In this document: piece after piece, positions 1 to 42,861 of the stretch
Position numbering within the stretch: the first letter of the stretch is position 1
Layout: the number at the start of each line of letters is the position of its first letter
Source of the DNA: Oscillospiraceae bacterium
Lineage (GTDB): Bacteria > Bacillota_I > Bacilli_A > RFN20 > CAG-826
Direction: 5' to 3'
Assembly (NCBI GenBank): GCA_963644615.1
Contig: CAVIPP010000002.1
Span: forward strand, 1-42,861
Length of the DNA: 42,861 bases
Notes under the pieces: generated by a model
What the model was told of the DNA's origin: nothing
The model's database searches: none
The model's input: only the letters and a program-made list of their open reading frames with translations
Made by a program: the position numbers and the translations under genes

Positions 1-1740
1 GCTTATGATGCTTTGAATGAATATGTCGAAAAAGTAGATGGTGTATTTAACAAACAATCACTAGATGGATTCGACAATCTTAAAGACTACACTTTTGTTA
101 TTTATCAACATGGTATTGCAAATTTATTTATGCTGTTTGAGAAGAGAGACTACTATTTACAGAAGATAGAAAAGACGCAATTATTCTATAAGCCCAATTA
201 TTATCAAAATGGAATTCCTTTCTATTCTGAAACAGGCTTAGAGTATCCTTTTGATTCTCAAAGTGATTTCACTAAAGGATATTATACAATAAAAGAAGCA
301 ACTATTCATTTTGTAAGACCTACTGAGTTTAATATGGATGCAAGTTATTACAATGAAGTTAGTGGTGAATACGTCCCAATTTATACAATTAGACAAATTA
401 TAAATTCAGGTAAATACTACTATTTTGATTACACGACAAAAACAGAAACATCTTTTATCAAAAATAGAACTAAATTTGATGTTACTATATATCAACATAA
501 ACAAGTAGGAACGACAAATGAAGATGGTTCTTATATTATTGAATCAGATAAAGCACAACTGTTAACAAACATAACTTCCTTTATAGTAGACTGAAAAGGA
601 GCAAAAAGTGCAACAGTTTCTATACCGAATGAAGATAATTTTCTTATTATTAAAGTAGAAGATCAAACACTAGATAGTGATGCAACTTTATTCGCATCAA
701 TGACAAATGGTAGTTTTTGATACCGATACGCGCGTAGTAATAAATATCCAATTTGTTTCTCTCAAGCCGCAGCAATTGAGACACAATTAACCGAATATTG
801 AAATAATGCTTATACAGCAAGTAAGTTCTGTGAGTATTACTTACCTGACACTTGAGTTCAATATAGTGATCAAAAGGAAAATTATACGTTCGAAAAGATA
901 TTTAAAGTAACAAGCACTGAATTGCAAATCATAGATGATATTTTGCCGCAAGTTGAAATTTTTACTCGTAGAGGAAACGCAGTTTTAGATAAATTTCAAT
1001 GAACTTATAATCCTCCTAGTAAATTATCATCTGCAACACAGGTCTTAAATCAAAATATTGAAAATGAATATGTCCCAGCGTCTCAAATTGAAGATAATGA
1101 GGCAATCCGCAATATTATGATAATGTTGGGTGAAGATATCGAAAACTTCCAATTAGAAAAAATAGGCAAGCAAACTTATTATTATTCTCGCACTGGTGGC
1201 ATCTATTGAAATGAATTGATTAAGGAATTAACAGGAAAAGCTTATGAGCAATATAATGGGTTATATGTAATGATATATCAAAAATTATTAATGTATGATC
1301 CATTGTCTCTAAGCACTTATGAGAAATTAGTTAAAGACCACGATAATAAATGAAAGGAAATTTATCAACGTTTCAACCATGTTATTTTAGAGAACTCCTA
1401 TGAAAATAACGATGCAACAACAACTAATGAACTTTATACTGCTGCATATTATTATTTCTTAGACTTGACAAAGCCTGAAAGACAGTATAATATATCAATT
1501 ACCGATTTGTATTTATTAAAAGGGTATCATGGGCAAGAATTAAAAATTGGAGATCCTATTGAACTTAGAGCAGATGATTTCTATTCTAAAAAAGACTTGA
1601 TTTACAAATCATTAAAACAATATCTATTTATTTCAGATTTATCTTATGATTTGCGCAATCAATCAAAATTAACTGTCACGATTAATAATGTTAAATACAG
1701 CGACAAATTGATTAATAGATTAGTATCATTAATCAGATAG
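1..1740 (+). CDS. Tail-associated structural protein, 5'-partial (enters from upstream of the window); one ORF only if TGA is sense
   Basis: Track ORFs 13..594 and 1465..1740 share frame 1. I translated 595-1464 codon by codon and found no TAA/TAG and 7 in-frame TGA (592, 718, 799, 853, 1000, 1207, 1351). Ends TAG 1738-1740, followed by a strong hairpin. The product guess is weak and rests on the adjacent tail-fibre gene and a C-terminal region resembling siphovirus tail/endopeptidase-tail proteins. Confidence 0.75.
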
Positions 1741-1747
1741 TAAAAAC

Positions 1748-1777
1748 GAGAGAGAAGAAATTGACTTCTTCTCTCTC
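1748..1777 (+). terminator. Perfect 12-bp hairpin after the tail gene
   Basis: gagagagaagaa (1748-1759) pairs with ttcttctctctc (1766-1777) around the 6-nt loop attgac. There is no clear U-tract, so it may be a partial terminator or RNA-stability element. Confidence 0.5.
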
Positions 1778-1789
1778 AAATAGTATAGT
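1761..1789 (+). promoter_or_regulatory. Sigma-70-like promoter for the tail-fibre gene; the -35 box lies inside the upstream hairpin
   Basis: TTGACT (1761-1766), 17-nt spacer, TATAGT (1784-1789), then AAGGAG RBS and ATG at 1812. Confidence 0.5.
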
Positions 1790-1811
1790 TATTATATAAG
1801 GAGAATTAAAT

Positions 1812-2615
1812 ATGCCAGCAAATTGAAAATATGTTAAAGGATTAAATCAAGAACAAGAGAAATCATTTTATACATACTTAAATTTTAACACTCCAAAAGA
1901 CGCTAATGATCCATCTAAACCTTTGGAATGGATGCCTACTGTTACTTTGAAGTGAGATAGTGCGGAACATTCATTAGGTAGAATATTATGTAGTGAAGTC
2001 GAAGGACAAACTATAAAAGGAGACTTTTCTTTGTCTGCAGGCAACTTAATTATACCGAATAATTGTTTTTTACAAACAAAAAGTGCAGACAAGCAGAACA
2101 ATTTAATTGGATATTCAGAATCTTCTAAAAGTATTGAAATCGGTTCGTCTGACATTTCTAAAGTTAATGTTTCTAATAATCTGCATATAACAAATTATTG
2201 TACATTAGGTCCCGTGACACCAGGAGGTAAAGAGCCTGTGGCGGGAGATGTATACTCTAATAATCTTTATGCGATTAATAAGTGCGAAGCAGGCTTCTTT
2301 AATACTACTTCAGACAAACGCGCGAAAACAAATATTAAAGAGCTTCAATTAGACGCGGTTTCATTCATCAAAAAAGTTCCTTTATATTCTTTCACATATA
2401 AAGATACAGACATCCCTTCTATTGGAATTCTTGCGCAAGATGTTCAAGATTTAAACATCGAAGGGTTCAAAGTAGTTGATAATATAGATGCTACTGGACA
2501 AAATATGGATTATATGTCCATCCATGAATCTAAATTAGTATATATATTGTGGCAAGCAATAAAGCAACAACAAAAAGAAATTGATGAATTAAAAGCGCAA
2601 TTAAAAAATAAATAA
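1812..2615 (+). CDS. Tail fibre / receptor-binding protein with C-terminal S74 intramolecular-chaperone (autoproteolytic) domain
   Basis: ATG 1812 follows an AAGGAG RBS. It is in frame with track ORF 2031..2615 through 2 in-frame TGA (1824, 1953). The C-terminus SDKRAKTNIKEL...LAQDVQ...ESKLVYILWQAIKQQQKEIDELKAQL is the typical S74 chaperone signature. Stop is TAA. Confidence 0.85.
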
Positions 2616-2691
2616 TTGTTTGCGAAGAGGGTGGTTGGAGCATCGATTTTTTTGGCCTGTGACTATTCCGGACACCCATTCGTTTTCTTTT

Positions 2692-2720
2692 AAAAAGACC
2701 TTAGTTATTAAGGTCTTTTT
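2692..2720. terminator. Bidirectional intrinsic terminator between convergent genes
   Basis: aaaaagacctta (2692-2703) pairs with taaggtcttttt (2709-2720). A-run on one side and T-run on the other. It overlaps the stop of the minus-strand gene ending at 2701. Confidence 0.75.
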
Positions 2721-4893
2721 TATCATTTTTTGTATATAAAACAAAACAGTTATGTTTGGCTTTATTAGCATCACGATAAGTGCTTACGCTACATTTTGCA
2801 GGTTGACCTCCAAATAATTGTAACGCTGCTATTTCTGCTGCCGGACTTAATTGTTTTATTCTTTTTTGTACAAGGGTAGAAGAAGGACGCCCAATGAATT
2901 TAGATATAAAAATAGGAGTACTGTATTTTCCTACAAATTCTGGTTCTTCGCTGTTTCCTGAACCATATAATCACTTACGACCTCATTGTTTAAAACGATC
3001 TCCAAGGACTCGGTCAGTTCACTCAATATTGTATTTTTCCGTATGTGTTATAAATTCGTCAATATCTAATATTCCTCATTGAAAACATATAGGAACAAAC
3101 TGACCATTAACAGTAAAATCATCATTTTTATTTAAATGATTTTTTCCATCGGGACGCATTTTTGCGAAGAAATGAATTAAATTATATTCATAATTTGGTA
3201 AAAATAGATGTTTAACGAATCATTTATAAGTATAAGTCGTATTATATTTAGAAATACCACCAAGGTTTCGATATCCTGATCAACCGCTGGATTTTACTTC
3301 ATAACCAAGAAGAGGTTTTTTATCTTTGTTATTATTTCTAAAATTAATAGTATACCATTTATCAAACTGTAAGGGGGATACTCATTTTGGTAGTGCAGTA
3401 GCATTTGGTTTATATGGTTGCGTTGTTTCTCCTTGACGACAGAAAACGGCATTATCTATTTGAGCATCTAAATATAACTTTATATAAGAATATGATTGAA
3501 TATCTTCTATTTTATCGCCATTATAATAATAATAAATAGTACCTTTTTTATAAGAAGCTTCAACATAGTAAAATCCTTTTTTAGCTTCTTCCTTTTCATA
3601 TAATCCACCATGATCTTGTGCGGCTTTAGAAAAATCGTCTCATGATTCGTAAGAGCCTAGTTCTACATATAACTTGCTAGGAGTATTATAAAACAATTCT
3701 AATCTAAAAACCCCGATATTAACGTATGGTTTATATATTACAACATTAGTTGATGAAATATGACCTGCAGACGACTGAAAGGTAGTTGATACGCCATCAC
3801 TTAAAGTATATGTTCCTCATTCATTATTAGCATATTGAACAGGTTTATTAGTCATATCTATTAATCTGATATTATTTCTTTGTGTGTTTACGGTATATTC
3901 AAATTCTTTGCCATCAGGTTGTCGTCAAGAATTCTTCCTTCTATAACAGTTAACAATATAATCTCGTGAAGGAACTAATACTAATTCTAAGTTTTGTTGC
4001 AGTAAATAATTCATTATTTGAACAGAAGTGTATTCTATATAATAAAAATCTTTCTTGTTGTCTTTATTTACATCATATCCGATATAAGTTCCATCAGACA
4101 AATATAAAATTCCGTTATTCTCTATTAAAGCTGCTAAAAATTTTTCATAGGGACTATATTTTGTACCAGTAGTTCCTCCTTTTATCGTAAAAAAACTTTC
4201 ATCTTTGTGTGTGTTATATTCATCCTGAATACTATCATAAGGTTCTAAATCATTTTTTGTCGCAGATATTTTTCAATATAAGTTCTCATTAATTTCCAAT
4301 TGGTTACAAAATTCATTTGCAGTTGAAAACGTTAGTGCTTCACTGTTATATATATTATCTATGCCGATTTTTAAACATTCTGGTTCTGTATCATCATATA
4401 TAATTTTTGGAGGCACGTCTTGTAAGCGCTCTAATATAGCACTAGATCCTTTAGATTGGAGAATTTTATAATCACGATAGATAACTTTTTGTTGTAGCAA
4501 TCCAGGTGATTGATATTCTAAAATAGTTCCTTTATCATCTAAAGAATATCCAGTAGAAGAATGAAAGAAAAAGAAAGAAAAATTATCTAAAGAATATGTC
4601 TGACTTGCATTTTCTCCTGTTATATATAAAGTTCCATTATCTTCTTTTACACCAGTGATATAAAACATTATATAAAAATTGCGCAAAGAGGGATTTCCTT
4701 CTATGCTTGTAATATTTTGTAAAGAAGAAATATCAGGGCGAGTAGGAATAAAAAAGCCCTTGTTTGTAATAGTTTCTTCTTTATCATATTTAAGAATATA
4801 ACTTGTATTTATTTGAAAATTGTTTGGTTTATTTGTTAATTCATATGGTTCCGAAATTGGTTGAACATAATAAAAATCTTTTTTATTTTGCAA
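2701..4893 (-). CDS. Large hypothetical protein (~730 aa), probably structural; start codon uncertain
   Basis: I translated 4272 down to 2701 in one frame and found no TAA/TAG and at least 11 in-frame TGA (for example 4273, 3925, 3817, 3640, 3382, 3280, 3220). Stop is TAA 2701-2703. The only start candidates after the upstream TAG (4948) are TTG 4893 or ATT/ATA codons; the first ATG is about 70 codons in. Confidence 0.65.
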
Positions 4894-4947
4894 ACCTCTG
4901 GCAGGACTTTCAATTATATATTGATAATAAATACGTGCGTCTGAAGG

Positions 4948-5487
4948 CTATTTACCATAACGACTTACTATTTGAAAAATATAATCTTCATAAGGATTAA
5001 TTTTTATTTTTCCTGTACAATAGGCTTCATTCGAAATAAAGGGGAGAGAACGGATATCTCTATAACAAGAAGGGTATGCTACAGTATATGCTCAAGTTAA
5101 TGTTCAAGGAAAAAACAAACCCTTGTCACAACATTGATATCAATGATTAGGATATATAGAAGAATTAACTTTAACATATGAATTATTTTTTATTTGTGTA
5201 TCATAATTTTGTTGATAGAAATCAGAATTAACCACATACAATTTTGTATACTCATCAGGCTGTGCGAAGTTAAATAAGATGGTCTTCAAATCTATGGTAT
5301 TGGCTGCAGAATCATCTTTTACCTGCTCATATGTTTTATCGCTAGCCAATGAACGACCAGAGCGGATATGAGTAGGCATCAAATTAGTAACACGTTTGCC
5401 AACTATATCACCATAAATATTAGGGCCAGCATCTTTTTCTAAAGTATTATGTATTTTTTGATAATTTAATTCATAAGTATTCGCCAT
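4948..5487 (-). CDS. Hypothetical protein (179 aa)
   Basis: Track ORF 5140..5487 extends through 3 in-frame TGA (5140, 5104, 5092) to TAG 4948-4950. Its ATG overlaps the upstream TAA (TAATG at 5485-5489). Confidence 0.7.
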
Positions 5488-6209
5488 TAATTTTTCCTCC
5501 CAAAAGCCAAACCTAAATCCTCTTTATGCTTTTGCGCACCATAACGACCAATTAAAATAGCCTCAGCCGCATCATCATTAACTCGAATTCCATATTTCTC
5601 TTTTACCATTGCCACACTAAGTTGTTTTTCTTGAATACGAGTTTTTCCGCATGTTCCCGCGTATTTTCGCCATACATTAGGACTAACAATCTCATAAGGA
5701 ATATTATTTTCAAAGCATGACACTTCAATAATTCCTAAAAGCATGGCAAGAATTTTATAAGTTAGAACAGCACCGTATTGATATTGAATATCTTCAAACA
5801 CGATGAAATCCGGTTTTCATTCTTTGACAACTATATTATTAACAAAATTTTTAATCTGTGCAAGTCTAGACGTAACGTTCCCTACAAAAGTATAAAGATT
5901 GAAAAATATAAGTTCTCCATTTTCAAAGATACTTAAACCAAAATGTTCTGTTGCTTGATCAAAAGCAATTACTCTGAAACCTTTTTTAGGAGGAACTATT
6001 GTAGGGTTGATAAATTTAATATTGACGTCGCATTGCGGGCAAGTAAAACTAGGTAAACGAAAATTGGCAAAACTAGTTTGTATACAGTGTCCTTTTGGAC
6101 AACGAATAGTAATTATACTTTCCATATTGGTATAATTACTTGCATCAACTAAACTATAACCTTTTGCTTCAACTTCTTGTCTGATATCTTCTTGTGAAAG
6201 ACGACCCAT
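5487..6209 (-). CDS. RuvC-like Holliday-junction resolvase with an N-terminal zinc-ribbon-like module
   Basis: Track ORFs 5817..6209 and 5487..5801 are in the same frame, joined by a single TGA (5817-5819). CPKGHC...CPQC precedes VIAFDQATEHFG (RuvC motif I), FEDIQ and NDDAAEAILIG (C-terminal acidic motif). Stop is TAA. Confidence 0.8.
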
Positions 6210-6388
6210 TATTTATTTCCTTTTTTCTCTTTAAGTAGTGCTTCTACGATTGCCGCCTTAATAATTAAATCACTATCCAAAATCATTTTACTAATACTGT
6301 TGCGGATTTCATTCGCTTTACTTTCTAATTCTTCGATAGTAAAATTTTCGATAGATTGTCTAAATTCTAATATTTGTTCTTTTTCCAT
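6209..6388 (-). CDS. Small acidic hypothetical protein (59 aa; below the track cutoff)
   Basis: ATG 6388 follows an AAGGAG RBS. Sequence MEKEQILEFRQSIENF...KEKKGNK. Its TAA overlaps the ATG of the resolvase gene (TAATG). Confidence 0.55.
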   Translation of the reverse strand: MEKEQILEFRQSIENFTIEELESKANEIRNSISKMILDSDLIIKAAIVEALLKEKKGNK

Positions 6389-6409
6389 AAAGATACTCCT
6401 TTATATTTA

Positions 6410-6438
6410 TATTATAGAAAAACAAAATGGTAAAAACA
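6410..6438 (-). promoter_or_regulatory. Sigma-70-like promoter for the minus-strand operon 6388 down to 2701
   Basis: On the minus strand: TTGTTT (6433-6438), 17-nt spacer, TATAAT (6410-6415). Confidence 0.45.
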
Positions 6439-6486
6439 AAAATGTTCAGTTGCATTATTCTAAAAAGATATTTTTCACGCTCGAGT

Positions 6487-6515
6487 TTGATTTTTAAAGG
6501 AGTCCTCGATATAAT
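6487..6515 (+). promoter_or_regulatory. Divergent sigma-70-like promoter for the lysis cassette
   Basis: TTGATT (6487-6492), 17-nt spacer, TATAAT (6510-6515); GGAGG RBS and ATG at 6568 downstream. Confidence 0.5.
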
Positions 6516-6567
6516 AATAATGACCATAGAAAGAATATACAGTTCTTGGCGCGGAGGAATTAAGTAG

Positions 6568-7020
6568 ATGGAATGACTCGTAGGAGGAATGTGCGTTATT
6601 GCTAATCTTATAGTGACTACAGTGGTAGGTTTATATATTAAGTCTAAATGAGAAAAACGCGCAAAAGAACAACAAGAGTATAGTGAATTAAAAGACAAAC
6701 AATTGCGTGCAGAAAGACAAGAAGATATTCTTACTAATGTAACGAAAGTTGTAAAACCCATAGAAGAAAAATTGGCAATTGTCGAGCAACAACTTGCTAT
6801 AAATGCGGAAGGAGCCTGCGCGGGTCTCAGATGTCAATTATTAGAATTCTATTATGATTGCGCTAAGAAAGGCTTCCGAACCCAAGATGATAGTGAAAAC
6901 TTTACTAATATGTATAGTGCTTATACTAAACTAGGCGGAAATTCTTTTATTCAAAAAGATATTAGTAAGTGATTCTATGAGTTGCCGCATGAATCAATAA
7001 ATGTAAAAGGAGGCAAATAA
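6568..7020 (+). CDS. Membrane-anchored coiled-coil protein upstream of the holin (possible lysis-cassette component)
   Basis: ATG 6568 lies 8 nt after GGAGGAA. It is in frame with track ORF 6703..6972 through 3 TGA (6574, 6649, 6970). N-terminal TM segment LVGGMCVIANLIVTTVVGLYI. TAA at 7018-7020. Confidence 0.65.
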
Positions 7021-7021
7021 A

Positions 7022-7402
7022 ATGCCACAAGAAATTATGAATATTATCTGATCCGCTTTAGGTGTTATCATCACAGGATTAGTAACTTTTGGAGTTACAA
7101 AATTAACTTCATGGATTAACTCTAAAATAGGAGACCAAAAAGCTGCGAACTATTTATCGACAATTGTTACTTTAGTTGGTAATGCAGTCAAAGACATATA
7201 TCAAACCTATGTTGAATCTTTAAAAACACAAGGTAAGTTTGGACCAGAAGAACAAAAAGTAGCATTGGAAAAATGCTTAAATCAAATTAAATCTCAATTA
7301 GCTCCTGATTTAATAACATATATCACAACTAATTTTGGTGACATGGATAGTTATTTAAGATCTTTAATTGAAAGCACAATTTATAATCTTAAAAATAAAT
7401 AA
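7022..7402 (+). CDS. Holin, LL-H-like family (126 aa)
   Basis: AAAGGAGG RBS, ATG 7022, one in-frame TGA (7049). N-terminal TM ALGVIITGLVTFGV, then ...INSKIGDQKAANYL...AVKDIYQTYVESLKTQGKF..., the pattern I recall for LL-H-type holins. Missed by the track because of the TGA. Confidence 0.65.
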
Positions 7403-7424
7403 ATTAAATTTGAAAATATAAAAT

Positions 7425-7446
7425 AAAAGAGTCATTCGACTCTTTT
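7425..7446. terminator. Bidirectional intrinsic terminator
   Basis: aaaagagtc (7425-7433), loop attc, gactctttt (7438-7446); lies between the convergent holin and exonuclease genes. Confidence 0.7.
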
Positions 7447-8057
7447 TAAAATAGACTTTTTGTGCTGTCCGAGTTCCAATGATCTGGATGAACGATTGGG
7501 TCCACATAGAAGAAAATATTTTTAAGCATCAGAACGTCTGCCAAGGCATCATGCGCGCCGGCGCTGCTAAAACCCAATGCCTCCGCTACTAGGGTTAATC
7601 TCCATTTTCGACCAAGTTTATCTTTTAAACCAAAAAGGTTTTGTTTTTTTGCTATTGCAATGCAATCATAATAACCATCAATGCCAGGAAAAACTTCTTT
7701 ATTAAAATAATTATAAGGTATCTTTAATACTTTGCATCGCTCATTTAACATTGGACGGTCAAAAGCTTCACCATTATAAGTTAACACTACATCAACTTCT
7801 TGTTGTTTCATCCAACAGCAAAAATCTATCAATACTTCTGACTCAGGGCGACAATTAATTAAATCCTTTGCATAAATGCCATGGACTTTACTAGCATCAG
7901 GATCAATTTTATGAGTAGTTCTAATTCTTTCGTTAAAACTATCTATTATGTTTCCCTTTTCGTCACAAATGAGCGCGGCGATTTGGACAGGTGCGGCGCT
8001 ATTCCAGTAAACGCTAGTGGTTTCTGTATCCAATATACATATTCTTTTATATCCCAT
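7446..8057 (-). CDS. DEDDh 3'-5' exonuclease (DnaQ / Pol III epsilon-like)
   Basis: ILDTETT (Exo I), YNGEAFD (Exo II), HDALADV (Exo III). No in-frame TGA; 4 Trp, all TGG. I prefer the ATG at 8057 (AGAGG RBS) over the track start at 8096. Confidence 0.85.
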   Translation of the reverse strand: MGYKRICILDTETTSVYWNSAAPVQIAALICDEKGNIIDSFNERIRTTHKIDPDASKVHGIYAKDLINCRPESEVLIDFCCWMKQQEVDVVLTYNGEAFDRPMLNERCKVLKIPYNYFNKEVFPGIDGYYDCIAIAKKQNLFGLKDKLGRKWRLTLVAEALGFSSAGAHDALADVLMLKNIFFYVDPIVHPDHWNSDSTKSLF

Positions 8058-9177
8058 AAATAAATACCTCTTGTCATTTTTTTCAAGGAATATCATTCTC
8101 TGATAGAGAAGATTCTCCTCATTGTATTGTTAAAAAATCTTTGTCTGTATAGGTTTGTCTAAGTAAATCTCTAAAAACTTCATTTCATTTTTCAGGATGT
8201 CCCCAGAATTCTACGTTGCGGCCGAATTTGAGACCAGGACCGTATTCCGTTGTTATCCATTCTAGCCAACTGTATTGAAATTTATTATGTGTTCAATTAC
8301 TAATTGTTTCGAATAATAGGAAATAAGGCGTATCCATGCGGCTCGATATCATTTTTAATTCAATGGCGATCCTTCTTTTTTTTGCATCAACAATTACCTC
8401 TTTTATGCCGTTTCAGTCCTGTAACGCCGCGTCAGGGAATTTCCAGTGTTCTTTTGCAAATATCTTTATTATTAAAGGATTTATTTTAATTTCCTTTCAA
8501 TGTTCCTTCATTTTTTCTATTGCTTTTATACAGCATGAATATTGAGTTAAAGGAATTGGCACCCATTGAAAATTTACTCCTCGTTGAATATGAAGCTTCA
8601 AGAATAACGTTAAGAGTTCTTCATCAGAAGCTAATTTTGGAAGCCAAATTGGTTCAAAAAACGCCACATTTAGAACGTTTTGCAATTCAATAAGGACCTT
8701 TTTAAGATTTTCTTTTGAAGTTGTTCATAAATTAGTATCCGTTACAATAACCCTTTTAGTGTGGAAACTATTGCGCCAATTTTGTTTAATAGGAAGTAGT
8801 TCTCCTTTGTTATTAAGAAATCGTATTTGCTCTCCTCTTTCTCAATCTGTATTCTTTTCAGGATAAAGCAAGTAATCTGGTCGACAAGCGAGCATTGCAT
8901 CCGGCATGCGCCAATTAATTTTTCTTTTATAAGCCTTACCCCACCATCGAACCGCTCCATTTGTGTAAAATTCAAATGGAGCATTTGGGGTAGTTTCGTT
9001 TTCTTTTATAATATAATAAATATCATAAGGTCTATATATATCATCTTTTTTTAAAACGAAATTAATTTGATCACCGCATTGTTTATGATAACTTGCAATT
9101 TTCATCGCATCAGGGTTAAAACAATTAACTTTTTCTTTTGCATAATAATAGTCTAAGTCTCAAATAGTAATTTTCAT
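8047..9177 (-). CDS. Hypothetical protein (376 aa), TGA-rich
   Basis: ATG 9177 overlaps the polymerase TAA (TAATG). I translated the whole frame: track fragments 8842..9105 and 8497..8685 are joined, with 10 in-frame TGA (9160, 8842, 8725, 8497, 8413, 8293, 8185, 8119, 8083, 8074) and no TAA/TAG until 8047-8049. Confidence 0.75.
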
Positions 9178-10621
9178 TATGCATCCTTCTTTTCTTCGAA
9201 TTCAACGAAGTCACCGTCTTCATCTAAAATAATTTTCAAAATAGATTTACGACCTGTGCTTTTATAAACTTTCGGAACAAAAGTCATTCCTCTTTGAATA
9301 CCAGTTACCAATAAATGAACACCTTTTTCGAAGAAGCTATCTTGTTCAATATCTTTATCGCCGTTTTCGTCCGTATCGCCTACAACGTTCATAAAGGTTG
9401 CGAATAAATCTTTATAAACTTTTAAACTAACGACACCATCTGGACATTGTAAAGTAACTAAACCTTTTGTTCTATCTCTATCAATGACTGTTCCCGCGAT
9501 AGTATAAAGTTTCATACGAGGAATTTCTTTACCTTTAATATAGAAATTACCATCCTGCATACCTTCTACAATAGTATCAATTGGATTAATCGCTATTGGA
9601 AGCTGTTTAATAACTTTTTTCAAAGGATGTCCACTATAATAGAAGTTAATACTATCTAATTCCCATTGTAAATCGTCACCACTGCAATATTTTTGATATT
9701 CATCGCTAAATAGTCGTTCATTTAACGCTTTAAGTAAAGCTTCTTGATTTTTGGAAATATAAGTTTTAATCTTTGACATTTCTTTATTATAAAAGTAATC
9801 CCACTTAGTGCTGTCTAAGACTTTGCGCGGTTCATTATCAATCATCAATTCTTGGCCTTGGATTCCGCTATCCTTTAAGATATTCTTCCAAGATTCGATT
9901 TTATTACTAGGAATGTCTAGTCGATCAGCGCAATACCATAATTTTTTGCTGTCTCGATGTTTTCTTAGTTCCTTTGTCATTTTATATAAATCACTTTGAT
10001 AATCAAAATCTGAAGGAAGTAAGTGCAAATCAATTAACATATTCGCATTTTGTAAGGTTAATTTAGTTTTTAAGTCTGCAGTTGTAGAAATATATTCCTT
10101 TAAAATATCTTTTCTACTTTTGCCTTCTATATGGTCAAAAGCTCCGCATTTTATTAAATTAATTACTTTTGGCTTCGTTATTATTCTTTTTTGAACTTTT
10201 GATAAAAAATCTTTTAAGCTTGTAAAAGGTCTGTTGATCATAATTTCTTCAATAACGGGTTCAGTAATTTGAGAGATACCTTTTAAGCCATATAATATGC
10301 TATTATGTTTTACATCAGGAGTAAAAGATAATCTAGATTCATTTATATCTGGCATATCAATATTGCAAACGTTTCTAAACTTATCCAACGCGGACGCAAT
10401 CTTGGCATAATCCATTTTATTTTGAGCTTTCTTTTCCTCCCCCGCGTCGCCATCTACGATATCATTTTCAATTAAATTGTAAAAGTCGGCGGCATTAATC
10501 GCACTGCTATCGACAGATAAGCATGCACAATTCCAATAAATAATTGGATAATGATATGCTAAATTCATTTCTTGTAAAGCGATTAAAGCGTATCCAGTCG
10601 TATGAATTTCTGAAAAACTAT
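9177..10621 (-). CDS. dnaE: DNA polymerase III alpha (DnaE-type), exon 2
   Basis: The frame extends upstream of the track ATG (10568) as ..SFSEIHTTGYALIALQEMNLAYHYP, matching the DnaE GY-F-SH...YA...AHYP motif. No TGA. TAA at 9177-9179. Confidence 0.85.
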
Positions 10622-11256
10622 CAAGTAATTCTTTTATTTCTAAAAGCTTAGACTATTTTTTAACTAATTTATAATAATTAGCCATAACCTTTTCCAATAA
10701 CGTATCAATAGTTATTGTACGAGATTGCCATTACGCGTCATCTCTAGTCGTTACAGGTTTAATGGTGTATAGGATATGAAATATTAGGATTATAATGTGT
10801 TTCGCCATTGTTAATTTCTTTAACAGAAGATTCTACCATATGCAATTCTGCAGCAATTTCCTTCAAAAGTTTTATATTTTTTCTTAATGGATAAGTAAGG
10901 TTCTCATCGATATATTTCTGACTTTGGTTAATATTGGAAATAAGTATACTAGAAACATTGTATTCTTCTGCAATTTTTTATTGTGTTATTTTTGATGTTA
11001 ATATTTGTTTTTCCAATATAACGATGTCCATTAATTTTATTTATAAAGCTATAAATATATATTTTCATATCTTATACTCCTTTATTTCCCACGAGGTTGT
11101 CTACCGACCTTTACGGTTTAGATTTTCTCGTTAGCTTAGTATTAATCAATTTGGTTATTATTTATATGATTGATATACTAAACCCCTGTGATACCATCAA
11201 ATTTGGAGTACATTAATTTGATGCAGGTAAAGTTATGTAAGGGCAAGTTATAGTTT
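10622..11256 (-). mobile_element. Group I intron (635 nt) interrupting dnaE
   Basis: P1: the exon end GGGGU pairs with intron nt 13-17 GCCCU, with a U.G wobble at the splice site. P10: intron AACUAU is complementary to exon-2 start AUAGUU. The intron ends in G (10622). A candidate P7 is GACUA/UAGUC. Joining 11257 to 10621 restores ...AQLG-Y-SFSEIH..., and exon 1 plus exon 2 total 4041 nt, divisible by 3. Confidence 0.8.
10759..11068 (-). pseudogene. Decayed GIY-YIG homing endonuclease inside the intron
   Basis: AAGGAG RBS and ATG 11068 give MKIYIYSFINKINGHRYIGKT (GIY...YIG), ending at TAG 10949 after 39 codons. An A-run frameshift continues as KIAEEYNVSSILISNI...IAAELHMVESSVKEINNGE (two HTH/NUMOD-like modules) to TAA 10759. 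Most of the catalytic domain is missing. Confidence 0.7.
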
Positions 11257-13852
11257 ACCCCAATTGTGCGCTAATCTGGACATACCAGATATAGCTGAGT
11301 AAGTTATCAGAAGTTCCTATGGCGCGGCCGCGCCGGAAGAATAACTCCTTGACTGCTTCAATTTCTTTAAATTGTTTTTTTGCGATGGTCTTTCTTAATT
11401 TATTAGCCTCTTTCATATCAAAACCGCTAATTTGTGGATCCATAACGATTTGCATTATAACTTCTTGAGATTCCCCGACACCGCATTTTTTCTTCAAATA
11501 CTTTTCTAAGATTTTTTGTTCTTCTGCATTTAATCCATAAGAAATCATTTCTTCATGCCAAGCATTTGGTAGCCGTTTATGTCGTGCATATTTTTCAAGA
11601 GGTAGTTCTCCATCTCCCATTAATCTCATAAGAGAGGATGAAATCGCCAATTCAGTTAGACTGCGAGGTTGGATAGATTTTATCGCTTGAGAACCAACAA
11701 GAGTATCAAATTGGAAAAGACTACTAATTTCACCTTTTCCCACCATATCCCACATTTCAGATGAAGTATAATCTAATACTTGAGGATCAAGATATTTATT
11801 ATAGGTTGCTCGTAATGAACCTTGCCATTCCATTGTTCCATCTTCTAACATATAGTTCATACATTGTCTAATGCGATCCAACGCTGATACTGTTAAAAAG
11901 TCGTATTTAACCATACCGCATCGCTCAAGAGTGTGTAAATCATAAGATGTAACAATTTGTTCATGAGAAGTTTTCATTACACTATTAAAATCATTAAAGT
12001 CGCCATTAACGCATACAACACCAGAAGCATGAACACCAAGTCTTGTTATAAGACCTTCGATGTTTTGTGCTAATTGCCATAAACGAGGATATAACGTCAT
12101 TTGTTCCACGAAAGCTTTAATTGGACTACGATCTTCTCCGTTGCCATAGTAACAATCTTTTAGACTCCAGTCAAATCCTCTTTCGTTCGGAATCATTGAA
12201 GTAATATAACTAATTACATCGTCATCTATTTTTAATCCGCGTGCCGCAGTTTTAAGCGCACTCTTTGTTCCTTCTGTTCCAAAGGTGCAAACATTGATAA
12301 CATCGCCACCAATGCTGTTGAAATAATCGCGAACCGCATTAAAAACGGCAAGTCGTTTGTCAGACTCTGTATCAAAATCAATATCAGGTAAGTCAGGTCT
12401 AGAAGGGTGTAAGAAACGCCATACAAACGGCAAGTCTTGTTCAATAGGATTCATTTGAGTAATACCCAATAGATAGTTAATTAACAATGCTCCTGCAGAA
12501 CCACGGCTTGGTCCGCTAATACTATTTGCTTCATTCCAAACCAAGTCCATAATTTTACTCATTGTAATAAAATAGTCTGCCATTGGCTGTTCGATCTTAT
12601 CTCCTACTTCTTTTAATGTCCAAAATTCTTCTTCTAATCTCTTATAATAGACACTATCAGACCAAGAGGATTTATACTTTTCGACATATCCATGCGCGAC
12701 CAATCGTGCCAAATAGTTATCACTTTGTTTTGAAGAATGTATAAAGTGATAAAAGTTCGGATATGTTTGTTCGTCAACGTCATTAAAAATTTCTAAATCA
12801 TCTGCATATTCTTCCCAATGCTCGTATTTAACAGTGGCTAGTTTAGGTTTTTGTTCCAATTCATAAAATTGGCACATATCTTTTATTTTACGAGTATTAG
12901 AAACCATTTCATTAAATTGTTCTATCGTAATATAGTCTTTCATTAAAGAATAGACTTCTTCTTGCGACATAATATATGTATATTTATAAAAATCATCAAC
13001 TTCTCTATCTCTTGAAGATTTTGAGTTTAAAAAAGCTTTATGTATTTCTCTTTCGTCTTCTTTAAGATAATGAGCATCAGTTGAAAAAACAAATGGATAT
13101 TTTCCCCAATAGCGTTCAATCATAAACTTATTGTATTGATTTTGATCACTATTTTCTTCATTTGGTTGTAATTCTATAAAGAAATTTCCCTTACCAAAAA
13201 GAGATTCCATTGCCATCAAATGATGGTCTAACTTTTGAATATAATAATCTTTACTTTCTGCAGAAACTTCTTCCCAAGGAAATAAATTTTCACCTTGAGT
13301 TGCCATTTTCCAGCACCAAGCAGCATAACCGCCCAAACAAGCAGTAGAACAAATTAAATGTCCACCTTTTACATATTTTATTAAATCACTAGGATATGTA
13401 GGAGTTCTTAAAATATTTCTAAACCATGCGCGTCTCCATGCCGCGGAACTAATTTGTTTTAACTGGTGAAAACCTTCTGCATCTTTTGCAATAAGGATAA
13501 GATGCCAAAAATGGCAAGGAGAAGTGCCATCCATGCGATTTTCCGTTAAACCTTCTTCACTTAAATAAATCTCGTTGCCAAGAATTACTTTAAAATCTAG
13601 TTCTTTTGACGCGGCGTCGTAACCAATAAAATTTTCTTCTGGATGAATAAGCTGCCATTCTTTTTTCAGCTTGGCCCTATATTCATCTAGCTCTTTTAAT
13701 GTTCCAGACAAGCAATCATGGTCAGTAAAAACGAGTCCGCTTAAACCTATATCCCAAGCATAATCAATCATTTGTTCGGAACGATTGGTACTATCTATAA
13801 TTTTCAAATTTGAGAACTCTGTATGATTGTGTATTCCACAATAATCTCTCAT
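11257..13852 (-). CDS. dnaE: DNA polymerase III alpha (DnaE-type), exon 1 (PHP domain plus polymerase core)
   Basis: HNHTEFS...FTDHD PHP motifs in an 865-aa open frame. About 20 Trp, all TGG, and no TGA. The apparent TAA at 11255-11257 begins with the last exon nucleotide. Confidence 0.9.
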
Positions 13853-13885
13853 TTTTATTCTCCTTTCTAAATATATTATATTATA

Positions 13886-14158
13886 CTAAGCATCTATCTT
13901 TTTGTCTAGCATTTTATCTGCTTTATCTTCAACTATTTCTTTTAGTTTATCTTCTAATTCATTTACTCTCTTTTGTATTACTTCCTTCATATCATTGTAA
14001 ATATCATCAGCATTATTTAAATAATCATCTACAATAGCATGAACTTGTTCAACGGTAAAACCTAAATATAGGGCATCTAATGCGTCTAAAAAGGCGATTT
14101 CCTCTATTAGAGTTTCAAATTGAATGTGATGTTTGTCAAAAAACTCTTTCTTTGTCAT
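13886..14158 (-). CDS. Small acidic hypothetical protein
   Basis: 90-aa ORF with an RBS, packed tightly between the RecJ-like and polymerase genes. Stop is TAG. Confidence 0.6.
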   Translation of the reverse strand: MTKKEFFDKHHIQFETLIEEIAFLDALDALYLGFTVEQVHAIVDDYLNNADDIYNDMKEVIQKRVNELEDKLKEIVEDKADKMLDKKIDA

Positions 14159-14169
14159 AAATATGCTCC

Positions 14170-15981
14170 TTAAATTAAATCAAATAAACTTTGAGGTTTC
14201 TTTTCTACTTTTTCTCTTGGTGTAAGTTCAATTTTATCAATCATTATTTGAACGCTAATGTTTCCGTTCCATTCATTAATTTGAGGACGACCGACAATTT
14301 CCGCGGTTCCATTAGTTATTTGTTGAAGTTGGTTAGCTAAGGTAGTGTTTTTAAAAGCAACGAAGTCTATGTTCCCGCATTTAATTTTTACGCTACTTCG
14401 GTCTTTTCCCATGATAAGAATATCAGTTTTACTATAATCAACAGTAAATGCAAACTTAGGCTGAGGTATCGAATTACCCCATAAGTCATCATATGAAGCC
14501 ATTTCATAAAGCATTTCATAATCAATATCGTATTTATCTTTAAAGATATAATCTACTTCATATACTTGTTCAAAAGCTAATGGATTTAAAGTAGTATTTG
14601 CTTTATCTCTTAACTGGTCGATTTCTGTCGCGGTCAAAAAGGCGCCAAAGGCATTAGGATGTCCTTCTGCGTAGGTTACAGGAAGCGAATGACAAAATTC
14701 TTTAAGGTCATTTAATCCGTAGAAATTACCATTGCGGCCGCTTCCTCCATATACTTCTTTCCCTTCGAATTCTGTTTTACGCAACACTAAGACTGGTCTA
14801 TTAAATTCTTTTACTAACTCCATAGCAATAAGACCTGTTAAAGTAGAATTAACTTTTTTAATGTCTTTATCATCAAGAGTAGCAATAATTAAATTGTCCT
14901 TTTCATGTCCTTCTGCCTTAATTTTTTCGCAAAGCCATTCAAAGCTTTTTCTTTTTTGTGCATCTTGTCTTGATTTTGCATTTGCGGCTAAACGAGCGGC
15001 GCATTGATAAAGAGTTTCATGATGTTCGACCCCTCTCCAAATGCGGCTAAAATCCTCATTACTATTTTCTTCACTCATCGCTCTGAAGACCATTTGTTTA
15101 TCTTCTGGTTCTCCACTTCGGATCACTCCATTAATAATAGGAGCGATATAAAATGCAACATCAATTTTTGTTAAACAATTTGGATTTTTTATGCCATGCG
15201 CTTGTTTAATGGCGATTTCTTTAATTAGTTGGTTTTTAATGTTTCTTAAACCATAATAGGCGATATAATTATTCCCAAGCGTTGTCATATTCATCGCATC
15301 AGCAATAATTCCCACAGCAGCCAAATCAAAGTAATCTTTATAAATTTCTTCACTTGGATAAAACATTTTATCCATTAACATAATAAACATAAAGACCACT
15401 CCTGCACCGCTTAAAAATTTATTGTTAAAATCAGGACTTGTTTGATTATTTACAATAATAGCACCAGTATTCTCTAATTGTTCAATATCGTGATGGTCTA
15501 AAATTATTACAGTCTTATTTTGTGATACTAAAGTCTTTTGTTCTTCTACGTTGTTTGAACCCGCGTCAGGGACAAAAATAAGTGTTCTATCTTCAGGAAT
15601 ATCTTCTAAAACTATTCCGTGTTCTTTACCTGGATGTAAAGCATATTTTAAATCAACTTGAGGGAATCTTCTTCGAATATAATTAATTAAGATTGAACTT
15701 GATGTATATCCATCAGTATCACTATCAACAACTACGAACACCTTCGCGCCATGCATTAATTCTGACCACGCGGTTTTTACAGCCAATTCGATATTACACA
15801 ATTTTCTCGGATCGTCTAAATCTTCCTCTCTAGGTCTATCAATAAAACTAACTATATCTTTTTTATTTATTCCTAATGAGTTTAAATATTGCATGATATA
15901 GTCAATTGCCTTGCCGTGATATTCTTGACTTATTTTATTAACTTTAATTAAATGATTTACTTTTAATTCTACTTTATTCAT
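14170..15981 (-). CDS. DHH-family phosphoesterase / RecJ-like ssDNA exonuclease
   Basis: VVVDSDTDGYTS, VPDAGS, ILDHHD (DHH) and GGSGRNG motifs. 5 Trp, all TGG. Confidence 0.8.
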   Translation of the reverse strand: MNKVELKVNHLIKVNKISQEYHGKAIDYIMQYLNSLGINKKDIVSFIDRPREEDLDDPRKLCNIELAVKTAWSELMHGAKVFVVVDSDTDGYTSSSILINYIRRRFPQVDLKYALHPGKEHGIVLEDIPEDRTLIFVPDAGSNNVEEQKTLVSQNKTVIILDHHDIEQLENTGAIIVNNQTSPDFNNKFLSGAGVVFMFIMLMDKMFYPSEEIYKDYFDLAAVGIIADAMNMTTLGNNYIAYYGLRNIKNQLIKEIAIKQAHGIKNPNCLTKIDVAFYIAPIINGVIRSGEPEDKQMVFRAMSEENSNEDFSRIWRGVEHHETLYQCAARLAANAKSRQDAQKRKSFEWLCEKIKAEGHEKDNLIIATLDDKDIKKVNSTLTGLIAMELVKEFNRPVLVLRKTEFEGKEVYGGSGRNGNFYGLNDLKEFCHSLPVTYAEGHPNAFGAFLTATEIDQLRDKANTTLNPLAFEQVYEVDYIFKDKYDIDYEMLYEMASYDDLWGNSIPQPKFAFTVDYSKTDILIMGKDRSSVKIKCGNIDFVAFKNTTLANQLQQITNGTAEIVGRPQINEWNGNISVQIMIDKIELTPREKVEKKPQSLFDLI

Positions 15982-15994
15982 TTATATAACTCCA

Positions 15995-17068
15995 TTACAC
16001 TATTCTTCTGTCTTTTAATATTTTTTCAAAGGTATCTTTCCCACCATCAATTGGACTACTTTTATAGGGTAAATCAAAATCATAGTCCATTAATATGCTT
16101 ACATTGAAGTATGGTGATAAGATACGCGCCTTTTCAAGATATTTCTTTTCTACTTCATGCAGTTGTTTATAATCTTCATAATCACTATCATAAGCAAGAA
16201 TAACATTGCTTACTTTCATTTTTAGAAGATATTGAATATGGTCTTTTGTTATATTCTGACCAAGCGTTGCCAAAGCAATGCCGTTTTCGTTTCCGTAAAT
16301 AGTATTATATAAAAGGACTGATTTCTCCCCCTCAAATATAATCACTATGTGTTTTCTTTCAATATTCTTATGATTTTCATAAATGCCATAGAAAGTTCTA
16401 CCAGTAGGATGATTATAAAGAATTCCATTATCCCATAGAGGTCTATATTTACCTTTTAATACCTCTTCGGGTTTAAAATGTCTTTCTCTGATACCTATTA
16501 ATTGCCCTTCATAATCAAAGTTAGGAATAACAATTGCTTGGCGATAATCATCATATCTAATATTAAATCGTTGCAAGACATCTATGCCGATTCCTTCTTC
16601 GATCCAAGGCATCAAACCTATATAATTAAAAGAGAATTTTTTTAGAATACTCTTATCGTAAACTTTAAAATCAAGATTATTTACATCAGGTATATACAAG
16701 TTGTTTAATCCTTGCATATATTTTATATCTTCTGCGCAGTTATAACCGCGATCTTCTGGTTTAATATCGGTTGCGTCCAAATCGCAGATTGAAACCGCTT
16801 GTCGTAATGTGATTTCTTGACCTCTTAATCTATACATCTTCTGTAAGAGAGTAAAGATATCAAAAGAAGCCGCACATTCTGTATAACAATGAAATAATTT
16901 TGTATTTTTATAATATATTAATTTAGGACTGCCACCTTCTAAGTTGTGGCAGCAAGTAGGGAAAGTAATAGAACCTTCATCTTCTGCTACTGGTTCAACA
17001 TTAAATTGCATCAGTATTTCTTTTATCATCTCATCACTTAGTTGTTCTCTTAATTCTTGGAAATTCAT
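15995..17068 (-). CDS. DNA primase (DnaG-like: zinc finger plus TOPRIM)
   Basis: CCHN...CYTEC zinc-binding module; IIFEGEKSVL and LAYDSD TOPRIM motifs. Confidence 0.8.
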   Translation of the reverse strand: MNFQELREQLSDEMIKEILMQFNVEPVAEDEGSITFPTCCHNLEGGSPKLIYYKNTKLFHCYTECAASFDIFTLLQKMYRLRGQEITLRQAVSICDLDATDIKPEDRGYNCAEDIKYMQGLNNLYIPDVNNLDFKVYDKSILKKFSFNYIGLMPWIEEGIGIDVLQRFNIRYDDYRQAIVIPNFDYEGQLIGIRERHFKPEEVLKGKYRPLWDNGILYNHPTGRTFYGIYENHKNIERKHIVIIFEGEKSVLLYNTIYGNENGIALATLGQNITKDHIQYLLKMKVSNVILAYDSDYEDYKQLHEVEKKYLEKARILSPYFNVSILMDYDFDLPYKSSPIDGGKDTFEKILKDRRIV

Positions 17069-17069
17069 A

Positions 17070-18662
17070 TTAGATTATCCCCTTTGTTTTTAAATCAAGA
17101 AAATCAAATGGACGTTGTTCATATTTTAATTGACCTATATCTGAAACAGCCTTGTAACTCGCATCTGTTACAAAGTAATCGTCACAATGACAAGTTGAAT
17201 AATCGAAGTATCTAAAGACCTTAACGCAATTTAATTCTCCTCTTCGATTTTTATAAATATCAATTACGATGTTTGGTTCATGCAAAAACTTTTGAGGATT
17301 TTGTTTTTGTAGTTCTTCCCAAACTGCTTGAATTTGATTTTTTTCTTCTTCGCATAAACGGACGCCAATCATACCAATGTCGACTTTATCTGCTATGGCC
17401 TTAGAACCGCGAAGACAGTTTTGATCCCTTAGTCCGATGTTTTTCTTAGACCAGCCATCGTTCAATTGAGTGGCAGATTGAATAAAGACATTATACGTCA
17501 TGGCTGTTTCTTTTAAGCTATTAGAAAGCATCATTAAAGCAACGTCTTCACGAACTTCGACGTCTCTAAACTCACTTAATAGGCCTGGAGATGAAAAGAT
17601 ATAATCATAAAATACATATTCTATTTCATCTTGAATAATATATTTCGCCAAACGCGCTTTAATCATTGCGATACTTGGATCAGGAATTGTTTCGATAATT
17701 AAGTTTTTCCCGTATTTATCAATAATGTCTAATGCTTTTTGAACTCTATCTAATTCATCAGGATTATAATTTCCTAATAAGATGACTTTTTCATTAACGC
17801 CACTAACATAAGCAAGAATCATTGTTTGAATTTCATCTGCCTTCTGTTCTGTTGCGACATATAATACTTTTTGATAATCATCTTTTTCTTTTGTCCCTCT
17901 GAGAACAACTTTTCCACCCTTATCAATATAAGGCATGCTAATCGCGCAAGCATTTCCCACCATATAACGAGTTTTTCCTGAACCGGCAGGAGCGCTGTAA
18001 GTATATAGTTTGCCTAAACGAGCGCCTCGTGTGGCGTAATTTACAATATCACCATCTAAAGGCAATCCTACTTCAGGACGTTCTCTTAGTTCTGCGACCA
18101 AATGGCGCATTCCCTCCGCAGCAGTCTGTGAAGTATTTTGGTCTTTACCGATGTGTCTATTATCAATGTTTACTAATAACTCTCGAATACGATTTGTTAA
18201 TGAGGATAAAGACATTTTATTTAACTTTTCATCTTCTAAATCCCTATTCAAAGCATCTTTTTCGGTATCGTAAAATTGAGTGGTGTCTATACCAATCGCT
18301 TCTAAATCTCTTAAAACAGAAAATTTCTTTAATCTATTGTAGTAAGTTTCAAATTGTTTTTCATCGCTTCCTTCTGCGGTTTGAAAGCATTGAACAACGA
18401 ATTCATATCCTTTTTCTTTTTTATAAAACTCATATTGAGTTTCATATTGATTAAGATATAAGTCTATGTCTTGAGGGGTTATATGCTCGACTCCATTTTG
18501 AGCCATATTGAATATCGCATAAAATACCATTTGTTGTAATGGTTTATAGAAGTCGGTTTTAACAAATACATATCTCTCATCTTGCAAAAGAAGAGGATTA
18601 TGCATCAAACAACTTAAAACATACAAAGACGCGTTAGTATCGAACAAATCTTTTTTAACCAT
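17070..18662 (-). CDS. Replicative DNA helicase (DnaB-like)
   Basis: DnaB-type N-terminal domain, Walker A APAGSGKT, RecA-like core; lies next to the primase gene. Confidence 0.85.
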   Translation of the reverse strand: MVKKDLFDTNASLYVLSCLMHNPLLLQDERYVFVKTDFYKPLQQMVFYAIFNMAQNGVEHITPQDIDLYLNQYETQYEFYKKEKGYEFVVQCFQTAEGSDEKQFETYYNRLKKFSVLRDLEAIGIDTTQFYDTEKDALNRDLEDEKLNKMSLSSLTNRIRELLVNIDNRHIGKDQNTSQTAAEGMRHLVAELRERPEVGLPLDGDIVNYATRGARLGKLYTYSAPAGSGKTRYMVGNACAISMPYIDKGGKVVLRGTKEKDDYQKVLYVATEQKADEIQTMILAYVSGVNEKVILLGNYNPDELDRVQKALDIIDKYGKNLIIETIPDPSIAMIKARLAKYIIQDEIEYVFYDYIFSSPGLLSEFRDVEVREDVALMMLSNSLKETAMTYNVFIQSATQLNDGWSKKNIGLRDQNCLRGSKAIADKVDIGMIGVRLCEEEKNQIQAVWEELQKQNPQKFLHEPNIVIDIYKNRRGELNCVKVFRYFDYSTCHCDDYFVTDASYKAVSDIGQLKYEQRPFDFLDLKTKGII

Positions 18663-19080
18663 TGTCCGACTCTCCTTCGACCTGAATTTCGGTCACATCT
18701 AATTGTTTTGCTTTTCTTTTTTTATGTTCTAATGATTGTATATTGAATATAATATTATTTTCTTGATACTCTACAACTTTCTTCGCCTGGTCAGCTTGAG
18801 CTTTCATTTGCTTTTCCAACTGTTGAAAGTATTGTGCCGCTCTGTCTTTCACAGAAGGGACAAAGCTTAAACCATAGATCGGCTCAAATTTACCATGGAA
18901 GACTTCTTGATACCAAACGATACATCTCGCTATTTCTTTATAGGTCATATTATCAATTAAAATAAAATTACCTATTTGCCGTTGAATAGTAGGGGTGATG
19001 CTTTTTAATTGCATCACCTCACATATCAATTGGTCAAGATCTTGTTTCGTATAAGGCTTACTTGCCATTTGGCGCGGCAA
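18655..19080 (-). CDS. Hypothetical protein (possible replisome organiser or helicase loader, by position only)
   Basis: 141-aa ORF overlapping the helicase start by 8 nt. Confidence 0.6.
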   Translation of the reverse strand: MPRQMASKPYTKQDLDQLICEVMQLKSITPTIQRQIGNFILIDNMTYKEIARCIVWYQEVFHGKFEPIYGLSFVPSVKDRAAQYFQQLEKQMKAQADQAKKVVEYQENNIIFNIQSLEHKKRKAKQLDVTEIQVEGESDNG

Positions 19081-19813
19081 GGGCTTTCTTTACTTCATTA
19101 ATAAAGTTATAAATTCTTTGAAGAGACACACTATCATGTTCTAAATCAAACATACTTATACGTTTTCCGCTAGAAGTTTTTGTTGTATAATCAACTAAGG
19201 CTTTCGCAGCATCTTCAGGATAAGAATCTTGAACTCCTGTAATGACATCTTGTTTCATCTTATCAAAACCTTCTTGATTTAAAACAACAGTTTGATATCT
19301 ATCACAATTATCAGCAATAGCTTTAAAATCTATCACTTTGCGGTCTACTTCAGGTAAATCTTCACCTGAATAAATATATAATCCTAAACCATGTCTTGCA
19401 CATGCCTTAACGAAAGCACGTTGTATGGCCTTATTAACGGAAGTCATATTTATTAGACTTAATGAAATCGCATTGTTACGATTATCCATAACAGGAAGTA
19501 ATTCAATGTATTCTACATCTTTTACTGTTACTCCTACTTTAACATAGCAAGTTTTCCCATCTGTAAAGTATGGAATTTCATTTTCTTCTATTGTTTCGGT
19601 TGTTCTAGTTGAATTATCGGAGTCAGTTATAGTAGAAATTGTTTTAGTTGAGACTTTTCTTGTATATACGTGCATTTGTGCATCAGGGAAGTTCTTTTTA
19701 AGTTCTGCCCAAGCATCTGCCCAAGAGAGATATTTTAATCCAATTTTTTCTTTTATCTTACCTGATAAGTTAATGTCATTTAATATTTGAAATGTATTTT
19801 TTTCTTCGTTCAT
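19058..19813 (-). CDS. Single-strand annealing protein, Rad52/Sak-like (DUF1071-type)
   Basis: N-terminal ...GLKYLSWADAWAELKKNFPDA... resembles the Sak/Rad52-like SSAP signature as I recall it. Confidence 0.5.
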   Translation of the reverse strand: MNEEKNTFQILNDINLSGKIKEKIGLKYLSWADAWAELKKNFPDAQMHVYTRKVSTKTISTITDSDNSTRTTETIEENEIPYFTDGKTCYVKVGVTVKDVEYIELLPVMDNRNNAISLSLINMTSVNKAIQRAFVKACARHGLGLYIYSGEDLPEVDRKVIDFKAIADNCDRYQTVVLNQEGFDKMKQDVITGVQDSYPEDAAKALVDYTTKTSSGKRISMFDLEHDSVSLQRIYNFINEVKKALAAPNGK

Positions 19814-19842
19814 TATTTTTGCTCCTTGAATAAAATATTACA

Positions 19843-19866
19843 AAGAAGAGGGATACCCCTCTTCTT
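19843..19866 (-). terminator. Intrinsic terminator hairpin
   Basis: aagaagaggg (19843-19852), loop atac, ccctcttctt (19857-19866); T-rich tract follows on the minus strand. Confidence 0.6.
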
Positions 19867-19868
19867 AA

Positions 19869-20747
19869 CTAAATTAAACTAGTTTGTTTGAAGGTAACTT
19901 TTGGAGACTCTTCAACGGCAGGAGCTGGATTGCTTTCTTTAGCTTTACCCGCTAATTCAACATCTCGAGCCTTGTATGCGCTGACTAATGATTTAATTAC
20001 ATCAGAAGGATACATTCCTTTTTCTACATCTGTAATGACAGGTGAACCGCCAATAATGTAGAAATTGTGTTGTCTGTTGGTAAAAGTTCTAGTAACTGGT
20101 TCTCCAAAACCACCTGTATTATCTTTTTGAGATTGAACAACGTTAACAATGAATCTTAAATCACCATTAACACTAACAGTTTGTCCAATTTGATAATTTT
20201 GCGCGCCATGAATAATTTCGGTATCACTTGGATTTACATGAAGAACAAATCTATTCATTCCTGTGTCAGAATAATTAGATTGACCTAATGTTAATTCATA
20301 AAGATAAATTGAATTATCTTTCTTTGATACTTTTTCTTTAAGGGTATCAACAATGAAACCGCCAAGTTCATAAGAACCTTCGTCTGCAGTTGTTTCGGCA
20401 ACACCACGAATGAATTTTCCACTTAATTGTTGAGAAGAAACCATTTGATTTGCATTAGTGCTAAAATAACGATTTTCTCTAATTTCGCCAGTGACTTCAA
20501 CTTTTTTACCGACTAATTCATTCATTTTGCTATATGATATATATAGTTGGCTATCTTTTTGTTCTTTTGTTTTTTGATTTGCATAGAAAGAGATTTCAAA
20601 TTCATTATCTCTTCCGCCTAAATTAGAAATGACAGTAGCCTTACCAGAAATAAAACCTGCGCCGTTGTCTTTTCTATTACCGTTTGTTAAGTTGACATTT
20701 AATAAACGACCAACTACTTTAAAAGTGTTTGTTTTTAATAATCCCAT
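19869..20747 (-). CDS. Hypothetical protein, possibly an OB-fold ssDNA-binding protein
   Basis: 292-aa ORF with an AAAGAGG RBS; sits between a wHTH gene and the SSAP gene. No strong motif recognised. Confidence 0.6.
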   Translation of the reverse strand: MGLLKTNTFKVVGRLLNVNLTNGNRKDNGAGFISGKATVISNLGGRDNEFEISFYANQKTKEQKDSQLYISYSKMNELVGKKVEVTGEIRENRYFSTNANQMVSSQQLSGKFIRGVAETTADEGSYELGGFIVDTLKEKVSKKDNSIYLYELTLGQSNYSDTGMNRFVLHVNPSDTEIIHGAQNYQIGQTVSVNGDLRFIVNVVQSQKDNTGGFGEPVTRTFTNRQHNFYIIGGSPVITDVEKGMYPSDVIKSLVSAYKARDVELAGKAKESNPAPAVEESPKVTFKQTSLI

Positions 20748-20840
20748 AGTTTTTTAATTTAACCTCTTTTTCTTTTCTTTTGTTTTGTTTTTTAATTTGT
20801 TTGTTCTATGCATGACCAGCCACAAGTCCGCATCAGTTTA

Positions 20841-21104
20841 CTAAATAATGAAGGCTCTTCCGTTATCGGTTAAGCGATATGTTTTGTATTCTTTTGGTTT
20901 TGTTTCACCCTTATTGTTAGTGAAATCTCTTACAACTGGATCAGCCATTTCAACTAATCCATGTTTAACTAATGAATTGAGAACAGGGTAAATACCTTTA
21001 ACACCTGTCATATCAATCATGTCTTTTCCGACCCAAACTTCGTCGTGGCTTTGCATAAAACCGAGAACTCTTTTTCCGTTATCTGTTAATGTAATTGTTT
21101 CCAT
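20841..21104 (-). CDS. Small winged-helix DNA-binding protein
   Basis: 87 aa; ...VLNSLVKHGLVE... recognition-helix-like segment; has its own promoter. Confidence 0.55.
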   Translation of the reverse strand: METITLTDNGKRVLGFMQSHDEVWVGKDMIDMTGVKGIYPVLNSLVKHGLVEMADPVVRDFTNNKGETKPKEYKTYRLTDNGRAFII

Positions 21105-21166
21105 TAAAATCTCCTTTAATTGTTGTATATAGTAAAGTTATTAGTGGCTTTTTAACTTTATATATT

Positions 21167-21196
21167 ATTATAGTATATCTTTTTTGATTAGTCCAA
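21167..21196 (-). promoter_or_regulatory. Sigma-70-like promoter
   Basis: Minus strand: TTGGAC (21191-21196), 18-nt spacer, TATAAT (21167-21172). Confidence 0.45.
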
Positions 21197-21204
21197 AATA
21201 ATTT

Positions 21205-23415
21205 TTAAATAATTGTCGAAACGGCACGAGAAGTTAATGCCGCACCAGTAGCAGTTCGACCTTTTACAATAATCTTATTTCTTGCAACAGTAAACATTTT
21301 ACCTTGTTTTGGAATAAGATAAATACATTCTCGTTCATTTTCAAACTTTCTCATGCAAATAGTATCTTTACAAATCATTTGCCCTTTATTTCCACGATTA
21401 TCTACTGAGAAATCTTGGACCGATGTATATTTTCCTTTTGCGTCTTTGGTTACAAACAACAAAAGATCACTATTACTTACAACTGCCGCGGCCGCACAGG
21501 TCGAGAAGCCTGATTTAACACCAACAGTTAGTTTACTTGCTACGCTTAAATCCGCAATAGAAAGTTTTAAAACATTTTGGTCACCGTCAAATAACATAAT
21601 AAAATCATTATCTGAACAGAAGTCCGCGTAAAGAAGTTCATTACCTTCTTTAAGCTTTAATACTTTTTCTTTTGTTTTTGTAAACTTATAATCTGCAACA
21701 TTAGTTACTTTAATATTGCCCTTTTTTGTTACTGCAATGAATTTATTTTTATCTTTATTTTTAACACATGCCCCGATATAGCCCGCAGAAGATTGAATAG
21801 GAGAAATTTCTCCTTCTTTGTTATAACCTAATATATCTTCCATAGCATAAGCAAAGACAATATCTACGAGAGTGCCCATAGTATTAGTATCCAAATTATT
21901 ATCAATTCCATTTGTAGTAATCTTATACTCCTGTTTTATAATAGGTTTGTCTGCATGGATAACTGGTCGCGCATAGTGTATTTCAGTTAAACGCTTATCT
22001 TCTCCAAGGACTTTCTTAATATTCTTTAAATCCGCCAAAATCATCGAATATCTGATTTTTTCATCATCAATAATTTCTTTGATATGTGCTAAAGTTTTTT
22101 CTAATTCTTCTTTATCTGAATCAAGCTCTTTTAAATCTAATCGACTTAAACGAGATAACTTCATATTTAAAACCGCTTCAGCTTGTTCATCATTAAGCGC
22201 GAATTCCTGCATTATGGATGATTTTGCCGCTGCTCTGTCTTGTGAGCCTCGGATCAGACTAATTAACTTGTCAATATCGCTTAGGCACTTTTGCAAGCCA
22301 ATAGTAACTGTTAATTTATGATTAGTTTCTGCATAGTCGGTACGAGCTACTTTTATTATACAATTACTTCGATATTCAACCCAGTATTCAATCATTTGTT
22401 TTAATGAAAGAACGCGAGGTTCGCCATTTATAATTAAGTTTTGATTAATTTTTATTGAAGAAGACAGTTTAGTTTTATTAAATAATATCTCTAAACATTT
22501 TGCAACATTAGCATCTTTCCCTAAGGTAATAGTAATGTCAAAATTGCGGTCTCCAACCTTTAAAACACTAATATCTTCAAAGACTTCATATCCATCTTCT
22601 AAAACTAATTTCTTTAAAGGCTTTTTAATGCCATCATCAATATCTACACCATAAGGTAAGTCATGGAAAGTAATTAAAGTTTTTGAACCTTTCTTAGATA
22701 TATCATAATGAGAATAAACTTTAACGCTTCCTTGACCTCTTGTATATATATCAAGAAGTTCTTCGCCATTCATGATAATGCCAGCAGTAGGAAAGTCAGG
22801 ACCTTTAATGAAGTTCATTAAGTCCGCAATAGAACATTCTTTATTATTCATATAAAACTCTATTGCATTCATTACTTCTGTAAAGTTATGAGATACTAAA
22901 TCGGACCCCATTCCTACTGCAATACCACTATTATTCCCGCATAGTAAATAAGGAAATTTTGATGGTAAAGTGCAAGGCTCAGTGCAAGAATTATCAAAAT
23001 TAGGTTTTGTATCCACACAATTCATGTCAATATCTTCAAGCATAAACATTCCTATTTTGCTTAGTCGACATTCTGTGTAACGTGACGCGGCAGCTGAGTC
23101 GCCTAAGATATTACCACAGTTACCTTGCATTTCAACAAGGGGATAACGCAACTTCCACCATTGACTCAATCTTACTATTGCTTCGTAAATAGAAGAATCT
23201 CCATGTGGATGAAGTTCACCCATAACATTACCAACGACTTTTGCACTTTTAACTGTTGGTTTATTGTTATAAAATTTACTTTTATACATAGACCATAAAA
23301 TACGTCTATGAATTGGTTTTAAGTTATCTTCTACACTTGGAATGGCGCGACTTTTAATGACACTATTAGCATATATCAAGAAGTCTTGTTTACTTCTTTC
23401 ATCTATGTTACTCAT
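21205..23415 (-). CDS. Type IIA DNA topoisomerase, subunit A (GyrA/ParC-like)
   Basis: ...HPHGDSSIYEA... and AAASRYTECRLS (catalytic Tyr context). 736 aa, no TGA. Confidence 0.9.
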   Translation of the reverse strand: MSNIDERSKQDFLIYANSVIKSRAIPSVEDNLKPIHRRILWSMYKSKFYNNKPTVKSAKVVGNVMGELHPHGDSSIYEAIVRLSQWWKLRYPLVEMQGNCGNILGDSAAASRYTECRLSKIGMFMLEDIDMNCVDTKPNFDNSCTEPCTLPSKFPYLLCGNNSGIAVGMGSDLVSHNFTEVMNAIEFYMNNKECSIADLMNFIKGPDFPTAGIIMNGEELLDIYTRGQGSVKVYSHYDISKKGSKTLITFHDLPYGVDIDDGIKKPLKKLVLEDGYEVFEDISVLKVGDRNFDITITLGKDANVAKCLEILFNKTKLSSSIKINQNLIINGEPRVLSLKQMIEYWVEYRSNCIIKVARTDYAETNHKLTVTIGLQKCLSDIDKLISLIRGSQDRAAAKSSIMQEFALNDEQAEAVLNMKLSRLSRLDLKELDSDKEELEKTLAHIKEIIDDEKIRYSMILADLKNIKKVLGEDKRLTEIHYARPVIHADKPIIKQEYKITTNGIDNNLDTNTMGTLVDIVFAYAMEDILGYNKEGEISPIQSSAGYIGACVKNKDKNKFIAVTKKGNIKVTNVADYKFTKTKEKVLKLKEGNELLYADFCSDNDFIMLFDGDQNVLKLSIADLSVASKLTVGVKSGFSTCAAAAVVSNSDLLLFVTKDAKGKYTSVQDFSVDNRGNKGQMICKDTICMRKFENERECIYLIPKQGKMFTVARNKIIVKGRTATGAALTSRAVSTII

Positions 23416-23430
23416 TAAAACGCTCCTTTA

Positions 23431-23694
23431 TTAATTATGTGTTGTTTCGTTAGTTGTGCTATTTTGTGCGGCTTCTGCTTTAGCGGCTTCTTCTTTTTCA
23501 GTTTGAATACGATAGAATTCTGTTAAAGTCACAGTTTTATCTTCGTACGGAACAGTGAGAATGTTTTCAACAGTGCATAAACGTTGATTCAAAATATTTA
23601 AGAATCTTATTAATACAGTAAGAGGTAAATCTTCTGTAAGAGTAACGTCTGCCCATCCTTGTAATTTTTGTTCTTGTTCTTGTTCTTTTTCCAT
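23431..23694 (-). CDS. Small acidic hypothetical protein
   Basis: 87-aa ORF with RBS and its own promoter. Confidence 0.55.
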   Translation of the reverse strand: MEKEQEQEQKLQGWADVTLTEDLPLTVLIRFLNILNQRLCTVENILTVPYEDKTVTLTEFYRIQTEKEEAAKAEAAQNSTTNETTHN

Positions 23695-23726
23695 ATAACT
23701 TATATTCTCCTTTTATTATTTATAAT

Positions 23727-23755
23727 ATTATATTATATTTTTTTCTATTTGTAAA
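23727..23755 (-). promoter_or_regulatory. Sigma-70-like promoter
   Basis: Minus strand: TTTACA (23750-23755), 17-nt spacer, TATAAT (23727-23732). Confidence 0.5.
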
Positions 23756-23769
23756 ATTATTTTTAAACT

Positions 23770-24192
23770 CTATATTTTATCTGTAATAATGTATTTTTTG
23801 CCTCATGCGGTTGCTTGACCTTCAAATCATATATCATCATATAACGTTGGAGGGAATTTTCCTTTACGAGTGTATTTTAATTCTCTATATCAATAACGAA
23901 TGGCACTAGGAATGCAGATAACGAACGGCATCAGCGGACCTCAAATAATATTTTGAAGACCGTGTCCGCACTCATGTCCTAGTAAATTGTCGTATTGGCA
24001 ATTTTCTCCGCATAAGAAGAAACATCCTAGTTCTAATCCACCTCAATTTTTACCTATTGTTTTATATAAACGACCATGAAAAACATGATAATGACCAAAA
24101 GGAATAATCATAACGATTAGACCAATAATGGACATAATCGCGCCTCAGGTAAAAGAAGCAATATAAAATAAAATTCTTTTAAAAGTTAACAT
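23770..24192 (-). CDS. Small polytopic membrane protein with an HExxH motif (putative zincin-like, DUF3267-type)
   Basis: GGAGG RBS overlaps the topo-B stop; ATG 24192. 140 aa, MLTFKRILFYIASFTWGAIMSIIGLIV...LLGHECGHGLQNIIWGPL.... All 6 Trp are TGA. Stop is TAG 23770. Invisible in the standard-code track. Confidence 0.7.
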
Positions 24193-24203
24193 TAATAATC
24201 CTC

Positions 24204-26150
24204 CTATTCATCGTCTGCATCAGTATAATCATCATAAGAATCATCTAAAATACTATACTTAGACAATTTATTTTTTAATATAAATTCTTTTCTTAATGAT
24301 GGTTGTTTACCCATCAATTGATTATAAAGGTCTAATGTTTTTTCCATATTATCGGTAGTTAATGGAATGAGTCTGCGATTTTCAGGATCCATGGTGGTTG
24401 AATATAACTCATCTGGATTCATTTCACCTAAACCTTTAAATCTATTTGATACAGCGTTGCGGTGATTGCGCATATACTTCTTATATTCTTTTTCATCTTC
24501 TGGATACCAATATAATGTCTCTTTACCATTAATAGTTTTGTAAAGTGGAGATGTTGCAATAAACACTTTACCAGCAGTAATTAATTGAGGCAAATGGTGT
24601 AAAAATAATGTTGTAAGTAAGAGATTAATATGCCCACCATCTGGATCTGAGTCAGCCATAAAAATAATTCTGTTATAACGTAAATTATTAATATTGAAAT
24701 GGTCGCCAATTCCGCATCCTAAACAAGTTAAAATGTCTTTAATTGTATCAGACTTTATTGCATCTGCTAATTCTTTACATGTGGTATTTAATACTTTTCC
24801 GCGCAAAGGCATAATTGCTTGACTCAAGCTCTTTGTAATCTTCGCATTGCCCGCAGCAGAATCACCTTCACAGAAAAATATTTCCGCGTCAGTAAAATCA
24901 TTTGCATCTGCTAATTTTTCAGGTAAATCCTTAAGTGAGTTCATAGATTTACCACCACGAGCAATTTTTTCTTGCGCTTCTCTTTTACGTTGCGCGGCCT
25001 CCTCTGCTTTCTGTTCGATTACAATTTTATCTAAAATCTGTTTTAATTCTTTCGGTTGAAAAGTTAATTGACCAACGGCTTTACTACAGTAGCCACGAGC
25101 AGAAGGGCTATTTAAAGTTTTCTTCGTTTGCTCAGCAAACATTGGTCGTTCAGTCATCTTAATTGAAAGAACTAAAATTAAGCCTTTACGCACCATGTCT
25201 CCGCTAAAGTTTTTATCTTTTTCTTTTAATATTTCTTGTTCTCTTGCAAGTTTATTTATTAGTGAAGTATATGCGGTTTTCCACCCAGTTACATGCGTTC
25301 CATCATTTGGAGTATAACCACCATTTACGAACGAATAAATTGTTTCATATGTTTTATCACAATAAACAAAAGCCATTTCTACATTACAACTTTCTCCTGA
25401 ATCTGCGGTTACATTAGTACAGAAGTAGATAGGGGATGTAATTATTTTTTCTCCTTCACTTTTTATTTTAAGCATATCTTTAATGCCATTGGTATAGTAA
25501 TATTTCCAAGTGCCTAAAATTTTGTCTTCATTCTTTTCAATTAATTCGAAGGTAATGCCATTATTTAAAAGAGCATGAAGTTGTAGTTCTTCTTGTATCT
25601 TTTGTATGTCCCATTTAATATCACCAAAAACAGCGGTGTCTGGAATAAAAGAAACAGAAGTGCCTTGACGAGTACCGCTATAAGGTTCAATCTCAGGATC
25701 ACTAACGTCTCCTTCATAAACTTCAAAGAAACAATGTTGTTTGTCTCTCCATACCTCGATAATAAAGTCTGAAGATAAAGCATTAGTTACAGTAGAGCCA
25801 ACACCATGTAAACCAAGCGAAGATTTATAATTGCTCTGTCCCTCGAATTTGCCTCCTGAGTGAAGATTAGTACACATTTCGACAATCGCATAGTTACCAT
25901 CGTCTTTCATACCAAAAGGTATTCCTCTTCCGTTGTCGGATACTGTTGCACTATTGTTTGCTCTATTTATTTCTACTTTGATTATTTTACCAAAACCCGC
26001 CGCGGCTTCATCCATCGCATTGGCTATGATTTCAGTAAGTAGATGATGCATACCGTTCACATCATTAGATCCAATATACATACCAAGAGACTGTTTAATA
26101 GCCTCTCTGTAACCGAGAGTTACAATACTACTTTCATCGTATTTTACCAT
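24204..26150 (-). CDS. Type IIA DNA topoisomerase, subunit B (GyrB/ParE-like ATPase plus TOPRIM)
   Basis: GHKL ATPase motifs (EIIANAMDE, DNGRGIP, GLHGVG) and TOPRIM (EGDSA, DSDPDG). No TGA; 5 Trp, all TGG. Stop is TAG. Confidence 0.9.
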   Translation of the reverse strand: MVKYDESSIVTLGYREAIKQSLGMYIGSNDVNGMHHLLTEIIANAMDEAAAGFGKIIKVEINRANNSATVSDNGRGIPFGMKDDGNYAIVEMCTNLHSGGKFEGQSNYKSSLGLHGVGSTVTNALSSDFIIEVWRDKQHCFFEVYEGDVSDPEIEPYSGTRQGTSVSFIPDTAVFGDIKWDIQKIQEELQLHALLNNGITFELIEKNEDKILGTWKYYYTNGIKDMLKIKSEGEKIITSPIYFCTNVTADSGESCNVEMAFVYCDKTYETIYSFVNGGYTPNDGTHVTGWKTAYTSLINKLAREQEILKEKDKNFSGDMVRKGLILVLSIKMTERPMFAEQTKKTLNSPSARGYCSKAVGQLTFQPKELKQILDKIVIEQKAEEAAQRKREAQEKIARGGKSMNSLKDLPEKLADANDFTDAEIFFCEGDSAAGNAKITKSLSQAIMPLRGKVLNTTCKELADAIKSDTIKDILTCLGCGIGDHFNINNLRYNRIIFMADSDPDGGHINLLLTTLFLHHLPQLITAGKVFIATSPLYKTINGKETLYWYPEDEKEYKKYMRNHRNAVSNRFKGLGEMNPDELYSTTMDPENRRLIPLTTDNMEKTLDLYNQLMGKQPSLRKEFILKNKLSKYSILDDSYDDYTDADDE

Positions 26151-26239
26151 ATATCTCCTTTCAATAGTTAAAGAAAAAGTATTATATATAATATATAATA
26201 CTTATTTAATAATATTTTAACCTTTAATCCTTATATAAT

Positions 26240-26268
26240 ATTATATAAAGTATTTTTGGCTTTGTCAA
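26240..26268 (-). promoter_or_regulatory. Consensus sigma-70 promoter upstream of the topoisomerase operon
   Basis: Minus strand: TTGACA (26263-26268), 17-nt spacer, TATAAT (26240-26245). Confidence 0.65.
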
Positions 26269-26435
26269 GTATCTTTATAAGAAAAAACATCAAGTTAAGA
26301 AATTTAAAGCCAAAACAATTCATTTTTAGAAGGTTTTTAACTTTTTGTAAGTAAGTGCCTGATAATGGTAGATTGTTTTATTCTTTAACCCATGTAGACA
26401 CTGCTGTTTTATATGAGTATTCAGAAGTTGTGATT

Positions 26436-26732
26436 CTAAAACTTATTGTAGTAGTTCCTGTTGCATTTAATTTCATATCTTGACAAAAGTATAAAATAAG
26501 AATTTATTTTTTTAACATCTGTTAATTTTTTACAATGAGGAAGAAGGTCTTCTTGTTTAACAGAGCCTTTAATTAGTTTAAGAAGTTTTATATTTTCGCT
26601 ATTTTGTTGTATTTTTTCATTTTTCTTTTTAACGTTTTGATAAAGATGATAGATAACTAAAACCATAATTACATCAGCACCAACTGAAACAACTGAAATT
26701 AAAATTGTTAGAATGTCATTCCAAGAAATCAT
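26436..26732 (-). CDS. Small membrane protein (N-terminal TM helix)
   Basis: 98 aa with AAAGGAG RBS; ILTILISVVSVGADVIMVLVIY TM segment. Confidence 0.6.
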   Translation of the reverse strand: MISWNDILTILISVVSVGADVIMVLVIYHLYQNVKKKNEKIQQNSENIKLLKLIKGSVKQEDLLPHCKKLTDVKKINSYFILLSRYEIKCNRNYYNKF

Positions 26733-26789
26733 ATTAATTTTCTCCTTTATTTAAGTTTATTATACTAAAAATAAATGGAGTTTATATAA

Positions 26790-27395
26790 TTAATTACAGA
26801 TTTCAACAATTTCATTGTAAAAGAATTGTTTACACTCGTTGTATAGTTTAGCATCTAATTTTCTAGAATCATGAACTTCATTGAGAATTTTTATTTGCTT
26901 TTCTGTATAAGTGCAAGAATTGTTTAATAATGTGTAATATATAATAAGCATTCTATAAGGTTTACAAAGAAAGTTTAATCCATAGGTAGATTTTAATTGT
27001 TCTGCATCTTTAAAATCTTGATATATCTTTTTACAAAGAGTTATTTTATATTCTTTATTATTTAATGTTTCGGTACTATCAAATTGTGCTAAGATGTCGT
27101 CTCCATATATACACTGCCTAAAGTCTTTTAAATAAGACCAAGCATAGCATATTCTATGTACGCTATCTAATACTTGATTTTGTGTAGCATTAAAAACTTC
27201 TACTCTTGCATTATACTTATTAGAATATAGGTGAAATCTTTTTTTTAGAGTATCTCCTTCAACGATACACAATATATCAATATCGTTAGGGTTATCTATA
27301 TTTAAAATACTAGACCCAACAATGTATATTGATATAGGTTTTAAAGATTCTACAATAGAATCTATTATTTTTTGTTCTAAAATTATATTCTTCAT
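26790..27395 (-). CDS. Pol-beta-superfamily nucleotidyltransferase domain protein
   Basis: VGSSIL...NDIDILC (GS...DxD NTase signature) followed by a helical C-terminal domain. Confidence 0.65.
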   Translation of the reverse strand: MKNIILEQKIIDSIVESLKPISIYIVGSSILNIDNPNDIDILCIVEGDTLKKRFHLYSNKYNARVEVFNATQNQVLDSVHRICYAWSYLKDFRQCIYGDDILAQFDSTETLNNKEYKITLCKKIYQDFKDAEQLKSTYGLNFLCKPYRMLIIYYTLLNNSCTYTEKQIKILNEVHDSRKLDAKLYNECKQFFYNEIVEICN

Positions 27396-27406
27396 AACAT
27401 GCCTTT

Positions 27407-28675
27407 CTATGATACGTTGTATTCATACACTAAAGATATTTTAAATGGGCTCATAAGCATAAATTCACTTGAAGAATCTCCAGGGAATTTAGGCGTGGCT
27501 TCATAAGCAGATTTAATTCCTGAAGTACTAAATACATATCCACTAGATGTCTTGGTTAATAAACCATAATAACCTGTTGATGTTGTTAAATTAGCGGTTA
27601 TTTTTGCTGCAACAACGTTAGCTTTAGATAAAACACCCTCAACTCCAACTGAATATACTGAATATGTGCCATCAGCAAAATATAGTGTTATGCTCCAGGT
27701 TCCTGAGATATCATAGTGTTCATCGAATTGGCTGCGAGTACTGCTAAAATAAAAGCTATATCCAGGATTATCTGTAGAATAGATTTTAATGTTTCCACTG
27801 GAATCACTACTTACTAACGTTCCTCCACTTCCAGAAATATAGAATTGAGACCTCTGTGTTTCATTTTCATATAATTTAAGACAGGTAGAACCATTTGATG
27901 TAGCAGCATTGCTTGCTGAATTTGCAGCACCTACATAATTATACGCTGCAACTTGTTGTAAGGCTAGTATGTCTTGATAATTTTGAGCGCCAAACGTTGA
28001 TTGATATGCCGTTGAAGTCGTTCCGGAACTTCTATCACTATTTAAACCTATAGATTTAGAAATTTCTACTAAATTGGTACCAGATCATCTGAAAGTTTTT
28101 GAATCAGAAGTGCCAACATAAATTTTTCCGGATTCAGGAGCAATTGCTTTCAAACAAGCAATAATTTGATCTTTATATGTAGTCGGATTATCTAATCAAG
28201 TCGTTTCAGGCTCTGCTATTTTTTCAGCAAATGCATGATAAAAAGCTCCAGATGTTCCTCCTGGTACATATTCTGCGGTTGCGCTATTATAGCATAGTTG
28301 TCCAACTTTAATCTTGATTCCTGCACAGCTGGCATATCATGTGCTTCCGCTATAAGAATACTGAAAATCAATGACATCATCTACGTACGAAGGGAGTTGT
28401 GAAGCAGGAACTAATCCATCTATTAAATCAGCTTTACTAGAAGTACTGGTATCAACATATTTCTTTGTTGCTGCATCTGTATCATTTTCAGGGTCTTTTA
28501 AATTGATAATTTTATTACTATTCAAATTTAAACTGTTTGTTAAAGAATTGCTTCCATCTTTATTGATATAAGTATTTTTAATTATATTGCCATCACTATC
28601 TCTCTCGGCAACATCTACACCAACAGGCTTTCCATCAACACTTGTTAAATATTTAATGTCTAAACTATCTGCCAT
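27407..28675 (-). CDS. Tail fibre / receptor-binding protein (422 aa)
   Basis: I translated the whole frame: ATG 28675, 3 in-frame TGA (28337, 28196, 28085), TAG 27407. The N-terminal LNLNSNKIINLKDPENDTDAATKKYVD is a common tail-fibre motif. Confidence 0.8.
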
Positions 28676-28676
28676 A

Positions 28677-29006
28677 TTATAAAGCCTCCAATTCATTTAT
28701 TTCATTACGCCACGCTTGTCTTTGTTGTTTAATTGGTTCATATTCTTCTTCAGTTAATTGACCTTCCATAAATTTCATCAATTTATAATCAGTATCAGCC
28801 AATTTCTTTTTTAATTCCAAAATTTTTCCATAAATATCTTCTTTAGGTGTGCCTTTTATTAACTTACTATCAATAAAACTATCAACACCTACTTGAATTT
28901 CTTTATAAGGATCGTTAACCTCTAATATAGGAAGTTTTTCGTCAAACGGAATTATTGAAAATCCAATAATAATATTATTTTCATCTAATTGTAAATTTAC
29001 TTTCAT
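28677..29006 (-). CDS. Small tail-fibre-associated protein (possible assembly/chaperone, XkdW-like?)
   Basis: 109-aa ORF wedged between fibre genes, with a coiled C-terminus ...QAWRNEINELEAL. Confidence 0.55.
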   Translation of the reverse strand: MKVNLQLDENNIIIGFSIIPFDEKLPILEVNDPYKEIQVGVDSFIDSKLIKGTPKEDIYGKILELKKKLADTDYKLMKFMEGQLTEEEYEPIKQQRQAWRNEINELEAL

Positions 29007-29008
29007 AA

Positions 29009-29737
29009 TTAAACCCCCTTCACGCCTATAACGTTTGTTATCATAAATATAGTATTACCACTATACTCAGGTTCAGTATAAAGATATAAGTTATTAGACT
29101 TAACATCAAGCTTTAAAATATATTCCCATCCATTCGCAATTTGTCTACTAGAATAAAGTGAATAGTAAGTAATATTATTTTTAGTTAAAACAACGCTTGT
29201 TTGATTAGGTCCGCCAATGTTTTGCTTGTAGCCACTTACAATAATAAATAGATAATCATTGATTAAAGACATTGGAATTCCATTTTGATCACCACTAAAC
29301 ACAGTTGATATTGTAGCATAAGTTTTATCAACAATAGTAATAGGAACGGTTTTATCCGTTAAAGCGATACCAAAATCACTGAGTGTTAAATTAACTTTTT
29401 TATTAACTATTTCTTTTTCAACCTCTTCAACACTAATACTATCTATTTTGCCAGCATTAGTAGTAACCCATTCTTTATCAGCAAGCTGATTACTTGAACT
29501 TGCTTCATTAGGTATTTTAACAGTTATTTCTCCTATTTTTTCATTAACATATTCAACAGTAGCAAAAACTTCACTAGTGACTTTATTTATATATTCTTGT
29601 ATTCACTTGGCGACAGTGCCTGTATCTCAATTTGTTCTGTCTACACCTGTATCCTCTTGAATATCATAAATATCTGTTAAAATTCTAGCAACACGTTCAC
29701 CTGTATAATTCAATGCATAAGTTTTTTCATTTGCCAT
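29009..29737 (-). CDS. Tail-fibre module protein (242 aa)
   Basis: AAAGGAGG RBS and ATG 29737; in frame with track ORF 29009..29302 through 2 TGA. Stop is TAA. Confidence 0.65.
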
Positions 29738-29752
29738 TTCTTATTCCTCCTT

Positions 29753-31693
29753 TTAACTAAAAAGAATTTGTGATTTATCTAAATCGTGAATTCATAATAC
29801 AATATAGACAGAATGACCTTCTTCTGTCGAATCACTTCGTCCACTCAAATGACATGTTCCTTTTGTGGCAATATTAAATCCGTCAGTTGAATACATTTTT
29901 TTTATCATATTATTAGTAATATATATCGGTTGCTCTTCGATAACATACCCTTCTTTGCGATACCTTATAGATGGTATCATTAAGTTCGTTATCTCGCATT
30001 CAAAATCAAAATCATCAATATGACCAGGATATTGACTAATGTCTTCAATATGCTGATCATGGTCCTTAACTGAGCTTTGAATAATTTTAGGTTGTTTTGA
30101 AATTTGTCAAGATGCATTTTTAAAGTCATTATCGCTATTATATCAGTAAGTATAATAATCTTTTAATGCTTTTTCAGATTTTATATCTAATCGCATCAAA
30201 TTCTCACTTGTTACGTTAATAGAATCTATTGAAAGATAAAATTTGCAATAAGGTTCAAGAGAACCGCATCCAGCGCAATAGGGGTCAAACTCTAATTCCT
30301 CCATCCCAAAACGAGTAGAAAAATAAAATTCATAAGATTTTTCTTCTTCAAAATTTACATCATATCAAGTTCCTTCTTTAGAAGAAGTTGCTAAATCATA
30401 AAGAGGTGAGCTAATACCAATTTTACCATCAGTGGTAATTAATTTCTCAAATATCTTTTTTTCTTCATTAGAGCAATCTGATCAAGGTGAATTGTCTGAA
30501 GTAATTGGATAAATTATACTATCTGATTTTATATTCGAAGAAGCTAATTTTTTAATTTCGGGTGCTTTAAAATCTATCGCAATTGTAGGATGTAAATAAA
30601 CATTTTGATGAAGATGACGTTTTGAGCCAGATCCACTATCATATCATACCTTATTAGCTTCTGTTTCAGTCATAATAAAAAATGTTCCATTCTTGTTCGC
30701 GTGAATGTTCCTTGAATATTGTAGATTCGTTGATACATTGTTCACATCTTGAGAATATTTGACTAATAAATCTTTATCTTTATCGAAGGGAATTTTTATT
30801 GTTTTTTGTCTACCTTTTTCAGGAAAATATGAAAATTCTACATATCATTGACTATATGAAGATGTTAATTTTATTTGTTTTGCAATTCCCGATGAATTCG
30901 AATTTAATATAACCAATGGATATAAATAACTATTCCAATGGCGCGCTTTTTCATTTGCATCTAGCAGTCCATTGAACTTAACTTGGTTATTAAATTTGAA
31001 ACCAGCTTGATATACAGGACGAGTGTCTTGTGATGGAGAGTTATTCAAAAGTGTGCCAGGTTTTTGTTGCAAAGGATCAATAATACTGCCGTTAAATACC
31101 AAAGAACGAATATTTACATCATCAATTCCATCTTCTGAAAAGCAATAATTTGGAATAGAACAATTCTGAAAATAATTAAAAGGAGTTAATGGTCCTTCAT
31201 CTTCATTTGTCGGAATAATGTTGAATGATGAGGCTTTTATTTCATTATCTTTGCGTTGTACATCTCCATATCCAAATCAATAATTATTAAAAGGATATGT
31301 AGGTTCAGGTTGGACTCCTGTAACGCTGTCTCTTTGTGACCAACCTATGGCTTCTCTTTTTAAAGAAGTTGTATGATTAATTTCAATTATATCGGTTCCT
31401 GTTGCATTATAAGAAACGTTCCCGTTTTTATCTTTAATCTTAATTTTATCCGCATTATCAAAAGTTCAAGTATAAGTTCCACTTATAATTCAAGTATCTG
31501 TAGTCTTAATTAATTTTATTATTGTAGAACTGCACTTTACCGCACCAATCAATGATAAAAAACTGGCATAACGAACCGCATCATTATCTTTATTAATAAC
31601 AATGTTGTTTTCACTGTTTTTATAGCCATTTCATTTTAATCAATTTTTGATTTGCGTTTGCGTGCAATTATATCAAATGTATTTATCAGACAT
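29753..31693 (-). CDS. Large structural (baseplate/fibre?) protein (~646 aa), TGA-rich
   Basis: ATG 31693 with AGAGG RBS. Track fragments 30845..31102 and 29792..29980, the start and the TAA at 29753 all share one frame. I read about 13 in-frame TGA by eye; this gene was not rechecked position by position. Confidence 0.65.
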
Positions 31694-31775
31694 AAGAACC
31701 TCTATTTATACATTAATAGTATAAAATGAAAAGTTCTAGAACACAAATATCCTACATTCAAAAATAGACCAGTAA

Positions 31776-33071
31776 TTAGTGCAAATACATATTAAAAAGT
31801 AATTCAAATTGCTGTCAATTGACTATAAATAAATTATTCTCTGCGCGAGTCATTGCGACATAAGCAATATTCAAGTCCTCTCGACAACTAATGGTTGTAT
31901 CAATAACTATTACATTTTTATATTCAAGACCTTTCGCTTGATGAACAGTAGAACATTCATAATAGCCTTGATCATTAATCCATTTTACTTGTTTATTAGT
32001 TCGACATAAAATCATAGGACGACTTGCCATAAAATCTTTAAAAGAACTTAAAGTATCTACTTTATGCTCCAAACCATTCTCTATCTTGATATTTCTCCCG
32101 TAAGGATTAATTATTGTAACTGTGCCACCATTCCCTCTCGCGCATGTAATCGAAGAAGGACGACTTCACATTATTTCGCTAATATAACAATTTTCTTCTA
32201 ATTCAGCTCGCTCTTTTAACGACAAATAAACGGTAACCGCGTAATCAATAATTTCTTGATAGCTTCTATAATTACAAGCCAATTTATATTCAGCAAAATC
32301 TTCTGTTTTTTGAAATACTTCACCATCAGCTCCACGGAAACAGAAAATACTTTGCCAAGCGTCACCGACAAAGAATTTTTTATTACTATTGACCTTTTGA
32401 AATATCTCAAACTGCACACTGTCAACATCTTGATATTCGTCAACGAAAAGGGCATCAATATTATTTATGCTTTCATCAAAAGTAGTTAATACATTATATA
32501 AATATAGAGGATAGTCTGTAAAATCATATAATACATTATCTCTTTTGTATTTAATATAGCGAGTTTCAAGTGCTAAAAGGGTTCTTCTAAAACTATCTTT
32601 AATATCCATATTCTTATTCCCCATAATAAAGTTATAAAGAATATCAATATTAACATGTTTTATTTTTGAATGAACTGTATAATCATTAACGATTTCTTGC
32701 AAAATATCTTTTATAACAGCCTCTTGAAGAATAGTTATCTTAAAGTTATATTTAATTGAGAAATCATATAAAAGCGTACGCGCTCAAACATGGATAGTGG
32801 TCACCTCAACATCATATATACCCATATCTTCTAGTCTCTTCTGCATCTCTTCACGTGCAGCTCGAGTGTAAGTGATCGCGCAGATGCGGTCGTTTATATA
32901 GTTATATCTATAATTAGCTATTGCATTTATAAGACTTGACGTCTTACCTGAACCGGCAGGAGCGCGTAATAAAATATTCTCCTTAGTAGAGGTGACAACG
33001 TCATATTGAGTTTTATCTAATTTTTCTAAATGTAATTCAAAATTATTCGCTTTATTAATTAAGTTCCCCAT
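31776..33071 (-). CDS. UvrD/PcrA-like SF1 helicase (431 aa)
   Basis: Three track fragments (32784..33071, 32166..32702, 31815..32072) share one frame and are joined by 3 TGA. Motifs APAGSGKT, DEYQD, YRS and VHQAKGLEY are present. Stop is TAA 31776. Confidence 0.8.
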
Positions 33072-33597
33072 TATGCTTATCCTTTAATTCTTGTAATTGT
33101 TCTTCATACTCTTCCTTAATTTTATCAAGATGAGGATCTGTTTTAATATATCTTGATAGGAATTTCGCAGCAGCAGAACAATTATGTAATGCCATTTTAC
33201 TATCTTCATTAGTATACATATTGTTAACCATTTTAGTCAATTTTTCTTCTCCTGCTACTAATTCTTTTATTTTATTTAAAAAATTGTCTTGATATGGCAT
33301 ATCTTCGTCGAGGTCTTGAAAATTAAAAACGATATCAAAACTATATTTCTTATCCATGTTTCCTATAATAATTAAGTCTTCGTCTTTATTTGCCGCCTCA
33401 TAAAGTTTTTGCGCGCATAAAATTGAATCAAAAATGGCATATTCAAAAGAAGGTACAATTTTAGTTGCCACTATATAGTTCATAAAAGATGGCATACAAA
33501 AAGTATTTTTCTTTATGTCTTCTGGTAAGTTCTTATAAATACCAATATCCATAAAGGAACTTTGTTCTGCCAGAGGCATTAAAACTAATATCTTCAT
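33055..33597 (-). CDS. Hypothetical protein (180 aa)
   Basis: AAAGGAG RBS; overlaps the helicase start by 17 nt; no TGA. Confidence 0.6.
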   Translation of the reverse strand: MKILVLMPLAEQSSFMDIGIYKNLPEDIKKNTFCMPSFMNYIVATKIVPSFEYAIFDSILCAQKLYEAANKDEDLIIIGNMDKKYSFDIVFNFQDLDEDMPYQDNFLNKIKELVAGEEKLTKMVNNMYTNEDSKMALHNCSAAAKFLSRYIKTDPHLDKIKEEYEEQLQELKDKHNGELN

Positions 33598-33609
33598 AAA
33601 TGAACTCCT

Positions 33610-34077
33610 TTAAATTTCTAATTTTTTGCGGGCTTTCACGGCCAAGAGGTCGACATAATTATTTCAGGTATTATTACTATGCGATTGAACTTTTACGACT
33701 TCAAGGTTTACATTCTTTTTAAGTTTAATAAATAAAGCCACAATACGCTTCCATAAATCTTGATTTTTTACTTCTTGTCTATCTGCGGTCTTTCATCCAT
33801 TCTTCATTCAAGTTAAATACCAACCTTGATTAAAGGCATTAGAGATATAAGCGCTATCAGTATATATAATAACCTTTGTTTGTGTTGTTTCTATTGTATC
33901 TGCATTTTCAAGAGCAGAAAGAATTGCAGTTAACTCCATTCTATTATTCGTAGAATAAGGTTCATAACCGCTCTGTTCGTCGATAATCATATTGTCTTCA
34001 AGACAAATCGCGGCTCAACCACCCATTTCAGTTTTAGATGAGTAAGCACCATCAACATAAAATTCTAGTTTACGCAT
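33610..34077 (-). CDS. rnhA: Ribonuclease HI
   Basis: MRKLEFYVDGAY...NNRMEL...IYTDS...NNYVDLLA covers the DEDD catalytic set. 4 in-frame TGA. GWYLT-TGA-MKNG-TGA-KTADRQEVKNQDLWKRI aligns with E. coli [28 protein letters not shown], so two TGA fall on conserved Trp. Confidence 0.85.
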
Positions 34078-34576
34078 TGTGAACCTCCAATTCATCCGCG
34101 GAATGAATAAATTCTTTTTCATCTACTATTGTTTTTTCATCGCAAAGCATAAAAATTAAATCTTTATATTTTATTGTTAAATTAAAAATATCATTAATGG
34201 TTTGATAATTAGACGCTTTTTTAATCAATGAAAAACTTGTTTTTAAACATTTTAACTTTTCAGGGGCATCTAACCTATAATCTGATGAACGACGTTCTTG
34301 CTTCGACATCATGCGGAAAAATTCTCCGCATGCCACATTAACAAAGCCAAGAAAGAAATTGCAATCGTCTTCGTTCGCGACAGAAGAATCGCTATCAAGT
34401 TCTAATTCGTAACTAACCGCAAGAGCATTGTGTTTAATCATGCGCGAAAAAATGTCGTCGCAAAGCTTTTTTAATTCAAAAACCGCCGCTTCAGTATTAA
34501 TCCCGGTGCAGTATGATTCCGTGGCGTAATTAAATTCTTTGACTATTTTAAAGTTCTTAAAATCTGCAAATAACAT
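34070..34576 (-). CDS. Hypothetical protein (168 aa)
   Basis: AGGAG RBS. ATG 34576 overlaps the TAA of the upstream exonuclease gene. I consider the track's upstream extension to 34636 spurious. Confidence 0.6.
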   Translation of the reverse strand: MLFADFKNFKIVKEFNYATESYCTGINTEAAVFELKKLCDDIFSRMIKHNALAVSYELELDSDSSVANEDDCNFFLGFVNVACGEFFRMMSKQERRSSDYRLDAPEKLKCLKTSFSLIKKASNYQTINDIFNLTIKYKDLIFMLCDEKTIVDEKEFIHSADELEVHNA

Positions 34577-35163
34577 TATTTTTTCTCCTGTTCTTCGATT
34601 TTCTTCAGATAAGTATAAACAGCCACTTCTCCTCACACATCATTATAAGCGTTATGAGCATGATGAATATAATAACCGCACTCATTGCAAAGATCAGTGA
34701 GCGTTAATTGTTCTTTGCGCTTTAAAATCTTACGAGCATTTTCAAAAGTGCAATACCCGTCTATCGGTTTATTATTTGTAAAATTAAGATTTAAGCCGTT
34801 TTCAACCAATACTAAGCGGTCGTTTTTAAGGCCATGACTAATAACTAATATATCTTCTTTATTTATATCTTTCAAGAAATCTTCCTCTACTGACAGAATT
34901 AAATCCTTTAATGGAACGCCATTTTCTGTTAAAAAATTAGTAGTAATAGAAGTATATTCAGCAAATGGATAACAAACTTTTTCAGTTACATATTCATTGC
35001 AACTGCGCATTAATTGATAAGTATCGGTATCAATTCATTTGAAAAGAAGTCCCGCAAACTGCACGAGATGATTATTAGTTTCATCTTTAGTCTTATTATT
35101 AAAAAACTCTAAATCAATAAATAAAAGATAAAGATGATTTTCATTATAACATTTAATAATCAT
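34576..35163 (-). CDS. DEDDh 3'-5' exonuclease (second copy in the window)
   Basis: ATG 35163; LLFIDLEF (Exo I) and HHAHNAYNDV (Exo III). 2 in-frame TGA, at ~35048 (position read by eye) and 34633. Reading through the TGA at 34633 ends at TAA 34576-34578, which overlaps the next ATG as TAATG. Confidence 0.75.
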
Positions 35164-35189
35164 TTATCATTTTTCCTTTCATATATAAT

Positions 35190-35218
35190 ACTATAATCGC
35201 CTAATTTTGTTTTGTCAA
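35190..35218 (-). promoter_or_regulatory. Sigma-70 promoter
   Basis: Minus strand: TTGACA (35213-35218), 17-nt spacer, TATAGT (35190-35195). Confidence 0.6.
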
Positions 35219-35234
35219 CAAAGAGAATTATAAA

Positions 35235-35252
35235 AAGAGCCAGATGGCTCTT
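35235..35252 (-). terminator. Intrinsic terminator
   Basis: aagagcc / ggctctt stem with 4-nt loop; T-run follows on the minus strand. Confidence 0.55.
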
Positions 35253-35278
35253 ATCTCAGTAGTTATTAGTTTTATTTA

Positions 35279-35545
35279 TTAAAATTTAAAAGTGTCAAAA
35301 ATCCAATCAAAAATAGAACAATTTGAATTGGTAAAAGTAGTATGATAACTACCGTAATCTTTTAAGAACGCATCTAACAATTTTTTATAGTTATTAAATG
35401 CTTCTTCAACTTCTTTTGCACGAGCGCTTCTTTGTTCACGTTTAGCCTTTTCTTCTGCTTCGTGTTTTACTAACGTTAATTCCGCGTTCTTTAAATCTTT
35501 CTCGTTATCATAAAGTTTACGAGTTTTTTCAGAATAATACTTCAT
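35279..35545 (-). CDS. Small coiled-coil hypothetical protein
   Basis: 88-aa ORF bracketed by its own promoter and terminator. Confidence 0.6.
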   Translation of the reverse strand: MKYYSEKTRKLYDNEKDLKNAELTLVKHEAEEKAKREQRSARAKEVEEAFNNYKKLLDAFLKDYGSYHTTFTNSNCSIFDWIFDTFKF

Positions 35546-35625
35546 ACTTTTCTAACCTCCGTATGTTTTTAGCAATCCTTTTTGCTTTAAGTATTGACCT
35601 GAGACACATCAATCTTAATAATTAT

Positions 35626-35654
35626 ATTATAAAAAAAGTTCTTGATTTTGTCAA
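35626..35654 (-). promoter_or_regulatory. Consensus sigma-70 promoter whose -35 lies inside the upstream terminator stem
   Basis: Minus strand: TTGACA (35649-35654), 17-nt spacer, TATAAT (35626-35631). Confidence 0.6.
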
Positions 35655-35659
35655 GAACT
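35637..35659 (-). terminator. Intrinsic terminator after the lipoprotein gene
   Basis: agttcttga (35637-35645), loop ttttg, tcaagaact (35651-35659); a 7-nt T-run follows on the minus strand. Confidence 0.7.
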
Positions 35660-35669
35660 CTTATTAGCG

Positions 35670-36275
35670 TTATTTAATAAATTCAATAGACCATATATAA
35701 ACGCGTTTATTAGAAGTAAAAGTGAAGTTATCTGTTCCTTCAAAGGTATAAACTACTTCTTCTCCTTGTCCTTCTGCGTTATATGGCGATAATTTGGAAT
35801 CTCCATTAATGGCTAAGCTGTTGCTATTGGTAGGATAAGTATCTGATAAAGCATAGAAATCGTGAGTAACTACTTTACATTGAGTAAATTTTTCTACAGT
35901 TGTAAAATTTACAACTCCTTCTGCTTTTGCAGTTCCCATCTTAACTAATCCATATTCTTTTTGATGACAACCACCTGTCCCAGCATTAGAATAAACATTA
36001 GTATATTCTCCAAGTGTTAACCAGTCTGCTGAGAATGCATTCTCAACGGTTGAATTTTCATCAAGAGTTGTGAAATCTAATTTGTATTCAGCAGGTGTAA
36101 CAGATGTAGTGGTTGAATCACCACTTGATGTGTTAGTAGAATCGGCAGAACTAGTAGAACCCGTGTCAACAGGAACCGTAGGGCTAGTAACGTCTCCACT
36201 ACTTGTGTTGCTACAAGCGGCCAAACCGCAAGTAAGCGTTGCGCCAATAATGGCAAGTGACCAAAATTTTTTCAT
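35670..36275 (-). CDS. Secreted lipoprotein
   Basis: MKKFWSLAIIGATLTCGLAAC contains the lipobox LAAC; a Ser/Thr-rich linker follows. No TGA. Confidence 0.8.
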   Translation of the reverse strand: MKKFWSLAIIGATLTCGLAACSNTSSGDVTSPTVPVDTGSTSSADSTNTSSGDSTTTSVTPAEYKLDFTTLDENSTVENAFSADWLTLGEYTNVYSNAGTGGCHQKEYGLVKMGTAKAEGVVNFTTVEKFTQCKVVTHDFYALSDTYPTNSNSLAINGDSKLSPYNAEGQGEEVVYTFEGTDNFTFTSNKRVYIWSIEFIK

Positions 36276-36301
36276 AAAATCTCCCGTCCTTAAAGGACTT
36301 T

Positions 36302-36396
36302 TGGCAGGGGTGACAGGAATCGAACCCGTTCGAGCCCGGGTTGGAACCGGGTCGGCGGTTTTGAAGACCGCTGTGCAGCCACTACACTACACCCCT
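36302..36396 (-). tRNA. Opal-decoding tRNA (anticodon UCA), tRNA-Trp-like, with an atypical 25-nt extra arm
   Basis: Minus-strand sequence: AGGGGTG TA GTGT AGTGGCT GCAC A GCGGT CT-TCA-AA ACCGC [CGA CCCGG TTCCAAC CCGGG C TCG A] ACGGG TTCGATT CCTGT CACCCCT G CCA. The acceptor stem is 7 bp with A1:U72, the discriminator is G73, and CCA is encoded. The T-loop is TTCGATT and the anticodon loop is CU-UCA-AA. Acceptor and anticodon arms closely resemble E. coli tRNA-Trp as I recall it (AGGGGCG..., CCGGUCUCCAAAACCGG). Confidence 0.9.
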
Positions 36397-36745
36397 ATCT
36401 TGTTTTATGATAGTGCTTGATTTTGCGTCTCGCGATGGTTGTTTTACGAGCGTATGGTATAAGACTAATATTATAACCATGCGGTTGCAAGGTATTTAAT
36501 TTTAGAATCCAGTAACGTTCCTGGTCATTAAGTTTAGCGATGGGACAAAATTCAAGCACATCAAAACGAAATCCATGGTTGTCTTTATTTCAGTCGGCTT
36601 GCATTAGTTTATTTTCATGACAACCTTTTCTTAATGCTGTAAAATGTTCTTTTTTACGATGATAAACATTTTTACTTTGACCGACATAAATCTTGCCGGT
36701 TTTTAGATTTGTTATTTTATAGATACCAGCAAGAGATAAAGTCAT
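36395..36745 (-). CDS. Free-standing GIY-YIG endonuclease (116 aa)
   Basis: GIYKITNLKTGKIYVGQS...R..H...LRKGCHENKLMQAD-TGA-NKDNHGFRFDVLE...ERYWI...GYN. It has one in-frame TGA, at the aromatic position of the L-x-x-x-(F/W)-N-K motif. The TAG stop (36395-36397) overlaps the first nucleotide of the tRNA. Confidence 0.85.
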
Positions 36746-36747
36746 AA

Positions 36748-37029
36748 CTAATGATTTAGTTTAATTACAACGGTCCAGGTTTCTGGTCTTACAATTTCAC
36801 CGCTTTTATTAATTTTACCTTGTTTATACTTCTTACTATGTGCGGAACACATTGGATTTGCAACAGAAGCATTGATTTTTTCATCGGCTTCTTGTTCATC
36901 TTCAAAAATGTAAGTTTCTTTTGTTTCGGTAACAATTAAATGTCCACAAGTATCATCTTCTGTCTTTACTTCAAACTTTGTTAGATTATTTAATGTGGCA
37001 ACATAACCTGATAGATCTTCTAATCTCAT
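36748..37029 (-). CDS. Hypothetical protein (93 aa)
   Basis: First ORF after a consensus promoter; no TGA; stop is TAG. Confidence 0.6.
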   Translation of the reverse strand: MRLEDLSGYVATLNNLTKFEVKTEDDTCGHLIVTETKETYIFEDEQEADEKINASVANPMCSAHSKKYKQGKINKSGEIVRPETWTVVIKLNH

Positions 37030-37058
37030 ATTATCTTTTTCCTTTCATCATATATAAT

Positions 37059-37087
37059 ATTATATGATATTTAATTTAACTTGTCAA
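37059..37087 (-). promoter_or_regulatory. Consensus sigma-70 promoter driving 36748..37029, the GIY-YIG gene, the tRNA and the lipoprotein gene
   Basis: Minus strand: TTGACA (37082-37087), 17-nt spacer, TATAAT (37059-37064). Confidence 0.65.
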
Positions 37088-37684
37088 TTATTTACAAGGC
37101 TTCAAACCGTACTTTTTTTGCATAAACTCTAAAAATCATGTTTCAATATCTTCTGTTTTTAGTCCTCATGCGCTTAAACCGCGGGGATATTTAATACCAG
37201 ATACTGATGTAATTTGACGAATATGTCTGACATTTACGTGCAACATTATTCCGCAACAAGAAAAATAAAGTCCTGGTCATGCCAAATTTTCGCTATGAGT
37301 GCCAAACTTAAAGTATTTATCATCTTTATTATGAACTAACATATCATGATGCAATTCTGTCAATTCATGCCCAAGTTGTACATCAACATTGCGCTCATGA
37401 AGTTTTGCAGATAAGAAGTTTCATCAATTAATAAAGAAATTATCCTTTTCAGTAGAGTAGTGATAAATAATAATATCACCTTTTTGCATAACTACACAAC
37501 CACCTGGCACAATCAAAGGCAAACGGGAAATGTGCATACGATTCATTACATTAATATTATATTTCTTTTGTGGACTATTGCCATGGAAAGCATATTCCTT
37601 ATCTAATACAATATAATATGTGTCTTGCGGTTTTCCATGGGTAAGCATTTTAACGCCATCATCTATGCTAATTTTCTTTAACAT
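37088..37684 (-). CDS. Hypothetical protein (198 aa)
   Basis: ATG 37684 lies 1 nt after the dUTPase TAA. I translated it: 5 in-frame TGA, including the tandem pair at 37421-37426, and TAA at 37088. The track ORF 37424..37747 is its N-terminal part with a spurious upstream extension. Confidence 0.65.
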
Positions 37685-37685
37685 A

Positions 37686-38174
37686 TTATTTACCTGAACT
37701 GCCCAATTTTCCCGCACCGCGTTCAGTATCAGTAGACCATTCTTCATTAGAACACTCTCTACTTTCTACTGTTGGCATCTCGACAGGAATAAGCTGAGCA
37801 ATAGCTTTGCATGCTGGATAATAAAAAACTTTAAGGGCTTCATCAAAATAAGGTTTATCCATTGCACGCGTAATAACAACTGGGTAATCGTTGTCATTTT
37901 TAATGCAAATAAAAATAGTTCCTCTGTAATCTTTATCAATAACTCCGCAATGGACATGCATTCCGCGAGAACCTGTTGAACCTCGATCAAATGCCATTAA
38001 CCAATAGTTCCCCTCAATTACAACTCCTAAACCAGTGGAAAAAAGGAATTGGCTATGTGGTTCTAAGCGGACAAAATCTTCAATTGTATATACATCATAT
38101 CCTGCGGCATCTTCTTTCTTCGTTGGAATAACCGCATTAGACTTAAATTTAAACCATTTTAATTTACAATCCAT
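37686..38174 (-). CDS. dut: dUTPase (trimeric dUTPase/dCTP-deaminase fold)
   Basis: AAGYDV, GSTGSRG, GVIDKDYRG and C-terminal ERGAGKLGSSG motifs. No TGA. Confidence 0.85.
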   Translation of the reverse strand: MDCKLKWFKFKSNAVIPTKKEDAAGYDVYTIEDFVRLEPHSQFLFSTGLGVVIEGNYWLMAFDRGSTGSRGMHVHCGVIDKDYRGTIFICIKNDNDYPVVITRAMDKPYFDEALKVFYYPACKAIAQLIPVEMPTVESRECSNEEWSTDTERGAGKLGSSGK

Positions 38175-38770
38175 TATAAATCTCCTTTAAAAGTATCATT
38201 TATTACTAATTCTTCATCTTTATAATTCTCTTTAATAAAGTTTAATACTCATTCTTCTACTTGTCAAGATTTTATATCCCAATTAGATAAACCGGAAGGA
38301 ATCTTTCAAGAAGGTTTTGTGCTACAAAACTTTGCACGCCACTTGTTGTCTGTGATAGAGACATGCATAAATGAGAGATTACGACCGTCAACTAAGCGGA
38401 TTTTTGCGCACCCAGCTACTTTATACTTTCCATCAATTAAAATATCATTATCTTTATTACAAGCATTGATGCCTTTTTCTTTTAGTTTTTCAATTAAATA
38501 ATCATTTAATCTAGTATTAAAATGTTCATTAGAAGGTCGAATGGCAACAATAGCAAAATCATTTCTTGAGAATAATATTGGACCTCCTTCACGAGGATAA
38601 TATCAAGTAGGAATTTTTAATACTTCACAGGCGATATCATTTACATATCCTTCCTTTCCTACACTTAATAAAGTTTTTTGATGTATGCCGCATAAAAAAC
38701 CGCACTCTGAGGTGTTAATCCAGGTGTCAAGTTGTTTTATAACTCCTTCAAAAGTATCTTTAATAATCAT
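38174..38770 (-). CDS. Lipoate/biotin protein-ligase-family (LplA/BPL-like) domain protein (198 aa)
   Basis: AAAGGAG RBS and ATG 38770; 4 in-frame TGA. NDILIDGKYKVAGCA resembles the LplA/BirA NDLLxxGKKIxG motif. Its TAA overlaps the dut ATG (TAATG). Confidence 0.5.
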
Positions 38771-38868
38771 AAATTATTACTCCTTTAATAAACAGCAATC
38801 TGAGATAAATCTGATGTCAATCAGATAGATGCATCTTCTTCGCGAACAGAATGCGCAACAGGAAGCTT

Positions 38869-40290
38869 TTTACCTTGAAAAACCGCCACTTTGTTGTCAC
38901 GATAGGCTAATTTTTTATCATGTCGTTCATTATCTTCTAATTCTCATTGTGAGTTCTTGTAATTATTTATAGTATAAGATATCATCGGTCCATAAAATTC
39001 AGTTCATCTGTTAGTAACGAAACTAGCCGTTATATCTTGTTTACGATAAAGGTCATGTATTTTTTTAGATAATGTTGGTCTCATTTCGTTAGGATAAACT
39101 AATTTTATTTCACTTGCGGTCATTACAAGGCTTTGTGCAGTATATTCTGGTGTATTTTTAGTCGCTTCAACGAAGAAGTCATGAAAAATTCTAGTGGCTC
39201 ATTGTTTAACCTTTGTTTGAACTCCTGAATCTGATGAGCTGATCGCCGCAGTAGGAGTTTGATTTCATCATTTTGCACTTGGAATGCCACTTGCCTTTAA
39301 ATCAACTAATTGAGAAAAGCTTAAAGTAAGTGCGCGACCACTAGTAAAAGTATTTTTAGTAAAAAGTTCATTAATATATTTATTTATATCTGTTGTAGTA
39401 GGATGCTGACTTGCGTACATTCTTATTCGATAACTAAAACTATCTGTGATGGTTTTGGCAATAGTATCTTGAATACCATTAACTCGTCTTAAAACTAAAT
39501 TCATCGTTGGAACATTTATTTTAAGATACTTTTTTAATTCTTTACTAAATTCAACTCATGCTCCTGTTTGAGTTTGAGGGTCTCAAAACCATTTTGTTGT
39601 TTGCTCTCCAATAAATTCCCTTCAAGTTTTCTTTGTAGACTTCTTTAGATTAGCAGAAAACATCTTTTGTAAGTCTTGCCAATAAGAACTATTTTTTAAT
39701 CATTGCGCAAAAAATTGATCGATATTGCTTTGTAATTTTCCTAATTGTAAATCTATATAATCTAAAACTCTTAATGCTTCGGCAGGAGTAAAAGATCTTT
39801 GTAATATTAAAGTATCCGGAGCGCTGGCCAGACATCAACCATAATATTGACCACCCATTTCAGCATTAACTACCTTAAAACCTTGTTGTCTTGAAGCATA
39901 GGCTATATGTAATATTTCTGCGGCATCGAGCTTCATTAGTTCGTCATAAACAAAATCCTGTTCTATTTCATTTACTATTGCATTATTCTTTGTGTTCTTA
40001 GTTGTCAAAGGAGAAACACGTTTACCATAGGGTCTCAAATTCTTAAAAAACTCTTTATAAGTCTGTTCATCAAAACCATAATTAGGTTCTGTATATATCT
40101 TAAAAGATATTTCATTTAAGTTATGACTACGAATGGCCTTTAATAAATCAGGCTCACTGGTATCTTGTCCTGTATTTTTATAGGCAGCATAAATATGCGT
40201 GCGAACACGACTAAAAGAATCATTATCTGATGCGGCCGACTGCCCAATATAACATTTATTCCCGATTGTAATATAATATATATATTTCAT
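38869..40290 (-). CDS. GIY-YIG nuclease domain fused to a ~320-aa domain of unknown function (473 aa if TGA is sense)
   Basis: KYIYYITIGNKCYIGQS...AEILHIAYA...VVNAEMGG form a complete GIY-YIG domain that ends at TGA 39835. I translated onward in the same frame, through track ORF 39268..39504: 10 in-frame TGA and no TAA/TAG until 38869. No RBS or ATG supports a separate downstream gene. Confidence 0.7.
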
Positions 40291-40313
40291 ACTTTACCTT
40301 TTATTATAGTAAT

Positions 40314-40340
40314 AAAAAAGTAGAAGAGCAAATCTTCTAC
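40314..40340 (-). terminator. Intrinsic terminator directly after the structured RNA
   Basis: gtagaaga (40320-40327), 5-nt loop, tcttctac (40333-40340); a 6-nt T-run follows on the minus strand. Confidence 0.7.
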
Positions 40341-40348
40341 TTTCGGTA

Positions 40349-40660
40349 ATTATCTCATTGTAGACTTGAACTACTGAGTCCGTATCCTAATGGACAGCTT
40401 ATTCTCCTTTTGATCTCTTGTGTGCGGAGTCTTTGTCGTACGGCCTTTCGGTTGGTCGAGTTTGGAGATAACTTACCCGGAGGTTCGCTACCACACTGCT
40501 CGACCTGACTCTAAAACCACCCACATTGATTTCCATTCCGACTTCACTGACTAGGAACTTCGTTCACTCCTCACGATCCGACCTCTCTGTGCCGATAGGG
40601 GCAGGTTGCGGGCCCGATCCATCATCCTACCACGAATAATGGAGTCCCCCATGAGATAAT
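40349..40660 (-). ncRNA. Unclassified ~310-nt GC-rich structured RNA; strand inferred from the terminator and flanking genes
   Basis: G+C is visibly near 50% against roughly 30% in the flanks. A 10-bp closing helix joins 40651-40660 to 40349-40358. There is a T-arm-like hairpin GUAG-UUCAAGU-CUAC (40360-40374). Nested long-range helices include GGUCGAG/CUCGACC (40499-40505 with 40454-40460) and GAGUC/GACUC. A CC-GAAA-GG tetraloop hairpin is present. It starts at the nucleotide after the GT2 stop codon. No ORF with local codon usage. Confidence 0.6.
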
Positions 40661-41740
40661 CTAAATAAATAAATAAGAACTAGTATCTAATGAATATTTT
40701 TCATCAATGTATTGAAGATAATCATTCCATAGTATTTTTTCCATTGTAAAGTGAAATTTTTTACTAATATCTGTGCGACATTGAGAATATCAATAAGCAC
40801 GCTGACGATTCGTTGTATTTTTTACTGTTTTTCCAAAGTTAATAACCATTTTAACGAATAATTCTTCTAATTGTTGATATTTAAATCGAGTATTTTCATT
40901 AGTTAAATCTTGAAAATCGTCAGAAGAAATAATTAGGTATGTGAATACCATTGATATTATAAGCAACTCATCTCATCTTCTGCAATTTTGGTAAGAAGGG
41001 AAAAGAGCCTCTAAAACCGCGTAAGTCGAAGCAATATAGTCATCAGTATTCCAATACATGTATGTTTTACCATCATGATTCCAACGAGAAGTTACGCTAT
41101 TTGGATTTCTTTTTCATAGGTAAGCATTAATTGGCAAATGAATTGCATAAGAAGCAGGAGCAGATAAGCCTACTACTTTGCCAAAATAAGTGTCTTCAAA
41201 GGTTCTTAAAGATGGATGAAATTTAATATTATGTTGTTTAATAAAATCTCTATTTCATACTTTGCCATGCATCCAAATCATTGATGGTTGATTATGAGGA
41301 TATAAGAAATATCCTTTATCTTCTGTTATTTGTTCTTCTAAAAAATCGCACCATATATAATTTCAAGGTTGATGTTTAGCTTCTAATGAACGAATCTCAT
41401 TTAATATCTTCATCAATACGGTTGAGTCGTATAATTGATCGTCCGCATCACAGAACATTATATAAGGTAAATTAGTATGATCCATACCACATTGCCGCGC
41501 CAAACCAGCACCACCATTCTTTTCTGTTTGTATTACCTCAATAGGAAAAGAAAAGTTATGAAGAAAATCCTCTGTTAATTCCCTTCTGCCGTTTTCGTCC
41601 GCATCGTTGACAATGGTGACTTTGATAACTTTATTTAAGTTTAATCCTACTTGTATATTTATAGAGGAAAGTAAATGACCTATTACTTCTTTCTTTTCTT
41701 GATAATGCGGAATAATTATATCTAAACAAGGTAAAGTCAT
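40661..41740 (-). CDS. Family-2 glycosyltransferase (GT-A fold, 359 aa)
   Basis: IIIPHYQ...VNDADENG...MFCDADD (DxD). Track ORF 41363..41740 extends in frame; I translated it fully: 5 TGA (41363, 41255, 41114, 40973, 40790) and TAG at 40661. Confidence 0.8.
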
Positions 41741-41759
41741 ATTGTTTTATTGTCTCCTG

Positions 41760-42683
41760 TTAGTTTTTAAGATTAAGATTTTTAATAATATCTAACGCAG
41801 CTGCGGCGCCATCTCCGCATGCAAGCACAATTTGTTTATATGGTTTCGAAGTGCAGTCTCCAACCGCATAAAATCTTTCAAGGGATGTGCGGCCGCAAGG
41901 TTGAGTTATAATAAAATCTTTATCATCTAATTGTATATCTTTAAAGTCTTTAAGAATGGCGTTATTTGATTTTTGTCCTATTGCGATGAAAACGCCATCA
42001 ACAGGCATAGAAAATTCTTTCTTTTCTTTCTCATTGCCTAATGTTAAACGTCCTTTTACTAACATGCGGTCTTTATCTTGTTCAAAAGAACTAGTAAACC
42101 AGAACGGCACTATTGAAAGCTTTTGTTCTTCTTCAAGTTGTCTAATTGCATCTTTCCATTTTTCTTCACCGAACAAATTATTTGTAAGTGTTAATAAAGA
42201 TACATGTTTTACATATTCACTCAAAGCGATAGCATATTGCATTGCACTATTGCCATCACCAATCACTGCCACGTCTTTATCTGCGTAAAGAGGTCCATCA
42301 CAAGTCACGCAATAATGTATATGATCGAGATCTTCACCTGGCACCTTTAATTTTAAATGTTCACTGCCGGTTGCCCATATAAGGTATTTTGATTCAAAAA
42401 CCGCCGCTTCAGTGTTAACCCGTAGACCATTTTTAAGCTTGGTGATTGAAATTACTTCACCAAAAATAAAATCTATGTCTTGTTCAATAGGATTAAACAT
42501 TTCTTCTGCTAATTGAAAACCACTGCCGTTAAAGCCAGGATAGTTTTCTATATAAGGTGCTTTAGACATATTACCGCCAATAACATCTTTTTCTATAATG
42601 GCTACTGTCTTTTTGGCACGTCTTAAATAAATGGCCGCAGTAATTCCCGCAGGACCTGCTCCTACAATAATTACATCATACAT
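41760..42683 (-). CDS. trxB: Thioredoxin-disulfide reductase
   Basis: VIIVGAGPAG (FAD), CVTCDG redox-active dithiol, VIGDGNSA (NADPH), AVGDC. No TGA; 3 Trp, all TGG. Confidence 0.85.
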   Translation of the reverse strand: MYDVIIVGAGPAGITAAIYLRRAKKTVAIIEKDVIGGNMSKAPYIENYPGFNGSGFQLAEEMFNPIEQDIDFIFGEVISITKLKNGLRVNTEAAVFESKYLIWATGSEHLKLKVPGEDLDHIHYCVTCDGPLYADKDVAVIGDGNSAMQYAIALSEYVKHVSLLTLTNNLFGEEKWKDAIRQLEEEQKLSIVPFWFTSSFEQDKDRMLVKGRLTLGNEKEKKEFSMPVDGVFIAIGQKSNNAILKDFKDIQLDDKDFIITQPCGRTSLERFYAVGDCTSKPYKQIVLACGDGAAAALDIIKNLNLKN

Positions 42684-42706
42684 TTTATTTTCTCCTAATA
42701 TATTTT

Positions 42707-42735
42707 ATTATAAGAAGTTTCTTTTACTTTGTCAA
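42707..42735 (-). promoter_or_regulatory. Consensus sigma-70 promoter for trxB, the GT2 gene and the structured RNA
   Basis: Minus strand: TTGACA (42730-42735), 17-nt spacer, TATAAT (42707-42712). Confidence 0.65.
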
Positions 42736-42823
42736 GAAAAAGTCTTTTAGCCATTTTTTGATAATGATAAAGTTGCTTTATTTGGCTTTTTATTGTCTAA
42801 TTATAATAGACAGTGGGGAATCT

Positions 42824-42861
42824 ATGAGTATAAAAATTAAATTGAAAGAAGAGAATAATAT
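42824..42861 (+). CDS. Start of a divergent ORF (MSIKIKLKEENN...), runs off the window
   Basis: GGGGA RBS-like element, ATG 42824, TATAAT at 42802-42807. Too short to assess. Confidence 0.3.
   Translation, partial: MSIKIKLKEENN

Follow-up and report, generated by a model that had tools for sequence, protein, structure and literature searches.

The window analyzed here (the whole stretch of 42,861 nucleotides) has a GC content of 32%. Calling genes with TGA as a sense codon, and with TAA and TAG as the only stops, yielded about 51 ORFs. The replication block and other TGA-free genes were assigned as follows, with in-frame TGA and TGG counts.

24204..26150, minus strand: GyrB/ParE-like topoisomerase subunit (topo B); 0 TGA, 5 TGG; Pfam families found on an orthologue
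21205..23415, minus strand: GyrA/ParC-like topoisomerase subunit (topo A); 0 TGA, 4 TGG
17070..18662, minus strand: DnaB-like helicase; 0 TGA, 2 TGG from the Met where the relatives' alignment starts
15995..17068, minus strand: primase-like protein; 0 TGA, 2 TGG
14170..15981, minus strand: RecJ-like DHH phosphoesterase; 0 TGA, 5 TGG
11255..13852, minus strand: DnaE (Pol III alpha) exon 1; 0 TGA, 20 TGG
10569..11254, minus strand: intron-like insert in DnaE, holding a decayed GIY-YIG ORF (MKIYIYSFINKINGHRYIGKT...)
9177..10568, minus strand: DnaE exon 2, HHH_6 and C-terminal part; 0 TGA, 5 TGG
7446..8096, minus strand: DnaQ-like DEDDh exonuclease; 0 TGA, 4 TGG
37686-38174, minus strand: dUTPase (dut); 0 TGA, 3 TGG
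41760..42683, minus strand: thioredoxin-reductase-like gene (trxB); 0 TGA, 3 TGG

DnaE had been described in the earlier note as a single ORF of about 1346 aa. We found instead that its two coding segments, 11255-13852 and 9177-10568, are separated by the insert of about 650 bp, with conserved coding resuming some 50 bp before the first ATG of exon 2. The DnaE of relatives is uninterrupted (about 1345 aa), and a search of the insert against Rfam returned no intron match. Both this split and a phage-encoded tRNA with a UCA anticodon had been missed. The best match to the window DnaE among GenBank phages was the DnaE-like polymerase YorL of Bacillus phage SPbeta (40% identity), which also has YorF and Sak-type genes in common with the window. 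Unlike the window, SPbeta is temperate and uses the standard code, and the similarity is confined to replication proteins.

The genes and modules containing TGA were distributed as follows.

1..5487, mixed strands: tail/tail-fibre-like module of four genes, given in the next four lines
1-1740, plus strand: tail-module gene; 7 TGA, 0 TGG
1812-2615, plus strand: tail-module gene with a Peptidase_S74 chaperone; 2 TGA, 2 TGG
2701-4668, minus strand: tail-module gene; 11 TGA, 1 TGG
4948-5487, minus strand: tail-module gene; 3 TGA, 0 TGG
6568-7020 and 7022-7402, plus strand: two small membrane/holin-like genes; TGA at codons 3 and 10
8047..9177, minus strand: Trp-rich protein, function unassigned; 10 TGA, 10 TGG; first TGA at codon 6
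23770..24192, minus strand: small membrane protein with an HECGH motif; 6 TGA, 0 TGG
27407..31693, minus strand: tail-fibre-like and unassigned late genes 27407-28696 (3 TGA, 2 TGG), 29009-29737 (2 TGA, 2 TGG) and 29753-31693 (13 TGA, 2 TGG)
31776-33071, minus strand: UvrD-like helicase; 3 TGA, 2 TGG
33610-34122, minus strand: RNase HI; 4 TGA, 3 TGG
34576-35163, minus strand: DEDDh exonuclease; 2 TGA, 0 TGG
36395..36745, minus strand: GIY-YIG homing-endonuclease-like gene; 1 TGA
37088-37684, minus strand: gene of a mixed block (37088..41740); 5 TGA, 1 TGG
38174-38770, minus strand: mixed-block gene; 4 TGA, 3 TGG
38785-40290, minus strand: mixed-block gene with a GIY-YIG-like N terminus; 11 TGA, 2 TGG
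40661-41740, minus strand: GT2 glycosyltransferase; 5 TGA, 5 TGG

The holin assignment (6568..7402) rests on a Phage_holin_6_1 match below the family cutoff. The product of 8047-9177 is specific to this phage family, and its predicted structure (pLDDT 91) had no fold match in the PDB.

Across the window, the ORFs contained 100 in-frame TGA and 106 TGG codons, with TGA carried by about 45% of genes. In-frame TAA and TAG were absent. Stop usage was 35 TAA, 16 TAG and no TGA, and the fraction of the window covered by ORFs of at least 100 aa rose from 70% under table 11 to 93% with TGA as sense, a comparison that the earlier note had proposed. Its estimates of some 20 genes broken under the standard code, about 95 in-frame TGA and no gene ending in TGA agree with this recount. 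The gene-by-gene counts stood for 1-1740, 8047-9177 and 29753-31693, but the 10 TGA reported for 38869-40290 became 11 once the ORF was redrawn as 38785-40290. The minus strand has the tandem TGA-TGA pairs claimed for 37421-37426 and 39265-39270. That stops occur at all under table 11 might be taken to reflect lesions of pseudogenes, errors in the assembly or infrequent sites of programmed read-through. However, 100 TGA in about 21 genes were accompanied by zero in-frame TAA or TAG, full-length ORFs were restored, and orthologues in independent ENA, Logan and JGI assemblies share the same codons or have TGG. These comparative data refute that reading, to which we give practically no chance.

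Alignment to homologues placed the TGA codons in conserved Trp columns. In RNase HI, three of four TGA align with Trp in RNase HI proteins of solved structure, and both E. coli positions already singled out from the sequence are among these three; in 8047-9177, 7 of 10 lie in columns where 33 or more of 40 homologues have Trp. Residues opposite window TGA in relatives were mostly encoded by TGA or TGG, followed by Tyr/Phe, and almost never Gly or Ser. The first UGA often falls at codons 3-16 in holin-like, tail and other genes. No bias was found in the base after TGA, and hence there is no sign of selection for leaky contexts. Collectively, the alignments show that TGA is to be read as Trp (genetic code 4) in the recoded genes, and the stop usage shows that it never serves as a stop. 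In published experiments, all 13 of the 13 phage tRNA(UCA) analyzed insert Trp at UGA.

The distribution of TGA was strongly uneven among genes (heterogeneity G-test on TGA/TGG, P = 2e-15). The replication block had 1 TGA and 52 TGG, compared with 99 and 54 in the other genes (Fisher P = 1.8e-17), and the single replication-block TGA is doubtful, being at DnaB codon 2, upstream of the start of the relatives' alignment. With that exception, the replication genes, dut and trxB are TGA free, as had been stated. Off-frame TGA was equally common in the replication block and the other genes (3.5% and 3.0%, respectively), indicating a depletion confined to the reading frame. We then compared codon changes in five relatives (42-99% amino acid identity). 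In the early genes, 129 TGG were conserved, none had changed to TGA, and all 20 newly arisen Trp codons were TGG; the other genes flip both ways (29 TGA to TGG and 16 TGG to TGA). The proposal that the TGA-free state is not due to chance is borne out, and on this comparative evidence selection maintains it throughout the phage family. RNase HI, the UvrD-like helicase and a DEDDh exonuclease contain TGA, so a plain division of replication from structure does not describe the split. Two genes with TGA are embedded among TGA-free early genes: 8047-9177, between DnaE and the exonuclease, and 23770-24192, which follows topo B in an early transcription unit and precedes the next promoter. The latter is considered mobile because a homologue occurs at another site in relatives L007 and L009.

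An alternative is a host that has code 4 of its own, such as a lineage of Mycoplasmatota, with a phage that simply shares this code; the lack of TGA in the replication genes would then stem from codon bias or from their recent acquisition. The absence of terminal TGA and the low GC content (32%) would fit such a host, and the discordant host assignment of the relatives' bins leaves room for one. Against this, the early genes remain TGA free in all five relatives with TGG retained, which argues for purifying selection rather than recent acquisition, and off-frame TGA is not depleted in them. Only about 45% of genes carry TGA, where the published share of recoded genes is about 90% for phages of code-25 hosts versus 26 to 71% for recoded phages of standard-code hosts. 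The phage also has its own UCA tRNA. We therefore regard a code-4 host as very unlikely.

The tRNA lies downstream of one of four perfect matches (12/12) to the sigma-70 consensus (TTGACA-17-TATAAT), all of which are on the coding strand and in intergenic gaps.

37059..37087, minus strand: perfect sigma-70 promoter, upstream of 36748-37029, the GIY-YIG gene and the tRNA
26240..26268, minus strand: perfect sigma-70 promoter, upstream of topo B at the head of the TGA-free replication block
42707..42735, minus strand: perfect sigma-70 promoter, upstream of trxB
35626..35654, minus strand: perfect sigma-70 promoter, upstream of the TGA-free gene 35279-35545
36302..36396, minus strand: phage tRNA with anticodon UCA, reading UGA; ARAGORN; 51.4 bits with the Rfam tRNA model
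36362..36364, minus strand: anticodon UCA in the loop CUUCAAA, its arm one nucleotide past the D arm
36335..36351, minus strand: extra arm CCCGG-UUCCAAC-CCGGG, a 5-bp stem and 7-nt loop with U-CCA-A

The first two tRNA bases lie within the TAG stop of the GIY-YIG gene, and this gene order is syntenic in four relatives (L038, L079, L089 and L112). The cloverleaf (minimum free energy, -41.7 kcal/mol) has an encoded CCA end, 7/5 acceptor/T architecture and a long extra arm. Its acceptor stem is of the Trp type (A1-U72, G2-C71, G3-C70, G4-C69, G5-C68 and G73) and equals the B. subtilis Trp determinant set (Trp identity elements, PMC9976931). Thus, the phage encodes a UCA tRNA with a tRNA-Trp acceptor stem behind a perfect sigma-70 promoter. 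The label SeC given by ARAGORN and the combination of a long extra arm and G73, which SerRS recognizes, might suggest that TGA is decoded as Ser or Sec; Gly (code 25) is another candidate. However, TGA occupies invariant Trp columns and exchanges with TGG, the tRNA is 7/5 rather than 8/5 with A1-U72, and canonical phage tRNA-Trp(CCA) genes, including adjacent ones, are its clear paralogues. The 7-nt loop also differs from the 3 to 5 nt of Ser/Leu/Tyr arms, and the true Sec-like UCA tRNAs of the same scan lack UCCA. Decoding as a residue other than Trp is accordingly extremely improbable.

[quoted passage not shown] UCCA was invariant in the 27 aligned family members and was retained in all 26 distinct relatives, while the stem showed compensatory changes at all 5 pairs (95% of cells paired); in orthologous tRNAs at the syntenic site, the stem differs and UCCA is the same. 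None of 48 Ser/Leu/Tyr tRNAs of the same loci had a 7-nt or UCCA-containing extra-arm loop. The tRNA thus appears to be a tRNA-Trp paralogue whose anticodon arm was duplicated in tandem: the first copy, with UCA, reads UGA, and the second, in the place of the variable arm, carries the cognate loop U-CCA-A.

We favor a reading in which the CCA arm would supply the anticodon identity element needed by bacterial TrpRS, either serving as a decoy or taking turns at stacking in the anticodon position, such that host TrpRS would charge a tRNA whose working anticodon is UCA. The position of the variable arm is geometrically far from the place at which TrpRS binds the anticodon. This remoteness also suits a different account, to which we assign a little less than an even chance: charging via the acceptor stem alone, which already holds all known Trp determinants, and an arm that is either a neutral relic of the duplication or serves another purpose (shielding from, or diverting, host nucleases that cleave the anticodon loop of tRNA-Trp; offering a handle for processing or modification; or helping on the ribosome against RF2). 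Ordinary short tRNA-Trp(UCA) without the arm was found in other phages, and UGA decoding therefore does not strictly depend on the arm. In a neutral relic, however, U-CCA and the 7-nt loop length would not persist through 26 diverged sequences in which all five stem pairs covary. The invariant UCCA and compensating stem require selection on the loop sequence.

Known tRNAs offer partial parallels to this arm. Type II tRNAs (Ser, Leu and Tyr), tRNA-Sec and allo-tRNAs (Mukai et al., PMC5389517) likewise have a long arm between the anticodon and T arms, and tRNA-Sec and some allo-tRNAs share the UCA anticodon and G73. The phage tRNA differs from them in its 7/5 architecture, A1-U72, Trp acceptor stem and a codon that serves Trp rather than Ser or Sec, and their arms have loops of 3 to 5 nt and free sequence. 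Phage TrpRS:tRNA-Trp(UCA) pairs such as AP1 and HF2 resemble it in the UCA anticodon and G73; according to Seki et al. (PMC12636597), tRNAs of this type insert Trp at UGA in competition with RF2, and the main text makes no mention of an extra arm. These pairs differ in having a phage TrpRS in a "code change" operon, whereas no TrpRS is visible in the 43-kb window; TrpRS, a release factor and other tRNAs may lie outside it. No description of an extra arm with a second anticodon-like loop was found in the searchable literature, and this conserved second arm on the UGA-reading tRNA looks to be the new part.

The recoding layout itself is already published and is not new, and the earlier note, correct in matching it to the early-compatible/late-recoded layout of recoded phages, overrated its novelty. 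The study of Agate phages by Borges et al. reportedly has a journal version (Nat Microbiol, 2022). In its accessible portion (10.1101/2021.08.26.457843), these TGA-recoded phages (about 127 kb; cattle, pig and tortoise gut) share with the window TGA as Trp, low GC, abandonment of TGA as a stop, a suppressor tRNA(UCA), standard-code replication machinery, recoded structural and lysis genes in several scattered modules, and a homing-endonuclease intron in an early gene, although the window's intron ORF is decayed and not TGA rich. Cattle-gut origin is common to Agate phages and the window's relatives, whose contigs in this comparison span 108 to 131 kb; the comparison is by layout, the terminase being outside the window. 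The same portion gives no account of how the suppressor tRNA is built. The TAG-recoded crAss-like and Lak phages (code 15) follow the same logic of host-compatible early genes, recoded late genes and a phage suppressor tRNA, but they reassign TAG to Gln with tRNA(CUA), infect Bacteroidota and have unrelated replication genes.

We conclude that the window is very probably about 43 kb of a large (about 110 to 130 kb), low-GC, virulent-type gut/rumen phage that uses code 4 in about 45% of its genes and keeps its core replication genes in the standard code. Relatives are contigs of 90 to 130 kb from bovine and human gut, and the MAG bins that contain them disagree on the host (Parabacteroides, Gemmiger and Lactobacillus amylovorus). 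As part of this explanation, the first gene behind each strong host-type promoter remains readable in the standard code. The host would use the standard code, early genes would be translated at once, and ribosomes would halt at UGA in recoded genes until the suppressor tRNA accumulates to compete with RF2. Since the tRNA is behind an early-type promoter, any such delay must come from accumulation or RF2 competition and not from late transcription. Both the layout and the timer idea have published precedent. The code change would therefore be a translational timer of expression, one that could gate single genes, such as 8047-9177 and 23770-24192, within early transcription units.

When TGA was read as a sense codon, the fragments seen under the standard code merged into long ORFs, and ORFs of 100 aa or more, which had covered 0.70 of the window (42,861 bp; GC content, 31.8%), now covered 0.93. 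With TAG as the sense codon in place of TGA, the coverage was only 0.75. A simple gene call with table 4 yielded about 51 ORFs, almost all on the minus strand, which together contain 100 TGA and 106 TGG codons in frame and which end in TAA (35 ORFs) or TAG (16 ORFs) and never in TGA. The earlier note, made from the sequence alone, had described a mosaic in which TGA is a Trp codon in a subset of genes and terminates none. Its counts of TGA per gene were correct, both tandem TGA-TGA sites (37421-37426 and 39265-39270) were confirmed, and the replication genes (DnaE, the RecJ-like protein, primase, DnaB, topo A, topo B, and the DnaQ-like exonuclease), dut, and trxB, which it had named as TGA free, were so on recount. 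The DnaB ORF has one TGA, at codon 2, upstream of the first position aligned by relatives.

The TGA/TGG ratio was 1/52 in the replication block and 99/54 in the remaining window (Fisher p = 1.8e-17), and TGA usage was heterogeneous between genes (p = 2e-15). In the two noncoding frames, TGA was equally frequent in the replication block and in the other genes, so that its lack is confined to the coding frame. About 45% of the genes of at least 80 aa contain TGA. The published share is 26 to 71% in recoded phages of standard-code hosts and roughly 90% in phages of recoded hosts; the window falls inside the former range and far from the latter. The base following TGA did not differ from that following TGG or from the overall background (p = 0.15 and 0.28), and hence there is no evidence for selected leaky contexts.

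Genes discussed individually
8047-9177 (-), Trp-rich protein; 10 TGA, the first at codon 6; between DnaE and the exonuclease
23770-24192 (-), small membrane protein of 140 aa with an HECGH (HExxH-like) motif; 6 TGA, 0 TGG; end of the topo B unit
37686-38174 (-), dUTPase ORF; 0 TGA, 3 TGG

The amino acid encoded by TGA was read from alignments with homologues. RNase HI (33610-34122) has four TGA codons, and three lie opposite Trp residues of solved RNase HI structures (PDB chains). Two of these three hit the E. coli motif W-x3-W-x4-W, the first Trp of which is TGG in the window, in keeping with the placement of these codons on conserved E. coli Trp residues in the earlier note. For gene 8047-9177, 7 of the 10 TGA codons occupy columns in which at least 33 of 40 homologues have Trp, and the TGA at codon 6 is matched by Trp in all 40. 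Relatives mostly have TGA or TGG where the window has TGA, followed by Tyr or Phe codons, and hardly ever codons for Gly or Ser. Judged by these alignments, TGA is a Trp codon. Readings as Gly (code 25), Ser, or Sec were rejected on the grounds that TGA sits on Trp columns and interchanges with TGG in relatives.

A database search with DnaE returned 2,944 homologues at an E value of ≤1e-50. The nearest form a large family (60 to 83% identity); their contigs reach 130 kb and stem from assemblies in ENA, Logan, JGI, and NCBI, a bovine metagenome among them. Gut samples, bovine and other, are the source of relatives on contigs of 108 to 131 kb; the window covers only 43 kb and contains no terminase. 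A near-identical phage is present on a 108,770-bp contig (ENA ERZ15610153, NODE_119). A megablast search of GenBank phage DNA with positions 1 to 25000 gave no match, a search of GenBank phage proteins gave only a distant one (DnaE of Bacillus phage SPbeta, 40%), and IMG/VR, searched with DnaE, gave one distant locus.

Codon changes were compared between the window and five relatives with 42 to 99% identity. Across the early genes, 129 TGG codons were conserved, none had changed to TGA, and all 20 newly arisen Trp codons were TGG. The other genes showed 29 changes from TGA to TGG and 16 from TGG to TGA, and their new Trp codons were of either kind. The early-gene pattern looks like purifying selection against TGA, and such selection would mean that translation of these genes has to take place while TGA is still a stop, which in turn implies a host with the standard code. 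We infer the genetic code of the host from this selection. Metagenomic bins that include relatives were assigned to Parabacteroides, Gemmiger, and Lactobacillus amylovorus; these assignments contradict one another and are most simply explained by misbinned phage contigs, and the bins were rejected as a guide to the host. In the more distant lineage represented by the relatives L007 and L008, TGA is much rarer, and RNase HI has 0 TGA and 6 TGG.

Four perfect sigma-70 promoters (TTGACA-17-TATAAT, 12/12) were found, all of them intergenic and on the coding strand.

Perfect (12/12) sigma-70 promoters
42707-42735 (-), upstream of trxB
37059-37087 (-), upstream of 36748-37029, followed by the GIY-YIG gene and the tRNA
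35626-35654 (-), upstream of 35279-35545
26240-26268 (-), upstream of topo B

Matches of 11/12 lie upstream of 23431-23694, DnaE, and 34576-35163. Promoter-like matches overall are no more numerous than in shuffled sequences, but chance is unlikely to have produced four perfect sites in such positions. The gene directly behind each perfect promoter is TGA free (4/4). First TGA codons occur at codons 3 to 16 in the holin-like and tail genes. TGA is also found in the genes for RNase HI, a UvrD-like helicase, and an exonuclease (34576-35163), and gating thus is not strictly by function. Two TGA-rich genes, 8047-9177 and 23770-24192, are located inside replication units, which bears out the suggestion of the earlier note that the boundary runs gene by gene and is not a clean early/late split. 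Gating by TGA would therefore act gene by gene and on translation, even inside early operons; that TGG never becomes TGA in early genes and flips freely elsewhere is further evidence for this.

The first of these two genes is TGA gated from codon 6 despite its place in the early DnaE-exonuclease unit. Its counterpart in relatives occupies the same place and also contains TGA. Trp accounts for 20 of the 376 residues of the protein, and its 159 homologues all belong to the same phage family. Sequence searches of Pfam, PHROGs, and PDB returned only subthreshold matches (MotA C-terminal domain and a radical-SAM family), and a confident AlphaFold model (pLDDT 91) matched no PDB fold in Foldseek at an E value of ≤0.001. 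These searches revealed no function, and a role as a late-transcription activator is unsupported. The second gene, 23770-24192, occupies the interval between topo B and the promoter that follows; it is missing from that place in one relative (L004) and found elsewhere in two others (L007 and L009), and so acts like a mobile gene that is strictly recoded.

Some further features of the layout were observed. Two TGA-containing genes of about 198 aa (37088-37684 and 38174-38770, minus strand) flank the TGA-free dUTPase. In L009, a 196-aa protein downstream of the helicase has a weak match to the catalytic domain of lipoate-protein ligases. The orthologue of the UvrD-like helicase in L007 and L008 (11020-14283 in both) is 1,087 aa long, compared with 431 aa in the window, and has faint or weak Pfam matches to intein and LAGLIDADG domains, which suggests an intein that is missing from the window's version.

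DnaE, a single ORF of about 1,345 aa in most relatives, is split in the window by an insert at 10569-11254 (minus strand). Exon 1 ends in ...YVQISAQLG, and the conserved sequence restarts about 650 bp further on at SFSEIHTTG. The insert contains a truncated GIY-YIG ORF (MKIYIYSFINKINGHRYIGKT...). It matched no intron model in Rfam, where a search at an E value of ≤1 gave only two chance small RNA matches. The junction between the exons and the remains of the GIY-YIG ORF nevertheless favor an intron, probably a self-splicing one with a decayed homing endonuclease.

Borges et al. (bioRxiv 10.1101/2021.08.26.457843) describe gut phages that recode TGA and infect Firmicutes and Bacteroidetes with the standard code, among them the Agate lineage (about 127 kb; cattle, pig, and tortoise). 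In Agate, the replication machinery keeps the standard code, structural and lysis genes form several recoded modules across the genome, TGA has almost been dropped as a stop, and an early gene holds an intron endonuclease; recoding is proposed to time the expression of late and lytic genes. The earlier note had likened the window to stop-codon-recoded phages, and the likeness holds: the replication genes are TGA free and the recoded genes are scattered. The window very probably belongs to Agate or to a neighboring clade. The observation made in the earlier note is thus confirmed and its interpretation supported. The code mosaic is an already published phenomenon, to which the window adds a member and a large family of relatives, and its value here is confirmatory; the novelty lies in the suppressor tRNA, which could matter more and is worth following up.

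ARAGORN and Rfam identified this tRNA, the only one found in the window, and its presence fits the stop-recoding reading of the earlier note.

Decoder tRNA
36302-36396 (-), tRNA with anticodon UCA

The same tRNA(UCA) is present in a close relative (L006), and four other relatives (L038, L079, L089, and L112) have it in syntenic position, where the stem of the extra arm differs and UCCA is kept. The order of the 36748-37029 homologue, GIY-YIG gene, tRNA, and 35279-35545 homologue is common to these four. In the window, the TAG stop of the GIY-YIG homing-endonuclease-like gene (36395-36745, minus strand) overlaps bases 1 and 2 of the tRNA. It is possible that this endonuclease transfers the tRNA cassette from one phage to another.

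As read from the sequence, the acceptor stem of the decoder has 7 bp, with A1-U72, G2-C71, G3-C70, G4-C69, G5-C68, and G73. These are the Trp determinants listed for Bacillus subtilis and E. coli (G73, A1-U72, and G2-C71/G3-C70/G4-C69/G5-C68; PMC9976931), and the acceptor stem thus equals the listed set. Bacterial tRNA-Trp carries CCA in its anticodon arm and, as a class I tRNA, has a variable loop of 4 to 5 nt, whereas the decoder carries UCA in the anticodon arm, has CCA in an extra arm, and has 25 nt, including a hairpin, between the anticodon and T stems. The decoder works as an opal-suppressor derivative of tRNA-Trp would. In related phage contigs, a canonical tRNA-Trp(CCA) adjoins a tRNA of the decoder's type, and the paralogy of the two is plain. 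ARAGORN labels the decoder "SeC." Identity as tRNA-Sec was rejected, since the acceptor stem has 7 bp with U8 opposite U, not 8/5, and since Rfam retains RF00005 (tRNA) and not tRNA-Sec after clan competition. Two-arm UCA tRNAs receive this ARAGORN label in annotation, where it is misleading.

The extra arm consists of a 5-bp stem and a 7-nt loop, UUCCAAC, within the 25-nt insert. A scan of viral contigs for a UCA arm, with the UCA loop fixed by design and followed by ARAGORN, recovered 26 further distinct UCA tRNAs of 90 to 100 nt with a Trp-like acceptor end. The two-arm hairpin was present in all 26, with the loop N-U-C-C-A-A/C-N; the commonest loop, CUCCAAA, is exactly the tRNA-Trp anticodon loop. 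In the family alignment, the U-C-C-A of this loop is invariant. The stem shows compensatory changes at all five pairs, and 95% of cells are paired in a covariance-model alignment that was fitted to the structure and with which a hand parse of the extra arm agrees; these two were used in place of MAFFT, which misplaced the extra-arm strands. The extra arm is separated from the T stem by 3 to 5 nt, as many as in an ordinary variable loop. The carriers are low-GC viral contigs, mostly of 100 to 140 kb, in which the two-arm tRNA often lies beside a canonical tRNA-Trp(CCA), and ORF coverage rises under code 4 at most of the loci.

Type II tRNAs (Ser, Leu, and Tyr) also have a long variable arm, but its loop has 3 to 5 nt and no conserved sequence. 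In 48 Ser, Leu, and Tyr tRNAs taken as controls from the two-arm loci, the loops were 3 to 6 nt long and UCCA occurred in none, compared with 7 nt and an invariant UCCA in the decoder's family; a type II identity was therefore rejected. Eight Sec-like long UCA tRNAs from the UCA-arm scan, a second control, likewise lacked UCCA (0/8) and formed a separate group. When the anticodon was left unspecified in another scan, which covered one subfamily, the two-arm build always came with UCA (12/12). The decoder is best described, on this comparative evidence, as a tRNA-Trp with its anticodon arm duplicated in tandem and the first copy turned to UCA. The searchable literature yielded no account of a tRNA-Trp(UCA) with an extra arm that bears a CCA loop, which is not proof that it is unpublished.

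Two other kinds of tRNA were seen in the scanned contigs. Long UCA tRNAs at nine loci (L021, L033, L039, L041, L047, L062, L095, L096, and L127) resemble genuine tRNA-Sec; this Sec-like group begins with G1, has acceptor strands like GGAGAUG or GGCGACG, and lacks UCCA in the loop of the extra arm. Some two-arm tRNA contigs also have a CUA-anticodon tRNA labeled "Pyl" by ARAGORN (3898-3971, 74 nt, in L102; from 138 on the minus strand in L098), and phages of this type may carry suppressors for two different stop codons.

In the mechanism that we propose, tRNA(UCA) would be made from an early promoter and accumulate, UGA read-through would then rise and release the recoded genes, and the CCA arm would help TrpRS to recognize a tRNA that no longer has C34 in its working anticodon. 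All 13 of the 13 phage tRNA(UCA) analyzed by mass spectrometry put Trp at UGA in E. coli extract; phage tRNA(UCA) compete with RF2, and some need a phage TrpRS (Seki et al., PMC12636597). Among the identity elements for Trp, the anticodon is a major one (PMC9976931). The invariance of the U-CCA loop excludes a neutral relic, and it is possible that the extra arm has a selected role other than TrpRS recognition. That the CCA arm aids recognition of the UCA tRNA by TrpRS is an idea that we hold with somewhat more doubt than belief. Equally tentative is the wider proposal that the two-arm tRNA-Trp is an undescribed and widespread natural tRNA class, in which the UCA arm would decode UGA and the CCA arm, acting as a decoy or moving into the anticodon position, would offer the cognate anticodon to the TrpRS of the host, so that UGA is reassigned in a standard-code host without a phage synthetase.

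If the CCA arm restores recognition by TrpRS, it would offer a transferable design principle for suppressor tRNAs. The wider proposal, if true, would be a natural answer to the problem, met in codon reassignment and code engineering, of changing an anticodon without losing a synthetase that reads it. Restored recognition would also explain how phages that have no synthetase gene recode UGA in standard-code hosts.

Follow-up and report, generated by a model that had tools for sequence, protein, structure and literature searches.

Reading a new codon costs a tRNA part of its identity, which makes synthetases that depend on the anticodon the main obstacle to codon reassignment. The identity set of bacterial tRNA-Trp includes the acceptor pairs A1:U72, G2:C71, G3:C70, G4:C69 and G5:C68 (PMC9976931), the discriminator G73, which is the major determinant and is read by Glu155 of E. 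coli TrpRS (PMC12135181), and the anticodon C34-C35-A36. Derivatives of tRNA-Trp with a UCA anticodon (the E. coli trpT opal suppressors, the tRNA-Trp(UCA) of Mycoplasma, Spiroplasma and mitochondria, and class I phage tRNA(UCA)) are class I molecules that have a single anticodon arm and 4–5 nt in the variable loop. In Mycoplasma and mitochondria, charging presumably depends on a TrpRS that accepts U34. Jade phages carry 'code-change' modules with a TrpRS of their own for charging a UGA-reading tRNA in a standard-code host, and how phages recode without their own synthetase is a question left open by Borges et al. (bioRxiv 10.1101/2021.08.26.457843).

Long extra arms between the anticodon and T arms are characteristic of class II tRNA-Ser, tRNA-Leu and tRNA-Tyr, where they are tolerated by the ribosome and EF-Tu. 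In tRNA-Ser and bacterial tRNA-Tyr the extra arm is itself a synthetase recognition element. The loops of class II arms are mostly 3–5 nt long and have no conserved sequence, and the arms are recognised by shape. UCA, a long extra arm and G73 are combined in tRNA-Sec, allo-tRNAs and selC* tRNA-Cys. These have 8/5, 8/4 or 9/3 acceptor/T architectures and a long D stem, and an anticodon-like loop plays no part in their charging with Ser, Cys or Ala (Mukai et al. 2017, PMC5389517).

Mimics of the anticodon arm, such as the E. coli thrS operator, anticodon-like elements in yeast aaRS mRNAs and viral tRNA-like structures, are read by the anticodon-binding domain of the synthetase under normal identity rules (PMC9976931). 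As parts of mRNAs or viral genomes, they serve to regulate translation or allow the 3' end to be charged. Aptamer hairpins have been engineered into the variable arm of an allo-tRNA chassis (Mukai 2020, PMC7590224); these are artificial and bind unrelated proteins.

The window analysed here, a stretch of 42,861 nt, encodes a tRNA that resembles all of these systems in part. It shares A1:U72, G2–G5:C68–C71, G73, a Trp/Gln-like D arm, the loop CUUCAAA and Trp at UGA with tRNA-Trp and its UCA derivatives, but adds to them an arm of 5–8 bp with a 7-nt CCA loop. Whereas Mycoplasma and mitochondria would rely on the enzyme, this tRNA brings its own C34-type anticodon loop. Unlike class II arms, its extra arm ends in a 7-nt, sequence-invariant loop that copies the anticodon loop of another tRNA. 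It is found by the same searches as tRNA-Sec and its relatives and is labelled SeC like them, but it has a 7/5 architecture and a class I D arm. In contrast to the known mimics, the copy lies inside a predicted elongator tRNA, next to a different decoding anticodon. The Jade solution is a dedicated synthetase protein, whereas the one proposed here is an RNA element within the tRNA, and the engineered hairpins, unlike the proposed role of this arm, are not natural synthetase identity elements. A full-text literature search returned no description of a two-loop tRNA design, and we could not find the separation of a decoding loop from an identity loop described there as a general principle.

Structure of the tRNA gene

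The only tRNA gene in the window is located on the minus strand (Table 1) and is reported by ARAGORN with the anticodon tca. The general tRNA model of Rfam, RF00005, aligns end to end with positions 36305–36396 (51.4 bits, E = 2.8e-08; gathering score 29) and leaves a long insertion in the variable region. From the acceptor through the anticodon arm, the tRNA reads AGGGGUG UA GUGU AGUGGCU GCAC A GCGGU CUUCAAA ACCGC; it continues with the extra region, CGACCCGG UUCCAAC CCGGGCUCG A, and with ACGGG UUCGAUU CCUGU CACCCCU G CCA. The five-arm structure is the MFE fold of the 95 nt (–41.7 kcal/mol, z = –2.8; 2 of 200 shuffles fold equally well), and the extra hairpin folded alone has an energy of –11.6 kcal/mol. 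ARAGORN, RF00005, the MFE fold and the sequence thus bear out what the earlier note had read at this locus, namely the 7/5 acceptor/T architecture, A1:U72, G73, the anticodon loop CU-UCA-AA and a 25-nt variable region that forms an 8-bp stem with a bulged C and the 7-nt loop UU-CCA-AC. The strand was missing from that description. The ARAGORN label 'SeC' is due solely to the tca anticodon.

Table 1. Features of the tRNA gene and of one TGA-containing gene in the window
Feature	Position	Strand	Basis or remark
Complete tRNA gene of 95 nt, including an encoded CCA end; opal suppressor of the Trp type that has two anticodon-type arms	36302..36396	-	ARAGORN, RF00005, MFE fold
Acceptor stem, 5' strand AGGGGUG, pairs with 36306–36312 (CACCCCU)	36390..36396	-	A1:U72, G2:C71, G3:C70, G4:C69, G5:C68
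D arm GUGU / AGUGGCU / GCAC, class I type	36373..36387	-	Sequence
Arm 1, decoding anticodon arm GCGGU-CUUCAAA-ACCGC; UCA at 36362–36364	36355..36371	-	ARAGORN, RF00005
Extra region, 25 nt	36330..36354	-	MFE fold, sequence
Arm 2 loop UUCCAAC; CCA at 36342–36344, with U33-like and A37-like neighbours	36340..36346	-	Alignment of hairpins
T arm ACGGG-UUCGAUU-CCUGU	36313..36329	-	RF00005, sequence
Discriminator G73	36305..36305	-	Sequence
RNase H, example client gene, four in-frame TGA	33610..34122	-	3 of 4 TGA align with Trp in solved RNase HI structures

The extra region can be drawn in two ways. In the first, CGACCCGG / CCGGG-C-UCG form a stem of 8 bp that contains one bulged C, and a single 3' nucleotide is left over. 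In the second, a 3-nt linker, CGA, leads into a canonical 5-bp stem with a 7-nt loop, which is followed by a 5-nt variable loop, CUCGA. The hairpin is taken to be more than a chance fold because the same loop is found in homologues and the stem covaries among them (see below), and not on the strength of a single sequence. The five-arm tRNA with a second, CCA-containing loop is a confirmed observation.

Compared with the bacterial Trp identity set, the tRNA possesses G73 and all acceptor pairs from 1:72 to 5:68 (AGGGGUG / CACCCCU), but its decoding anticodon is U34-C35-A36, and the CCA triplet is displayed instead in the 7-nt U-CCA-A loop of arm 2. With arm 1 as the anticodon arm, the 25 nt of the variable region depart from the class I length of 4–5 nt. 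If arm 2 takes this place, the variable loop has 5 nt, but a 20-nt insertion follows position 26. Except for one block, the whole tRNA can be aligned with class I tRNA-Trp(CCA). Among 842 phage tRNAs, the D arms closest to that of the window tRNA belong to tRNA-Trp(CCA) and tRNA-Gln.

TGA recoding and the charged amino acid

ORF coverage increases from 0.70 to 0.93 when TGA is counted as a sense codon. There are 93 in-frame TGA codons in 18 genes, and the TGA-rich genes are TGG-poor. With its UCA anticodon and in-frame TGA codons that are sense, the window tRNA has the features of an opal suppressor of a TGA-recoded phage, in which the gene sequences show TGA to stand for Trp. Charging by TrpRS is predicted, the indirect evidence being the in-frame TGA at Trp positions of RNase H. 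The host of the phage is probably a member of the Bacillota. Neither the tRNA nor the 30–42.8 kb region of the window has a match among the deposited phage genomes of INPHARED.

The earlier note had pointed to a resemblance to Ser/Sec-type tRNAs and asked about the charged amino acid. In a tRNA of this type, the long arm and G73 would recruit SerRS, and UGA would code for Ser or, following conversion, for Sec. The SeC label, the long arm, G73, G2:C71 and G3:C70 fit such a tRNA, as do the tRNA-Ser-like D arms in one subgroup of the family described below. Since TGA means Trp in this phage and occurs at conserved Trp positions of RNase H, we regard this as very improbable. The abundance of in-frame TGA is also unlike the rare UGA of SECIS/SelB/SelA-dependent Sec usage, and no Sec machinery was seen among the protein families scanned. 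Bacterial tRNA-Sec has a 13-bp, 8/5 acceptor/T domain and a 6-bp D stem with a 4-nt loop, but in the window tRNA the acceptor stem has 7 bp, the T stem 5 bp, the D stem is preceded by the two nucleotides U8 and A9, the D arm is not Sec-like, and Rfam reports the general tRNA model. A 6-bp D pairing is possible in the window tRNA alone and is not conserved in its relatives. The features of class II tRNA-Ser (a small loop of free sequence in the extra arm, a 3-bp D stem, an enlarged D loop, G1:C72 and C11:G24) are likewise replaced by a conserved 7-nt extra loop, a 4-bp D stem, a 7-nt D loop, U72 and U11:A24; the E. coli tRNA-Ser set has C72 and C11:G24.

The extra region is a discrete insertion of ~20–25 nt relative to class I tRNA-Trp, and its removal as an intervening sequence would leave a plain tRNA-Trp(UCA). 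This is extremely improbable. We know of no protein-dependent tRNA splicing in bacteria and their phages, whose intron-containing tRNAs are interrupted in the anticodon loop by group I introns of >200 nt. Rfam gives no other match at the tRNA, and an excised spacer would need no invariant U-CCA-A loop matched to the amino acid. The intron and the Ser/Sec readings are both rejected.

A family of tRNAs with two anticodon-type arms

Relatives of the window tRNA were sought in IMG/VR with a pattern that ignores the loop of the extra arm. An earlier, looser pattern (CTTCAAA...GGTTCGAWTCC) had yielded mostly chance matches among those listed and was replaced by a tighter one. All 36 distinct non-Sec long-arm tRNA(UCA) from the loop-blind scan carry CCA, within N-U-CCA-A-N, in the extra arm, and in 35 of them the triplet is inside the predicted hairpin loop. 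A CCA loop is found in none of the 14 phage tRNA-Sec of the same scan, which look unlike the window tRNA. Nor does it occur in any of 100 further long-arm tRNAs (Ser/Leu/Tyr and others) of the same loci, whose loops are mostly 3–5 nt long. The arm 2 loop reads N-U-CCA-A-(A/C) in 39 of 43 distinct family sequences and is often CUCCAAA, the ordinary anticodon loop of tRNA-Trp; the UUCCAAC of the window recurs as the anticodon loop in the phage tRNA-Trp(CCA) genes L008 and L181. In an alignment anchored on CCA, these three columns are invariant, and at least 90% of 39 hairpins keep the U and A on either side. Defined by a stop anticodon in arm 1 and, in a second hairpin ahead of the T arm, a 7-nt loop that copies the anticodon loop of the reassigned amino acid, the design includes the window tRNA and recurs in dozens of unrelated phages.

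The stem of arm 2 was tested for covariation on hairpins anchored on their loops. Pairing is present in 81.6% of cells (45% in shuffles), and the covariation score is 0.89, compared with 0.21 in shuffled hairpins and at most 0.20 in slid registers; none of 500 shuffles reaches 0.89. RNAalifold recovers the four standard arms from the full-length alignment but not the extra stem, the strands of which are out of register across subgroups. Within the lineage of the window, the relatives L086/L191 and L189 are syntenic, TGA-recoded phages (ORF coverage of L086 and L189 rises from ~0.42 to 0.92 with TGA as sense) whose neighbouring proteins are ~50–66% identical to those of the window and whose flanking DNA is beyond alignment. 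Their tRNAs are nevertheless 97–98% identical to the window tRNA, and the sole differences are two different compensatory changes from C-G to U-A in arm 2, one in each relative. These comparisons show strong selection on both the pairing and the loop sequence of arm 2.

Of the 30 sequences in the family alignment, 29 have G at position 73; of the same 30, 24 have A1:U72 as the first acceptor pair and 5 have G1.U72. The D arms of the window tRNA and of the main group are tRNA-Trp/Gln-like, while those of another group are of the tRNA-Ser-like, class II type; two scaffolds, one tRNA-Trp-like and one tRNA-Ser-like, are thus shown to converge on the two-arm design. In INPHARED, the main-group tRNA matches just the 3' halves of ordinary tRNA-Trp genes, and no record covers at least 80% of it.

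Amber suppressors and phage TrpRS

A parallel design is found in long-arm tRNA(CUA), 25 of 40 of which carry Y-U-(C/U)UG-A-R loops, i.e. Gln anticodons (CUG/UUG). All 25 have class I D arms, and their acceptor ends are mostly Gln-like (U1 or A1, usually G73). Class II-like amber suppressors have ordinary small loops, and their likely synthetases ignore the anticodon. UCCA(A/U) is found in 42 of 43 opal and 0 of 40 amber tRNAs, and U(C/U)UGA in 0 of 43 opal and 25 of 40 amber tRNAs. The loop triplet is therefore shown to track the predicted reassigned amino acid, CCA going with UGA-to-Trp and CUG/UUG with UAG-to-Gln.

Among the loci fetched, a TrpRS gene was seen only in L174/L175, which match the Jade arrangement: it lies ~2.5 kb from a single-arm Trp-like tRNA(UCA), the backbone of which resembles that of the two-arm tRNAs L114/L226. 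There is no TrpRS gene in the window or in any two-arm locus fetched. The Gln loops of amber suppressors and the occurrence of TrpRS solely next to a single-arm tRNA point to synthetase identity as the role of the second loop. Single-arm Trp-like UCA suppressors without a nearby TrpRS gene are also present (L178 and the freshwater set L185–L193), and therefore arm 2 is not universally needed.

Possible functions of the second arm

The earlier note had suggested that the extra arm presents a decoy CCA that keeps the UCA-reading tRNA charged with Trp. The comparative tests support this: none of the non-Sec long-arm tRNA(UCA) found lacks the arm, the stem of the arm covaries, including the compensatory pairs of the window's own lineage, and its loop is conserved as an anticodon-loop look-alike. 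We consider it probable that arm 2 is a cis-acting mimic of the anticodon arm that gives the tRNA its Trp identity for the TrpRS of the host, while the UCA arm decodes UGA. Arm 2 (a 5-bp core stem with the loop U-U-CCA-A-C), placed between the decoding arm and the T arm, would present the wild-type Trp anticodon loop, and TrpRS would read the C34-C35-A36 identity from it along with G73 and A1:U72. The outcome would be efficient and specific charging with Trp, and the ribosome would decode UGA via the UCA arm. The loop of a variable arm is off the anticodon site of the L-shape, and therefore a new binding mode or a rearrangement would be required. TrpRS might read the loop directly from the variable-arm side, which is its side of approach to the tRNA, or the two arms might swap places under the D stem. 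We infer both TrpRS as the reader of the second loop and its route there. According to the authors of the co-crystal structure, E. coli TrpRS need not discriminate C34 from U34 (PMC12135181), and 13 of 13 tested phage tRNA(UCA), for which the presence of the arm is unstated, inserted Trp in E. coli extract (bioRxiv 10.1101/2025.10.30.685624); arm 2 may thus be unneeded for E. coli TrpRS.

More tentatively, the decoding and identity jobs of the anticodon could have been split between two loops of one tRNA repeatedly in evolution; such a tRNA may work by exchange of its arms. UGA-to-Trp may in that case have evolved on tRNA-Trp- and tRNA-Ser-like scaffolds and UAG-to-Gln on tRNA-Gln-like ones. 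For the Gln-type tRNAs, an explanation in cis is harder to give, GlnRS being a monomer that approaches the tRNA from the opposite side.

A specific version of the identity idea, which we think unlikely, is a two-headed tRNA that switches between two folds, with either arm stacked under the D stem. The fold that has the CCA arm in the anticodon position would be an ordinary tRNA-Trp for TrpRS with a 3–5-nt variable loop and might read UGG as well; the fold that has the UCA arm there would read UGA. Both states would insert Trp, and switching would be harmless. The geometry is favourable: when arm 2 is drawn with 5 bp in its stem and 7 nt in its loop, 3–5 nt, the class I length, separate it from the T stem in 43 of 43 members, the linker between the two arms is 2–6 nt long, and the known distance from acceptor to anticodon would suit both TrpRS and the ribosome with no new binding mode. 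Furthermore, arm 2 of the main group with its 3' linker (xGGU), the T arm and the 3' acceptor strand match the 3' part of annotated tRNA-Trp(CCA) genes at 81–89%. To judge by this subgroup, the commonest one, the CCA arm seems to be the original anticodon arm and the UCA arm an addition. The earlier note was right about the 25-nt region, but its term 'variable arm' is possibly a misnomer, given that the main-group CCA arm and 3' part are collinear with tRNA-Trp(CCA). Against switching, the Ser-like scaffolds and the window tRNA can equally be drawn as class II V-arms with 0–1 unpaired flanking nucleotides, and a natural tRNA that has an extra arm between positions 26 and 27 is not known to us. 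The stems of the Gln-type mimics have 2–5 bp, mostly too short for a real anticodon arm, and therefore switching cannot be the general mechanism.

It is also conceivable, though rather improbable, that the second loop is read by something other than a synthetase (an enzyme that modifies anticodon loops, for instance MiaA, a T-box leader, a phage factor, or an anticodon nuclease of the host that would be deceived by it) or that it is a structural leftover of the suppressor's origin. Both loops have the A36-A37-A38 context, there is no known way for TrpRS or GlnRS to read a variable-arm loop, and some Trp-like UCA suppressors do without the arm. However, the triplet tracks the amino acid, which is what a synthetase reads and MiaA does not, and a nuclease decoy located inside a tRNA would destroy that tRNA. 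A leftover would not arise on a tRNA-Ser-like scaffold, and it would not explain why an invariant loop and compensatory stem changes are kept where the flanking DNA has diverged beyond alignment. The stems of arms 1 and 2 are no more alike within a tRNA (4.0 of 10 positions) than between tRNAs (4.2 of 10), which also counts against a leftover; a recent tandem duplication of arms is not shown by this comparison.

If arm 2 does confer Trp identity in cis, an RNA module that restores identity would explain how TGA and TAG are recoded in standard-code hosts without an imported synthetase. It would likewise account for the wrong SeC label that many such tRNAs carry, or for their perhaps being overlooked altogether. 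The portable design rule would be to graft the cognate anticodon arm beside the suppressor arm, with uses in suppressor tRNAs for genetic-code expansion and in tRNA therapeutics, and the structural question it raises is how a synthetase reads an anticodon loop away from the tip of the L.

UCCAA loops in bacterial tRNA-Sec

A scan of genomes with a pattern that requires TCCAA returned mostly ordinary bacterial tRNA-Sec with a UCCAA V-loop. These tRNAs, from Caulobacteraceae, Eisenbacteria, Aquificales and others, were rejected as family members, having been selected by the scan pattern itself. The UCCAA motif is not diagnostic by itself, as the V-arm loops of some bacterial tRNA-Sec in this pattern-biased scan contain it too.

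Structure and surroundings of the tRNA

The only tRNA that ARAGORN finds in the 42,861-bp window has the anticodon tca and lies on the minus strand, which the earlier note on this DNA did not give. It matches the general Rfam tRNA model end to end (51.4 bits, gathering score 29), the variable region holding a single long insert. The minimum free energy (MFE) fold is exactly the five-arm structure (−41.7 kcal/mol, z = −2.8). The earlier description of the tRNA stands in every detail: the gene sequence agrees with the 7/5 geometry, A1:U72, G73 and encoded CCA end, and with the anticodon loop CU-UCA-AA (as does the ARAGORN anticodon), while the fold bears out a 25-nt extra region made of an 8-bp stem, in which one C is bulged, and the 7-nt loop UU-CCA-AC. 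Read with a 5-bp second arm, the tRNA consists of arm 1, the decoding UCA arm (GCGGU-CUUCAAA-ACCGC), a CGA linker, arm 2, the extra arm with the CCA loop (CCCGG-UUCCAAC-CCGGG), and a variable loop, CUCGA, followed by the T arm.

Directly upstream, an ORF for a GIY-YIG homing endonuclease contains one in-frame TGA and has a stop codon that overlaps the first two tRNA bases; a homologue occupies the same position in L086 and L189 (L-numbers denote loci fetched from IMG/VR, metagenomes and genomes). On the 3' side come a small hairpin (GUCCUU/AAGGAC) and the ribosome-binding site of the next gene. The product of this gene (201 aa) carries a lipoprotein-type signal (MKKFWSLAIIGATLTCGLAAC...) and a Ser/Thr-rich linker, and has no PHROG match.

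Coordinates of the tRNA and of other features in the window and in related loci
Feature	Locus	Positions	Strand	Details
tRNA(UCA), whole gene	window	36302-36396	-	
tRNA(UCA), 5' half	window		-	AGGGGUG UA GUGU AGUGGCU GCAC A GCGGU CUUCAAA ACCGC
tRNA(UCA), extra region	window		-	CGACCCGG UUCCAAC CCGGGCUCG A, between ACCGC and T arm
tRNA(UCA), 3' part	window		-	ACGGG UUCGAUU CCUGU CACCCCU G CCA
GIY-YIG ORF	window	36395-36745	-	
201-aa protein gene	window	35670-36275	-	
RNase H	window	33610-34122		
376-aa ORF	window	8047-9177	-	
DnaE-type polymerase ORFs	window	9177-10568; 11255-13852	-	
TGA-free replication genes	window	9177-26150		
tRNA(UCA), single-arm	L174	7108-7182		
TrpRS gene	L174	9732-10715		
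tRNA(UCA), single-arm	L175	3606-3680		
TrpRS gene	L175	6230-7213		
Amber suppressor	L308	2004-2045 region		

TGA recoding

The window belongs to a tailed phage of low GC (32%) with a replication module (split DnaE-type polymerase, RecJ, primase, DnaB, topoisomerase II, RNR) and tail-fibre genes. The polymerase shares ~40% identity with its counterpart in SPbeta-like Bacillus phages, pointing to a host in the Bacillota. Long-ORF coverage is 0.70 with TGA as a stop and 0.93 with TGA as sense; 93 in-frame TGAs are spread over 18 genes, in which TGG is scarce, and the core replication genes contain none. Of the four in-frame TGAs in RNase H, three coincide with Trp residues in an alignment to solved RNase HI structures (two of these positions hold Trp in each of the four structures shown, the third in two of the four), which shows that TGA encodes Trp in this phage. 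The only candidate TGA decoder in the window is the two-arm tRNA. Identity as tRNA-Sec or tRNA-Ser, kept as an alternative in the earlier note, is rejected on the basis of the 7/5 geometry, the number and position of the TGAs and the Trp alignment.

TGA use is partitioned. No in-frame TGA occurs in the genes for the polymerase, RecJ, primase, helicase or either topoisomerase II subunit. Between 1 and 13 occur in each of the others that use TGA, among them the tail-fibre genes, those for a UvrD-like helicase, RNase H and a glycosyltransferase-like protein, and many unknown genes; the TGA-rich ones have few TGG. The 376-aa ORF has 10 TGA and 10 TGG (~5% Trp, unusually rich), and the sole family that it matches, weakly, is a radical-SAM-domain PHROG (E = 2e-4). 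The two polymerase ORFs correspond to contiguous stretches of single PHROG polymerase profiles and are separated by ~690 bp containing no ORF of at least 80 aa in the standard code.

Conservation of the CCA loop

An IMG/VR scan that fixed the UCA anticodon loop, the base pairs next to it and the T loop, with any long region in between, gave, together with a first, looser scan and the window, 50 distinct tca tRNAs among the matches listed. Fourteen of these listed tRNAs are ordinary tRNA-Sec, none with CCA in the extra-arm loop. The CCA triplet, for whose conservation the earlier note looked to homologues, is kept in the extra arm of all 36 non-Sec tca tRNAs among the matches listed, the window tRNA included, and lies in the predicted hairpin loop in 35. 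Genome and metagenome matches bring this family of suppressors with a second anticodon-like hairpin to 43 distinct sequences. Their loop is N-U-CCA-A-(A/C) in 39 of 43, most commonly CUCCAAA or GUCCAAA. CUCCAAA is the anticodon loop of ordinary tRNA-Trp(CCA) genes in the same phage loci, and the window loop UUCCAAC is that of two other phage tRNA-Trp(CCA) genes. As a control, the same loci supplied 101 further long-arm tRNAs (Ser, Leu, Tyr and others), whose extra-arm loops are mostly 3–5 nt; the single one with CCA (L033) is a two-arm UCA suppressor mis-parsed by ARAGORN.

A two-arm subgroup in IMG/VR (L069, L095, L137, L162) has a G1:C72 acceptor (GCCCCAG), U73 instead of G73 and the loop AUCCAAU (AACCAGU in L069), on strongly TGA-recoded contigs (coverage 0.23–0.33, rising to 0.88–0.99). 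Apparently genuine tRNA-Sec (8/5, GGUG D loop) occur on 14 viral contigs (L031, L035, L081, L099, L101, L112, L122, L127, L129, L141, L142, L146, L154, L161), none of which gains ORF coverage with TGA as sense. True 8/5 tRNA-Sec with UCCAA(A) in the extra-arm loop are found in genome loci L197–L259 (e.g. L197, L209, L240) of Caulobacteraceae, among which GUCCAAAAGG recurs, Aquificales, Eisenbacteria, Nitrospirae-type MAGs and others; these loci were probably picked out by the search pattern itself.

Covariation of the extra stem

When 39 hairpins were aligned on the loop and compared with 500 shuffles, 81.6% of cells in the extra stem paired (45% in shuffles) and all six pairs showed double changes. 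Covariation, another check put forward in the earlier note, is strong: the score is 0.89 versus 0.21 in shuffles, none of the 500 reaches 0.89, and slid registers give at most 0.20.

One metagenome contig (L186) carries a tRNA identical to that of the window. Two others, L189 and L191 (the latter being L086 of IMG/VR), are syntenic, TGA-recoded relatives whose neighbour-gene proteins are only ~50–66% identical to those of the window and whose flanking DNA is no longer alignable with it. Their tRNAs each differ from the window tRNA at exactly two positions over 95 nt, and in each lineage both differences form one compensatory C-G to U-A pair, at a different site of the extra stem, with the loop unchanged. 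We read such two-position changes around a constant loop as the signature of selection for stem pairing and loop sequence.

Scaffolds and origin of the arms

U72 is near-universal in the two-arm family (A1:U72 in 24 of 30, G1.U72 in 5) and G73 is present in 29 of 30; both are bacterial Trp determinants (PMC9976931; PMC12135181). The D arms of the window tRNA and the largest group are closest to tRNA-Trp(CCA) and tRNA-Gln, those of L050, L147, L156, L011, L225 and L027 to phage tRNA-Ser, a class II scaffold. Because the tRNA bodies differ, the CCA loop must have been reached more than once. With the same sequence anchors, two-arm tRNAs in IMG/VR are ~2x as numerous as all single-arm tRNA(UCA) combined, few of which resemble tRNA-Trp. 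TGA recoding is visible in many two-arm loci and at none of the tRNA-Sec loci.

Arm 2 was modelled as a canonical 5-bp stem with a 7-nt loop in all 43 sequences. The linker from arm 2 to the T stem is always 3–5 nt (43 of 43), as long as the variable loop of class I tRNAs, and that between the arms is 2–6 nt. In BLAST searches of deposited phage genomes, arm 2, the 3' linker, the T arm and the acceptor 3' strand of the main group align at 81–89% with the 3' part of annotated tRNA-Trp(CCA); the same query finds no full two-arm gene there. Given the linker lengths and this alignment, the most fitting description of the molecule is a tRNA-Trp that carries two anticodon-type arms in tandem. For the main group at least, the arm with CCA seems to be the ancestral one. 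The stems of arms 1 and 2 are no more alike within one tRNA than between tRNAs, so a recent duplication is not demonstrable.

Ordinary tRNA-Trp(CCA) often sits in the same tRNA cluster as the two-arm tRNA(UCA) (L121, L123, L126, L131, L140, L144, L145, L158), and at several of these loci TGA recoding is hardly apparent in the stretch fetched.

Amber suppressors and phage TrpRS

A parallel scan for long-arm amber suppressors gave 40 distinct tRNA(CUA). In 25, a small hairpin at the same position has the 7-nt loop Y-U-(C/U)UG-A-R, corresponding to the Gln anticodons CUG/UUG; the D arm is of class I in every one of these 25, and the acceptor end is Gln-like in most (U1 or A1, usually G73). In the amber suppressors that are class II-like, the loops are small and ordinary, with no Gln anticodon loop, and the synthetases are likely SerRS and LeuRS, which ignore the anticodon. 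UCCA(A/U) occurs in 42 of 43 opal versus 0 of 40 amber tRNAs, U(C/U)UGA in 0 of 43 versus 25 of 40. The amber loci are L261–L322 of IMG/VR (e.g. L308, L264, L262, L277), with hairpin loops such as CUCUGAA, UUCUGAG, CUCUGAC and CUUUGAA.

In tblastn searches of every locus fetched, a TrpRS gene was found only in L174 and L175, and in no two-arm locus. Both carry a single-arm Trp-like tRNA(UCA), with a backbone like that of the two-arm L114 and L226, ~2.5 kb from the gene for a TrpRS 46.5% identical to the Bacillus type. This layout is similar to the 'code-change operon' described in Jade phages. It suggests that a TrpRS gene and a second arm may be alternative answers to one problem (own synthetase or own anticodon), anecdotally so, because a single lineage is involved.

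How the second arm could work

The Gln loops in the amber suppressors and the restriction of TrpRS to L174 and L175 tie the arm-2 loop to the amino acid rather than to RNA architecture, and the best explanation is that it probably serves synthetase identity. The loop may have a different reader, such as a modification enzyme, a nuclease or a T-box, which would leave the tracking of the amino acid by the triplet unexplained. An excised insert is very unlikely: an excised spacer has no need of a conserved, amino-acid-matched loop, and no suitable tRNA splicing system is known in bacteria or their phages. A neutral relic is ruled out by the stem covariation and the scaffold convergence.

Borges et al., writing on phage recoding (bioRxiv 10.1101/2021.08.26.457843), leave open by what means phage suppressors become charged when the phage brings no synthetase. 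The literature considered also includes Seki et al. on 213 phage suppressor tRNAs (bioRxiv 10.1101/2025.10.30.685624), Mukai et al. 2017 on tRNA-Sec-like tRNAs (PMC5389517) and reviews of non-canonical tRNAs and identity (including PMC9976931). In line with the earlier note, which knew of no such design, a full-text literature search, with most subscription journals outside its coverage, found no suppressor tRNA with a copy of its cognate anticodon loop; that one has been described somewhere is rather improbable. The tRNA would thus be a suppressor whose probable identity module has no precedent.

TrpRS is one of two class I enzymes that reach the tRNA from the variable-region side, and it binds across the dimer (PMC12135181), which makes contact with the extra arm at least conceivable. 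A loop on the variable arm sits away from the anticodon site, and TrpRS would have to bind it in a new way. Alternatively, and less probably, arms 1 and 2 could exchange places under the D stem. Exchange is favoured by the regular 3–5-nt 3' linker, static reading by the short-stemmed Gln mimics and Ser-like scaffolds. GlnRS is monomeric and approaches the tRNA from the other side than TrpRS; a mechanism in cis is harder to picture for it.

E. coli TrpRS is said to have no need to tell C34 from U34 (PMC12135181). In E. coli extract, phage tRNA(UCA) inserted Trp in 13 of 13 cases according to Seki et al., whose text does not state whether those 13 carry the arm. Since single-arm Trp-like UCA suppressors without a nearby TrpRS exist, any benefit of the second arm is probably host-dependent.

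Follow-up and report, generated by a model that had tools for sequence, protein, structure and literature searches.

The 42,861-nucleotide stretch of DNA analysed here (the window) raises the question of why a structured RNA lies immediately ahead of a gene for a GIY-YIG-like protein. We know of no structured RNA that accompanies a GIY-YIG protein, and a literature search for GIY-YIG-associated RNAs found none. The initial annotation of the locus had offered two speculative answers, namely an RNA-assisted nuclease laid out like IscB and its omega RNA, or a mobile RNA-plus-nuclease cassette bracketed by short repeats. We favour another reading, to which we assign a probability of roughly 55%: that the RNA, of a new structured family, is the element nearest the promoter in a conserved block shared by a clade of TGA-recoded phages, where it would be produced as a discrete, end-paired RNA and where a terminator would limit expression of the following gene by read-through. 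The features on which the argument draws are the following.

40348-40662, minus strand: structured RNA of 315 nt, unclassified in Rfam
40652-40662, minus strand: 5' arm of helix P1 (AGAUUAUCUCA), forming 11 bp with 40348-40358; the first repeat copy of the initial annotation
40348-40358, minus strand: 3' arm of P1 (AUGAGAUAAUU); the inverted repeat copy of the initial annotation
40604-40657, minus strand: conserved 5' domain of the RNA, helix P3 enclosing hairpin P2 (model R1: 46.4 bits, E 2.4e-11)
About 40310-40344, minus strand: intrinsic terminator separating RNA and ORF, with a stem of 12 bp and a U-run after it
38785-40290, minus strand: gene for a 501-aa protein in genetic code 4 (TGA = Trp)
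39841-40290, minus strand: divergent GIY-YIG-like N-terminal domain (aa 1-150), from profile-profile comparison and conserved residues
38801-38812, minus strand: third repeat copy, coding, within codons S-D-L-S-Q near the protein C-terminus

That a structured RNA lies directly upstream of a long ORF on the same strand was borne out: the element occupies about 40348-40662, is GC-rich (about 0.45-0.50, against 0.32 for the window) and precedes an ORF that starts at 40290. Searches of Rfam with three family members returned no match at the gathering threshold or at E<=10, so that RNase P, SRP, 6S and Y RNAs, riboswitches and T-boxes were all discarded as identities for it, and a literature search by RNA sequence string found nothing relevant. 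A tmRNA or tRNA-like RNA, considered on account of a UUCAAGU loop and the long closing stem, was also rejected, as both ARAGORN and Rfam were negative and the 3' hairpin has not been kept in the related loci L059 and L133. Homologues found with model R1 range in size from about 125 to 415 nt, and their central region differs widely in length.

Closure of the RNA by an inverted copy of an 11-mer, as first annotated, is confirmed by the 11-bp pairing of the two arms of P1. The 5' arm overlaps the TAG stop codon (40661-40663) of the upstream glycosyltransferase gene. Across lineages the sequence of P1 differs, yet pairing is kept (7-11 bp) in each of the seven examined. The A->G change seen in P1 of L001 gives a G.U pair, which is compatible with an RNA of the minus strand only, and a G.U change in L262 relative to L009 likewise fits this strand alone. 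The 5' domain, in which the P2 loop reads GUGGUA (40628-40633), is paired in 84.9% of alignment cells and includes five pairs changed on both sides; its covariation score was 0.344, compared with 0.172 when shuffled, and 0 of 500 shuffles scored as high. P1, P2 and P3 are therefore three covarying helices. Between the window and L001 the RNA has diverged by 6.0% and third codon positions by 16.4%, so that the RNA changes 2.7 times more slowly, and all four substitutions that fall in predicted pairs preserve pairing. Since it is conserved, covarying and under purifying selection, the structure is far beyond chance, and we conclude that it represents a new, well-supported RNA family.

Co-occurrence of RNA and gene had been proposed as a check on their association, and it held from both search directions: in all 11 lineages the RNA lies upstream of the protein gene, at a distance of 15-400 nt and on the same strand. 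Searched from the protein side, each homologue with available upstream DNA carries the RNA, down to a protein identity of 23-30% (the window, L001/2, L003, L004-6, L009/10, L017, L259 and L260). When RNA sequence patterns were the sole query, the protein gene was present at five out of five loci with enough downstream flank (L058, L059, L133, L262 and L263); L131, retrieved in the same way, is cut off at a contig end and stands outside this count. The public collections were scanned with exact RNA patterns only, a search that may miss RNA copies lacking the protein. As the loci all belong to a single phage clade in which gene order is broadly conserved, synteny alone could account for the co-occurrence. 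GenBank phages, searched at both the DNA and the protein level, gave no match. In IMG/VR the first RNA patterns returned nothing, or chance matches only (L014-L016), and a protein scan with the single sequence as query found none, while a scan with an alignment recovered one locus, L017. The phage genomes carry tRNA genes; in the window, ARAGORN reports only a tRNA(UCA), at 36302-36396.

The downstream gene had been described as encoding a 473-aa protein with a complete GIY-YIG domain. The length is to be corrected to 501 aa under genetic code 4, and the GIY-YIG assignment is supported by profile-profile comparison and near-invariant catalytic-type residues only. When a 60-member N-terminal profile was compared by hhalign with a Pfam-verified small GIY-YIG family, the probability was 93.8% (E 1.7e-7; a 10-member profile gave 58%, E 1e-4), and the alignment pairs YIY with GIY, YIGQS with YVGQS, R28 with R30 and H32 with H34. 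Near-invariant positions in the family are Y5, Y14, G16, Q17, R28, H32, E125 and N142, the last two (present in 59/60 and 50/60 members, respectively) lying after an insertion of ~50 aa and not being aligned by hhalign to the reference Glu and Asn. No match to PF01541 or related Pfam families was obtained at E<=0.1 to 10 for 19 members (the window protein, 8 close and 10 distant relatives); the positive control, a neighbouring 116-aa protein, matches PF01541 at 4.6e-10. The 501-aa protein also had no match in PHROGs or in PDB sequence-profile searches. Structure prediction was another check proposed at the outset. AF2 models (pLDDT 71-73) show the order beta-beta-alpha-alpha-beta-alpha-alpha. 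Foldseek against the PDB, with the whole protein and with the N-terminal domain, found no match with E<1, and against BFVD it found weak matches (E 0.01-2), among which endonucleases annotated as GIY-YIG or as intron-associated are over-represented. Taken on its sequence, the N-terminus appears to be that of a very divergent GIY-YIG enzyme.

For the remaining ~350 aa, relatives are detectable only inside the protein's own family, which comprises 87 representative clusters (50% identity), mostly full-length at about 480-630 aa, and shares a conserved C-terminus, W-L-T-x-x-L-S-Q-I-x-V-Y. This is a previously unannotated family of about 500 aa, linked one-to-one with the structured RNA. Its N-terminal motifs (Y-I-Y, Y-I-G-Q-S, R, H, E and N) and predicted beta-beta-alpha-alpha-beta-alpha order resemble the catalytic domain of GIY-YIG homing endonucleases, free-standing or intron-encoded (I-TevI, Seg proteins), and the setting is likewise a phage genome. 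Unlike them it is twice the usual size, has the ~50-aa insertion within the domain, and carries an unrelated 350-aa C-terminus with no NUMOD, HTH or other Pfam hit. Also unlike theirs, its gene is found in all relatives and not sporadically, and the adjacent RNA is no group I intron and interrupts no gene.

Many GIY-YIG enzymes are homing endonucleases, and near-identical 11- and 12-mers stand at both ends of the RNA-gene pair, so that we considered whether these repeats bound a mobile cassette of RNA and nuclease, or else a gene for a homing endonuclease together with an intron-like RNA. On the plus strand the copies are TGAGATAATCT at 40652-40662 and TGAGATAAATCT at 38801-38812, with the inverted copy at 40348-40358. 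The distal copy, which had been placed just past the nuclease gene, in fact falls inside the ORF, in conserved C-terminal codons. Allowing one edit or fewer, the window contains 4 matches to the 11-mer, against 3.84 +/- 1.86 in Markov-randomised sequence (1.65 matches are expected with no more than one mismatch); since the observed count is close to the expectation, the third copy is no more than chance, as the initial annotation had itself cautioned that an 11-mer repeat might be. In L001, which is 94% identical, the P1 copy is changed while the coding copy is unchanged, and in six other lineages there is no copy of the locus's own P1 sequence near the end of the gene. Thus two of the 11-mer copies are the two arms of P1, and the third, within the ORF, is a coincidental match.

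The surroundings of the pair speak against mobility as well. The nuclease-like gene is present at the same place in all relatives sampled, and a dUTPase gene follows it wherever a locus extends far enough; upstream of the RNA different genes are found (for GT2, 185-197-aa, 112-aa or 88-aa proteins), and a 198-aa gene downstream is present or absent by lineage. No related genome was seen in which GT2 and dUTPase adjoin without the pair. No transposon ends were seen at the locus, the genes on either side are intact and have a stop, ribosome-binding site and start of their own, and the RNA matches no group I or group II intron in Rfam. The idea that a homing-endonuclease ORF sits within a group I intron was rejected accordingly: no intron model matches, GT2 has its own stop codon and the downstream gene has its own ribosome-binding site and ATG. 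Because the repeats are the closing helix of the RNA and a chance match in the gene, RNA and gene are a stable, vertically inherited genome block and not a mobile cassette, a reading to which we now give next to no credence.

The layout between RNA and gene is informative about how the block may be expressed. Promoters and terminators are throughout consensus-level assignments. In addition to the window, a terminator or U-run follows P1 in L017, L133, L009, L259, L260 and L262/3, the U-run coming directly after the 3' arm in L009, L133 and L262. From the U-run to the start codon (40290 in the window) there are about 15-30 nt in the window, L017, L133 and L259, with a Shine-Dalgarno sequence directly after the U-run in L133 and L259. 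Boxes resembling a -10 element (TATATT, TATACT or TATAAT) lie 4-7 nt ahead of P1 in L003, L004, L017, L059, L133, L259 and L262; the window's own box is placed solely by alignment to these relatives. The layout is not uniform, because L003, L004 and L059 have no terminator after P1 and instead carry a strong sigma-70-like promoter ahead of a small ORF. Even with this ORF between, a homologous terminator (GGCAAGA...UCUUGCC, L017 compared with L004) is found ahead of the nuclease-like gene. A possible -35/-10 pair overlaps the terminator in the window and in L017, and the nuclease-like gene may therefore have its own promoter.

Our preferred reading assembles these elements into a block with the order promoter, RNA closed by P1, sometimes a small ORF, intrinsic terminator, GIY-YIG-like gene of about 500 aa, and dUTPase. 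Transcription of the RNA would start from a -10 box of its own, some 5 nt ahead of P1, and the terminator after P1 would release it as a discrete, end-paired, stable molecule. As the same terminator lies 15-30 nt before the ribosome-binding site of the nuclease-like gene, it would also limit or gate expression of that gene by read-through. The RNA is, on this reading, probably not an OMEGA-type guide.

The idea of a guide had come from the IscB layout, and a few-hundred-nucleotide structured RNA of 125-415 nt, immediately 5' of a nuclease gene, on the same strand and conserved with it, is indeed what is seen in HEARO/IscB. An RNA that guides the GIY-YIG enzyme to DNA targets is nonetheless very improbable. 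There is no room for a 5' guide, because the 5' end is taken up in P1 with the -10 box about 5 nt upstream, nor for a 3' guide, because a terminator or U-run follows P1 at once; unlike omega RNA, both ends are sealed in the closing helix with no free guide segment or overhang. The RNA has no match to HEARO or any other Rfam family, and the differences between the window and L001 are scattered, with no guide-like block. The protein also differs from IscB in being GIY-YIG-like, with no Pfam match to RuvC, HNH or PLMP domains, and the locus, a fixed syntenic phage block inherited vertically, has neither IS200/605 context nor transposon ends.

The same layout can be read as that of a cis-regulatory leader of the nuclease-like/dUTPase mRNA, of riboswitch, T-box or processive-antitermination type, which would sense a ligand, protein or tRNA, or modify RNA polymerase in the manner of HK022 put, and so set termination. 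This seems to us possible, and we hold it tentatively. The attenuator-type order of promoter, RNA, intrinsic terminator, Shine-Dalgarno and ORF on one strand is seen in the window, L017, L133 and L259, as in leaders of these types, and the UGGU loop is like the T-box bulge. Where the U-run comes straight after the 3' arm of P1 (L009, L133 and L262), termination would depend on folding of the whole RNA, and the terminator ahead of the nuclease-like gene persists where a small ORF intervenes. Speaking against a leader, the RNA has no match among the riboswitch, T-box or leader families of Rfam, its length varies (about 125 to 415 nt) to a degree unusual in aptamers, and three lineages have a strong promoter and a small ORF between RNA and terminator. 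Inspection found no conserved antiterminator that could alternate with the terminator, and the UGGU loop belongs to the 5' domain, far from the terminator. The strong size variation of the central region is a further difference from such leaders.

We also weighed whether the 501-aa protein binds the RNA with its C-terminal ~350 aa, so that the RNA would be a cofactor, scaffold, substrate or inhibitor of the GIY-YIG-like nuclease. Adjacency in 11/11 lineages, down to 23-30% protein identity and while neighbouring genes vary, would fit such a partnership, as would a C-terminal region that has neither relatives nor fold matches to give it another role. However, the dUTPase is equally tightly linked, so that linkage does not single out the RNA. 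A terminator stands between RNA and gene, and no recognisable RNA-binding domain was found in the protein. We regard this explanation as unlikely.

A further resemblance, to the ribosome, appeared in some of the homologues. In 23S rRNA, helices 76-78 make up the L1 stalk, where interdigitated T-loops form a module on which the tRNA elbow docks. This T-loop motif has been described (PMC4919913). The first ~120 nt of RNAs of the L003/L004 type align to E. coli 23S nt 2093-2195 with about 62-64% identity, and against 119 bacterial L1 stalks they score well above shuffles, at z about 5-6 (in the test of significance, z 3.5-6 with 0/200 shuffles as high). For L059 the similarity is weak (z 2.6), and none is significant in the window (z about 0), L017, L133 or L009. 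Neither an nhmmer L1-stalk profile nor the Rfam LSU model gave a match, and model R1 does not match E. coli 23S. The motif UAGGAUA, which matches the first T-loop region of the stalk, occurs in the window, L001/2, L003, L004-6, L017/L131, L059 and L133 and is absent from the L009, L259, L260 and L262/3 types. By inspection, three of five H77 pairs are kept in L004, and in L003 the H77 pairing is lost; helices 76 and 77 do not appear to be preserved in the new RNA, whose covarying P2 and P3 pair other segments. The resemblance thus rests on pairwise alignments for one lineage. A separate match of the window RNA to 23S helices 70-71 (GGUAGCGAA..CGGGUAAGUU) was discarded as it lies within the shuffle range.

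The conserved loop sequence UGGU complements ACCA, the 3' end of tRNA. It is conceivable, if speculative and improbable, that the RNA is a tRNA- or uL1-recognising device, combining an L1-stalk-derived T-loop module with the UGGU loop, which would sense for example the phage TGA-suppressor tRNA and gate read-through into the TGA-rich nuclease-like and dUTPase genes, or else that it is the RNA subunit of a GIY-YIG ribonucleoprotein. If true, either would be of a kind undescribed in phages, as an RNA-nuclease partnership or as a T-box-like sensor.

Among known phage RNAs, ROOL and GOLLD are likewise GC-rich, conserved, covarying non-coding RNAs in tRNA-carrying phage genomes, and L017 has a genuine ROOL RNA as well, 1.4 kb upstream of the new one. 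The two differ from it in that there is no sequence or structure match, and the new RNA is smaller (125-415 nt) and strictly linked to one protein family.

The phages that carry the new RNA family, stop-codon-recoded and from gut- and rumen-type metagenomes, are poorly understood. In practical terms, the repeats are not element boundaries and the locus is not a mobile cassette. If the likeness to the L1 stalk is functional, a viral RNA would be exploiting the tRNA-docking module of the ribosome. If the link between RNA and gene is functional, whether as a ribonucleoprotein or as a leader, nuclease-associated RNAs would extend beyond IscB, TnpB and Cas.

The window is AT-rich (31.8% GC) and is coherent only under genetic code 4, in which TGA encodes Trp: ORFs of at least 100 aa total 14,182 aa with code 4, compared with 8,697 aa with code 11. 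Almost all of its genes are carried on the minus strand, and the features considered here are ordered as follows.

41760-42683, minus strand, thioredoxin-reductase-like gene
40661-41740, minus strand, family-2 glycosyltransferase (GT2)
40348-40662, minus strand, structured RNA
38785-40290, minus strand, long nuclease-like ORF
Between the long ORF and the dUTPase, minus strand, 198-aa ORF
37686-38174, minus strand, dUTPase, last in the local order
36395-36745, minus strand, small GIY-YIG protein of 116 aa (Pfam PF01541, E 4.6e-10)
36302-36396, minus strand, tRNA with anticodon UCA

The tRNA, whose variable arm is long and whose CCA end is encoded (GCCA 3′ end), is called tRNA-SeC by ARAGORN and has counterparts in three of the relative loci that were fetched (L001, 9916-10010; L003, 8349-8443; L011, 3990-4085); it is presumably the TGA suppressor of a code-4 phage. 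The 116-aa GIY-YIG gene lies immediately upstream of it, a pairing that is syntenic in the same three relatives, and this small gene is also present in L004, L133 and L259. The dUTPase gene is flanked by two paralogous ORFs of ~200 aa (38174-38770 and 37088-37747, both minus strand), and the same pair occurs in L011; an L003 protein possibly related to them has a weak LplA-B_cat match.

The nuclease-like gene lies directly 3′ of the RNA on the same strand, as the initial annotation had stated, but under code 4 its product is 501 rather than 473 aa; an AAAGG ribosome-binding site ~20 nt past the RNA's terminator is followed by an ATG at 40290. Eight homologues (35-97% identity) came from a word-indexed search, each of them full length and of metagenomic origin; exhaustive profile searching yielded 87 representative clusters, the majority full-length proteins of ~480-630 aa. 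Residues Y5, Y14, G16, Q17, R28, H32, E125 and N142 are near-invariant among 60 full-length members. The N-terminal profile of these 60 aligned with Pfam-verified small GIY-YIG proteins from the same phages (probability 93.8%, E 1.7e-7), pairing YIY with GIY and YIGQS with YVGQS, together with an Arg and a His. AlphaFold models (pLDDT ~71-73) have the predicted beta-beta-alpha-alpha-beta-alpha order, and annotated GIY-YIG endonucleases are enriched among weak BFVD matches. The 'complete' GIY-YIG domain of the initial annotation thus stands as a GIY-YIG-like domain, on profile-profile comparison and near-invariant residues, but not as a match to a known family or structure: Pfam, PHROGs, PDB sequence profiles and Foldseek against the PDB gave none for the protein. 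We accept the N-terminus as a very divergent GIY-YIG-like domain with an insertion of ~50 aa, and infer that it is catalytically competent. The C-terminal ~350 aa have no relatives detectable outside their own family.

The RNA region reaches 45-50% GC, and neither the window RNA nor three relatives matched any Rfam family, even at E≤10. When contigs encoding protein homologues were fetched and their upstream DNA was inspected, a GC-rich element of one shared plan was present in every locus having upstream DNA. A -10-like box lies 4-7 nt before the closing helix P1; then come a 5′ domain in which a short helix, P3, encloses the hairpin P2 (loop GUGGUA; the most distant types have GGUGGUG), a central region whose size varies widely, the P1 3′ arm, and lastly a terminator or U-run. 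A strong intrinsic terminator lies 3′ of P1 in the window, at 40316-40344 with a U-run after it. The RNA measures ~125 nt in L259, ~135 nt in L009, ~150 nt in L017, ~165 nt in L133, ~205 nt in L059, ~315 nt in the window and ~415 nt in L004.

A covariance model of the 5′ domain scored members at 31-63 bits and everything else in 565 kb of fetched DNA at ≤27 bits, with a single copy in the window. Pairing holds in 84.9% of the alignment cells, and both sides have changed in five pairs, counts that lean towards structure because the alignment was fitted to the model. The covariation score was 0.344, compared with 0.172 in shuffles (0/500 as high), and sliding the partner columns lowered pairing to 33-58%. 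P1 stays paired (7-11 pairs) though its sequence differs among lineages, with compensatory changes between L004 and L059 and strand-specific G.U pairs in L001 and in L262 relative to L009. Between the window and L001 the RNA has diverged by 6.0%, compared with 16.4% at third codon positions of five neighbouring genes, and pairing is retained at all four substitutions that affect predicted pairs.

The first ~120 nt of L003/L004-type RNAs (L004 634-750, L003 3394-3510, by pairwise alignment) align with ~63% identity to nt 2093-2195 of E. coli 23S rRNA, a stretch nearly coextensive with the L1 stalk, helices 76-78 (nt 2093-2196 in the standard numbering). This alignment scored 140 compared with 97 ± 11 in shuffles (0/200 as high). 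Against 119 bacterial L1-stalk regions the two RNAs gave mean local scores of 100.9 and 95.5 (shuffles 64 ± 6), and L059 was weaker (z 2.6); the window RNA, L017, L133 and L009 scored the same as shuffles. An L1-stalk profile (nhmmer) and the Rfam LSU model gave no match, and helices 76 and 77 of the stalk are not kept in the new RNA. In the L1 stalk the tRNA elbow is docked by an interdigitated T-loop module (PMC4919913). Seven lineages, the window among them, share the motif UAGGAUA, which corresponds to the stalk's first T-loop region, and the conserved UGGU loop is the complement of ACCA, the 3′ end of tRNA. The apparent L1-stalk, T-loop and tRNA resemblance is a lead rather than a finding. 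A separate likeness of 40472-40494 (minus strand; GGUAGCGAACCUCCGGGUAAGUU) to 23S helices 70-71 (nt 1929-1956) scored within the range of shuffled controls and was rejected.

The initial annotation had proposed a mobile RNA and nuclease cassette with terminal repeats. Two of its three repeat copies, 40652-40662 and the inverted 40348-40358, are not boundaries but the arms of P1, predicted to fold as 11 bp between AGAUUAUCUCA at the RNA 5′ end and AUGAGAUAAUU at the 3′ end. The third (38801-38812), thought to lie just past the gene, encodes S-D-L-S-Q: the 501-aa ORF ends in W-L-T-S-D-L-S-Q-I-A-V-Y, a C-terminus kept family-wide with W490, I498 and Y501 invariant, and this copy is therefore within the gene. 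Allowing up to one edit, four matches to the 11-mer occur in the window, where Markov-randomised sequence yields 3.84 ± 1.86; for up to one mismatch the expected number is 1.65. In L001 (94% identical) the P1 arm has become AGAUUGUCUCA, creating a G.U pair, with no change in the coding copy, and no copy of the local P1 sequence was found within 100 nt of the gene end, two edits allowed, in six further lineages. What looked like a bracketing repeat is thus one helix together with a coincidental match, and the repeat and mobile-cassette idea is refuted. Separately, L001 carries at ~7495-7535 a 21-bp tandem duplication (ACTGTCTATTAAAGGAG...) across the nuclease-like stop codon and the next gene's ribosome-binding site; it is absent from the window.

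Co-occurrence of RNA and protein held from both sides in loci with enough flank. From the protein side, the RNA is present in every lineage having upstream sequence. Two pattern scans started from the RNA. A 16-nt motif found 120 loci in JGI metagenomes, with four true members: L058 (the same contig as L004), L059 and L133, with the protein gene downstream, and L131, whose contig ends before that point. A two-part L009-type pattern found two IMG/VR contigs, and in each of them the small ORF, the protein gene and dUTPase follow the RNA. Different genes precede the RNA (GT2, on its strand or the other one, or genes for proteins of 88, 112 or 185-197 aa) and the downstream 198-aa gene comes and goes, yet RNA, nuclease-like gene and dUTPase remain together. 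All of these genomes fall within one clade, and linkage by ancestry and by function are therefore inseparable with these data. In L017 a full-length ROOL RNA (1750-2338, plus strand; RF03087, 204 bits, E 7.5e-45) sits inside a 1.5-kb non-coding stretch, with the new RNA ~1.4 kb downstream of it; no ROOL match occurs in the window.

In five lineages a conserved small ORF of 61-98 aa (MLRxDIE...HVVDRKKDIWG...), with no Pfam or PHROGs match, lies between RNA and nuclease-like gene (L004 1144-1389, L003 3902-4147, L059 ~409-651, L009 1865-2074, L260 1883-2092, and L262/L263). It is preceded by a strong sigma-70-like promoter in L003, L004 and L059 and by an ordinary -10 box in L009 and L262/L263; the window, L017, L133 and L259 lack the ORF. 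In these last four the terminator and the ribosome-binding site of the nuclease-like gene are 15-30 nt apart, leaving no room for a promoter between them in L133 and L259. Where the small ORF lies in between, a homologous terminator is likewise present ahead of the gene. Nuclease-like and dUTPase expression therefore probably depends on read-through, as judged from this layout.

Both RNA ends would be sealed in P1, which a predicted promoter abuts and a terminator or U-run follows, an anatomy that appears to be that of a discrete, stable structured RNA with no free guide segment. This anatomy argues against a mechanism of the IscB/omega type, the layout to which the initial annotation had likened the pair. 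We prefer to read the RNA as free-standing, its terminator merely attenuating the downstream genes; the main rival is a true cis-regulatory leader, and the nuclease-like protein may possibly bind the RNA. As far as Rfam 15 and literature searches show, this RNA and its association with GIY-YIG-like proteins are undescribed; we conclude that both the RNA and its tight association with this divergent family are real.

Follow-up and report, generated by a model that had tools for sequence, protein, structure and literature searches.

A candidate family of structured non-coding RNAs with a predicted five-way junction in large uncultivated gut and rumen phages

A GC-rich island between two phage genes

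What is encoded by the GC-rich island of about 310 nt that follows the GT2 gene of an uncultivated phage contig? The window analysed here is the whole 42,861-nucleotide stretch (contig CAVIPP010000002.1, assembly GCA_963644615.1), and a preliminary description had placed an unclassified structured RNA in it, with two alternatives: the RNA is either tRNA-like or tmRNA-like and highly derived, or it is a large phage RNA of a new kind. The outline of the locus given there agrees with the data. The island, described as roughly 50% G+C in a genome of roughly 30%, displays a G+C fraction of 0.50 at positions 40400-40599, compared with 0.26-0.36 in the flanks and 0.318 over the whole window. The GT2 stop codon occupies 40663-40661, so the RNA, which reads on the minus strand to 40349, begins immediately after it at 40660. 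The ends pair in the perfect 10-bp helix that had been proposed, and an intrinsic terminator, comprising a hairpin and a T-run on the same strand, lies just 3' (Table 1). The folding energy of the whole 312 nt is close to that of shuffled sequences (z = -1.31; 8 of 100 shuffles fold as well). Thermodynamics alone thus makes a weak case, and the argument for structure is a comparative one.

The phage reads TGA as sense and carries a tRNA with a UCA anticodon; a tRNA at 36302-36396 is the only one found by ARAGORN and Rfam. Five in-frame TGA codons are present in the GT2 gene, and the gene downstream of the RNA is a 501-aa frame (38785-40290, minus strand) that also contains an in-frame TGA read as sense. 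This gene had been described as a GIY-YIG nuclease; an N-terminal YIY...YIGQS...R..H motif can be recognised by eye, but the assignment finds no support in Pfam, PHROG or Foldseek, none of which returned a match for the protein. Its AlphaFold2 model has a mean pLDDT of 71, and Foldseek against the PDB gave nothing below E = 1. The 151-aa fragment of the downstream protein that the standard code would yield has no exact counterpart among proteins on record. P0072, a protein 97% identical to this neighbour of the RNA, is encoded on a 108.8-kb contig that probably carries the nearest relative of the RNA.

Table 1. Features of the candidate RNA gene and its predicted structural elements in the window.
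Feature	Position	Strand	Remarks
Whole candidate RNA (312 nt)	40349..40660	minus	GC island, paired ends, R1 model match
P1 5' strand, AUUAUCUCAU	40651..40660	minus	Pairs with 40349-40358
P2 5' strand, GGGGG (family consensus xGGGU)	40646..40650	minus	Covaries in relatives
P3 hairpin, UCCAUUAUUC-GUGGUA-GGAUGAUGGA	40618..40643	minus	Loop GUGGUA at 40628-40633
P2 3' strand, GCCCG	40609..40613	minus	Preceded by junction UCGG (family UUAG)
Expansion, part 1	40526..40608	minus	Purine-rich, little predicted structure, two GUCGGA(U/A) repeats
Expansion, part 2 (rod-like domain)	40419..40525	minus	Predicted fold
P5 arm	40386..40413	minus	Lower helix UCAAAAG/CAUUAGG, upper GGAG/CUGUCC, hexaloop AAUAAG
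P6 hairpin, GUAG-UUCAAGU-CUAC ("T-arm" of the preliminary description)	40360..40374	minus	Adjoins P1 3' strand
P1 3' strand, AUGAGAUAAU	40349..40358	minus	Pairs with P1 5' strand
Intrinsic terminator	40316..40344	minus	4 nt after P1; 12-pair stem, loop of 5, T-run

Homologues, covariation and predicted architecture

Fifteen distinct homologous RNAs of 138-190 nt were identified in related uncultivated phages, whose loci are designated here by L numbers. The RNA lies downstream of GT2 orthologues in L001, L002, L004, L005, L028-L031, L035, L108 and L110, upstream of GT2 in L037 and beside a tRNA array in L007. Because GT2 was the route to most loci, its linkage to the RNA is partly a matter of ascertainment; L007 was reached from the RNA. 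Only some ten lineages of this small family have been seen. Its members have G+C fractions of 0.46-0.55 within loci of 0.33-0.39, and no reading frame conserved across them was found.

RNAalifold applied to a plain MAFFT alignment recovered P2, P3 and P4, and 15 of the 30 pairs show compensatory changes. Because MAFFT misaligned P1 and P6, an N-padded alignment was curated by hand. This alignment holds 14 sequences, among them the window copy and several closely related members, and it was adjusted manually to the structure. In it, 91.3% of cells are paired, against 66.2% after shuffling (a value of 91.3% was reached in 0 of 500 shuffles) and 31-43% when partners are slid; 28 of the 39 pairs change on both sides. 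Compensatory change in homologues, a check named at the outset, was thus found for the family helices. The strand is fixed by invariant U.G pairs in P2 and P3b, since the opposite strand would have A.C at these positions. A covariance model (R1) built from the relatives, with the window copy left out, has a sole match in the window, at 40544-40661 (21.6 bits, E 4e-5; E 2e-7 locally). Taken together, the comparative data identify 40660 to 40349 on the minus strand as the predicted gene of a structured non-coding RNA.

The predicted architecture common to all members consists of a closing helix, P1, with P2, P3, a variable P4, P5 and P6 arranged around a five-way junction. P1, of 10 bp in the window and 6-9 bp (usually 7 bp) in the 13 other aligned members, is 99% paired over the 14 members despite 10 different helix sequences. 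P2 covaries in the relatives (AAGGU/GCCUU, GAGGU/GCCUC, GAG/CUC) and is reduced in the window copy to three central G-C pairs. The lower stem of P3 also covaries, with 11 different sequences, while its tip, AUUC-GUGGUA-GGAU, is near-invariant; the window has the exact tip at 40624-40637, in which CGTGGTAG (40627-40634) is one of two YGTGGTAG sites within the window, and L004 has a broken tip (ACUC/GUCU). In the relatives P4 is a variable hairpin with a GGRANN loop, and P5, which covaries, combines an irregular helix, YYUUAAG/CGWAURR, with a stem capped by a GNRRAA hexaloop. The window copy lacks an alignable P4. Its P5 keeps the family pairing pattern (two paired positions, one unpaired, two paired, one unpaired, one paired) through compensatory changes in the lower helix (P5x); the upper stem has 4 bp with a 2-nt bulge and the loop, AAUAAG, departs from GNRRAA. 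Most members carry a UUCAAG-type loop on P6, the stem of which covaries with 7 different sequences. In the window P6 has a 4-bp stem, a G-UUCAAGU-C loop and a 1-nt spacer to P1, while the loops of relatives are 6-9 nt long and some lack UUC. The loop is not T-loop-like in L007 (UAGUGAGU) or L028 (UAAAAUU), and the L005/L008 group shows two mismatches in P6. The closing helix and the 3' hairpin noted in the preliminary description are therefore both conserved features of the family. No covariation between the P3 and P6 loops was seen in the family alignment. Tertiary pairings of J3/2 UUAG with UUAAG and of J2/4 CUC with J5/6 GAG were also considered and were rejected for want of a consistent register or covariation.

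In the window copy, the largest member, P4 is replaced by a lineage-specific expansion of ~195 nt that is absent from every relative retrieved (138-190 nt). Its first part gives a fold z of +1.87. The second, rod-like part (40525-40419) has a predicted minimum free energy of -35.4 kcal/mol (z = -2.0, equalled by 8 of 200 shuffles), and the predicted fold contains the three nested long-range helices drawn earlier, UGUGGGUG/CGCACACA (7 of 8 pairs), GAGUC/GACUC and GGUCGAG/CUCGACC. These predicted helices lie inside the window-specific expansion. The same domain holds the tetraloop hairpin CCGAAAGG, present at 40451-40444 as described, and a second GUGGUAG. An ATG frame of 45 aa at 40399-40536 is likewise specific to the window.

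TATAAT-like boxes lie 5-7 nt 5' of P1 in L001, L004, L005, L007, L008, L011, L031 and L035, so that most homologues have their own -10 box ~6 nt ahead of the closing helix and transcription would begin at P1. Upstream of the window copy there is only a weak TATTTA and no consensus promoter site, and this copy may be co-transcribed with GT2. Terminators directly 3' of the RNA are present in L007, L028, L031 and L037 as well as in the window, and a fresh TTGACA/TATAAT promoter follows the RNA in L001-L004, L007 and L028. In the L005/L008/L029/L030 group no terminator lies between the RNA and the following gene, which opens with its AUG 14-20 nt past P1, and there the RNA is formally a 5' UTR. 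From these signals we infer that the RNA is made as a separate stable species, the 3' end of which would be set by the terminator just past P1 or, in loci that lack one, by trimming back to P1.

Searches against known RNAs and the tmRNA question

Rfam 15 returned no match over the RNA, either for the whole window at gathering thresholds or for 40200-40800 at E<=10; this covers the families that had been named for checking (tmRNA, RNase P, group I, HEARO, ROOL, GOLLD, raiA) and, in the same scans, 6S and SRP. Eight homologous loci scanned at E<=1 gave nothing over the RNA, with ROOL matches elsewhere in L028 and L031. Weak matches to CRISPR-DR50, sraA, the L20 leader and CC0196 lie in the flanks or are due to chance. 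Comparison by eye with 5S rRNA, the SRP Alu domain, the conserved regions of RNase P, the K-turn, loop E and CsrA sponges (GGA) revealed partial string resemblance, with order or consensus that does not fit and with Rfam silent. A T-box leader was also rejected. Rfam gives no match, the downstream gene is an orphan and UGGU sits in the 5'-end hairpin loop rather than in an antiterminator, in agreement with the earlier remark that no properly placed T-box is present.

The phage search suggested earlier was negative for GenBank and positive for uncultivated phages, which supplied the 15 homologues: the RNA (by blastn) and GT2 (by tblastn) matched nothing among 50,697 GenBank phages. Neither an exact 22-mer from the 3' hairpin nor GT2 as a single protein was matched in IMG/VR, where a wider gapped pattern gave 64 matches, of which the true ones are four already known contigs only. 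A 26-nt degenerate pattern run against 185,579 reference genomes gave six matches, always in coding sequence, and thus no cellular copy was found. The family loop sequence had no match in the literature searched. By these comparisons the RNA represents a new family that Rfam 15 lacks and that has so far been met only in a single clade of large uncultivated phages from gut and rumen. Short stretches may already be present, unnamed, among the 8,495 anonymous structured-RNA candidates from IMG/VR (PMC10690425).

The first of the two original alternatives, a highly derived tmRNA or tRNA, is extremely improbable. Its appeal lies in a size of ~310 nt and in ends that pair, with ~7 bp in the family as in the tRNA-like domain of tmRNA. 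The 3' strand of this helix is immediately preceded by a hairpin, which in the window copy has the textbook T-loop sequence G-UUCAAGU-C. Local strings (GGGGAC, AUUCG, GGAUGGAUCG.GC), which we take to resemble Bacillus tmRNA, had been read as a further hint. All of these strings are explained as strands of family helices that covary or differ in relatives: GGGGGAC combines the 5' strand of P2 with a junction, AUUCG forms the upper end of P3, and GAUGGAUCGGGC spans the 3' strand of P3, a junction and the 3' strand of P2. As stated in the preliminary description, a G3.U70 pair is missing (U-A stands third, or C-G when counting is limited to the inner 7 bp), and so is a tag reading frame: ARAGORN makes no tmRNA call, the only frame is the 45-aa one specific to the window, and the relatives have no region of this type. 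The pseudoknot series and the long P2 helix of tmRNA are also missing. ARAGORN calls neither a tRNA nor a tmRNA at the RNA and tmRNA models give no match at E<=10 in 40200-40800, yet the same tools detect the canonical tmRNA that L007 carries alongside its member of the family. In addition, the relatives have only 138-190 nt and a predicted five-way junction, in contrast with the three-way junction of the tRNA-like domain of tmRNA. As far as sequence analysis goes, the tmRNA reading is already refuted, and the second alternative, a new large phage RNA, is the one that stands, with no Rfam family and covarying helices in homologues.

Possible roles and comparison with known systems

On balance, and with moderate confidence, we favour the explanation that the locus is an RNA gene of a new phage family, producing a separate stable RNA for which a trans-acting scaffold role is proposed. 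The specific role, a compact protein- or RNA-binding scaffold presenting tRNA-like surfaces, is tentative and somewhat unlikely as it stands. The 7-bp end helix stacked beside a T-loop-like hairpin would create one such surface, and a D-arm-like hairpin, with a 4-bp stem and a GUGGUA loop (compare GCUC-AGUGGUA-GAGC in tRNAs), could offer another. These surfaces might engage factors that recognise tRNA shape (for general background on the tRNA elbow, see PMC4810234), either processing and modification enzymes or host nucleases that target tRNA. Such a role would suit phages that invest heavily in tRNAs, tmRNA and ROOL RNA; L007 carries 27 tRNAs and a canonical tmRNA besides the family RNA, and in L028 and L031 a ROOL RNA lies 1-2 kb from it. 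Against the scaffold, the RNA resembles tRNA only in part, models of tRNA, tmRNA and YrlA all fail to score it, and neither the P6 loop (L007, L028) nor the P3 tip (L004) is kept throughout. A dedicated mimic, in which the end helix, the T-loop-like hairpin and the GUGGUA hairpin would imitate the acceptor/T-arm and elbow so that the RNA acts as a decoy for host tRNA-targeting defence nucleases or captures tRNA-processing or -modifying enzymes, is unlikely; lineage-specific expansions, such as the 195 nt in the TGA-recoded phage, would then add binding modules.

That the RNA acts in cis, as the leader of the downstream operon, seems rather unlikely. Placed at the 5' end of a transcript, it would control the conserved ~500-aa gene and those behind it, either by sensing in the manner of a riboswitch or by processive antitermination, in which the RNA would modify RNA polymerase to read through the terminator that follows; HK022 put and Bacillus EAR are the models for the latter. 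The RNA and the ~500-aa gene always share one orientation, with the RNA immediately upstream in the window, L001, L002, L004, L005, L008, L029, L030, L031, L108 and L110; the short terminator-free spacing in the L005/L008/L029/L030 group and a conserved terminator hairpin just before the ribosome-binding site in L001-type loci fit a leader as well. In the window, the T-run of the terminator ends 25 nt before the AUG with no good promoter between, and the downstream gene thus probably depends on read-through. However, in L007, L028 and L031 a dedicated promoter and terminator flank the RNA and another promoter comes after them, and the neighbouring genes differ in L007 and L037. A riboswitch expression platform needs an alternative pairing, and none between P1 or P6 and the terminator was found in L007, L028 or L031, which counts against a leader; the window offers a 5-bp option only (UCUAC/GUAGA).

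Three further explanations remain to be weighed against the favoured stable phage RNA. A ribonucleoprotein in which the RNA serves the ~500-aa orphan or GT2 as guide, scaffold or substrate is decidedly improbable: the GT2 gene, the RNA and the ~500-aa gene are tightly linked across GT2 identities of 38-56% and the ~500-aa protein matches no known fold or family, but ascertainment accounts for part of the linkage, L007 has neither gene adjoining, no variable "guide" segment is evident except P4 and the protein model resembles no RNA-binding enzyme. Self-assembly into an RNA-only particle or dimer, as a small analogue of ROOL or GOLLD, is very improbable. The neighbouring ROOL genes in L028 and L031, the numerous invariant positions in loops (some of them GNRA-like) and junctions, a pattern typical of tertiary or quaternary contacts, and the self-complementary conserved element CYUUAAGR would all suit it; this element, however, finds a better explanation in pairing to CGWAURR within the same molecule, a pairing that covaries, no intermolecular covariation was seen and 140-190 nt is far below the size of ROOL or GOLLD. 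Finally, the perfect 10-bp terminal inverted repeat and the sharp break in composition could mark a GC-rich DNA element (a foreign fragment, transposable element or recombination site), and stop-free frames of 45-75 codons could point to a small coding gene. This reading is scarcely credible, since compensatory changes keep the pairing, including G.U pairs workable on one strand only, copies are syntenic among relatives rather than scattered, the end helix differs by lineage where the ends of a mobile element would be conserved, and from one member to the next the open frames change strand and phase.

Several known RNAs invite comparison. YrlA and other bacterial Y-RNAs, like other tRNA mimics, are stable RNAs with paired ends and D-arm-like and T-arm-like hairpins, and some are phage-encoded. 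The family RNA shares the paired ends and both types of hairpin but matches no Rfam YrlA or Y-RNA model, and its D-like hairpin sits on the long P2-P3 arm, unfit for a tRNA-like module. No Ro/Rsr (TROVE) protein was found among the 25 window proteins scanned against Pfam, a scan that left about 30 other predicted proteins outside. Phage T4 species 1 and 2 (rnaC, rnaD) are stable RNAs of ~120-140 nt with paired termini, encoded in a tRNA gene cluster; the likeness is by description only, and host range and phage group differ. HK022 put and Bacillus EAR are, similarly to the family RNA, structured RNAs at the start of a transcript, with terminators and a long co-directional gene array following, but they are not known to have a dedicated terminator-plus-promoter cassette around them, they show no similarity to it in sequence or structure, and Rfam EAR is not matched. 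A tRNA mimic or a polymerase-modifying leader, if true, would represent new phage handling of host translation, defence or transcription. Clear ends, covariation that is strong and a few invariant nucleotides in the loops make the family tractable, and its size suits structure probing, crystallography, cryo-EM and pull-downs; the window copy, in a TGA-recoded phage, lends itself to comparison as a natural variant that carries an additional domain.

A further parallel in setting is with ROOL and GOLLD (RF03087, RF01998), phage-encoded RNAs found near tRNA islands that form multimeric cages; they have been known for more than a decade, and their role is undescribed even after cryo-EM structures (PMC12286853). 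Like the family RNA, they are encoded by phages or prophages, GC-rich relative to the genome, elaborately structured and often near tRNA genes (PMC12286853). In contrast, they match it neither in sequence nor in structure, and they span 550-850 nt, whereas the family RNA has 140-310 nt and a single predicted five-way junction. The family RNA sits in the "RNA islands" of large gut and rumen phages together with tRNA arrays, tmRNA and ROOL, and it adds a compact family (140-190 nt) to the phage reservoir of elaborate non-coding RNAs with open roles.

Position and composition of the window RNA

The 312-nt RNA lies on the minus strand and forms a GC-rich island (G+C of 0.50 at 40400-40599, compared with 0.26-0.36 in the flanks and 0.318 over the whole window). 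Its start was placed at 40660 because the reading frame of the upstream glycosyltransferase gene, GT2 (41740 to 40661), has its stop codon at 40663-40661; the RNA thus begins directly after this stop. The perfect end helix and the following intrinsic terminator reported in the preliminary description were both recovered, and the hairpins GUAG-UUCAAGU-CUAC and CCGAAAGG, together with the three nested helices, are all present in the sequence. The fold energy of the whole 312 nt (z = -1.31 for the minus and -0.60 for the plus strand) is by itself not convincing as a case for structure.

Coordinates and properties of the RNA elements and neighbouring features (P, helices; L, loci or contigs of related uncultivated phages)
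Feature	Position	Strand	Properties
P1 5' strand	40660-40651	minus	AUUAUCUCAU, perfect pairing with AUGAGAUAAU
P1 3' strand	40358-40349	minus	AUGAGAUAAU
P1/P2 junction			0-4 nt, usually 1-3
P2			xGGGU/GCCCx, encloses GAU-P3-UUAG
P3			lower stem covaries; tip AUUC-GUGGUA-GGAU almost invariant
P4			variable hairpin, GGRANN loop
P5 arm			irregular helix YYUUAAG/CGWAURR, covarying stem, GNRRAA hexaloop
P6			UUCAAG-type loop
P6 to P1 3' strand spacer			0-2 nt in most, 5 in L011
Expansion part 1	40608-40526	minus	purine-rich, little structure, fold z = +1.87
Expansion part 2	40525-40419	minus	rod-like, z = -2.0; holds the nested helices described earlier and a second GUGGUAG
Terminator-like hairpin and T-run	40344 to 40316	minus	12 pairs, begins 4 bases past P1
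Similar-loop terminator hairpins	window 40316-40344; L001:~3060-3090; L031:~3800-3830
UCA-anticodon tRNA	36302-36396	minus	long extra arm; ARAGORN label SeC; Rfam tRNA, 51 bits
Sole bona fide GIY-YIG domain protein	36395-36745	minus	PF01541, E 4.6e-10, 116 aa
88-aa protein	35279-35545	minus	39% identity (E 5e-16) with an L007 protein of 103 aa
Orphan pair flanking dUTPase	38174-38770 and 37088-37747	minus	distant paralogues, 23% identity, E 8e-8

Relatives, common architecture and covariation

Rfam 15 gave no match over the RNA, whether gathering thresholds or E<=10 applied, nor over the homologous RNAs of eight related loci, and neither the RNA nor GT2 was matched in GenBank phages. GT2 homologues of 38-56% identity were found at syntenic loci, where GT2 is followed by a 190-360-nt gap, then a ~500-aa protein and dUTPase, and the gap starts align with the window RNA. 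Pattern scans from a conserved stretch identified more family members in IMG/VR and in JGI metagenomes, and none in 185,579 reference genomes; a wider pattern gave no additional true match in IMG/VR. The resulting 16 distinct sequences comprise the window copy, L001, L002, L004, L005, L007, L008, L011, L028, L029, L030, L031, L035, L037, L108 and L110. The relatives measure 138-190 nt and have a G+C of 0.46-0.55, in loci of 0.33-0.39.

In every member the two ends pair into a closing helix, P1, which is 7 bp long in most. RNAalifold on the untouched MAFFT alignment of eight relatives recovered P2, P3 and P4, and 15 of the 30 pairs show compensatory changes. As MAFFT misplaces P1 and P6, an alignment was curated by hand (gaps as N, P4 region cut out; MAFFT made no change). 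In this alignment, which was fitted to the structure and includes several closely related sequences, 91.3% of the cells hold standard pairs, compared with 66.2% in column shuffles (none of 500 reached the observed value) and 31-43% when partners were slid by 1-3 columns; both sides change in 28 of 39 pairs, and the covariation score is 0.516 versus 0.149. P1 is 99% paired, with ten different helix sequences. Through compensatory changes, the P5 extension keeps its pattern ||x||x| in 12 of 14 members, among them the window copy. Additional changes of this kind affect P5 and P6 in L108 and L110. The strand is fixed by conserved U.G pairs, and no conserved reading frame was found across members.

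A covariance model built from eight relatives, excluding the window, had a sole match in the window at 40544-40661 (21.6 bits; E 4e-5 over 116 kb, 2e-7 locally). By inspection, P1, P2 (three G-C pairs), the P3 tip in its exact form, the P5 arm and P6 are all present in the window copy, and ~195 nt in two parts take the place of P4. This expansion is absent from every homologue obtained, so the nested helices are predictions only. A 45-codon ATG frame within it (40399-40536, minus strand) is conserved in no relative and has a composition unlike that of this phage's genes, and is thus probably non-coding. Of the alternatives proposed previously, a highly derived tRNA- or tmRNA-like RNA or a new large phage RNA, these data favour the latter. 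A literature search found no paper with the loop sequence; a large IMG/VR catalogue of anonymous candidates, averaging 67 nt in length, may contain fragments of the RNA (PMC10690425). The RNA, with no Rfam family, GenBank phage match or such paper, is rated a new family of no assignable known kind.

Genomic neighbourhood

The window is the part of a large phage genome given over to replication and nucleotide metabolism, and encodes a split DNA polymerase III alpha, RecJ, GyrA and GyrB. Judging from its frames, the genome reads TGA as sense: summed long open frames increase from 9,226 to 14,452 codons, and GT2 alone contains five in-frame TGA codons. The UCA tRNA is probably a suppressor tRNA for this recoding. 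GT2, assigned through PF00535 in homologues of the upstream frame, is preceded by a thioredoxin-reductase-like gene, and the RNA is followed by a 501-aa orphan and dUTPase. The orphan, previously called a GIY-YIG nuclease, does have the N-terminal motif; since it has no match in Pfam or PHROG, and its AlphaFold2 model (mean pLDDT 71) no PDB match below E = 1, the label reflects this motif alone. The bona fide GIY-YIG protein looks like a free-standing homing endonuclease, and its gene overlaps that of the UCA tRNA by one base, the last of the former and the first of the latter. The 88-aa protein is of a conserved type that travels with the RNA genes; its L007 counterpart is encoded in the stretch that separates the RNA from the tRNA array, and a comparable gene follows GT2 in L033. 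The dUTPase-flanking orphans may be nucleic-acid- or nucleotide-modifying enzymes; in L005, the position of one of these paralogues is taken by the gene past dUTPase, which encodes a lipoate-protein-ligase catalytic domain (PF21948). A Mom-family gene (PF25680; L028:1356-2498) is found immediately upstream of GT2 in L028, a hint at a DNA-modification role for the GT2 module.

L007, a 119.6-kb contig, has an identical sequence in L019 from a human gut metagenome. Its RNA lies, with no adjoining GT2, ~1 kb beyond an array (3243-8462) in which a canonical tmRNA with tag GKHKFVRARKANLVRGLAY accompanies 27 tRNA genes; a KxDG-motif ligase-like gene (369 aa) follows. In L019/L007 a Sec-like tRNA match similar to the window's UCA tRNA, at 43 bits and thus below threshold, is located ~300 nt ahead of the RNA. 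ROOL RNAs are located 1-2 kb from the RNA in L028 and L031; these full-length copies (L028:663-1263, 263 bits; L031:1589-2177, 204 bits) precede GT2 by 1-2 kb, and GC-rich islands occupy the corresponding place in L035. The more distant L033 (GT2 identity 38%) has, at the site equivalent to that of the family RNA, a different GC-rich RNA candidate of ~95 nt (L033:4090-4190) with its own terminator; the covariance model does not match it. One of its hairpin loops reads UGUGGUAG, and the GUGGUAG hairpin may therefore be a module shared beyond this family.

Candidate roles and comparison with known RNAs

A TATAAT-like box is found 5-7 nt upstream of P1 in relatives, a terminator 0-24 nt past P1 in the window, L007, L028, L031 and L037, and a new TTGACA/TATAAT promoter downstream in L001-L004, L007 and L028. 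This arrangement looks like a stand-alone RNA gene cassette. The main rival is a leader that acts in cis, with processive antitermination as its most plausible mode; it is retained because the L005/L008/L029/L030 group has no terminator between the RNA and the adjoining AUG of the next gene, and because the next gene in the window probably needs terminator read-through; alternative pairings expected of a riboswitch-type leader were looked for and not found. Even distant relatives have a similar loop in the terminator hairpin ahead of the ~500-aa gene (AGAUUUGCUCU, AGAUUUGUUCU, AGAUUGAUUUCU). This hairpin could itself act as an attenuator; in L001-type loci a consensus promoter and a ~100-nt AT-rich leader precede it.

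The most likely reading is a trans-acting stable RNA, in which the invariant loops and junctions CGUGGUA, UUAG, UUAAG/CGWAU, GNRRAA and UUCAAG would create a compact fold and a putative binding surface. A tmRNA was rejected: the family is a five-way junction of ~150 nt without tag frame, pseudoknots or, as previously noted, a G3.U70 pair. ARAGORN reports no tmRNA in the RNA region, and the tools silent on the RNA do detect the canonical L007 tmRNA, which co-occurs with a family member. The strings reminiscent of tmRNA make up strands of the P2 and P3 helices, and they covary or differ in relatives. For the trans-acting RNA, a tRNA-shape mimic or decoy is our preferred, if rather doubtful, guess, prompted by the tRNA-like features and the tRNA, tmRNA and ROOL neighbourhood; UGGU of the RNA is complementary to the ACCA 3' end of tRNAs. 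No tRNA-type model scores the RNA, and it departs from tRNA in P6, without UUC in L007 and L028, and in the P3 tip, broken in L004. The resemblance to tRNA is partial, comprising the 7-bp end helix, the adjoining hairpin with its T-loop-like sequence and a D-arm-like hairpin with a 4-bp stem and GUGGUA loop.
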